Part shown: positions 1-46,023 of the stretch, piece after piece | How the letters are laid out: every line of letters begins with the position of its first letter | Numbering within the stretch: position 1 is the first letter of the stretch | Source: Chrysochromulina tobinii | Lineage: Eukaryota | DNA length: 46,023 bases | Reading direction: 5' to 3' | NCBI GenBank assembly: GCA_001275005.1 | Contig: JWZX01003400.1 | Span: 1-46,023 of the forward strand | The notes under the pieces: generated by a model | Seen by the model: only the letters and a program-made list of their open reading frames with translations | Told to the model about the DNA's origin: nothing | Databases searched by the model: none | Position numbers and translations under genes: made by a program

Positions 1-158
1 TGGAAAGAGTTTACAGCGAGGCCGCCGTGTTGCCACAGGACTTCGAGGATACGGTGCATGCGAGGCAGCTGAAGGCGTTGTGCAGAAGTGAGAAGAGTGG
101 GGCGAAGGATGAGTCGTCAAGGTCCGGGACGCTCACCTTCAATGGGACTCACGCGCAT
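1..158 (-). CDS. Possible 5' end of a gene running off the window start (candidate intron 69-136)
   Basis: Minus-strand ATG at 158 is followed by GAAG|GTGAGC ... pyrimidine tract ... TTCAG. No recognisable protein motif. Confidence 0.3.
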
Positions 159-476
159 CTGAACGCGGCGCGGCCGCGAGAAAAAGTCGAGTGGGGTCCC
201 GCATTGCGGGAGTTCGAAAATTTTGTCGGATCTCGTTTCACACCGGCGTGCAACACGTCTACAGACTTGCGTATATTACGTCTATTACCAGCTGTTTATT
301 ACTTGTACCAACGGATCATCAAAACTAGAGGTCCGCGACATGCACAGCACCGCGCCCTCCACGTTGTGTCTCCCACGGTGGTTGTCACGGTGGTTGTGGT
401 TGTGCATCCGTGCCGAGATGGGACGTCATGGCAATTAATCGTCGTGAACGTGATCGCGACATGCACAAGGTCCGGA

Positions 477-1113
477 TTACGATTTGCCATTACGCTCTGC
501 TGAGAGCTGTGGACTCGTGCCAAGGACGTGGGTCGTGGCGTGATTTGGATCCTCGAAGCCGTCAAATACGCTCGAGAACGGCCCGAAGCCGGTCACGCTG
601 TTGAACGAACACTCGATCACTTCGACGTTCTCCATGACGCGCGGTGCGCCAAGGCACCGTTTGAAGTATTGACCGTGACCCACGAGTGCGATCACAGTTT
701 CCTCTCGACTGGCGATCCATTCGTGAAGCTGCTCAATGCGCTGATCCAACAGCGATGGTGCAAAATACTCGCTCACCGTCCGTTCATACATCTCCTGCCG
801 CTCCACCAATGGTGGGCCGCGACCTTGGAAGATGGCGTTCGCAGTTGCGACTGCACGTTGCAGCGGCGAATGAGCGACCAGTGCGATGCCCTTATCTCTG
901 ACCAAAGAGGCAAGGCGCTCCCGCGCAGCACCCCAGCTGCTCCTGGCCTTCTTTGGACACAGGAGCATCGTAGCCCAGGCTCATGAGTGACCCGACCGCA
1001 AGGATGTCGCCACGTTGCAGCCGATGCGTGGTCACATTTTGCTCGCTCTGCGCATGGCGCACCAGGTAGATTGTCTTGCTGCTACTGCTCGTTGTCGTCG
1101 TGGCTGGCTTCAT
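477..1113 (-). CDS. Histidine phosphatase / phosphoglycerate mutase family protein, with a +1 frameshift in a G4 run at 931-934
   Basis: IYLVRHAQSEQN motif in ORF 892-1113. HSPLQRAVAT and LVGHGQYF motifs in ORF 477-968. Removing one base of the homopolymer joins them as ...GQEQLGAARERL... Confidence 0.85.
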
Positions 1114-1499
1114 GGTGCCCTGGGTAGGTGGTGGCTGGCACGCCTTTGTGATCTCGGCGAACGTCAGCGTCCGCGAAGTGGAGCCCCCTGTGAACAGTCT
1201 GTGAACTTCAGTCCTGTGAGCGTTAACACGACAGACGCGACAACCGGTGCTACGGCACTGTTACTGCCCGCTCAGAATACATACACCCGTGTGTCCTCTT
1301 GTGTCTTTTACCCGGTACCAGTCTCTGCTGACAACAGTAACAAGTTGACAAGTTGACTCCGACGCCGCGCACGCGTGATGAAAGCGCAAGGATGCCCGCA
1401 GTGGCCTTCGAAGTCGATAACAAGGATGCGATCACTGGTGCTCGGGTTATCTCCGGTTATCTCCGAGTTTGTTCTCCGATACACTGTACCGGTGCACAA

Positions 1500-2160
1500 A
1501 TGTCGGGCGCCTCGCATACGTGGGAAGAGATGTGGGCTTGCGGGGCTTGCGAAGGGTCAAGCGTTTGACGTGGGCATGCCCTCGCAAACGCTGATGGGCG
1601 CGCTCAAGCGGATGCCGAAACCTGCCGAGAGCACGCGTGCGTTGGTGCCTGGATGCGGCCGAGCGTACGACGCGCTCGCCTTGGCTCGCCATGGCTTCAC
1701 TAGCGTCCATGCGATCGACCTCTCCAAGACCGCGTGCGAAGCCGCCAGGGCCTTCCTTGACGAGACGGGCGACCCGTTGGCAACCAACGTGGAACTAATA
1801 TGTGCGGACTTCTTCGAGCACGACTGCAGCGAGGGCTATGACCTCATCTGGGACTGCACGTTCCTCTGCGCGCTCGATCCGTCCGTGCGCGAGCGATGGG
1901 CTGCGAAGCAGGCCACCCTGCTCAAGCCCGACGGCAAGCTGCTCACGTGCATCTTCCCAATCGGCACAAAGTCGGGCGGCCCACCTTACGCCCTCAGCGT
2001 CGAGCTCCTGAAGTCTCTCCTCCTCCCCGTCGGCCTCGCACCCGTCGAGATTCGCGAAGACTTGCCCGATGACGAGCAGCATCGGCCAGGAGGAGCGTTG
2101 GCCACCAGTTCGCCGTTTAGAACCGCTGTCGGCACTTGGATGCCCACATCTGGACGATGA
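1500..2160 (+). CDS. SAM-dependent thiol/halide methyltransferase (TPMT / HOL-like), with a +1 frameshift in GGGG at 1542-1545
   Basis: Motifs RALVPGCGRAYD, ADFF, YDLIWDCTFLCALDPSVRERWA and GGPPY are typical of TPMT/HOL enzymes. The N-terminus MSGASHTWEEMWACG joins LAKGQAFDVG after a one-base deletion. Confidence 0.85.
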
Positions 2161-2535
2161 TCTGCCTGTGTGTTTGCGTTGCACCGTGCACGTGATGAGC
2201 CTGAGTCTCCTGTCAGGCCATATTACCAAATTAAGGTCGTGTCAGAAGTGCCATCCACAGGTCAGGGGATCACCACACCACACAGAGCACAGACGTCAGA
2301 CAAACTGTTCGACACGGGCCTGCTCAACAGTGTAGAGTGTTGATGTGTAAAACCGTATACCGTAGAACGCGTAAAAGGTAATAAACTAGAAATTGTCCAC
2401 ACAGACCACCTCAAATGCATTGCGGTCTTGGTTATTTTCCCCAAGATAGCATGGGGGCCTTGCTGTGGGCGGCCCCAGGTTTGGATCGCGCCGTTTCGGT
2501 GGATTTCCCGGAGGGGGATTTTGTTCGCCCTCTCG

Positions 2536-3345
2536 ATGGCTGCGTTGGCCCTGCCGCTGCCACCAGCGTTTGTGGCGCTCAACAGCTCAGCAGGCGTGGA
2601 GATGCTCGACGCCGTCACGACCATGAAGGTTTCCTACGACCAGGCCGCAATCCACATGGTTTCGCAGATTGACCAGCATAGCTGCGGCAGGGCGAGCGCG
2701 ACTATTGTGCTCAACGCGCTCGCACCGCAATCGGCCCCGGTGGCGCCCGCTTACGCGCCATACGCTTACTGGACCCAGGACAATTACATCGGCGACGCTG
2801 GCCAACGCACTCCGGTGCAGCAGTGCGTCGCCAGCAACTGCACCGCACCGTGCAGTCTCGACCAAGAGGTAGGAGCGCTTAACTGCGTGCAAGGGCTGAT
2901 CGCGGTAGCGCATCACGCGGAAACGATCGGCAGCGCCGCCACCCTCGAGGCGTTGATCCGTGGCGTCGTCGGCAAAAGAGAGATCATGATCGTGGCCAAC
3001 TTTGCCGGCGGCGAGGCGATGCACAACCTGAATCACAGCGGCCACTTCTCTCCTATCGTCGCGATCACGGCCGACACGCCTGCCATGGTGCTCGTCCTCG
3101 ACGTCTCGCGCTACAAGTACCCGCCGTGGTGGGTGCCCATCGACGTGATGTGGTCAGGCATCAACACTGCCAGCTCTGACAAGACCAGCCGTGGCATCTA
3201 CTTGGCATACAAGCACACAACTCCACCGCCGCCTGGCGTTTCTCTTGCACCGTCTGAGTCACCAGGTCCAGGTCCAGGTCCAGCCGATACTCCACCGCCG
3301 GGACCAAATCCGGCTGATAGTGTGTCACAGCACGTTGAACCATGA
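2536..3345 (+). CDS. Phytochelatin synthase-like papain-fold peptidase (catalytic domain only) with a Pro-rich tail
   Basis: Catalytic Cys/His/Asp motifs QIDQHSCGRAS..VLNAL, GHFSPI and VLVLDVSRYKYPPWWV. Start codon uncertain; the frame is open from 2428. Confidence 0.88.
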   Translation: MAALALPLPPAFVALNSSAGVEMLDAVTTMKVSYDQAAIHMVSQIDQHSCGRASATIVLNALAPQSAPVAPAYAPYAYWTQDNYIGDAGQRTPVQQCVASNCTAPCSLDQEVGALNCVQGLIAVAHHAETIGSAATLEALIRGVVGKREIMIVANFAGGEAMHNLNHSGHFSPIVAITADTPAMVLVLDVSRYKYPPWWVPIDVMWSGINTASSDKTSRGIYLAYKHTTPPPPGVSLAPSESPGPGPGPADTPPPGPNPADSVSQHVEP

Positions 3346-3992
3346 AGGAGCGTGTTGTGGGGCGCCGAGGCGGGCGGGGCGCGCGCTTTTGCCTTTGGGG
3401 CTTACCGGCGATAGAGTTTCCCGGTAACACCGTAAGCATTCCGATCAACTTTTGGCGCGGCCGCTGCGAATGGAAGCCACGAGACGTCTCGAGAGCGGAA
3501 GACAGGCGCGGGGTCCAAGTCCGCCACATGAAACGTTACTGTATATTGAGAGGATGTTGTTATTGATCGAATCGACGCGCGGCGGGTCGGACTGCTCTGG
3601 CCTCCTGCCGCGCCGGTCCCGTGACCCGACCCGCGGAACGCCGAAAGCGAGAAACTTTACGACCGTACGCACACAAGTCCACAAGTCTCAAGTGTGACAC
3701 GCGACGAAAACCCAAGCGAAGACGAGCCGGCGACACACCGGGCATCACAAATCCGGGAGCGGGACCGACGCGACGTCACCGCGCGGAGCGAGTACCGCGG
3801 AGTTACCGCAACAAAAAGACCGTGGACACTCGTTGAACCGTCGTTGAGTCTGGAAATATGGGGGAACGCCACGACAGCCATCATCTCACCTGCGGCTGCG
3901 CGGCAACGCGTTTCACATCCTGCGCCACCCTCTCGTGGTGCGGGCGCGCTCAGAAACCAACATGAGCTGGGCTACGGTGACCTTTGGTGAGT

Positions 3993-4161
3993 GAGAGCGT
4001 CGTAGAGAGCGCTGGATAGAGCGCCGTAGAGAGCGCGGTTAAGAGCGCCGTAGAGAGCGCTGTTCAGAGCGCCGTAGAGAGCGCCCTTGGGAAGACTCGG
4101 CCACGTAGCCGGGCGACGCCCTTATCAGGGTGACTCGGCCACGTAGCCGGGCGACGCCCGG
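3993..4161. repeat. Tandem ~24-nt repeat (agagcgccgtagagagcgc) x4 plus a 28-nt direct repeat (gactcggccacgtagccgggcgacgccc) x2
   Basis: Read directly. Overlaps the stop codon and 3' flank of the minus-strand coiled-coil gene. Confidence 0.85.
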
Positions 4162-6925
4162 GGCGGCGAGCTGAAGCCCCCATTCGGGTGAAGCCCGTCC
4201 CCTCCAAACGAGGGATTCCAATCTTCACCACGCCACGAGGTTGTCGATTGACGAAGCAGCTGAGGCGACTTGAGGCTCTCCTGATAGAGCAGCTGGCGCC
4301 CGCGCGCCTGATGAGGGAGCCCATTAGCATGCACACACAGGGATGCGCTCAGGGATGCAATCTGGGATGCAGTCAGAGATGCAAGCAGAAGCTCTCGTGA
4401 TTGCGATCATGATTGCGAGCAGCGGACGCGCGCGCACCGAGCCCGCAGCGATCGCTGCCGTGTGCAGCGAGCGCAGCCGCTCGATCTTCGCATGCAAATG
4501 GTTCGCGTCGGCCTCTCGATCTGCCTTGACTGCGCGCAGCTGCTCACTGAATTGGCTCGCCTGCTGCCGCTTCGCACGCGCCAGCGCCTCGAGACGATCG
4601 CGACTCTCTTTCGCTTCTTCCTCGCGCAGCTTCTGCAGCACGTCCATCTGCATGCGTTGCTCCACGGTGGTAGCCTCATGATGCCTTCGCAGCACCTGAT
4701 GAAGCAGGTCATCAGAGGCCATCAGAGTGGTCATCAAAGGGGGCGTCGCCTCATGGTGCCTTCGCAGCAGCACCTCGAGCTGCCCCTTAAGTTGCTCGAT
4801 TTGGGACTGCGCCTTGGCGGCGTCGTCGCCCATCGCTGTGCGCAGCTCCGAGAGGGTCTGCCGCAGCTCGGCCACCTGATGAGGGAGATCATCAGAGGCA
4901 ACCAGAGAGGTCATCAGAAAGGTCATCAGAGAGGCCATTTGAGAGGTCATCAGAGGGGCATTCGGCTCACCATCGCCTCGAAAACAGTCTTTTGATCAGA
5001 GGTCTCGTCCCTCGATTGACGAAGCTCAGCCTCGACTTTTGTTAGCTTGGAGCGCATGGCACTCGCCTCAGCCACGTACGCCTTCTCCTTCTGGTACCAC
5101 TGCGCGGCGTCCTCGTCGGACCGCTGACGCGCCTCAGCCAGCTCCTTAGTCAGTTGCAGTACCTCCGCGTCCAACCGACGCACCTGTGGGGACGGAGGAG
5201 GGCGAGGCGCCGTGGTGAGCGCATGCATGCACGCAGTACCTCCGCGGCCAACCGACGCGCCTATGGTCGAGCGCAAGTAGGGCCATCTGAGGCGCCGTGG
5301 TGAGCGCATGCATGCGCCTGTGGTCGAGCGCGAGTAGGGCCATCTGGGGCGATCCTATGCAATCTGGGGCGATCTGGGGCGATCTGGAGCGCGAGTAGGG
5401 ACATCTGGGGCGATCCTATGCAATCTGGGGCGATCTGGGGCGATCTGGAGCGCGAGTAGGGCCATCTGGGGCGATCCTATGCAATCAGTACTACGACGGC
5501 GTTCAGGCGGCGACGTCAAGGCGGCGGAAGTAGAGGCGACTCACCGCCGTGAGCCGTTGCCGTTGCAGCTCCTTGGACTCAGCATGCACTCAGCATGCAA
5601 TCAGCATGCAATCAGCATGCACTCAGCAAGCACTCAGCAAGCACTCAGCATGCACTCAGCACGCAATCAGCATGCAATCAGCACGCACTCAGCATGCACT
5701 CAGCATGCACTCAGCATGCACTCAGAGACGCACCGCCGTGAGCCGTTGCAGCTCCTTGGACTCGAGCGCCTCTTGCAGCGTGCGTGCGTGACGAGTGTGC
5801 TCCATCTCGGCGTGATCGAGATCGATGAGGAGCGCCGTCGCGAGCGCCTCCTGCTGTGCTGCCATCTTGGATCCGAGTACGCGCAGCCGTGTGACCCAGC
5901 CGGCCACGTCCGCCTCGTGCGCCTCCCTCGCCGCACTCGCTTCGACCTCAAGCTGCTGGGCTGATGCCATCAGCTTACCGGTCACCTTGGCAATCTGGCT
6001 GCAGATCGTGCGTGCCCGCAGCCTCGCCTCGCGCTCCTGCGAGGGATGCATTCGAGCAGAATTCGTCAGAGTTCGTCAGAATTCGTCAGAATTCGTCAGA
6101 ATTAGTCAGAATTCGTCAGAGTTCGTCGGGCGCCATCGGTCGTCATGCATGCAAAACGGCTGCCACCCATCGCAATCAGTGGCAGTCACGCACCGCAGGA
6201 TTGAAGCCCTTGTCGAGCTGTATGATCGACTCCGCCTGTGCGCGACGCATGTCGGCGCGCGCGCGCACGCAGTTGTTGGCGGCGAGATCGAGGAACTGCC
6301 AGAGCGAGCCCATGGTCGCCTCGCCGCGCTTCGCAAGGCTCTCGGGCTCCGTGGCAGCGAGGATCGCCTCGACAGCCTCGTGAGCCGACTCGCCGCGTCG
6401 CAGGTATGTCGCCACCTGCTCCGACGGGTGGAGCGAGCGCGAAGCCGACTTGACTCGCCAAAGCTCCTCCTCCTGCTTGATGGTGCGCTCGAGCAGAGCG
6501 TGGTTGCGCGCGCGCAGCTCCTCGTTCGCAACCTGCATCGCAGCGAGCTTGTCGGCGGAGACTGGAAGGCCAGGCCCGACGAGGAGCGAGGCCGGTTGTG
6601 AACTGGACCGCGTGAGGCGGCCGCTCGCAAGCGCTGATGCTGGCCGCTCCGGGGTGGAGAACCGCGTGAGGCGGCTGCTCGTCAGCGCTGATGCTGGCCG
6701 CGCCGTGAGAGATGCTCCGGAGCGGCCAGGGGTCCACTCGCCGGGAACCGCGGAGGTGCTTGGCGAGGGCCGTACCTCCTCGCCGAGCATCTCGCTCGCC
6801 ACCTTGTACGCCGCCGGCGTGGAGATCGCCATGAGGTGCGACGGTGCGTAGGGTGAGCCTGGCCGCACAAGCGTCGGCTCAGTCGACGCGGCATGCTCAG
6901 GACGTCGGCAAGGAGATAAACGCAT
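4125..6925 (-). CDS. Coiled-coil protein of unknown function, 6 exons: 6925-6194, 6036-5734, 5183-4971, 4875-4774, 4695-4438, 4307-4125
   Basis: Consecutive E/Q/L/A-rich ORF segments are joined by GT-AG introns, all phase 0, with exon lengths divisible by 3. The start could instead be 6832. Confidence 0.75.
5184..5733 (-). repeat. Intron with two minisatellite blocks, (CTGAGTGCATG)n and (CGCCCCAGAT)n, plus copies of both flanking exon ends
   Basis: Repeats at 5580-5725 and 5341-5485. Exon-end copy with a second donor at 5541-5580. Degenerate exon-start copy at ~5233-5262. Confidence 0.8.
6058..6127 (-). repeat. Intronic 10-nt tandem repeat (CTGACGAATT)n, ~7 copies
   Basis: gaattcgtca units on the + strand inside intron 6037-6193. 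Confidence 0.9.
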
Positions 6926-7100
6926 TGAGAGAGGGAAAAACGTTTCAGAGACGGCCTTTTCCAATCACCTAAAAATGGCGCTTCCCACTTTGCAAACATG
7001 GCCTGTGTCTTCTCACCTCAACCCTTGTAGGCAGTAAGTCCGCTCGCTGATTACGCCCCGATTAACGAACAGGGGGGAACACGTTAATTACTTGTCGGTG

Positions 7101-8171
7101 ATGACGTCTCTACCGATGGCGACTCCTTCCTCGATCTTCATGGAATCGGCCGACCTTCTTTACTATATGGTCGGTCACCTCGACTTCACGTCGTGCCTCG
7201 CCGCGGCCAGCGCGTGCAAAACACTTCGGCGCGCCATCACCGACATCACGGACGTCGACGTGGAGAAGCTCATCGAGACCGGCCGTCCATGGGAAGTCGC
7301 CGTAGCGGGGCGAATGCTGCCCCGACTGGCACGCCTCCATGGGTACGGCTTCGTGGTGGACGTGACCGAGGTCCGGGTCGCGATCACTGCTAAGGCTGCT
7401 CTCAAAGTGGTAGACGTGATCGCCATCACTGCCAAGGCTGCTCTCAACAGCTGCATCCCAGGCGTGACTGCTTCCCCGCCTTTGAAGCTGATGGTCGCAG
7501 CCGTTGCCTGTGCGGGCTCGGGCTCAGGAGTTGTTCGGGACATTCCGCTGCAGCAAATGCGGGAGAGCAGCGTCACGGAGCTCGACTTGTCCTACAAGCA
7601 GCTCGAGGGTCCGGCGGTCATACTCGTCGCCTTCCTCATCCCAGCGATGACAGTGCTGACCTCGCTCAACCTGAGCTCCAACAACATCGGCCCCGAGGGC
7701 GCCAAAGCACTCGCGCCGGCCATCGCTGCTAGCCCAGTGCTAGCCGAGTGCAACGTGCTCCACAACAACCTCGACATCGAGTCAGCCAAGATGCTCGCCA
7801 AGATCGGCACCGAGAAGGGCATCATGCTGTCCGGCATCAAACGCGGCCAGAAGGAGGCGGACTTTTACAAGCGGCGCCTCGGCCCAGCGGACGCCATCCT
7901 CATTGCGTCGGACATCCGTGCTATGCCGCTCCTGGCATCTCTAAATCTCTCCCAGAACCAGCTCTGCGGCATGGACTGGCACTACGGTTCTGCGGGCACG
8001 TACGTCGCCGAGGGTATCAATGCAATCGCTGCGGCCATTTGTGCTATGCCGGGACTCACCGACTGCGACCTCAGGTATACCGACATGGGTGAGGCATCAA
8101 AGACCTTGATTCGTGACGCAGTGAAAGGAAAGGCTGGGTTCAAGCTGGAACTGTGTAGATCCTACAGATGA
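7101..8171 (+). CDS. RNI-like leucine-rich repeat protein (NLRC3-like LRRs) with an F-box-like N-terminus
   Basis: LRR units VTELDLSYKQL, LTSLNLSSNNIGPEGAKALA, LASLNLSQNQL and LTDCDLRYTDMG. DLLYYMVGHLDFTSCLAAASACKTLR resembles an F-box. Confidence 0.8.
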   Translation: MTSLPMATPSSIFMESADLLYYMVGHLDFTSCLAAASACKTLRRAITDITDVDVEKLIETGRPWEVAVAGRMLPRLARLHGYGFVVDVTEVRVAITAKAALKVVDVIAITAKAALNSCIPGVTASPPLKLMVAAVACAGSGSGVVRDIPLQQMRESSVTELDLSYKQLEGPAVILVAFLIPAMTVLTSLNLSSNNIGPEGAKALAPAIAASPVLAECNVLHNNLDIESAKMLAKIGTEKGIMLSGIKRGQKEADFYKRRLGPADAILIASDIRAMPLLASLNLSQNQLCGMDWHYGSAGTYVAEGINAIAAAICAMPGLTDCDLRYTDMGEASKTLIRDAVKGKAGFKLELCRSYR

Positions 8172-8571
8172 GAATGACTCTGGGGCCGTGAACGCCGGGA
8201 AACATCTCAGCGGATCGTGGGTGAGCACATTCATCAGCTCGATGTCTAGCGAACAGCGAGTGCTCAATGCGTGCGTTCGTGGTCCGTGTTGACAGCGGAA
8301 AGTTATAACGTAATAGTTACGTAAAAGGTAAAAAATTCACATAAATCACTGTCCTTTCCGCCCGCCGGCTCACCTGACACCTCACTCACTCACTCACAAT
8401 AGAATGGTAAAGAAGCTAAGCCCAAGGCACATCCGCCTCTTCCATACAAATACTTGTAGGCGCTTCCAATTGCCACGCACAATGTGACCCGCGATCCTGC
8501 CCAACACGACGCTTTCGAAAAGAACTTGAAATTCTCCACCACCGCTGACGCCGAGAGGTTTGGCATCCAGC

Positions 8572-11524
8572 ATGGCGGCCGGCGCGGGCGACCACTTGAT
8601 GCTCTCGCGGCTTGGCCTCGGCGAGGACAATGCAGAAAAGGCCGGCTCCTCCACCTTGCTGCTGCATGAGAACGTGGTAAGCTTTCTACACCTCCGTAGC
8701 CCGCCGATATTGGCACCTGGCGTTCGCGCCTGCCTGCGGGCCACTGGCGGCTATTGAGCAGCCATCTCGCTCGGGACACCTCGGCCGCGCGATGGGCCGT
8801 TGCCTTGACTCACCGGCCACCCGTGTGCTCCGCTCGCAGGTGAACGCAATCACCTTCTTGAGTAATGGGCTGCTTGCGACCGCCGCCGGCAAGCAAGTCG
8901 CCTTGTGGGACGTCAACGCTTGCACGATTAAGCAGCAGTTGAATCACGAGGGGGCGGTGCGTGTGCTGCACGCGCCGGCGCGCTGCTCCACGGCCCCGCG
9001 CAGCGTCCCACCTGATCGCTGTCGCCGCTCACCCTGAAGTCCTCGCCCTGTGCCGCGCAGGTCAACGCGCTGCAGCTCAACCATGATGGTTCTTTACTGG
9101 CCACGTGCGGCAACGACAAAAAGGTGACGACGTGGTCGATGCCCGATGGGCACAAGGCCAAGGAGCTGCCGCTCGACGGTTGGATCAAGGCCGTCGCCTT
9201 TTCGCGCGGCGGCGAGATGCTTGCCGCGGGCGGCGCGACCTCGGCGGTGCATGTGTGGGATGTGCCCTCGTACGCGCATCGGCACGCGCTGCCGCATGAG
9301 GGGACGGTGAACGCAGTGGCGTTCTCTTCGGACGGGTCCAAGCTGGCGAGCGGCGGAATGGACAAGTGCGTGCGCGTATGGGACACGGCCACAGGCGCGG
9401 CCCTCCACGAGCTCTCGCACGACGAGTACGTGCTTTCCACGAATGTTCCCTGGCGCCTGATGGTCTCCTGATGACGCCTGATGACGCCTGATGACGCCTG
9501 ATGATGCCTGATGATGCCTGATGACGCCTGATGGTCTCCTTCATCAGGTACGTGCTGTCGCTCGCTTTCGCGCCGGCGATGCATCAGGGCACGGGGCTGC
9601 CGATGATCTATCCTCCGATCCTAGCGTCAGGCGGCGGCGACCGGAGAGTCTCGATTTGGAACGTGCAGACTGGGGAGCTTAAGTCCTCTCTGCAGGTGAT
9701 TGCACTTGATTGCACTTGATTGCACTTGATTGCACAGGTCTCGATTTGGAACGTGCAGACTCGGGAGCTTAAGTCCTATCTGCAGGTGGCGGCCTCGCAT
9801 CTCCTCAAAGTGCCTCCCTATTTGCCCCGCCTTGAGTGCCTCTCTCTGATGACTTCTCTGATGACCTCTTTGATGATCTCTTTCTGAGTGCACTTGAGCT
9901 CGAGTGCACCCTACAGCGCGACTCGACCGTCTACGCGCTGCGCTTCTCGCCGGCCGGAGACCTTCTCGCCTCGGGCGGCGGCGACAAGCAGGTGTCGCTC
10001 TGGTCTCGCCACGGCCGGCTGCTCTCTGAGTCACCGGCGCTCGACGGCGCGATCAAGGCGCTCGGCTTCTCGGCATCGGGCACCGACGTGGCATGCGCCT
10101 CGGGGAAGGAGGTGCGATCTCAAGGACTGAGGATTGCCTCTTGATGACCTCTTGATGACCTCTTGATGACCTCTGATGACCTCTGATGGCCACCTTTATC
10201 AGGTGCGGCTGTACACTATCTCGGTCGACACGGGCACCGGCGAGGCACGTCTCAAGCCGCACATGAATGAGGAGATGAGCCGCATCGTCAACCTTCCCTT
10301 GCTGCGCGCGACCAAAGAAGGCGACCTTGAGACAGTAGATCATCTTCTCGAGGTGGGCATGGTCGACATCAACTTTCCAAACCAACACGGCGACACGCCC
10401 CTTATCCTCGCGTGCTGGTACGGGCACAAGTACATCACCGCGCGACTGCTTGACAATGGCGCGCTACTCAACCTCACCAACTGCGACGGCAACTGCGCCC
10501 TCAACGTGGCCGCGTACCGAGGCAACGCGGAGGCGGTCGAGATGCTGCTGCGTCACAAAGCCACTGTTGACGTGCCCGATAACATGACTGGCAAGACCGC
10601 GCTCGTCAAGGCGGCGTACGTGGGGCACACGCCGACCGCGATCAACCTGCTCGACGCCAAGGCGAATGTGAACCATGCGGACACGCAGGGGTACACCGCA
10701 CTCGCGTTCGCCACGTCCTTCAACCACGAGTACATGCTGCAGGTGCGCCCATGCAAACTGATGCCTGCTGATGACGGCTGATGACGGCTGATGACGGCTG
10801 ATGACGGCTGATGACGGCTGCAGGTGCTCCTACACCCACTGATGGCCGCTGATGGCCGCTGATGACTGCTGATGACCGCTGGTGACTGCGGCAGGTGCTC
10901 CTACACTCGGGAGCGGACCCGAATCTGCAGGACGTCTTCGGTATCACGCCGCTCATCCACGCCGCCGCGCGGGGCCGTCTTGAGACAGTACAACTGCTGC
11001 TGCAGCATGGCGCGCGACCGCTGCTGGTCGACTCGGAGGGGAAGACGGCGCTCGACTATGCCGAGAGCGCCAACTTCCAGGAGATTGCGAGCGAGCTGCG
11101 CGATGCTGCCAGGCTCTCGGACTCGATGCCGCCCTCGCCCTCTGTGAGCATGGGAGCCGCCATGGGCGGCATGGGCTTCAGCGCCGATGGGTCGCCGACG
11201 ACGCCGCGCATGACGCCACGCGCGCCCATGGCCCACGACATCCGCAACGGCATCCTGACGCCGCGCGTGCCAAAATCGGGGGGGGGCGACATGACCGCCC
11301 GTCGGCTCTCTTCGGAGAGTCCCCTCGGCTCCCTCGGCTCCCAACCTCGCTCGCCCTCCATTATGAAGGAGCAGCTCTCTCCGTTGCCCCGCGACACGCT
11401 CACCTCGCTCTCGAAGAAGCTCGTGCATCTGTCCATCATGCTCGAGCAAGACACGGTGCTCTCAGACACCTCATACCCCTCCTTCCAGCTCGACAGCGGA
11501 CGGAAGAGCTACCGCCGACGCTGA
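8572..11524 (+). CDS. WD40-repeat plus ankyrin-repeat protein, 7 exons: 8572-8676, 8840-8956, 9061-9425, 9548-9695, 9917-10111, 10203-10742, 10895-11524
   Basis: WD40 repeats (HEGTVNAVAFSSDGSKLASGGMDKCVRVWD) are followed by ankyrin repeats (GDTPLILACWYGH, GKTALVKAAYVGH, GITPLIHAAARG). GT-AG junctions give one continuous frame. Confidence 0.85.
9457..9538 (+). repeat. Intronic 10-nt tandem repeat (CTGATGACGC)n
   Basis: Read directly inside intron 9426-9547. Confidence 0.9.
10768..10886 (+). repeat. Intronic 10-nt tandem repeat (CTGATGACGG)n interrupted by a copy of the acceptor and exon start
   Basis: gcaggtgctcctacac at 10820-10835 duplicates 10891-10906. Confidence 0.9.
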
Positions 11525-11566
11525 GGGGCCGACGCTCAACCGCTCGCCCTCGCTCGCATCGTGCGC

Positions 11567-11847
11567 AATCTCCACAGGGGACGAGATGGCGATCTCCCCA
11601 CAGGGGACGAGATGGCGATCTCCATAGGGGACGAGATGGCGATCTCCCCAGGGAGCGGGTTCGGCGACGGTCGTGACGACGGTCGCGGCGGCGGTTGCGA
11701 CGGTCGCGGCGGCGGTTGCGACGACGATTGCGGCGGCGGTTGCGGCGGAGGCGACGGTCGCGGCGGCGGCGACGGCGGTTGTCTGACAGAGAGGTCCTGA
11801 TGAGACTGGACGAGACTTGACGAGACTGGACGAGACTTGACGAGACT
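11567..11847. repeat. Cluster of three tandem repeat types downstream of the WD40-ankyrin stop
   Basis: (ggggacgagatggcgatctcc..a) x3, (gcgacggtcgcggcggcggtt)n and 10-nt (gacgagactt/g)n. Confidence 0.8.
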
Positions 11848-12254
11848 CCGGAGCCGCCGGCGCACCAGGCACCGGCAGCGGTCTTGCAAACGCAAGGCAG
11901 GGGAGTGCCTAGAACGCAGACAATCCGAGGCATGATGTTGTGAAGAGTGTGGAGGGGACACGCGGCTCGCGAAGACGAAGGCGCTCACACAGGGGCATTC
12001 CCCAGTGCGTGCGTAGAGCGACCAGGGCCACTGTATGCGCGTTTCTTTGGTGACGCGTGTACTCAGCGGTCTGACGGCGTGTGCGCGCGCGCAGTCGGTG
12101 ACGGTGTGTCGGCCGCTGTCGGCCAGCGCCGCGCAGCGCCAGCGGCCGCGCCCGGGCGTACGAACATATCAAAAACAAAAATTATATATAGCGCTGAGAG
12201 ATAGTTGAAAAACGCACGTACTTCTTCAAGTTTCCCGTCACTCGCCGCTAGGAC

Positions 12255-15200
12255 TCATGAGAGCACGCACGCCTTCGACTTAGGGTTCTCTTCCTGACGC
12301 TCCGTGGGCGGCGCGCCGGAGCTTTGCGCGCCACTCAGCTGGTTGCGCAGCCCCTTGATCCGGAGCTTGGCGATCTCGTCCTTGAGCTTGGCGATCTCGT
12401 CTGAGCTCGCGGCCGATGCGCCTGCTTGTACCCGGAGCTTGTCCTTGAGCTTGGCGATCTCGTCCTTGAGCTTGGCGATCTCGGCTGAAGCATCCCGAGC
12501 CGCGCCGTTGGCAATGCGCCATTCGAGCTCAAGATGCTCGACCTGCCTCTTCGAGGCCGCTAGCTCCGACATTAGCTGCAATTCGTCCGACATTAGCTCC
12601 GACATTAGCGGCATTAGCTGCAATTCGTTCGAAATTGCCTGCTCCAACGCGGGCATTGCCTGCTCCAACGGCAAGAGGGCGACGAGAGATGCCTCATCTC
12701 CTGCCTTGCTCGCTGTCCCTGGAACAAAACTGCTCTGCATCACAAGATCAAGAAGGTCTTGCTTCTCGACTGCACCTTCACAGGCCACCTTTCGCTCGCG
12801 CAGGATGGCCTTGAGCTCCGAGACCTTGAGCCTCGATGGGTCCATTGATGGGTCGATGGCACCCAAGGCGCCAGGATGAACGGCGGCGCCCATCTGTAAA
12901 TGTGAATGTGTCGCCTCCTTCACCTCCGCCACCTGAGTCACGGCCGCGCGCAGCTGCTCATTCGACTTGGTCAACGAGCCACGCAGCTGCTCGTTCTGGC
13001 GCTTCTCATCTTCAAGCTTCCGCTGCAGCTCGGCGATCACGTCGGGCGGCGGTGCCGTTGGCGGCGGCGGCGGGGCAGCGGCGGCGACGGCTAGCAGGTG
13101 GTCCGCACTCGAAGCAGCTCTGCGCTCGCCCTGCGCAGCGATCGTCTTGGCTTGCTTGAGCTCGAGCGCAAGGTCGTCGACCTTCGCACGCAGCTCCCGG
13201 TTCGTCAATCGGAGAGCCTCGAGCTGCGGGTCGATCTCGCCAGCGAGCTCCGCGCGTGCGAAGCTCGCGATCGAGTCGCGCTGCTCCTGAAGCTCTTCGA
13301 TGACTGCATGCAGCACGGTCGGGTCTTGTTGCACGTCCGCCTTCTTGTCCGCAGCGCTCACCTGCCGCTTGCAATCGTCCGGTATGCCCGCGTGCCCATA
13401 GACGATGGGCTCGGCCGTCGCGCGGCTGACGAACCCGTCGAGCGCCGTCTTGGGCATTGCATGCAGCGACGAGCCCTGCACCGGGCTTGCATGCATCGGC
13501 TTCTCCGAGTAGAGCAGCAGCCTGACCGCCGTGTCGCGCACGGGCTCCTGCCGCTGGTTGATGCATCGGGTCGTCATCGTGTACGTCGTGCCCGCTGTGA
13601 AGAGCACGGGGAGCACCGCCTGCTGCTGTGAATACTTTTGGAGCATCTTGTGCGGGACGCGATCGAGCTCGGTGGCAATCGAGCAGAACGCGTCGGGCGC
13701 GTCGGACTCCATCACGAGCGCCGCCTGCACCGCCTCCACGCCGCCGCCACGAAAAAACGACCGTGCGCTCGGCCCCTCGGCGCCCATGCTCGGAGATTGG
13801 ATCTCGATCGGAGATTCGATCTCGAGCTGGGTGAGGCCGTGCTCGTCTGTCCGGCCTTCGAGGGCGATCAGGTGCCATTCGTTGGCCATCCCGAGCGGGG
13901 TGCAGCTCACGTTCGCCGCGGCATCCGGAGGCGTATAGAATGCGAGGCGTAGCGGCACCTGAGAAGGGAGGCACTCACTTAGTGGTCAATCAGTGGTCAA
14001 TCAGTGGTCCCTCAGTGGTCACTCAGTGGTCACTCAGCGGCCAATGAGTGGTCCATGAGTTGTCACCAGAGGCGTCGTAGCGGGCGGTGCACCTCGTGGT
14101 TGGTGCCTTCGGCCATGACTGCGAGGATCGAGTACACGCCGCCGGGAGCGAGGGTCCACCGAGCCGAGACGCACCATGCATTTGTCACGACCGAGTGCGC
14201 GACATACTCCTCCACATAGGGGGAGAGCACGCCCACGTACCTGTGGGGAAGTGGATGGGGGCGTCGTAACGAGCACTTGCATGCACGAGGGGGAGAGCAC
14301 CGCCCACGTACCGACGGTCAGGCACAGTCGACTTCATGACGTACAGCGAGAGGAGCGGATACTCGTCGGCGCCGAGCCCATTGGGCGCGTCGGTGGTCGT
14401 CGTGTGACGCTGATTGCGAAGCTTGTCGCGCTCGCCATACGAGAGGAACACGTTCATCGGCACCGGCTGCTCGCCCACGTTGACCATCTGGAACTGCGGG
14501 CAGTTGCGCCAGTGCGCGTCGGCGATGCCACGTGGCGCCGAGCAGAGTTTCGTCCAACTGTGGAAACAGGAGGGGCGTGGGAAGGCGATCCAGTGCGATC
14601 GAGTGCAATCAAGTGCGATCAAGTGCACTCGAGAGCAATCAAGTGCAATCAATTGGAATCAAGTGTATTGTAGAGCAATCCATAGCAATCGAGAGTAATC
14701 AAGTGTAATCAGGAGCCATCCAGTGTAATCCAGTGTAATCAAGTGTAATCCAGCAGTCATCGCCCACCTCGAGGTGAGCATGCGCTTGTCCCATGGCAGG
14801 AGAGTAATCAAGTGTAATCAAGTGTAATCAAGTGTAATCAAGTGTAATCACCTCGAGGTGAGCATGCGCTTGTCCCATGGCAGGAGAGTAATCAAGTGTA
14901 ATCAAGTGTAATCAAGTGTAATCACCTCGAGGTGAGCATGCGCTTGTCCCATGGCAGGAGCATCTGCTCGAGGGACACGGGCTGGTCGGCGAAGGCGCTG
15001 AGCACAAAGCGAGCATGCTGATGCGAGCAGCCGACGTGCGGCACGACGATCCACGCGTCCTCGAGTGTACTCTGTCGCACATGGCAGCGCAGCACCACCT
15101 CCCGGGTCTTGGACACATCGAGCGCGGCCTGCACGTCCGGTTCGAGCATGAGCACGCCGCTCTCGTCCTTGAGTGAGGCAGGCCGCGCGCCGCTCGCGTT

Positions 15201-18200
15201 GATGTCGAGCTGCGTCAAGCGCGTCGCGAGCGTCTCTGCGGACGCGGCCACGACACACAGCCGAAGAAAGATGGGACGTTGCTTCACGCGCGCTTGCTCT
15301 CGCGCCGCCTCGTCGACGTCCTGAAGGACCAGGCACACGTTCGCACCCTTGGGCGCGCGCAGCAAGAACTGCGGGTTGTCGACGAAGCTCGCATGCTTGC
15401 GGTCGCCGCCCGCGTTGCCATCGGTCCACTCAGCGGCGATCGCCGAGCCCCAAAAGCGAAAGTCCGCAGAGCCGGCGAGGCTTGAGGACGTCTGCTGATT
15501 GCGCTGCATCGACGAGGAGAGAGCCCGCGCCATCGAGGCGAGCAGTTCGAATCGGATCAACTCGTACCGTGCATTCTGCTCGAGCGTGCTCAGTAGCGAC
15601 GGCACCTGCAAGCAAGAGGCCAGATGGCCATCAGAGGGCAATCAGAGGGCCATCAGAGGCCCATCCGAGGGCCATCAGATGGCAATCAGATGGCAATCAG
15701 AGGGCCATCAGATGTCCAGTCGAGGGCCATCCGAGGGCCATCCGAGGGCCATCCGAGGGCAAGCCGAGTGCCAACCGCAATCAGCGAGCGGCACCTCGGA
15801 GATGAGATTCGCAATCAGCGAGCGGCACCTCGGAGATGAGATTGACGAGCGCGAGTGCCGCGAGCTCGGCGATCTGACCGTCGTGCATCTGCGCGAAGAG
15901 AAGCCCCGAATAGGCGCTGATCGCCTCGTACCTCTGCAGCTCCTGCTGGATGCCCGTGTTGCTCTGCGTCATGCGCCCTAGCAGCTGCAGCGTCTCCTTG
16001 ATCAGGTACTCGTCGTGCTTGGGCGAGAGGAACGAGAGGAGCAGCGGCACACCCTGCTGCGCTCGCAACAGATCCTTAAATGGATCGAAGTCGTGCGCGA
16101 GCTCGGCCATGGCCGCCACTACGACGCGCTGCAGCCGCTGACGTGGCATCGCGTGCTGGCTGGTCTCGTGGAGCACTTGGTACACGAGGGCCGAGATGCC
16201 CTGCTCGAGGCCATCAGAGGGCATTACAGGGGATTGGAGGCCATCAGCTCGAGGCCATCAGAGGGCATTAGAGGTCATCACAGGGGATTCGAGTCCATCA
16301 GTCGCAATCAAGTGCTGCCTCACCTGCTCAAGTAATCAAGAGCAATCAAGCGCAATCAAGCGCAATCCAGAGCAATCCAGAGCAATCAAGGGCAATCAAG
16401 TGCTGCCTCACCTGCTCGAAGCATGCCTGGCGGGTCGTTGGGGAGTCTTGGGCGGCCGCGGCGATGGCGACGCACGCATTCTCCTTGTCGTCTGGGTCGG
16501 CACTTTGGAGCAGCGCTGAGAGATATTGCAGCCTCACCTGCGAGAGATATTAGCACTTAGAGACATTAGCACTTAGAGATATGAGCTCTTAGAGATATGA
16601 GCTCTTAGAGATATGAGCTCTTAGGAGCAGTGCAGAGAGAGATCGCAGCCTCACCTCTCCCTCCGCGTTCGTCCCCATCGAGTACTCGATGAAGAGCGAT
16701 CGCCCACGCGCATCAAGCACGCAGGGCAGCGTGCGCGCCACAATGGTCGCATAGGGCGCATTCTGGCCGCGCGGCCGAAGATAGTCGACCATCCGCTGTA
16801 CCCCCTGCAGTCGCAGGCACCCGGGGGTAGGGGGTGAGTGTGCAATCAAGTGCAATCGAGTGCAATTGAGTGCAATCAAGGCAGATCGCACCTGCATCTC
16901 TTGGAAGAGAGTGCGGTTCGCTCCCTCGAGGTCGGTTAAGGCTCGCAGGTCGTTGCATGCAGAGAGGGCCGGTAAAGTCTCGAGGATCCGGCTGACGGCC
17001 GCCATGTCTCCGCGCCGCCCGCGCTTGGCGTGCCGTGCGAGCCGTGCCTCCGCCATCGAGATCATCACCTGATGCGGAGGGGGGGGATGCGGAGGAGGGG
17101 GTGGAGGCAATCCGCGGCGATCCGCGGCGATCAGAGGTCCTCGGAGATGCGCACCTCCGCGGTCTCATAGGGCAATCAAGCGCAATCCAGTGCAATCAAG
17201 TAGTCCTCGCCCACCTCCGCGGTCTCATAGGGCATCCCGCCGCCTGCCTCGCCCTTGAGCCGCTCTCGCAACCTCACGGTAGGCGCCTCCGCAGCGGCGC
17301 GAGCGTCCGACTCCACCGCCATTGTCGCCAGCTGCGCTCGCATCTTCTCGAGCTCGGCCTCGAGATTTGATCTCGTCACCTCGAGCTCGGCCTCCTGCCG
17401 CTGCTGCAGCTCGATGGCCGCGCGCGCCTCCTGCTGCAGACTCTCGAGGGCCCCCTTTGAACTTCCCGCCTCCGCCTCTCGGCGCCGTCGCTCCTCCTCG
17501 CGCTCGTCGTTCGCACGCTGCGCCGCCAGCAGCTGTGCCTCGAGCTGTGCCTCGAGGGCAGCTGCTCGGTCCTCAAGTTCACGCCGCTTGCGTGCCTCTT
17601 CCTCCTCCACCTCGGCCCGGATGCGATCCGCCTCGGCAGCGGCAGCGCCGTCGGCGCCCTTCAGACGCTCCTGCAGCCTGCGCTCAATCTCCGCCTGCAT
17701 CTCGATCTCGGTCTCGATGGCCCGAATGTCCTGCTCGGCAGATGACGAAGATCATCAGTGGCCATCAAGGGCCATCAAGGGCCATAAGGGACAATCAGGG
17801 GCAATCAAGGGCGCGCACCTGCTCGTTCTCGGCCACGGCCTTGATGCGCTCGAGCGCGCGCGCACGCCTCTGAGCCTCGATGGCCTCGGCGCGATCCTGC
17901 ACGGAGAGCCCGGCGAGGGCAGACGACGAAGCTCATCAGCGGCGGTCATCAAGAGCAATCAAGGGCAATCAAGGGCAATCCAGATCAATGAAGGGCAATC
18001 AAGGGCAATCAAGATCAATTAAGGGCACGCACCTGCCCGGAGAGCCCAGTCATCAAGAGCAATCAAGGGCAATCAAGATCAATGAAGGGCACGCACCTGC
18101 CCGGAGAGGTCATCAAGAGCAATCAAGGGCAATCAAGGGCCATCCAGATCAATTAAGGGCACGCACCTGCCCGGAGAGGTCATCAAGAGCAATCAAGGGC

Positions 18201-19888
18201 AATCAAGATCAATGAAGGGCACGCACCTGCCCGGAGAGGTCATCAAGGGCAATCAAGGGCAATCCAGATCAATGAAGGGCACGCACCTGCCCGGAGAGCC
18301 CAGCGAGGGCTGCCTCGTCGAGCGCGCCACCGTCGCCCTTGCCGTCACGAGCCTCGGCTTCCAGAGTCAGTCGCTCCGCGCGCTTCGCCGTCAGCTGTGC
18401 TTGGAGTGCCTCGATCTCGCCTGCCGCCTCCTTGAGATCGTCCGAGAGAGCTTCCTTGTTCACCTCGATGTACTTGGCGATCAGGAACGTTGGTACCTCC
18501 GTCGGCGCCGCGCCCTTATCCTGCCATCAGAGGCGAGAAGAGGCATTCAGTGGCACACGGTGGCACACGGTGGCACTCAGTGGCACTCAGCGGCACTTAG
18601 AGCTCAATCGCGCAGAGGCGCTCACCTTGGCGCGCTCAAGCTCGAGCTTCAGATTCTCGTTCTCGCCCTGCAGATCGGCAATCTCCTGGAGCTGCTCGGC
18701 GATCACCGCGCGCATCTCCGCCTGCTCCTTCTCGAGCTTGTTGGTGGACGGGTTGACGGACATGGAGAGGCAGCTCTGGCCGAAGCGCAAGCACGCCGTG
18801 CCCTCGGCCACCTGCTCGCGAGAGTTCGAGAGTGCAATCAGAGGCAATCAGAGGCAATCAGAGGCAATCAGAGGCAATCAGAGGCCATCAGAGGCAATCA
18901 GAGGATGCACCTGCTCGCGAGAGTTCGAGAGCGCGAGGATGATGTGAAGCATGTTGCTCCCACCCAGACCCTTTGCGAGCATCATCGTGAGTTTCGACTC
19001 CCTATACGGAATATGCGTCGCGCCTTCGGCGAGGCACTTGACGGTGAGCGCGAGCTTGCATAGCGACAGGTTGATCTTGATACCCTCCTTGGCGTTCTGC
19101 CCCTCGGCGCCGCTCTTCTTGAGACCTTCGGAGCCGGCAAGGTCGACTAGGTTGACAACCCCGAACGACTTGCCTTTCTGCTCGGTCCAGTTGACGCTGA
19201 TCTGGAGCAGCGCGTGCGAGCGGGAGGAGGCCTCGTTCATCTTGGTCGCCGCCGTTGCGCGCATCGCGCACCCCTGCTCGTACACGCGCTGCGCCTCGAG
19301 CGCATCCTTGCACACGTGGCGCACAGCGTCCTTGCACTGGTAGCCCCCACTCGGGTCCATCGAGACGTCGACGACCTTACGCTTGCCGAGCAGGTCCTGA
19401 GGCTGCTCATTGTAGAGCTCGATGAACTGGAGGCTCATCTCGAAGCTCTTGATCGTCTCGTCGCTCCTGAACTTGATGAAGATCTGCTCGAAGAGCCGCG
19501 GGATGAGCCCCGGCTGCGTGTACCGGCCAGTGTCCTTGTCCTTGGCGCCCTCCATGGAAAAGGTCTTCCCGCTGCCGGTCTGCCCGTACGCGAGGATGGT
19601 CGAATTGAAGCCCTGACGAAGCGAGCTCAGCGCCACCTCGCCGATCGTCGTGAAGACCTCCTCCTGCTTCGAGTCCATGCCGAAGACCTTGTCGAACGTG
19701 AAGCGCGAGATGTCGGACGTCTCCTCCTTGCGGTAGTCGAGCGATGTGCCGTCGACGACCGTGAAGAGCTCCGGCTGGCCCGCGTCGCGCCCGAACATTG
19801 GGCGGAGCCGCGCGTACACGCGCGGCCGGGTGGCCTTGCCCTTGGTGGAGGCGGCCATCGCACCTTGCCACTTAGAGGAGGCGGCCAT
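12255..19888 (-). CDS. Kinesin motor - coiled coil - armadillo-like repeats - calpain domain III-like - coiled coil - CaaX protein (~1864 aa). 13 exons: 19888-18911, 18811-18626, 18520-18287, 17896-17819, 17730-17215, 17068-16892, 16804-16655, 16537-16412, 16200-15829, 15605-14926, 14557-14312, 14240-14093, 13958-12255
   Basis: Kinesin motifs RVYARLRP, FTFDKVF, AYGQTGSGKTFSM, NEASSRSH, LVDLAGSE and HIPYRESKLT. ARM-like helices. WTDGNAGG...FVDNPQF and WRNCPQF resemble calpain domain III. C-terminus is CVLS. All 12 GT-AG junctions are phase-consistent with no stop between exons. Confidence 0.82.
14558..14925 (-). repeat. Intron of (CTTGATTACA)/(CTTGATTGCA) repeats with two extra 38-nt copies of the exon end plus donor
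   Basis: cacctcgaggtgagcatgcgcttgtcccatggcaggag at 14765-14802, 14849-14886 and 14923-14960. Confidence 0.9.
17897..18286 (-). repeat. Intron built of 60-70 nt higher-order units, each containing (CTTGATTGCC)n and a copy of the CAG|GTGCGT junction
   Basis: aagggcacgcacctgcccggagag at 18021, 18085, 18155, 18215 and 18275. Confidence 0.9.
18809..18931 (-). repeat. Intron 18812-18910: 24-nt perfect direct repeat of the junction flanking (CTCTGATTGC)n
   Basis: cacctgctcgcgagagttcgagag at 18809-18832 and 18908-18931. Confidence 0.92.
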
Positions 19889-20036
19889 CACACCAACGCC
19901 GAATGCCCGATGATAGAGGGTTACAAATGTAACAACAAACGTGTATCGAGACGCACAAGTGTGAACCTACCGAACCCAAGCAAATTTCTCAACGACGAGA
20001 CACGACGAAATCGCCGACGGCAGCGGCGGCGGCGAG

Positions 20037-21600
20037 ATGGCGGCCGACTCCTCCAACGCGAAGCACATAAACCTGATCCTGCTAACCGTCTTCCTGGATA
20101 TGGTGGGCGTCGCGCTCGTCGTGCCGTCGCTCATCTTTAGATGGAAGGACGTAGGCATCTCAACCGAGCGCCTCGGTGCCGTGCAGTCCATCTACTCAGT
20201 CGCACAGCTCGTCGGCGGCATGGCGATCGGCTACCTCGGCGACCGTGTGCTCGGCCGCAAGGATGTGCTGCTCCTCTCCTTCGGCGGATCGGCCGTGTCG
20301 TACTGGCTCGTGGGCACCGCCGACAGCGTCGAGCTGCTCGTCCTCTCCCGCGTCATCGTCGGCCTCGTCAAGCAGACGATGACGTGCGCGAGCGCACTGC
20401 TCACGCGGCTCTCGAGCGACGCGACGCGCGCGCAGATCTTCGGCCGGCTCTCGTCGGCCTCCACAGCGGCCTTCCTCGCGGGACAGTCTGTCGGCGGCGT
20501 GCTCTCCTCGCGCTTCGGCCGCCGTGTGCCGTGCTATGTCGCCTCCGCGCTCTTCCTGGTGAACGTTGTGCTGATCGCCTGCTTTCTGCCGAACGATCGC
20601 CCATCGCGCAAGCCGCCGGCTGATAATGGGGCAGGCCCAGACGCAAGCGCACCTGCAGCTGACAGCAACAGCTGCGGCGGCGGCAGCGGCAGCAGCAGCG
20701 GCAGCGCTGAATCGAGCGCGGCCTTGGCGATGAAGTTTGCACCCACGCCACGACCGCCCCCGGCAACGCCGGCAGCGCCCGTGCCGTCCACATGGCACTC
20801 CCGGCTCGTGTCGAACCTCGGTGGGTTTGCAAGCGCGTTCCGCGGTGTCGGAGGGCGTGTGCTCACGCTTCGACTGCTCTACGCCTTTCTGATGCGCTCG
20901 ACCTATGCACTCCACTCAGTCTATGAGACGCAGCGGTGGGATCTCACGCCCGCAGACACGGGCTTTCTCTCGTCGTACAAGCAGGTGAACGCCATGCTAC
21001 CGAGTGCCACCGAGTGCCACCGAGTGCCCCGTTTGCCACCGAGTGCCCCTGATAAGCTCCCAATTGCCCCCGAGGTGTGAACGTTAACAGCTCCCGATTG
21101 CCCCCGAGGGTTTCGTGATAGCTCACATTTGCACCGGATGGCGCGGGTTGTGGCAGGCGCTCGGCCTCGCAGTCGATGCCCTCCTCGTCGGGCTTCTCTC
21201 GCGTCGAATGGGCGAGGTCGCCGTGATCTCACTCGCGCTTGTCGCCTCCGCGGGCAACGCCGCCTTCGAGTCTGCGCATACGCGCTTCTTCTTGTACGCG
21301 GGGCTCAACCTGCCTCTGTCGGCCATCGCAGGCAACCTCAATCGCACCGCGCTCTCGGCGCTCTTCTCCAAAGTCGTCCCGAAGGAAGATATGGGGGCCG
21401 CTCTCTCAGTGCTCGATGTGCTCAACTCGGCGGTGGGCATCATCTCGCCCCTCTACGGTGGGCTGCTCCTCGGCCGGCTCGGGGTCGAGTACCAGCCGCT
21501 CATCTCGTGCATACATTATCTTCTCCTCCTCGTGGCCGTCACAGCGCTCGTTGGGCGGCACGTGCCCGGCGAGCTCGAGGGAAAGTCCAAGAGCGAATGA
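20037..21600 (+). CDS. Major facilitator superfamily transporter (TetA/SLC22A18-like), 2 exons: 20037-20984, 21157-21600
   Basis: LTVFLDMVGVALVVP, GYLGDRVLGRK (MFS motif A) and multiple hydrophobic helices. Phase-0 GT-AG intron with (CCGAGTGCCA)n. Confidence 0.88.
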
Positions 21601-21815
21601 ACGTGGCGAGGCGTGTATTTCCTTTGGCCGCTAAGTGATTCCAGACTTAAGTACGCTTCACGCAGAAAGATGAAAGAGGCGGGCCGAGAAATACACGATT
21701 TTCTTCCCAAAATCCCGCAAATTCCAACGACGAGTTTGCGGCTTTAACGAAACTTGTCGTGGGCCGGTTTTCTTATGTCGATCGCTAAGAAGCTGGTTGT
21801 GCCCCACTCCCTTTC

Positions 21816-22796
21816 ATGCTGCTCAAAGCTATCCAGCAGCAGAAACTGGCCGCGCTCTCTTCCAACTTTGTTGCCGGAGCTCTCCTGTCGGCGGCCCTGC
21901 TTGCAGGACCACAGTTGACGATTGCAGCAACTACACCACTATCGGCCCTGGATGGTGCCATAGTAGAGGTGAGCGAGGCCTCTTACCCGATCATCAAGGC
22001 GCTCAACGCCAAGACTTTCGAGCCATTCTCCGAGAAGGTGGCCAACTTAATTTTGGACATCAATCCTGACGAGCTTGGCAACGCGATCAGCCTCGGCATT
22101 GACGTCTTAAACTCCGTGCCAGCTGAGAAGCTGACTGCCTTCGACAAGGAGTTGACCGATGCGTTTGCCGATCTCAAGGTGGATTCCTGCACGCTGGTGC
22201 CACTGCCACCCGCTGCCTTAGCCACAAGATTTCAGTCCATCGCAATCCTAAATGTGGACAAGTTCAAGCTGCTTTCTGTTGACACGAAGTGGGGCACCGA
22301 GCTGAATAAGCTCGCAAAGACAGAGTCGGCAATCTGCCTGCCGTCGGTTGACGCGCTGGGTAAGCTGGCGCTCGCGCAGGCGGAGGTTGGTCGCGCCTTT
22401 GGGGCCGAGGAGAGCGCGAGGTTCGTTGCGTATGCGACCCCGCTGCTTAAGTCGACGATCAGCATCGGCAAGGTCTTGCCTCTGGTCAACGACGCCAAGG
22501 ACCTGGCGCTCACCAACGCGACGCCGAAGGAGAGGGCGGCCTTTGAGGCGGCCGGCAAGAAATTTGAGATCTTGTCCAGGCAAGAGGCCGCGAGGCAGCG
22601 GGCATTGAAGAACGGCACGACGCCACCCATGATCATGGAGGAGATCATGGCGGCACTACAGAAGGCGGCCTCAGACAAGAGGGCAGCGAAAAAGGAAGAG
22701 TTCAAGACTGCTGAAGTGGCCAGGATCGCCGAGCTGAAGGTCAAGAGCGCTTCACTCATGGCTGCAAAGGAGGTGCACGAAATACGAAGTCAGTGA
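21816..22796 (+). CDS. Alpha-helical protein of unknown function with a possible targeting presequence
   Basis: 326-aa ORF with natural composition. Hydrophobic stretch FVAGALLSAALLAG near the N-terminus. Confidence 0.7.
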   Translation: MLLKAIQQQKLAALSSNFVAGALLSAALLAGPQLTIAATTPLSALDGAIVEVSEASYPIIKALNAKTFEPFSEKVANLILDINPDELGNAISLGIDVLNSVPAEKLTAFDKELTDAFADLKVDSCTLVPLPPAALATRFQSIAILNVDKFKLLSVDTKWGTELNKLAKTESAICLPSVDALGKLALAQAEVGRAFGAEESARFVAYATPLLKSTISIGKVLPLVNDAKDLALTNATPKERAAFEAAGKKFEILSRQEAARQRALKNGTTPPMIMEEIMAALQKAASDKRAAKKEEFKTAEVARIAELKVKSASLMAAKEVHEIRSQ

Positions 22797-23281
22797 TAAA
22801 GGACCGAAACTGATGACGTTGGCATGCGGAAAAGCGAAAACGACGCGACGTGCCGGGCGCACCGGGCGGTTTCGCGTCCCCGACGCGGCGGCGTGTGAGC
22901 GGGCAGCGGCACGATCCGATCGTGGTGTAATCGTGGCAATCGTGGTGTCTGGCATGCGGAGCAGCCGGGTCCGGATCATGCTTGACATGGTCCGGATCCG
23001 AGATACGATGTGTGAAAGTGGCGTAAATTTATCGCCTAGCATGAACAGTCGTCATCTTTATACATGTCATAATATGTGACCGGATCCCGTCGTGTGACTG
23101 TGTCTGGACGTGCGCTGTGGACCAAGTGGAGGTCAGACCCACGTGACAGAGGTGCTGTGATCTGCGGAATACAAGTCAACGCTCTCCGGATCGGCCTCTC
23201 CACCGCCCCCTTGCTATTTGATCGAAGCATGGAAAATGCCAGAAGGTGCTCTGCATGCGTGTGGGATCCTCGTCTCTAGAT

Positions 23282-24031
23282 TCAAACGGCTGCGCGTCCC
23301 GCGTCGTCACCGTGCTCAGCCTGGGCGAGGCAGAGCCTCTCAAAGCGCTCTTGGGCCTCTTTGGCGCCGTCGCCGCCGGGGCGATAATGGATCATGGTGT
23401 ACAACTCACGCAGGGCTGCCGCCAGCAGAGCGAGTGCAGGCACGAGCCGACGTAGCCGCCCGAAGCGCCGCATGGCGCGCGCACGCTTGAGCAATGCAAG
23501 GATAGCGGGGCGGCCGCGCTGAGTGGCGATGTCGAAGACGTCGCAGCCTCGGTACGAACCTGCGGTGCCCTTGGGCGTCAAATCCGCACGATATTCGAGC
23601 AGCCTCTCCACGATTGCACGCTGGTCCCACACGACAGCGATCATCAGCGGAGTGGCGTCGTTAGCGCAAATGGGCGTGTTTGGGCTCGCTCCACGTTCAA
23701 GTAGCAGATCGACAACGTTCAGGTGGCCGCGGTTGCAAGCAAGCCCGAGTGCAGAGTAGCCGCTCGATTGGCCAGAATCTGGGCTCGCGCCCTCGTCCAG
23801 CAGCCGCACGCACTCTGCCATGTCTCCTTCACGGCACGCCGCGCACAGTTTGCGTCCGAGGTACGAATCCTCAGGCAGCCGGTTACGAGTCGAGTCGGCG
23901 GCATTCTTGCTCGTGTGCCACATGGACAGAGTTAGAGTCGGAGTCGGAGCGGTGAGCTGGAAGGCTTCCACGAGTTTGTTGAGCGCGCGAAGCGCGTCGA
24001 TACTCTGGCTATACGACCCGAGCATGGGCAA
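23282..24031 (-). CDS. Ankyrin repeat protein
   Basis: Ankyrin repeats LCAACREGDMAECVRLLDEGA, GYSALGLACNRGHLNVVDLLLERGA and ATPLMIAVVWDQ. Start codon uncertain. Confidence 0.82.
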   Translation of the reverse strand: MPMLGSYSQSIDALRALNKLVEAFQLTAPTPTLTLSMWHTSKNAADSTRNRLPEDSYLGRKLCAACREGDMAECVRLLDEGASPDSGQSSGYSALGLACNRGHLNVVDLLLERGASPNTPICANDATPLMIAVVWDQRAIVERLLEYRADLTPKGTAGSYRGCDVFDIATQRGRPAILALLKRARAMRRFGRLRRLVPALALLAAALRELYTMIHYRPGGDGAKEAQERFERLCLAQAEHGDDAGRAAV

Positions 24032-24370
24032 GGGCCAGCAATGGGCCAGCCCCTTCTTGGCGTGTCCATGTGAGGGAGTGTGCGGTGTTGGGGAAGAGAG
24101 GAAAAAGGGAACTCAATTAACGAATCTAACGACTCAAGCTCTCAAGGTCATCAAGAAACTTTTCCTTTGAGTGCTTCTTGTGCCGTGAGCCGGGTAACTA
24201 CCCCCGAGTGATACAACTTCTCGCGACGATCCCGCTTTCTCCTTTCAAAAAGGACGCCAGTCCCCCAAATATATTGCAAATACTTCCTAACTTGTGAATC
24301 TCGTTTCTCGTAACATTGAGGTGGCAGCGGCACCGCCACCCGCTGCCACCGTTGGGGGATGCTCTGCTCG

Positions 24371-25298
24371 TCATTTGCGAGGCAGGTGATCTGGGTCCAC
24401 ATGCAGCATCTCCTCAGCCTTGGCGAGGTAAACCTTAGCCTGCGCCAGATTGTTCTGGATCAAAAAGGTTTGGCCCATCTGACGCGCGTGGGCCGAGGCC
24501 TGCAGCCGACCCGCTTCCGTATCGAGGTAACCGTAGCCACCAAAGCTGCCGCCTCCCCCACCGCCGCGCGCTTGCGCTTCGCTCGCACCGATCGGAGGGA
24601 CTGCCGCGACGGCGCGTGGGGAATGCAATCTCGCTCTTGGTGACTGCAATCTCGCCTCTCTCCAATCTTGCTTGCACTCCCTCATCCAGCAGCTGGGGAG
24701 CTATCAGTCCCCCGTCCAGTGGAAGGTACTTGTAGCCGCTTTCGAGACCGGCAGCAGGCCTCTCGGCAGTGATTGTGTTGAGGTGCGCTCGCGCTTCCCG
24801 GCGACTCGCAGCCAGACTACCACCCGTTGGTTTCGGCGGCGCCTTGAACTGAAACCGCTGCCCGACCTGGATGTGCGCTGGTACGATGATGGTCATGTTC
24901 AAATCTGTATCCGGGTCAGTGACCTGCATCGGCTGGCCGCCCGGCACTGTGGCGATCGTGGAGAGCTCCGTTTTGATGAGGGACCTCGGCGAGGGCTGCG
25001 GCACAGCGTCTCGCCATGTCGCTTGGATCCTCTCGTCGCCCGTGAAAATGTAGGCACCGGAGGGGAGCCGGAACGTCGGCTTATGATTGTCCCGATATAA
25101 TCCTCCGGATGGCATAGTCATCCGAGGGCTTATCGCTGCATTCCTATCGATGCGCACGTCCAGCGGAGTTTCAGCTCTTTTGTGTGCGAAATGGACCGGG
25201 AACTTCCTTTGGTAGTTGAGCACCTCTTCAAACGTGTTGCGCGGAGAATAGACTCCCAAAGCGGCGACGCGTGGCCGACCATCATGGAGCGACACCAT
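24371..25298 (-). CDS. Hypothetical protein with a probable +1 frameshift at 24618-24621 and a TPR-like C-terminal helix pair
   Basis: ORF 24435-25496 turns implausible after EIAF. The overlapping frame continues PRAVAAVPP...ARQMGQTFLIQNNLAQAKVYLAKAEE. The switch lies in a 4-nt homopolymer. Confidence 0.6.
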
Positions 25299-25699
25299 TT
25301 CAGCGCCCGGGAGCCGAAAGCGATGGGGCTCTACCCCCCTCTCCCTGTGGGTGTGCTGTGCGCTCTGGAACGGAAAAGCCCCGCCGTCGAGTTTGCTCAA
25401 CCTTCGGGACACGTGGCGAGGTGGACGAGACGGTGCGCAAAGCGCGTGTACGTGCATGCCTCTCGGACGACGATTTTTAGCGCTTCTGAACATCATCAGG
25501 TCTGATACTATAGGAAGGACTATCAGACAGGACTTGACAAAACGAGAGCGCTTCGGGGTTTTCGCGGCGTCCGTGAACTCGTCCGTGCGCCGCGAGACGC
25601 GGACGCACGCACAGGCTCTGCGCCGCGAGCGGTGCGTGCGTGGTGGTATAAGTCACGCTGAGCTCTCCCGGCGCCAGAACCACGCTGAACGCGGTCGCC

Positions 25700-28230
25700 A
25701 TGCTGCTCCTCTCGGTCCTATGTATCGCTGCCATCATGACCGGCACCGGCACGCCTGGTGCTGTCGAGCCTCCGGCTGAGTGGCTGGCGGAGATCGCGCG
25801 TTCCAACTACCTATACTCGCCGAATGACGCGCTCATCAAGGACAATCTCAAGGCTACGATTGGCAACGGCCAGCTCGCGACGCAGATCGACGCCAACGCT
25901 CTCTACATTGCCGGCGTCTTCAACGGCCCCGCCGCCAAGCCCTTTTCCGACCGTGCCTCTGCCGCCGCTGATGACGACGTGTCGCACCGCGCGACGGTCA
26001 CGTCGCCTCTCAACGTACAATGCGCCGAGTCGATGACAGCCCGTTTCAAGCCAGCGGGCGCGGCGCTCGACCTGCGTGGGGCTCGCTACCTGCGCCGGAG
26101 CACAGCAGCGGACGGTAGCGGTGGCATAATCGAGCAACGCTTCTTCGCACACCGCACGGAGCGCGGCCTTCTTGTGCTCGAGCTCGCAAACGTGGGCTCC
26201 GCGCCGATCACCTGCACACTCGTCGGCGGCCTCGCGGCCGGCGTCAAGAGCCGCATCGACACGAAAGACATTGCCTTTGGCTTACGCAGCGCGAATGTGA
26301 AGCTGCCAGGGGGGTCAGGCACTGCGAATGTGACAGTGATGAGCGGTCGAACGCGCGTGTCGGAGACGGCGCAGACGCCCACCGTGCTCGTGGCGCTCGC
26401 CGTGACGGCTATGGACGAGATCAGCCCCATCGTACTGCCCCCAGGCGCCACGCGCACGCTCTTGGCGAGCGTCGCCACGTCCATCGACACTGCAGATCCG
26501 GAGGCGGCGGCGCTCGCCGCGTATGGCGCGGCTGCGGCGCTGCCAACGGGCGCGCTCGCAACGTCTTCCGCGAAGGCATGGGCACAGCTGTGGGAATCGG
26601 GCGTGGCATTCGAGGGGCGCCCCGATGTGGCCGTCGCCGTCAACGCGTCTCTCTATTACCTTCTCTCATCGGTGTGCAGTGTGAAGAGGATGCTCGATTC
26701 TGAGTGCCACTGCCACTGAGTAGCCACTGTGTCAGTACCACTGAGTGCCACTGAGTGCCACTGAGTGCCACTGAGTGCCACTGAGTGCCACTGAGTGCCA
26801 CTGAGTGCCACTGTGTCAGTGCCACTGAGTGTTGCTGGGTGCGACGAGATCGCCCCGCATGGCAGGTGCGGGAGGAGGTTCGCTTTTCGCTCTCGCCGGG
26901 CGGGCTGGCCTCCAACGGGTACTATGGGCGCCTCTGAGTGCATCTGAGTGCATCTGATTGTCTGATGACCGCTGATGGCCTTCTCAGGTATAATGGGCAC
27001 TCGTTCTGGGACTGTGAGACTTGGATGTTCCCTACGCTGCTCGCGTGGCATCCGAGCATCGCCCAGTCGCTGCTTGAGTACCGCGTCGAACGACTGCCTC
27101 TCGCGCGCGCCAAGGCGAAGTCGTACAAGCCGCCGTATGCGGGCGCAATGTTCCCATGGGAGAGCGCCGTATCGGGCGCGGAGACGTGCCCGTCGTGGGC
27201 GGACACGGGGCAGCTCGAGCAGCACATCACCGGCGACGTCGCCTTCGCCGCCCGCCAGTTCTTTGCAATGACGCGCAACGCGACCTGGGCCAATAGCAGC
27301 GGCTTCGACCTTGCTAGTGGCGCTGCGGACTTTTGGGTCTCGCGCGTCGAGTTGAACGCCACCGACGGCCTCGCACACATCAAGCACGTCATCCCGCCCG
27401 ACGAGTATGCCACCGGTGATGACTCCGTCTACACGAATTGTGTTGCGGCAGAGAGCCTTCGCCTAGCGGCCGCATGGGCGGCGCGTTTCGGCAGGATGGC
27501 CGACCCTCGGTGGGCCGCGATCGCTGACAAGATTCCAATCTTGTGGGACGCGGCGCGCGGGTACCACCCGGAGTACGCAGGGTACACAATCGGCACCCAG
27601 ATCAAGCAGGCGGACGTCGTGTTGCTCGCCTACCCTCTGATGCTCAACATGAGTGATGCGGTACGGCAAGCCGACTTGGCGGCTTATGAGTCAGCGACCG
27701 ACCCCAACGGCCCCGCGATGACGTGGGCGATGCATGCGATTGGGCATCTCGACAACGGCCGGCCGGACCTCGCCGCGAGCCTGTTCAACCGCTCGTTTGC
27801 CAACGTGCAGATGCCCTTCGCCGTATGGACGGAAACGCCTCAGGGAGGCACGACCAACCTCTTGACAGGTGCGGGCGGCTTTCTGCAGGGCGTCCTCATG
27901 GGCTATGCCGGGCTCCGGATTCATGACGAGTACCTCACCCTCCGACCGGCTCTCATCGAAGGGACCCAATCCGTGGCTGTGCGTGGGCTGCGCTACCGCG
28001 GTGCGACGATACACGCCCAGTACGACGCTGCGACCCTCACACTCACCCTTGCGGCCGTCGCCTCCGATGGCGATCATCTCTCCGTCCTCGATGAGCTCAC
28101 CGGTAGCTCCATGGCGCTCTTCTGCTGTGACTCAGTGGCACTCCCACTGGCGGGGGGCGTGCATGTCTTTGAGCTGCGCATCTCTCCTTCGGCTCTTCCA
28201 GTGCATAGGCTCGGGCCGTGGCTATCCTAG
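25700..28230 (+). CDS. Secreted glycoside hydrolase family 65 (PGGHG / acid trehalase-like), 3 exons: 25700-26671, 26866-26918, 26988-28230
   Basis: Signal peptide. Motifs SLSPGGL, GYNGHSFWDCETWMFP, GAMFPWES, EQHITGDVA, VIPPDEY, IKQADVVLL and LTGAGGFLQ. Confidence 0.9.
26700..26830 (+). repeat. Intronic 10-nt tandem repeat (CTGAGTGCCA)n
   Basis: Read directly inside intron 26672-26865. Confidence 0.92.
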
Positions 28231-28643
28231 ATGGCTTGTTGGCAGCTGCTCGGGTTCGTGCCCAGCGTGAGCATGCACCTGAGCAAGGATGCACGCACTT
28301 GTACATGTACACAGAAAATCCACCCCCGGGGCGGAGAGATGAGGTTTGACTGTTATCTAGATTGGTTTTACACAAGACAAGCGGGCCCGGACACAGTCAC
28401 GCCGCCAGTGGTGAAAAGGATCTCGGAGAGCTCCGGAATGTCTCCACGAGTCCGGAAGACGTGCCGACTGGGCTTTGGATCGAGGACGTGAAAGTTAACG
28501 GAGTTGATTCATTCACTCCTTCCCACCTACACTTAAAGAGCGGGCAGTAACAGTGCCGTAGCAGCGGTTGTCGCGTCTGTCATGTTAACGTTCACACTTA
28601 AAAAGTGCGTGACGTGTCAGTAAAGTTTTTAACGAAGCCTTCA

Positions 28644-29252
28644 ATGTCCGCCCCTCCTCAAGTTGAAGTTCCGTCCGCCGACGCCGCCCCGGGCGAGCCC
28701 CCTCTTCAGACGCCGGGTGGCACGCCGATGACTCCGGGCGGCACCCGCCTCGAAGACGAGATCGCAAAGATGCAGGCCAGCATGGACATGGCGCTCAACG
28801 TCACCCAGTCTGCGGCAAGGCAGGGGTTGGAGATGGACGAGAGGGTGTCGCGGGCGCGCAAGAAGTCGCGTGAGCTCGAGATGGAGGTATTCGGTATGGG
28901 GATGGAGGACGTCGAAAGGCTACGCAAGATCTTCAGCGGCATCGACAAGGACGGCAGCGGAGCCCTCGACCCCGACGAGCTGAAGGTCGCGCTGATCCGT
29001 GCGGGCAAGGACGCGTCGGAAGAGGTCGTGCTGAAAATCTTTGAAAAGTACGACTATGACAAGAGCGGCACGCTCGAGTTTAGCGAGTATCAGTCCATGA
29101 TCGCCGACTGGGACAATGTGGTCAAAACCATCGACGAGGAGACGGCGCGGATTGAGAGGGCGAAGGCGGCGGCGGCGCCCCAGGCGTTCCCCGCGAGCTG
29201 GGACGCGGCGGCCCCAAGCGGGCCGACCGAGAGCGCGCCGGCGCCGGCATGA
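28644..29252 (+). CDS. EF-hand calcium-binding protein (one EF-hand pair)
   Basis: Canonical loops DKDGSGALDPDE and DYDKSGTLEFSE. Confidence 0.88.
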   Translation: MSAPPQVEVPSADAAPGEPPLQTPGGTPMTPGGTRLEDEIAKMQASMDMALNVTQSAARQGLEMDERVSRARKKSRELEMEVFGMGMEDVERLRKIFSGIDKDGSGALDPDELKVALIRAGKDASEEVVLKIFEKYDYDKSGTLEFSEYQSMIADWDNVVKTIDEETARIERAKAAAAPQAFPASWDAAAPSGPTESAPAPA

Positions 29253-29380
29253 CGCACCTGCTGATGCTGCTGTGTTTGGGCAAGCGAGCATGTCGAATCC
29301 GCGCACAGGGGCGCGTCTCAGGAATGCGTGCTTCCCTACGCACCCGGGCACGCCATGCACAGGAAACACGATGCGGCGCG

Positions 29381-29477
29381 TGGTACGCCTAGTACTGTAC
29401 ACTGGGCGTCAGCTGCGTGTGGCCAGTCAGTCAGCGGCGCTTGGTACGCCTAGTACTGTACACTGGGCGTCAGCTGC
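29381..29477. repeat. 36-nt intergenic direct repeat x2
   Basis: tggtacgcctagtactgtacactgggcgtcagctgc at 29381-29416 and 29442-29477. Confidence 0.85.
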
Positions 29478-30058
29478 ACGTGGGTTGTGGCCAGCCAGTC
29501 ACAGTCATTAAGTCGCCGGGCGTATAGTGAATTCGTAGGTCGCGGTGACGGTAGGAACGGGAGCTCCGCGGACGGAGCGGACGGTGTCCTCTCCGGCGAC
29601 GCACCGGAGAGTGTGCTCACAGTGCCCGCGCTCACCAGTGCCCCGGTGCTTACTTACTGTGCTTTCTGCTTACACGTTACAGCGTCGAGCGTGCCCGCGC
29701 TCACCAGCTGCAGCTCCACATAGAGCACTACCAGCACCGCACTAGTCTTCATACTTCATACTTCAAACAGGGAAATGGCGCTCCATATCACATCTTACGA
29801 CGGCACGCCTTTCGATCCGGGGATTCAGGTGTGAAATACACCAATAACGTCAATAACCGCGGACTTCGCCGGACCTTCCAGGTCTGAAAAGGCGGAAAAG
29901 CGGGTCCTGGCAAAATGGGCTCCCTCCCTGACAGCCTGGACCTGGGCGCGGCGGCGCTCCCTCGAGCGGCGGCGCTCCCTCGAGCTAGGCCACCCACGGG
30001 CACCTCGCTCTTGCGGCGGCCGAGCGCCGACGCCTTCCATCGGCCCGTGCAGTCTACC

Positions 30059-31935
30059 ATGAAGCGACGAGGCTTGGCTGGAGACGAAGAGGAGGTCTTC
30101 CTGATGGACATCGATGAGCCTGAGCGGGCGGCGTCCGCCTTGCCCACCTCGGCACCGAGCACCGAGCGACCGCTCAAGCTTTCGCACACCGCGTCGCCGC
30201 GCTTGAAGGGCTTTGCACCTGCAATCCCCAGCCGAGCGGCCAGCGCCAGCAGTTGGAGCTCAGCTCGGGCCACACACATACCAGAGCTGCCTGCGCGTGC
30301 GAGTGCGCGCCAGCGGTCGAATCGAACGCTGGCCCTCCTGTGGCCGTGGCGCACACGACGCAGGATCCTGCAAAGGAGGGCTCTGCGCCGCCCGCGTGCC
30401 AGCCTGCGCTGCGGCCTCAGCCGCCCTGCGATGCCCTGCCATGGAAGGCCGCCTAGTGTGTGGGGCCGCCCACCCCCCAGCGCGCGCCCGCGCGCCCGCC
30501 CCCTCCTTCCCTGCTTGATCGTTCGCGCTCGCCTACGCGTGCCCTCCTTCCCTCCCGAGCAGAGACCCACGACGGGCGGAGCATTTCGTCGACGTCCTCG
30601 GCGACGAGCGCAGGCATCGTCAAGAAGCCTCACCGCATGGCGAGCGCGAGTGGACTGATGGAGCGCGGCACGAAGAGCATGCCCTCGTCGCCACGCCTCG
30701 GCCCCCTTATCGGTCCTCTCGCGCCGCCCGCCTCGCCGATGCTCGCTGGACTCACCCCGATGTGCTCACCCATGATGAGAGGTCTCGCGATGGGGTGCAG
30801 CCTCGTGAGTAGCGCCGCTTCGTCCATGGGATGCGCGGCGGGCAGCATGCTGGTGCCTCTCGAGGCGGACCTGCAGCCGCAGGCCATGCAGCGTGCTCAC
30901 GAGTTCCGCGAGGGCCGGCGCGTCTTCCATGTACACTTTGGGCACGGGTTCGTCAAATCGCTCGAGGCGGAGCCGGCCGCCGCTGCGGCGGACGGCAGCG
31001 GCAGCGCTCCGCAGCCTGAGCGCATCGTCACGTACGACTCACAGCGGACGCACAACATCAACCTGGTCTTCGACGCGCCGAAGTATAAGGACCGGCCACA
31101 GCGGCTTCGCGCCTATTACGCCGTGCCCAAAATGGTCGTCATTCCTTCAACCGCGGCGCTGCGCAGGCAGAAGCTGCTCTCGTTAATGGATCTGACGCCG
31201 CCGAGCGAGCCGCAGCGCGTGGGGCTCGTGCGCTCGCTGCTCGCCTCCAACCAGCTGCGCGCTGCGTGCGTGCTCGTCTCACGCTGGAAGCTGCACGCCC
31301 ACTTCGAGCCGTCGCAGCTGCTCGAGCACCTCGTGAACGCCAAGATGTTCTCGGCCGCGATGCGCTTCGCGCGCGAGTTCGGGCTGAGCGCGACGGAGCC
31401 GTACACGGAGGCGAGCCTGTACCGCAAAATGCTCCACGAGCGCCAGTTCGAGGGGCCACTCAAGCACGCGGGCGCCAAGCGCGCCAGCATCGACGGAGTG
31501 CATACCCCCGACGATGTGCTCCGGCTGCTCGTTGGTGCGGGCCATCACGCCATCGCGCTCAAGTACGTGCATAAATTTGGTGCGAGCGAGCGCTTTCCGC
31601 CGCAGCAGCTCGTGTCGAGCTGCTTGGAGGCCGAAGGCAAGTGGACGGTGCAGACGTGCGGCTTGCTGCTCAAGTACGTCAAGGTCTTCGGCCTCGAGAC
31701 TCTCTATCCCATCAAGGAGCTTCTGGATCGTGTGGAACGTTGCGGCGTCACCGTGCACGACGTCGATGGCAAGTACGTGCTCAAAGGAAGGCGCAGGGCG
31801 GCCGCGACAGTCCCGGGCACGCCGCAGGCGATCGGCGGCGCGCCGCCGTTTACGAGCGCTGACTGGGGCAGCAGTAGCCTGGGCACCTCGCCGCCGCTGC
31901 CCTCCGTCATCCTGGGCTCGTCGGCGCCGTCGTGA
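30059..31935 (+). CDS. Protein with a low-complexity N-terminus, a Tudor/SH3-like motif and FRIGIDA/EXD3-like helical repeats; 5' part unresolved
   Basis: Frame 30460-31935 is well supported (GRRVFHVHFGHGFVKSLE; LVGAGHHAIALKYVHKFGASERFPPQQLV). The upstream segment from ATG 30059 is in a different frame and the junction is not resolved. Alternative start at 30637. Confidence 0.6.
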
Positions 31936-32730
31936 GCCAATCTCATTTTACATACTTAGCATGCAGGCTTGCGCCACGAGAAGCCTTTGACGTCTGAGTG
32001 TGCCAGCGCCTGGTGCCGTTTAGTAGCTGCTTTAGCATGCCGGTGTGCGCATGTGCCGATTAGTTGACGCTCGGACGCAGTCGCCGCCGAGAACAGCGCG
32101 CACATTCCGTCTACATTATACATAGGCCCATAGTGAACTTCGTGTTGAGTTTTTAGCATGGTTTTTAGTGTTTGACCTGAATTCGTGTCCTGAAAGGATG
32201 TGCTTCCCGGTGGGCCGGTGTGCGGTCGCGCGCGTCGCCGGGGTGTCCCCTGGGCCGGCAGCTCCGTACTGCGATCTGCGTAGCTACTCTCCGACTCCGT
32301 ACGGTGCGTACTCCACGACGCGCGCTGCTCCCCGTAATGGCGTAAATGGAAAATGCTCTAATAAGGCGTCAAAGTCGGTGTGCGGGATAAAACCGACTCG
32401 AACACGACCGATAACAAAACGTATTGTCGTATTCCCACGTATGAATTCATAATTCATATCGCGAGTCGAAGCACGAAGTCAAAAGACTAAACCCCGTCGC
32501 GGTCGATGGTCCGCACGTTCTGATCTTCTGAAGATGACCGTCTGAGGTCCCGTTTGATTTGAGGTAACACGAGAGCGCAGGAATGGCCAGCACCGGCCCC
32601 AGCGCCCAGGCCCGCCGGCCGCCGAGTCCGCGCAGAGAAACCCCATACCCGCGCCGCCGGCCCGCCGCATGCGTCGAGGTCGTGTTGAAATCGCGCCGCA
32701 CGACGGCACATGGTCCATTGTTGCGTAGAA

Positions 32731-33562
32731 TCAGGCGCGGGAATCAGGCATGGCTTCGCTGCCATCGTGCTCCTCGCCGCTCGCAAGCTCGTCCTCGGAG
32801 AGCTGGGGCGACGAGCGCCATGATGAGCGCGCGAGCGGGCTGCCTCGGCGAGAGAGTGCACGCGAACGGCCCGTGCCGCTCTCCGGCGAGCGTTGGAAGA
32901 GTTCGTGTGGTTGCGGCTGACGGACCGCGTCGCTCTTGCGCACGTCGAGCACGCAGTCGCCGATGCGGGAGCGCTGTTCGATCAGCTCGACGGCGCTCGC
33001 GTGGTCGCGAACGGGAATGCCATCGACGGCAAGTATCACGTCGCCCGCCCGCACACCTGATTGGTGAGCGCCGTTCCCGCGCACGACTTGGAGGACGAGC
33101 ACGCCGTCGCCCAGGTACGTGTTCTTGAGGACAAGGCCCGCGGGCCACTCGATCCTGACGGGGACTCTCAGGCCCAAAGGCATCGCCGCCGTTGAGTGGA
33201 CCTCGTCCATCACAGTCATCGCCTTCTGTGTGATCTCCGCGCCGCACAGAGACGCATACTCGAGATCTACCGTGATGGCCCAGACTGGTGAACGGCAAGT
33301 CGGACACGAGGACCGGCGACGTGCCCATTCCTCGTAGCACGACAGGCAGAAGTGATGGTAGCTACCAAACGAGAGGGACGGGCACAAGGCGCGCGCTCGT
33401 GGGTTGGGGAAGTGCGCCATGCACATGGCGTCGGGGAGCGTGCTGCGCGTACCATGCGCCGCCAATGGATGGGTCGCGCATTGGAGCCGCGCAGATTGCG
33501 CAATCGATGACCTCTGCGCGCGTCGATCGGGCACGTTGCGGCGAAGCAGGCGCAACATCCAT
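32731..33562 (-). CDS. RING finger plus PDZ domain protein, 2 exons: 33562-33453, 33361-32731
   Basis: Splicing intron 33362-33452 creates CAIC...GGACYHHFCLSC...CPTC (C3HC4). PDZ motif GVLVLQVVRGNGAHQSGVRAGDVILAVDG. Confidence 0.85.
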
Positions 33563-33894
33563 TGTTCGCGAAGGCGGGGTCAGCACGTCAAAGTGCTCGG
33601 CTATAAGTGCGGGAGCGCACGCTCTCGCCCCCTTTCCCCACAGGTTTGGGGAGCCCGTGCCAAGCCTGGTCCTCCGTCGCACCTCCAAGCGTGCGAGTGG
33701 GGGAAAACCTTCGCAGTGCGCGTCGTTGTTGTGCATGTACATAGTCATGACAACCAGGTCCCCCTCTCCCCGCCCCTTGCCGATAGCAGGCTGAGTCGGC
33801 CACACCTCCGTCCATTGCGAAAGAGGCCCTCGTTCTTGGGGTTCCGGAGAGTGGGTGCGTTTTCGTGTTCACAGAAGCGACAAACTCGTCGCAG

Positions 33895-34758
33895 ATGCCG
33901 CCGCCGCCGCCGTCACCGCCGCCGTCACCGCCACCGCCGTCACCGCCACCGCCGTCACCGCCGCCGCCGTCACCGTCACCGCCGCCGCCGTCACCATCGC
34001 CACCACCTCCAATCAAACATCCATGTCCACCACAGCCGCCGTCGCCACCTCCCCCGTCGCCGTCGCCACCTCCCCCGTCGCCGTCGCCACCTCCCGCGCC
34101 GCCGCCCCGGCCGCCGCCGATCCCGCCGCCCGCCCCGCCACGTACGCCGCATCCTTCGCCGCCACCGTCACCTTCGCCGCCACCGCTTTTGCCAGGCCAG
34201 CTGTGCGCCGAAGGCTGCGTTTTGGGCTCGAATGACGGCACTTGCGACGACGGCGGTCCCGGCTGGGAGTATGACGTGTGCGAATACGGCACCGACTGCT
34301 CGGACTGCGGCGGGCGACCGCCGCTGCTGCCGCCCTCGCTGCCGCCCTCGGAGCAGAAAGGCCTGCCGAGCAGCCTGCTGCTCAGCACGATCACGCATGG
34401 AGACGTCGTGCTTGCCTTCCTGCTGGGGATGGGCACGTGTGCGTTGCTCGGCCTGTGCGCATGCTGCGCCCTCTTCTACCTGCGCCGCTGCTGCTCTCGC
34501 GATCCGCCGCCGCCGCCGCCGCCACGCTCCTGCAAGAACGGGGGCGACCATTTCGTCAACTTCCAGAGCGCCGTCAACTTCGACGACAACGACAGCGACT
34601 CGGGGGGCGTGCAGATGGGCGTCTGCGGCGGCGACGATGGCGGCTCCTCCTCACGAGCAGCGCCACGTGGGCGCGCGCGCCGTCCTGCACGCAAGTCCTT
34701 TGCGCCTTTGGGCGATGAGGTCAGCATGATGAACCCAGATGAATGGCTCGCCGAGTGA
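33895..34758 (+). CDS. Ser-Pro(n) extensin-like membrane protein with a Cys-rich module and one TM helix; may have an upstream exon
   Basis: SPPPP repeats, CDDGGPGWEYDVCEYGTDCSDCG and hydrophobic VVLAFLLGMGTCALLGLCACCALFYL. Confidence 0.72.
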   Translation: MPPPPPSPPPSPPPPSPPPPSPPPPSPSPPPPSPSPPPPIKHPCPPQPPSPPPPSPSPPPPSPSPPPAPPPRPPPIPPPAPPRTPHPSPPPSPSPPPLLPGQLCAEGCVLGSNDGTCDDGGPGWEYDVCEYGTDCSDCGGRPPLLPPSLPPSEQKGLPSSLLLSTITHGDVVLAFLLGMGTCALLGLCACCALFYLRRCCSRDPPPPPPPRSCKNGGDHFVNFQSAVNFDDNDSDSGGVQMGVCGGDDGGSSSRAAPRGRARRPARKSFAPLGDEVSMMNPDEWLAE

Positions 34759-35422
34759 AGCGGCACTGCGCGGCCCTATGTGGCACGGCCCGTGTCACGG
34801 CTCGGGGGGCGCCGTGGCCACGTGGCCAGAGGAGGAGCGTGGCCACGTGGCCAGAGGAGGAGCGAGCGCCATTGGCGCCTCGTAGTACGCTTTTGTGGTG
34901 CAGACGGTCGGACCGTACGGTCGCTATGGTCGGAGCAGACATGCACATGGGCAGTCATCGTGCATTCGTGCACATCTCACGAGCCGCGCCCCGCTAGCCC
35001 GCGCGTGTGCCGCCGACCGGGCCCCCGTTTTAGTACGGTGTTTTGTCAGTGTTCCAAGCGAGCGTGAGCTCGCGCTGTCGGCCCGTTCGCAAATAGTTAA
35101 AAGACAGCGCGCAGCGACCGTACCGTGTGAGCGCCGCGCCGGCGCCCCAACGCAATCCAAGCCCCAGCGCCGGCGCGCGGACCCGGACTCGACTCGCACC
35201 GACCGACACCCGGACACCGCTGGCTGCCAGCGCGCTGCGCGGCAGCGGGCCGGGCGCGTTATATCCGTTGGATGGGCGGTAGCGAAGCCGGGTACCCCAG
35301 CAACTCCCCGACGCCCGAGGCCGCCGGGCGGGGACGCTCATACAACTCCCTCCAGCAGTAGGCGTCGGGCGCGGCCGGGCGGCCTCGCCTGGCGCGGCCC
35401 CATCCCCCCACCGGCGACCCCG

Positions 35423-35484
35423 AGCCCAGGTAGAGCCCAGGTAGAGCCCAGGTAGAGCCCAGGTAGAGCCCAGGTAGAGCCCAG
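35423..35484. repeat. 11-nt tandem repeat (agagcccaggt) x5-6
   Basis: Read directly. Lies outside any confident CDS. Confidence 0.9.
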
Positions 35485-35686
35485 GCCGACGCCGAGAAAC
35501 GCACCGTCCCTCTAGGCCGCTACTCCGAAACCGAATTCGACACTTGCGCTACGTCGCCGTAGGGGCAAAGGCTATGTACAAATGAAGACACCCGGAATCG
35601 CCAAACCGGGGTGGAAGCAAAGCAAGGCTTCAAGCAACCTTGTGCAGCATGCCACACGCGCCATGTTGAGCATGCTAGCCGCGTCG

Positions 35687-37754
35687 CTAGTCCATGCAGG
35701 GCAGCTCATCGTGGTTGAGGACGGGCAGTGGGAAGAAGAGAGCGAGCCACCCGAGCCAGCGAGGCGGCGGCGGTAGCAGCGCGATCTCATCGGCGTCGCA
35801 TGCCGAGCCTCCAATACTTCCAAGATTGAGCCCGAGATTTACCCCGAGATTGAGCCCGAGGAGAGCCCCGCCGAATGGCGCGAGAAGAGCCCTCACCGAA
35901 GTCGCGCCGTCGTGAGCGCCGTCGACTAGGCACCGACGCCCGCCGCGGCCGTCCTCGCTCAGGCTGATGCGAGGTCCACTCGCGTTCGCGCGCCACGCAT
36001 TGTCGCCGAGCGCGCCGGGCAGGCGCACGTAGGTCAGCGTGAATGGCTCCTGTGCCCCCCGTGCAATCTGGAGCAATCTGCGCAACTCGAGAGCCGGCAC
36101 GGTGAAGGACACAAATGGTGTGCCACTGGCCGCGTCCCACCGGGGCATGTGGGCGGAGACCTCGTGCCCAAAGACGTGGCGGACTGTCGGGTTGATTTGG
36201 CGGCCACATTCCAATCAGCATTGCAATCAGCATTGCAATCAGCATTGCAATCAGCATTGCAATCAGCATTGCAATCAGCATTCCAATCAGCATTGCAATC
36301 AGCATTGCAATCAGCATTGCAATCAGCATTGCAATCAGCATGCAATCAGCATGCAATCAGCATGCAATCAACGTACCTGTCGGGTTGAATTGGCGGCCGA
36401 TGTGCCCCGACCGTTGGAGAAGCTCGCGCACCCTTGGCGACAGCTCAGTGGTCACCTCCGCGGGTGCTAACGCGTTCAGAGGCGCCGAACTCGACGCCTC
36501 GACGCGCACCACGCCACCGCCGAAGCCATCCTTGAGTCCGTCCGCCCCCAGCAATGCCTCCGCAACGCGCCCAAGCACCTGGGCGGCCGGCGACGCGCTG
36601 GCCGGTTCGGCAGCATACGCTTGCAGCAGCCCCGTCGGCAGCACCCAGTGGTTCGAGCCGCCGTGGACTCGAATTGAGGAGAAGGGGTACGCGGCGCCAA
36701 CATCGATCAGGCCGACCACCGGCCCGAGGAAGGCATAGGCGAACGCAATGAGCAGAGCGAGCACCCCGGCGGCGACGGAGAGTGCGTTCAGGTAGCGTCG
36801 CTCGCGCGGCAACGGCAAGCCCGAAAACTGCTCGCCGTAAGGCAAGAAGCATTTGGCTGAGCGGCAGTCGATGACGAGCGCGCGCGCGACGATGAAGAGG
36901 AGGCCAACGTAGAGGATGATCGCCCAGTCGACGCTCACGCCCGGGGTCGAGGTGAGGCGCGCGGAGGCGGCGGTGCACGCGACGGCCACGGCACGGTAGG
37001 CGAGGCCCGCGCCGGTGCTCGGCAGCACGGAGGTCGCCTCGGCCTGCGCGGCGGCCCACGACGGCGCGAGGACGTAAAACATCCGAGAGAGGCCAAAGGC
37101 GGAGAAGGAGGCGATCTGGTTGGGAAAGGGCGTGAGGGTGATTCCGAGGTGCAGCACGGCGCAGAGCAGCACGCCCATGCGCCGCGCCGCGCGGAACGGC
37201 AGCAGCAGCAGCGCGCCGATCGCCATCTCGCCCACGATCGTCATCCAGGGCGCACCGACGGCGAGCGCGTGCACGAGCGGCGGCGGCAGCGCGCCCTCTG
37301 GCAGGTACGCGGCCAGTGAGAGCGTGAAGATGGGCGCGCACGAGACGGTCCAGTCCAGGAAGGAGGTGTTGATCTTCCAAAAGCCCGCCGCTAGGTAGAA
37401 GAGCCCCATCTGCGTCCTCACGACCCACTCGACGGCCGGCACGACCGCGCGTCGCGGCACCAGGAGAATGGCCGCCAGGAGCACCGCGTCCGTTTGCATG
37501 GCCCAGTGCGCCGAGTCGAAGATGCAGGGCATCTTGCAGGCGATGAGGTAGATGTGCAGGGCGAGCGCCGCGCCAAAGGTGCGCTTCGAGGGCAGGAGGC
37601 ACGTGAGCGTCACGAGTGGAAGCCACGCCGCCGCGGCGTACGTACCGTCGGGCACGTAGTTGGGTTGCATGATGGTGAGGGTCACCTCCACGACCGCCCA
37701 CAGCTGCGCAAACGAGGCGAACAGGTCGATCGCGGTGTCGATGGCGTCAGTCAT
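35687..37754 (-). CDS. HTTM-domain-like multi-pass membrane protein, 2 exons: 37754-36377, 36183-35687
   Basis: RTQMGLFYLAAGFWKIN and GEMAIGALLL...RRMG...LHLGI match the HTTM/DoxX-like pattern. A phase-1 GT-AG intron gives FNPTVRHVFG. Confidence 0.72.
36184..36398 (-). repeat. Intron 36184-36376: (CTGATTGCAATG)n filler between two copies of the exon 3' end
   Basis: 36184-36205 matches 36377-36398 at 21/22 nt. Confidence 0.92.
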
Positions 37755-37970
37755 GAGCGGGGCGATGCACCCCCTCGTGAACCAATAGAACGCAGATTCA
37801 CACAGAATCACAAGAACGTAAGCTGTCCCCGCGCACGTAGCGCGATTTCTCGCAGAGTCAACTGTTGGCTCGTGCTAAACTTTCCAAAGAGTCGAAAAGC
37901 GCATCCGATTAAAGTTCATGTTCACACCTCTCCCGCGACGCCTCGCGCGCTCGGACCAGCACTCGCGACG

Positions 37971-40900
37971 ATGATGCAGCCCGAGGTGGAGCTGTGCCTC
38001 TACCGTGAGTACATTGGCACCATCCAGCGCACGCTAGCCTGGCATGACACCGAGAGCCTCGGTCCTTATGTGTCCGTCACGGGCGTCCACCTGGACGTCA
38101 GAGGCGAGATCATCTTCGAGTGCACGGAGGTGCATGGTCCCACGGTGAACAACCCGCAAACCGTGCGCGGTTCGCCCGATGAGCTCATGCACTTCGTCTG
38201 CGACAAATTCCAGCGCCGCCTCGTCCACGGTATCTACGCGTTGGACTCGCCCGAAGACCCAGTGCCGAACCGTGCCGCGGCTGTCGAGGCGATGATGGCG
38301 CCGGTGCAGGCACTCGAGAACGCACTCGCTACATGGATCAAGGGCGGCTGCCATGAAGCGCTGCTGGGCATCGCCGCCACGCCGATAGCTTCGGAGCTCT
38401 CTCGTGCCCGCGCCCAGATCGAAACGAAGCTCGTCTCCCTCCCGCCGATGGTGAAGCAGCTGCTCATCAGCCTGTTCGACAAGCAGGTGATGCCGCTCCT
38501 CATCGAGGCCTTCCGACTCCGTTCAGCGGAGCTCGCGCGCCATGTCAACCACAACACGGTCACGGACACGACACTCGAGCAGCATCTCGAGCAGTGCGCT
38601 GAGAGACTTGCCGCTGACTTTGCGAAGCACGTGATGACGCTGCCGGCGCAGTACGACAAGGGGCGCGTGCAGCAGGCACGGGACGCCAAGGGTCGGGCGG
38701 AGGCGCAGCTCGCCAAGGCGCGCAGCGAGGTCAAGTCGTTGCACGACGACGACAAGATGCGCAGGGCCATCGACGTCGCCGACCAAGAGGTCTTGTCACT
38801 TCGCAAGGCCATCGGCGTGACGCGCACGGCGAAGCTCAGTGTCGTGGCGGAGTACGCCCGAAACAACCCACAACACTCTCGCCACTTCGCGTCCCTGACG
38901 GGCGCGGAGGAGCGGCTCGCGGCGCTGCAGAAAAAGGGCGCCAAGGTCTGCGCGCTCACCGAGGAGTCGCTCGGGGAGCAGCGGCGCCATGCCGAGGCGG
39001 AGCTGAGCGCGTCGCAGCGAATCTTCGACTCCGTCGCGGCGGATATGATGGCGCGCGAGCGCGAGCTCGACCAAGTGCATTCCGAGGCCAGCGAGCTGCG
39101 CTCCATTGAGTGGCGCCAAGTGCTCCAGTCGTGGGTCGACGAGGTGAGGGCCCACGTGTTGCCGCTAGCGGGGGATGGGTTGGGCGCGATCCAGCTCGCC
39201 CTCCAGAGTCTACCAAGCAGCCTGCATGGCAAGCTGAGCGACGCGCTCACGAAGCCGCTGTCATCGGCCGCGGGGCCATCCATTCGGCGCCTCGTGAAGA
39301 GCGAGCTCGTGGACGTGTCCGAGCGCGCCATCGAGGCGCTGCGCACGGGCGCCTGTGTAGACTGCGTGCTGTGCCAGGACGCAGCCGGCGCGGGCAACTG
39401 GAAAGCGGACAAGTATCTCATGGACACGCACGGCGGCAACGCCGACCCTGGCGGTGGGATCTCCCTACTCTGCGGCTGGTGCGCCGGCGTCTGCCACGCC
39501 GAGCGCCGCAACTGCTGGAAGCAACCCCTGAACACCAGTGGCCATGGAATGCCGTCGCAAGAGACGTCGAAACTGACGAAATTGGGCTTGGCGTCGCTCT
39601 GCTTGCAGCCGATGCCGTTCCTTCTCTGGCTGGGGCTGAACGACGTGTCGACGCTCAGCGACGTGAACGCCGCCTACCGCCGACTCTCGAGGGTCCACCA
39701 CCCCGACCGCGGCGGCGATCTCGTCAAGTGGGAGATCACGCGCACGTGCAAGCAGATCCTCTCCAGCGAGGCGCAGCTCATCCAGTATGTGCACGGGCGT
39801 AACCACCGCGCGTTCGTGTCGAGCCGCCCCGACGAGCTGAGCAACCACGAGCGCATCGAGCGCCGCATGCGCGCCGCCGGCGAGGCCCCAATGAACAGCC
39901 GGGCGCCCCCGAAGGGCGTCTTCCCGGGCGTCTTCCCGCAGCCGGCGCGCGAGGGCGACAACGTCGAGTACGGATTTGGAAACGGATTTGGCGGCCCCAA
40001 AAAGTACGGAGCCCTCGAGGACCTGAACTCGCGCGTGCTGCGCATGACCAAGGCGTCGGTGCGCGTCGTCGAGCGCCTCTCCCACCCTCGGCGCGTCCGG
40101 CTCGAGATCTCTTGGAAGAAACGCGCCGACAGCATCCAGTACGTCGTCGAGCACGAGACCTGGTCAGGGCCCGTCACCCACGTGCCGTGGACCAAGATCT
40201 ACAAGGGAGCGCTCAATTTCACAGAGTACGTGGTGCGCGACGACCTGGACGACGAGTACTACTGCGAGCACCGGTTTCGCGTGCTCGCGCGCAAGAGCAA
40301 CGAGTGGGAGAGCTGGGAGAGTGAGTGGTCGGAACCGGTCTCGTACATCGGACTGGACGATAAGGACGACGCGACCGGCGCGAAGGACAAGCGCCAGCAG
40401 CGCTTTGAACGGCTCGTCGCGTCGGTGCGCGCGGCGCTCGTGGCGATGGCGGAGGGCACAGCGAGCCTCGAGGCACTCGATCAGCTGAGCCCAAAAGTCG
40501 AGCAGCTCTGCCGTCGCGCTTCTGTAGAGGGCCACGAAGAAAGCCTCCTCGTCGCGGCAGGACTCAACCCGCGCACCTCCACACTGCGCGACGCGCTGAG
40601 CGTCATTAGCACGCGGCGCCAAGCCGCTCGTAAGGCGAGCGCGCTCCGTGCGGCCAAGACCGAGTGGCGCGCGCGCCTGGTCGGCGAGATTGCGAGCTGC
40701 GTCGACTGCGAGAGTGCCGCCGAGGCCACGCGCCGTGTCGAGCGGTTGGGCGAGCAGCTCGACGAGCACATCAAGACGCATGCATCCGATGCGCTCGATT
40801 CCACCGAGCTCAAGGAGCTGCATCGCGTGCTGGCGGACATGCTCCATCAGAAGGCGGCGGAGCTGGGCGCCAAGACCAAGCGGGTCCAGGCAGAGGCCAA

Positions 40901-43900
40901 GGCGGCGGCCGATCGGGATGCGCGGCTGGCGGCGCGGCTGGAGGCGGCGGCCGGCGGCATGGCGCCATCGATGGCTCCGGAGGAGGCGGAGGAGGCGCGC
41001 TTCGAGAAGGAGCTCGCGCTGGCGATCGCTCTCTCGAAAGCCGAAACTGAGCTCGCGAAAGCGCCCACCGTCACTGGGCGCTCGGCGGCAGCGGCGGCAG
41101 CGGCCGCAGAAGCGGCTGAAGCGGCTGAAGCGGAGGCGGCGGTATGGTGGGTTGATGGCGGCGGCGCGAAAGCGAACCGGTATGAGGCGGAGGCCCAACT
41201 CATGCCGATGAGCGCAGCGCCCGAGGCGCCGCAGCTGAGCGTCTGGCAGCCCCCCTCCAAGCTCGCCCCCACGCCCGAGGCGCCGCAGCTGAGCGTCTGG
41301 CAGCCCCCCTCCAAGCTCGCCCCCACGCCCGAGGCGCCGCAGCTGAGCGTCTGGCAGCCCCCCTCCAAGCTTGCCCCCACGCCCGAAGAGAGACGCCTGG
41401 CCGATGATGGTGAGCGCTACACGAAGGCGGAGTTTCTCAGCTACTACGGCAGCTACAAGGAATGGGACGCGGCCGCCCAGTGGGACGCGGCCGCCCAGCA
41501 GGCTTCCTCGACGCCGCCCAACGCCGCCTCGCGGACCGACCCAAGCGCCGTCTCGAGCGCGGATGGAGCCCTCGTGGCGGCGCGCCGTGTCGAGCAGGCC
41601 TTGCTGGCCGAGAAGGACCGCACCGCCACGGCGGCCGCCGACGCGATGGCTGCCGCTGCGAGTGCCGCCGCAAGGGCTGCAGCAGCGCGCGTGCCCACCC
41701 CAGCCCCGCCGGTGCTCGAGGGTGGTCCTGGGGACAGGTGGTATAGCGGCCCCTCCTCGCGCCTCGAGGATGCCCACAACGGCGCGCAGCTCAACGGCCA
41801 GATGCGCGCCGCGCCGGGCGTGCCGCCGACCTACGACGAGCGCCACGCAGCTCCACACCGAGCGCCGCAGATGGGCCAGTACGGCATCAACTCGTCGCCG
41901 CAGGTGATGGGAGGGAGGGCCCCTGCCATGCTGTACGGCATGGGCGGCTTGTGGAACCCTCCGCCTCCGCCTCCGCCTCCGCCTCCTCCTCCGCCTCCGC
42001 CTCCGCCTCCGCCTCCGCCTCCGCCTCCGCCTCCGCCTCCGCTTCCCACCGGTCTGCCTCCGGGCCCTCCGCTCATGAACATGCCCGGCGGCATGATGAG
42101 CAAGCAGCAGTCGCAGCAGGCACCGCAGCAACAGAAGGTAGTGCAGCAGTGGTGTGAACGTTCACAGAAGGTAGTGCAGCAGCAGCAGGCGGGGGCGGGG
42201 GGCGATCCGTGGGCAAAGGGGGGCGCGGTGAGTGGCTCGGGTGGCTGGGGGACGGCCGACACAGCGTTCGGCGTGTCGCCCATCTTTGGGTCTTTCTCGG
42301 GGGGACTTGGCAACGGCCTCGGCTTGCCGCCACGAGCCACTCGAATGCTTGGCATTGTGCATGGAGGAGCTGGGGGCGGCGGGCCGAGAGACATCGTCGA
42401 CAACGACCAGCCGTCAGCCCACGTGTTCAGCGCCGATGCGAATGCCGCTCATCTCTCCTCAGACGGACGCGGCGGAGTACGCGGCGGGGACCACAGTGAC
42501 CGAGATGGCCGCAGCGGCCATGGCGGCCGCAGTCTGCCGCCTACTACCGGGCTGCCTGTTACCGGGCCGCCTGCTACAACTCCAGCGCAGTCAGCCCCAC
42601 CATCCTCGGTCGCCATGGCCGCCGCCGCACCAGTTCCAATGGCACCTCCTCTACCCTCGATGCCTGCGCCCAAGCCGCCTTCCGCCCCGTCGCGGGCCCT
42701 CTACGCTTACAGCCGCCTCGAGAGCCTCACGGGAGGCTGGGACGGGAACTACAAGCTCGGCTCGGGGGGCTCGGGCACCGTCTACAAGGCTACCCTAGAC
42801 GGCACTCCTGTTGCGATCAAGCGGCTCCACGGCGGTGGCGCCGCCAGCGCCGGCGGCGGCGATGGCGGCGCGAGTGCCTCCTTTCACCACGAGCTCGAGC
42901 TTCTGTCCGCCACGAGCCATTCGAATGTCGTCCCGCTGCTCGGCGCTTCGTCCGACGGCGCCGCACTCTGCCTTGTGTACATGTTCTGCGACGGTGGCAG
43001 TGTCGAGCAGCGGCTCGCACGCACCCTGACGGCGTGGCCTCTGCCGCTCAGCGCCGTCCAGCGCATGATCATCGCCTCCGACGTCTGCCGCGGCCTCGCC
43101 TTCCTCCATGGGCTGGGCATCGTCCACCGCGACATCAAGCCAGCCAATTTGCTGCTGCAGCAGGTGCAGCAGGGGCTGCTCGCGCGCATCGGCGACTTTG
43201 GCGTCGCGCGCGCCCTCGAGGCTGAAGCGCAAGCCGCCGGCAGCGGCACGATGATGACGCGCACCAAGACGTGGCAGGGCGCCCAAGCCGCGGGCACGCT
43301 CGCGTACATGGCGCCCGAGTACCTCAAAGCGCCCAACAGCACGCCCAAAGTGGACTCCTTTGCCTTTGGCCTCACGCTGGTGGTCCTGCTCACCGGCCGG
43401 CCGGCGGAGAAGCCGGTCCAGGGCCCCTCGGGCGAAACGTTCGCCAACCTCCTCGAGCTCTGGTACGATGAGCTGGCCGCCAACGTCGATGCGCTCGCAC
43501 AGATGCTCGACACGGCGCGTGCCGTGGTGGGCGTGGGCGCCGGCATGGGCGCCGGCGTGGGCGCTCCGGCGGCCCACCTGTGGGAGCATCACCCCGACGC
43601 CGTGCGCGTGCTCCACGGGATCGCGGGGCGCTGCCTCGAGCACCGCGCTCGGCCACGTGCCGAGGTGCGCGATCTCGTCGACGAGCTCGAGAGGGCGAGG
43701 CACACGGCCGAGACGAGCAGCGCGGCATCTCCGAAAGATCAAAAGGAGCACCCCGAGGAGTTCTGCTGCCCGCTGAGCCTCGAGATGATGGTGGATCCGG
43801 TCGTCGCCGCTGACGGCTTCACGTACGAGCGGTGCCACATCGAGCGATGGATCCGCGGAGGCGGCGTGTCCTCGCCCATGACTGGCCAGCGCCTTCCACA

Positions 43901-43961
43901 TACGAAGCTCACGCCCAACCTGACCCTCAAGGCCATGATCAAGGCCGCCATGGACCGCTGA
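37971..43961 (+). CDS. Apparently intronless ~1996-aa multidomain protein: coiled coil, Cys cluster, J-domain, FN3, UIM, polyproline, IRAK/Pelle-like kinase, U-box
   Basis: J-domain AYRRLSRVHHPDRGGD. FN3-like ISW...YVVE...RFRVLA...SEWSEP. UIM EKELALAIALSKAE. Kinase GSGGSGTVYKA/HRDIKPAN/DFG/GTLAYMAPEY. U-box PEEFCCPLSLEMMVDPV...TYER...SPMT...PNLTLK. Confidence 0.9.
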   Translation: MMQPEVELCLYREYIGTIQRTLAWHDTESLGPYVSVTGVHLDVRGEIIFECTEVHGPTVNNPQTVRGSPDELMHFVCDKFQRRLVHGIYALDSPEDPVPNRAAAVEAMMAPVQALENALATWIKGGCHEALLGIAATPIASELSRARAQIETKLVSLPPMVKQLLISLFDKQVMPLLIEAFRLRSAELARHVNHNTVTDTTLEQHLEQCAERLAADFAKHVMTLPAQYDKGRVQQARDAKGRAEAQLAKARSEVKSLHDDDKMRRAIDVADQEVLSLRKAIGVTRTAKLSVVAEYARNNPQHSRHFASLTGAEERLAALQKKGAKVCALTEESLGEQRRHAEAELSASQRIFDSVAADMMARERELDQVHSEASELRSIEWRQVLQSWVDEVRAHVLPLAGDGLGAIQLALQSLPSSLHGKLSDALTKPLSSAAGPSIRRLVKSELVDVSERAIEALRTGACVDCVLCQDAAGAGNWKADKYLMDTHGGNADPGGGISLLCGWCAGVCHAERRNCWKQPLNTSGHGMPSQETSKLTKLGLASLCLQPMPFLLWLGLNDVSTLSDVNAAYRRLSRVHHPDRGGDLVKWEITRTCKQILSSEAQLIQYVHGRNHRAFVSSRPDELSNHERIERRMRAAGEAPMNSRAPPKGVFPGVFPQPAREGDNVEYGFGNGFGGPKKYGALEDLNSRVLRMTKASVRVVERLSHPRRVRLEISWKKRADSIQYVVEHETWSGPVTHVPWTKIYKGALNFTEYVVRDDLDDEYYCEHRFRVLARKSNEWESWESEWSEPVSYIGLDDKDDATGAKDKRQQRFERLVASVRAALVAMAEGTASLEALDQLSPKVEQLCRRASVEGHEESLLVAAGLNPRTSTLRDALSVISTRRQAARKASALRAAKTEWRARLVGEIASCVDCESAAEATRRVERLGEQLDEHIKTHASDALDSTELKELHRVLADMLHQKAAELGAKTKRVQAEAKAAADRDARLAARLEAAAGGMAPSMAPEEAEEARFEKELALAIALSKAETELAKAPTVTGRSAAAAAAAAEAAEAAEAEAAVWWVDGGGAKANRYEAEAQLMPMSAAPEAPQLSVWQPPSKLAPTPEAPQLSVWQPPSKLAPTPEAPQLSVWQPPSKLAPTPEERRLADDGERYTKAEFLSYYGSYKEWDAAAQWDAAAQQASSTPPNAASRTDPSAVSSADGALVAARRVEQALLAEKDRTATAAADAMAAAASAAARAAAARVPTPAPPVLEGGPGDRWYSGPSSRLEDAHNGAQLNGQMRAAPGVPPTYDERHAAPHRAPQMGQYGINSSPQVMGGRAPAMLYGMGGLWNPPPPPPPPPPPPPPPPPPPPPPPPPPPPLPTGLPPGPPLMNMPGGMMSKQQSQQAPQQQKVVQQWCERSQKVVQQQQAGAGGDPWAKGGAVSGSGGWGTADTAFGVSPIFGSFSGGLGNGLGLPPRATRMLGIVHGGAGGGGPRDIVDNDQPSAHVFSADANAAHLSSDGRGGVRGGDHSDRDGRSGHGGRSLPPTTGLPVTGPPATTPAQSAPPSSVAMAAAAPVPMAPPLPSMPAPKPPSAPSRALYAYSRLESLTGGWDGNYKLGSGGSGTVYKATLDGTPVAIKRLHGGGAASAGGGDGGASASFHHELELLSATSHSNVVPLLGASSDGAALCLVYMFCDGGSVEQRLARTLTAWPLPLSAVQRMIIASDVCRGLAFLHGLGIVHRDIKPANLLLQQVQQGLLARIGDFGVARALEAEAQAAGSGTMMTRTKTWQGAQAAGTLAYMAPEYLKAPNSTPKVDSFAFGLTLVVLLTGRPAEKPVQGPSGETFANLLELWYDELAANVDALAQMLDTARAVVGVGAGMGAGVGAPAAHLWEHHPDAVRVLHGIAGRCLEHRARPRAEVRDLVDELERARHTAETSSAASPKDQKEHPEEFCCPLSLEMMVDPVVAADGFTYERCHIERWIRGGGVSSPMTGQRLPHTKLTPNLTLKAMIKAAMDR
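41219..41386 (+). repeat. In-frame near-perfect tandem triplication encoding PEAPQLSVWQPPSKLAPT (54-nt unit)
   Basis: Three near-identical copies in the CDS. Confidence 0.9.
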
Positions 43962-44787
43962 TGGACCATGCGGGGCAGCACCGCCTCCAGTACTGAGGCG
44001 GGCTCTCGCTCCGCTCGTGCTGCCGTCTTGTGCGTCTCGTCTTGGGCGACGGGGGCCGTGCGGTTCTGCGAGCGCGCCTCTCCACAAAGCTCCGCTACTG
44101 TACTGCGTACGTGCTTACCACACGTACAGTACAAAAGGTTGAAGGTACATGCTCAGCAATTAAGCTCTTGGTTCCGGTTATGTGTTAATTAGGTAGCACG
44201 CCCCGAACTGCTCCTGGCAACTGTCGGTGTGCCGCTCGCTCGCCCCTCGGTCCCTCGACTCGGTCCCCTGCGTGAGCATGCTGGACCCCATGAGCTGGAC
44301 GCGCGCGCCGACCTGCGAACACCCGAACTTGTCAGGAAAACGGAAAACGCTTCGTAAAACGCACGGCGGCCACTCAGACTACGCTCTAGTCGCTCCACCA
44401 TACTTGGTCCATGCATTGGTCCATGCAAGTCCATGCCGCGCGTGCACCACCTGCGACCTGGAAGCTGGAACTTGACGGATTTGGAAAATACTGAGCAGAT
44501 GCGTGCTGGTGGTGATTAATTGTTTCCTTCCCTGCTCTACGGTCATCGCCCTGTACATGCATGTATTTCCACAGTCAATGGTTATAATTCGACACCCAAG
44601 ACACCGGACCGGCGTACATACGGATGCGGTTACCACTAGCTCGGGGACCCCTGGACCCCCTTATCACAGCCATACTCGACCAGCCGCCGGGCCGTGCGAC
44701 TTAACGCTTAGCCACGCCCGGTTAGCCGGTTTCCACAGTTCAGCTGAACCCCACAGCCCACACAGCTGAACCCCACAGCCCACACAC

Positions 44788-45245
44788 GAGCTTCAAGCTC
44801 ACCATGGGCATGTCGCCCTTCTAAACCGCCCCCGCGCGGTACCCGCCACGGTGTGAATGTATGTGTGTGAATGTGAATGTGTGTCTGTGTGAATTTAAAA
44901 CAGGACCACACAGTACAGCGGCGCTCATGCAGGCGCGTCCCCGGGGGGCGCGCTTACATGACTACAGGCAACAGGCCAGCAAGTGGTGCGCCGCTAAGGA
45001 GGTGAGATTTCCTGGATTTCGCCCAGATGGCGACGGGGAGCGCCGCGCCGATCACGCCTGTGTGACTTCTAACGCACACGGTCGGGGGCAGCCGTCGTTC
45101 TCGCGGACGCAACTACCATACTCCTCGCCGCCCCCGCCATGAGCTTCAAGCTCACCATGGGCATGTCGCCCTTCTAAACCGCCCCCGCGCGGTACCCGCC
45201 ATGGTGTGAATGTATGTGTGTGAATGTGAATGTGTGTCTGTGTGA
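44788..45245. repeat. 105-bp direct repeat pair (44788-44892, 45141-45245; one mismatch) around a 248-bp spacer
   Basis: gagcttcaagctcaccatgggc...gtgtgtctgtgtga occurs twice. Confidence 0.9.
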
Positions 45246-45309
45246 CATCTAACACAGCTTCTCGTGTGGAAGAAAGCTGTTCCATCGGCTCTTCTTGACC
45301 GTAATTCCC

Positions 45310-46023
45310 ATGGGTGCGGGTGCCTCTCGCAAGGGCAAGGTGGCTGGCGTGGCTTGTGGAACCTGTGGCGCGGCTGGCCACCGAACCGATGCCAAGTACT
45401 GCTACCACTGCTCCGGTGAGCTCGTTAAGGGTACCACGGGAAACGAATCGGCCCCGCAGCACCCGTCGAGCAACCAGACCGCTCGGGGGCCAGACGAGGT
45501 CACCGCCAGCTTGGCCACCCACGGATTTGCGCACTACGCTCCTGCGTTCGGAGATATTGGGTACGACGATCTGGACTACATCAAGAGTTTGTCCCCGGAG
45601 GAGCGTCTGCATGGCACAAAGAGGGTTCGTATGCTCGAGGGTCACGCCGTCAGGTGGAGCAGATCGCTGAGCGGGACTGCGGCGTCGCTCGTAACGGAGG
45701 CGCCGGCGCCTTCGGCCCCTGGCGACGTTGGGGTGCCGCGCGTGTGCCAGCAGAACTCTGACCAGCTCCCCCCCCCCAACGACGACGAGGGGGAGGAGCG
45801 CATCGTTCTTTGGTTCATCAAGGCCGACAAGCTTCGGGACTGCGATGATCAGAAGCTGCCCAGGTTCCAGGACCTGCAGCGCGAAAGGCCCGACTGGTTT
45901 GAAGAAAAGGAGATCACTCTCGAGGGCGCGTGCGAGCACGAGTACGCGGACGAAGTGCTCGCCGTCTCGCACCGCTGGGAGCAGCCAGATGAGCCGGACA
46001 CGCAGGGCAAACAGTTCGCCGCC
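45310..46023 (+). CDS. 5' part of a protein with an N-myristoylation motif, zinc ribbon, SAM-like domain and the start of a HET-like domain (absent from the ORF track; runs off the window)
   Basis: Hand translation is open to the window end: MGAGAS, CGTCG...H..DAKYCYHC, LATHGFAHYAPAFGDIGYDDLDYI, VLAVSHRWEQPDEPDTQGKQ. Confidence 0.8.
   Translation, partial: MGAGASRKGKVAGVACGTCGAAGHRTDAKYCYHCSGELVKGTTGNESAPQHPSSNQTARGPDEVTASLATHGFAHYAPAFGDIGYDDLDYIKSLSPEERLHGTKRVRMLEGHAVRWSRSLSGTAASLVTEAPAPSAPGDVGVPRVCQQNSDQLPPPNDDEGEERIVLWFIKADKLRDCDDQKLPRFQDLQRERPDWFEEKEITLEGACEHEYADEVLAVSHRWEQPDEPDTQGKQFAA

Follow-up and report, generated by a model that had tools for sequence, protein, structure and literature searches.

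The introns of the haptophyte Chrysochromulina tobinii often carry a copy of their own exon edge, a trace which indicates that copy-and-fill repair of broken DNA is likely still making new introns. In this study, we analyzed a stretch of 46,023 nucleotides (contig JWZX01003400.1; here, the window) and found, at p≤0.01, copies of flanking exon sequence anchored at the junction in 11 of its 29 introns, where about 0.6 would be expected. The observation of introns edged by exon-junction copies is thus confirmed, in agreement with the initial annotation, which had asked for a genome-wide comparison of intron ends with exon flanks against shuffled controls. Near-identical alleles in two lineages differ by whole introns built in this way, which makes it likely that introns were recently gained through duplication plus filler. 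As to mechanism, we consider it somewhat probable that spliced introns with a 7- to 38-nt exon-edge copy arise by repair of a break or nick that duplicates the target and adds filler.

Two arrangements were distinguished. In type A introns, the 3' end copies the end of the upstream exon and supplies the AG; in type B introns, the 5' end copies the start of the downstream exon and supplies the GT. Four of the significant copies are type A and seven are type B, each co-opting one splice site from the duplication. The null was built from 812 cross-intron pairs per side, and its maximum score was 10.5, while real introns score up to 23. Copy length ranges from 7 to 38 nt, which departs from a target-site duplication of fixed length, and filler length ranges from 47 to 543 nt. 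All scored coordinates describe introns with GT-AG boundaries whose removal preserves long open frames. Outside the 29 lie 36050-36100, which reads through in frame, as well as 35809-35896 and a possible intron near 3990-4150, both with uncertain boundaries. The other 18 of the 29 introns have no significant anchored copy.

The richest locus is a minus-strand gene (12255-19888; 12 introns, 1,864 amino acids) whose spliced open reading frame has no internal stop, whose Pfam domains are a kinesin motor, coiled coil, and calpain III, and which has 18 orthologues. Its intron at 18812-18910, filled with a 10-nt minisatellite, has a perfect 24-nt (21 + 3) type A repeat across the junction. Type A copies also mark 17897-18286 (22/24), which holds four internal copies of the exon end plus donor, and 16201-16411 (10/11). 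Type B copies mark 16538-16654 (32/38), 15606-15828 (11 nt plus a 1-nt insert, with an internal copy of the 5' junction), and 14241-14311 (23 nt plus a 1-nt insert). Elsewhere on the minus strand, type A recurs at 36184-36376 (21/22), where the filler is an 11- to 12-nt minisatellite, and type B at 4696-4773 (24/26 with a short insert); on the plus strand, type B is found at 9426-9547 of a WD40-ankyrin gene (11/12). These nine copies had been proposed from the initial reading, and all hold at p≤0.005. Two weaker proposals miss the cutoff: a 7-nt type A match at 17731-17818 (minus strand; p=0.017), where about 20 nt ahead of the copy is shared with the upstream intron, and a 9/11 type B match at 26919-26987 (plus strand; p=0.026), a spliced intron of a GH65 gene. 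Two copies were added, both on the minus strand: a type B copy at 4308-4437 of a coiled-coil gene (17/21) and a borderline 7-nt copy at 5184-5733 (p=0.010). The start of the minus-strand intron at 13959-14092 resembles a stuttered copy of the next exon and is not significant in the anchored test.

Presence/absence evidence comes from one gene, the kinesin gene, for which we collected 19 loci. L006 to L008 are the window's own sequence (≥99.97%) and were left out of this comparison, as were the transcript-like contigs L001 to L004 and L011 and the unmatched L019; L013 has a frame switch and gives weak support only. Three loci that are about 99% identical to the window (10 to 15 of 821 exon sites differ), L014, L015, and L016, carry an extra predicted type A intron of 91 to 113 nt at the site that lies empty at approximately 15035-15110 (minus strand) in the window. 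Its copy matches at 37/37, 36/37, or 35/37 positions in these loci, and the intron is absent from the window, L005, L012, L017, and L018. At one base of this 37-nt site, a derived G in the window exon recurs in the intron copy of L015 and L016, while in the exons of both loci the base is C; deletion between the repeats may therefore have emptied the site in the window. The introns at 15606-15828 and 13959-14092 are absent from L005. This locus is the only close outgroup, and it could be a contig from partly spliced RNA, in which case its three intron absences are void. The polarity of the intron polymorphism favors gain, though the intron may have been lost again at one site and L005 may derive from RNA. 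The initial annotation had proposed testing whether introns with perfect duplications are absent from sister strains and species; an extra intron of this kind separates these near-identical relatives.

A second haptophyte lineage offers the same contrast with a different filler. L017 and L018 are 99.7% identical over 1,841 nt, yet each has one predicted intron that is missing in the other (copies of 25/25 and 23/24), and these polymorphic introns consist of a 24- to 25-nt duplication plus telomere-type repeats, with the orthologous site empty in the other allele. In L017 1056-1195 and L018 903-975, G-rich repeats abut C-rich repeats head to head, a layout that extension of both broken ends would produce. 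The window fillers are 10- to 12-nt minisatellites and not telomeric, and three predicted introns of L017 need GC or GA donors. Over the longer distance, at 12 of the 13 intron positions of the window's lineage, all distant DNA loci with coverage lack an intron; of 10 distant positions, 9 are lineage specific and 1 is shared with the window. The kinesin gene of L012 (13.8 kb) is uninterrupted and intronless, and the genes behind orthologous proteins on 14- to 18-kb contigs, known from proteins alone, may be intronless. The initial annotation had taken conserved positions as the sign of secondary slippage; most positions are not conserved, but that of its showcase intron, 18812-18910, is shared in position and phase with a distant intron of L009. 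With 5 of 21 phase-0 AG|GT sites occupied and 2 of 10 distant positions on such sites, the chance of such sharing is about 0.4, which is not small. Parallel gain at this position is plausible, and the intron may also be old, with one end rewritten.

In the mechanism that we propose, a staggered break or nick within an exon would start the process, and repair, probably by end joining with templated synthesis, would duplicate the target and add filler likely copied from repeat-bearing intron DNA. For the insertion to persist, the duplicated edge would have to give one splice site, AG in type A and GT in type B, with the filler presumably giving the other along with a branch-point-like repeat on the sense strand. 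Consistent with this orientation, the minisatellite core lies on the sense strand in 17 of the 29 introns and on the antisense strand in 1, and the filler-to-copy joints that were read by eye show 3- to 6-nt overlaps. In the second lineage, the filler is a telomere-type repeat. Existing junctions would be struck likewise, stacking extra copies inside old introns (seen for 14558-14925), and exact loss is likely possible again through the long direct repeats, judging from the single base shared at the 37-nt site. The initial account is partly supported: recent gain by junction duplication plus filler is backed by presence/absence among near-identical alleles in two lineages and by the positions that are empty in distant loci, with the amendment that existing introns are also struck.

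A different source of such introns would be RNA-templated spread, in which a LINE-type endonuclease and reverse transcriptase primes at a nick, copies an excised intron or a short nonautonomous element, and leaves a long variable target duplication, an introner-like retro gain. We regard this as unlikely. In LINE insertions, the 3' end is fixed and lies beside the point where the duplication starts, while the 5' end varies, and the geometry of type B introns is that of target-primed insertion; type A would require internal priming. ATCAG ends 6 of the 29 window introns, two introns share a 12-nt suffix, and ACCAG ends 7 of the 11 distant introns listed. The introns at 5184-5733 and 14241-14311, which are in different genes, have similar nonminisatellite 3' ends (35 of 46 aligned bases by eye, 38 of 46 with the L015 version), but this pair ranks only 7th among 406 3'-end pairs. 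Shared 3' ends would also fit a mobile family, which counts against repair-mediated gain, and they could be selected splice signals. The fillers differ in length and repeat unit, the stacked copies of 14558-14925 use a local repeat, and no element open reading frame was seen within the window. Common sequence among the 29 introns is confined to repeat units and some 3' ends, so that the earlier view that no shared sequence is involved is overstated. Relatives of the kinesin gene were not found in viral and prokaryote collections, nor did these yield any match to patterns of donor plus minisatellite, the two shared 3' ends, or the telomeric acceptor; in four freshwater or unlabelled DNA runs, 0.00 to 0.01 of the window's words were present.

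Slightly less probable, in our judgment, is secondary rewriting, by which old introns had one end overwritten with exon sequence through a template switch between the two similar junctions or through partial gene conversion from spliced cDNA, the empty alleles being losses. In its favor are the internal junction copies, found in 7 of the 29 introns and in 1 of 812 null pairs. Besides those described above, a perfect 23-nt copy of the exon end plus donor, a stacked type A unit, lies inside 17069-17214 (minus strand), a 46/48 copy of exon end plus donor lies inside 9696-9916 (plus strand), and the internal-copy test detected an acceptor plus exon-start copy in 10743-10894 (plus strand). The composite intron at 5184-5733 has both junctions copied internally (28/30, and 36 nt plus a 6-nt stutter). 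The minus-strand intron at 14558-14925 is an older one in which exon end plus donor has been copied twice more, in stacked units that reuse its own repeat; they occur in the window only, being missing in four sister loci, and such stacking is derived. The position that 18812-18910 shares with L009, the G common to exon and copy at the 37-nt site, and the apparent presence in L009 and L010 of an intron at the L017 1873-1937 site also suit rewriting. Against it stand the lineage-specific positions and the intronless L012, and L017 1873-1937 and L018 903-975 contain only the copy and telomeric repeat with no remnant of an old intron. Nor are the copies in step with their own exons: the copy of 16538-16654 is identical in L014 although the exon has diverged there, and 14241-14311 is out of step in L005. 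The initial view of the copies as an age series stands only in part, as several differ by small inserts, which may date from the birth of the copy, and not by substitutions.

That assembly errors or chance likeness of repetitive introns produced the copies is very improbable. Every assembly seen consists of contigs of short-read or unknown origin, and minisatellites disturb assembly; the copy scores nevertheless far exceed the null maximum, and segments skipped in RNA are present in a DNA run. RNA contigs show splicing of at least 15 of the 29 introns. Six of the 11 introns named in the initial annotation are spliced (18812, 17897, 17731, 16538, 14241, and 26919), as are 17069-17214 and 14558-14925; the joint of 17897-18286 appears in one of four RNA runs. 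For 4696, 9426, 15606, 16201, and 36184, no joint is among those listed, which are the best supported ones, so that an unlisted joint is not evidence against splicing; these introns are called from frame continuity, with orthologue alignment as a further basis for 15606 and 16201. The DNA run contains none of three listed spliced joints, one of its contigs spans 12807-14794, and independent sister loci carry the same copies, each with its own mutations. The junction copies are therefore not assembly artefacts. Pure tandem duplication was rejected, with both ends copied in 0 of 29 introns and fillers of 47 to 543 nt, as was a MITE with fixed duplication, given the variable copies and terminal inverted repeats in 0 of 11 fillers above the 95th null percentile.

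Parts of this picture are known. The available text on Daphnia pulex (PMC4202315) describes introns gained when staggered double-strand breaks are repaired, with 33 junction repeats of 4 to 12 bp, and parallel gains at one site in 43 of 90 cases, so that the initial description of such gains as isolated does not hold. Repair-made introns of the present kind would resemble these in the exon-edge direct repeat at the new intron's far end, population presence/absence, parallel gains, and later internal repeats, and differ in having copies of 7 to 38 nt, filler of minisatellite or telomeric repeat, and whole junctions copied in stacks. Introners, as far as the consulted portions of bioRxiv 10.1101/2020.10.14.339549 and PMC11282704 describe them, also draw one of their splice sites from the target duplication and the other from the inserted DNA (Polarella classes 4, 5, 6, 8, 10, and 14; the Aureococcus pattern) and have a strong phase-0 bias, as does the kinesin gene (10 of 12). 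Their duplications are fixed at 3 to 8 nt, with full-length family likeness and often terminal inverted repeats, unlike the variable copies, lack of inverted termini, and limited likeness seen here. In the AGGT-segment duplication model of Rogers (reviewed in PMC3443670), the duplicated exon likewise supplies splice sites and AG|GT sites are favored, as in 5 of 12 kinesin introns; there, the whole intron comes from exon with both ends copied, whereas in the window foreign filler dominates most of the intron, and AG|GT is missing at some sites (36184 and the 37-nt site). Telomeric repeats are inserted with target duplication at staggered breaks, although in the accessible text of one mammalian study the duplication accompanied the insertion at 3 of 66 loci, and none of the human cases was exonic (PMC7215372). 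The telomere-type repeats of L009, L017, and L018 are similar in having a target duplication, being polymorphic, and sometimes lying head to head, but here the insert itself would be the intron.

New are the length and variability of the duplications, how often they occur, and a filler of minisatellite or telomeric repeats. The Emiliania genome paper reportedly mentions 10- to 11-nt intron repeats. We did not find these in a literature search or in the accessible part of PMC2784329. The pattern is not described in the portions seen of PMC12480563, PMC11347835, PMC10288648, PMC12130899 (whose main text, as far as available, does not mention haptophytes), PMC4580454, or PMC8226300. The full-text literature searched gave no such account; many subscription papers and supplements, with possible lists of haptophyte introners, lay outside its scope.

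How spliceosomal introns originate without transposons is a long-standing question, as most gains leave nothing behind that can be read. The trace here is long, reaching 37 nt without a mismatch, as well as common and polymorphic between alleles that are 99 to 99.7% identical, so that the template, direction, and rate of gain and loss could be measured from existing genomes and metagenomes. We can only tentatively envisage, as possible but doubtful, a haptophyte intron factory free of transposons, in which breaks with long overhangs would be healed with simple repeats, duplicating 10 to 40 nt of exon and yielding a spliceable intron in one step. The repeats would be of the telomerase type in one lineage, sometimes at both broken ends, and minisatellite-bearing ends of other introns in that of the window, and the long repeats would allow exact loss and turnover within populations. 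If the insertion of telomere repeats makes the introns of the second lineage, telomere-type repair would be tied to gene architecture, and this could explain the pervasive interstitial telomeric tracts that the accessible part of PMC13518057 describes in the haptophyte Calcidiscus leptoporus.

Gene models were built by coordinates for six genes in the window, which is eukaryotic DNA with a GC content of 63.2% and numerous 10- to 12-nt minisatellites. With 12 introns, all GT-AG, the kinesin gene (19888-12255, minus strand) encodes 1864 aa with zero internal stops, and its model agrees with 18 orthologues. Prymnesium parvum is the named source of one kinesin/calpain-III protein orthologue, so a haptophyte is the likely source of the window; on GC content, 63.4% in Chrysochromulina tobin (PMC4580454), that genus is no more than a tentative candidate. 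The kinesin gene product fuses a kinesin motor to a calpain domain III region, and several of the 18 relatives are full-length. An in-frame 180-nt piece of the last exon (12689-12868, minus strand) matches the Pfam family ARMET_C and is missing in the sister locus L016; RNA contigs from three runs end within it, at 12790, and it may be coding sequence acquired from a different gene. Open frames are also continuous through the coiled-coil, WD40-ankyrin, MFS, GH65, and 36- to 37-kb genes. The resulting set comprises 29 introns, two of them from RNA alone, with three doubtful candidates excluded. Adjoining these intron-rich genes is a 2188-codon open frame (37395-43961, plus strand) with kinase and U-box domains, which needs no intron.

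RNA supports splicing of at least 15 of the 29 introns, among the best-supported joints listed. Introns 16805-16891, 17069-17214, 18521-18625, 18812-18910, 26672-26865, and 30303-30562 were skipped in all four runs, 17731-17818 and 26919-26987 in three of four, 16538-16654 and 33362-33452 in two of four, and 17897-18286 and 20985-21156 in one of four. Intron 14241-14311 was skipped in three RNA runs, and 14558-14925 and 13959-14092 were bridged by contiguous record coordinates in RNA. The DNA run contained none of three listed spliced joints. The initial annotation had proposed 11 introns carrying copies of their own exon junctions, and RNA contigs confirm splicing of at least 6 of these.

The junction-copy feature is real. 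Junction-anchored alignments were scored against a null of 812 cross-intron pairs per side, which thus retained the splice consensus, and 11 of the 29 introns had copies at p<=0.01 (~0.6 expected). In four of these the intron 3' end copies the upstream exon end and supplies the AG (type A), in seven the 5' end copies the downstream exon start and supplies the GT (type B), and in none are both ends copied. Nine of the 11 originally proposed introns were significant, while those at 17731 and 26919 fell below the threshold. Internal junction copies occurred in 7 of 29 introns versus 1 of 812 null pairs. Close to where the coiled-coil gene ends, a 28-nt direct repeat flanks a 10-nt spacer (4094-4159), a duplication with filler that is too short for splicing; other short tandem or spaced duplications lie outside the studied introns at 41218-41386, 44741-45245, 29948-29985, and 34813-34864.

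Relatives of the kinesin gene came from 19 loci in one metagenome scan. Compared with the window over 821 exon sites, three close loci (L014, L015, and L016) show 10 to 15 differences and a fourth, L005, shows 30. At approximately 15035-15110 (minus strand), where the window has no intron, L014, L015, and L016 carry one that starts with a donor, continues as minisatellite, and closes with the exon end copied over 37 nt (37/37, 36/37, and 35/37, respectively). The exon there lacks AG|GT, so the filler supplies the donor. This intron is confined to the window lineage. One base of the window exon is G, as in the L015 and L016 intron copies, whereas the sister exons have C; the window may therefore have lost the intron through deletion between the repeats. 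L005 lacks this intron as well as 15606-15828 and 13959-14092, keeps two others, and may be an RNA contig with incomplete splicing. At 16538-16654 the intron copy is identical in L014 whereas the exon differs, indicating a lack of homogenisation between copies and exons. The length of intron 14558-14925 is 368 nt in the window and 191 to 201 nt in four sisters, and the surplus includes two stacked units, each an exon end, a donor, and that intron's own repeat. The process thus also acts on old junctions, one correction to the initial reading of these features as intron gain, which is mostly right.

The distant loci L009/L010, L017, and L018 (~50 to 60% protein identity) have predicted introns at 10 mapped positions, and their frames are open once these are removed; in L012 (13.8 kb) the gene is a single uninterrupted piece. 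In several of the predicted introns the following exon is copied at the start, matching at up to 25/25, and the filler is a CCCTAA-type repeat, the type given as the telomere motif of Phaeocystis globosa in PMC11347835. L017 and L018 share 99.7% identity across 1841 nt, yet each has one private telomere-type GT-AG predicted intron. Type B duplications with telomere-repeat filler are seen in the predicted introns L017 1873-1937, L018 903-975, L017 1056-1195, and L009 2435-2570, which belong to a second haptophyte lineage. Two distant predicted introns contain head-to-head repeats, G-rich then C-rich. The ACCAG register ends 7 of the 11 distant predicted introns listed, and those at L017 321-504, 682-893, and 1056-1195 would depend on the duplication for a GC or GA donor. 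At the site of the 25-nt copy in L017, the L009/L010 3' ends have a shorter exon-like stretch that runs into a different repeat unit, reflecting either parallel gain or a rewritten intron.

The introns combine a variable duplication of 7 to 38 nt with foreign filler, each supplying one splice site, and both polymorphism and stacking are observed. We somewhat favor repair with templated synthesis, in which a staggered break or nick pair would be joined after filler synthesis, the filler would be copied from intron DNA, and spliceable products would be retained by selection. Filler copying is supported by the local repeat reused in 14558-14925, the stretch common to neighbouring introns 17897 and 17731, the 3' ends common to different introns, and, judged by eye, small overlaps where fillers join and inserts resembling stutter within the copies. 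Staggered-break gain in Daphnia works in a similar way (PMC4202315). The distant loci resemble interstitial telomeric insertion as outlined in PMC7215372, with the difference that the insert here is predicted to act as an intron. A retro or mobile route of gain appears rather unlikely; a test for shared intron ends gave a mobile family partial support. Splice-site co-option is common to these introns and introners (bioRxiv 10.1101/2020.10.14.339549 and PMC11282704), but the window introns have neither the fixed duplication nor the inverted repeats of introners, and terminal inverted repeats were not found in the fillers. That old introns were rewritten is improbable. It is possible for 18812-18910, the only 1 of the 10 mapped positions common to the window and distant loci; the chance of one shared position is ~0.4 (of 21 phase-0 AG|GT sites, 5 are occupied, and such sites account for 2 of the 10 positions), and parallel intron gain is common in Daphnia according to PMC4202315. 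Pure tandem duplication, as described in PMC3443670, is rejected because 0 of 29 introns have both ends copied. In the main texts searched, no haptophyte account of such an intron pattern was found. Taken together, gain of introns in this genome, whether by repair or by a retro or mobile route, is probable.
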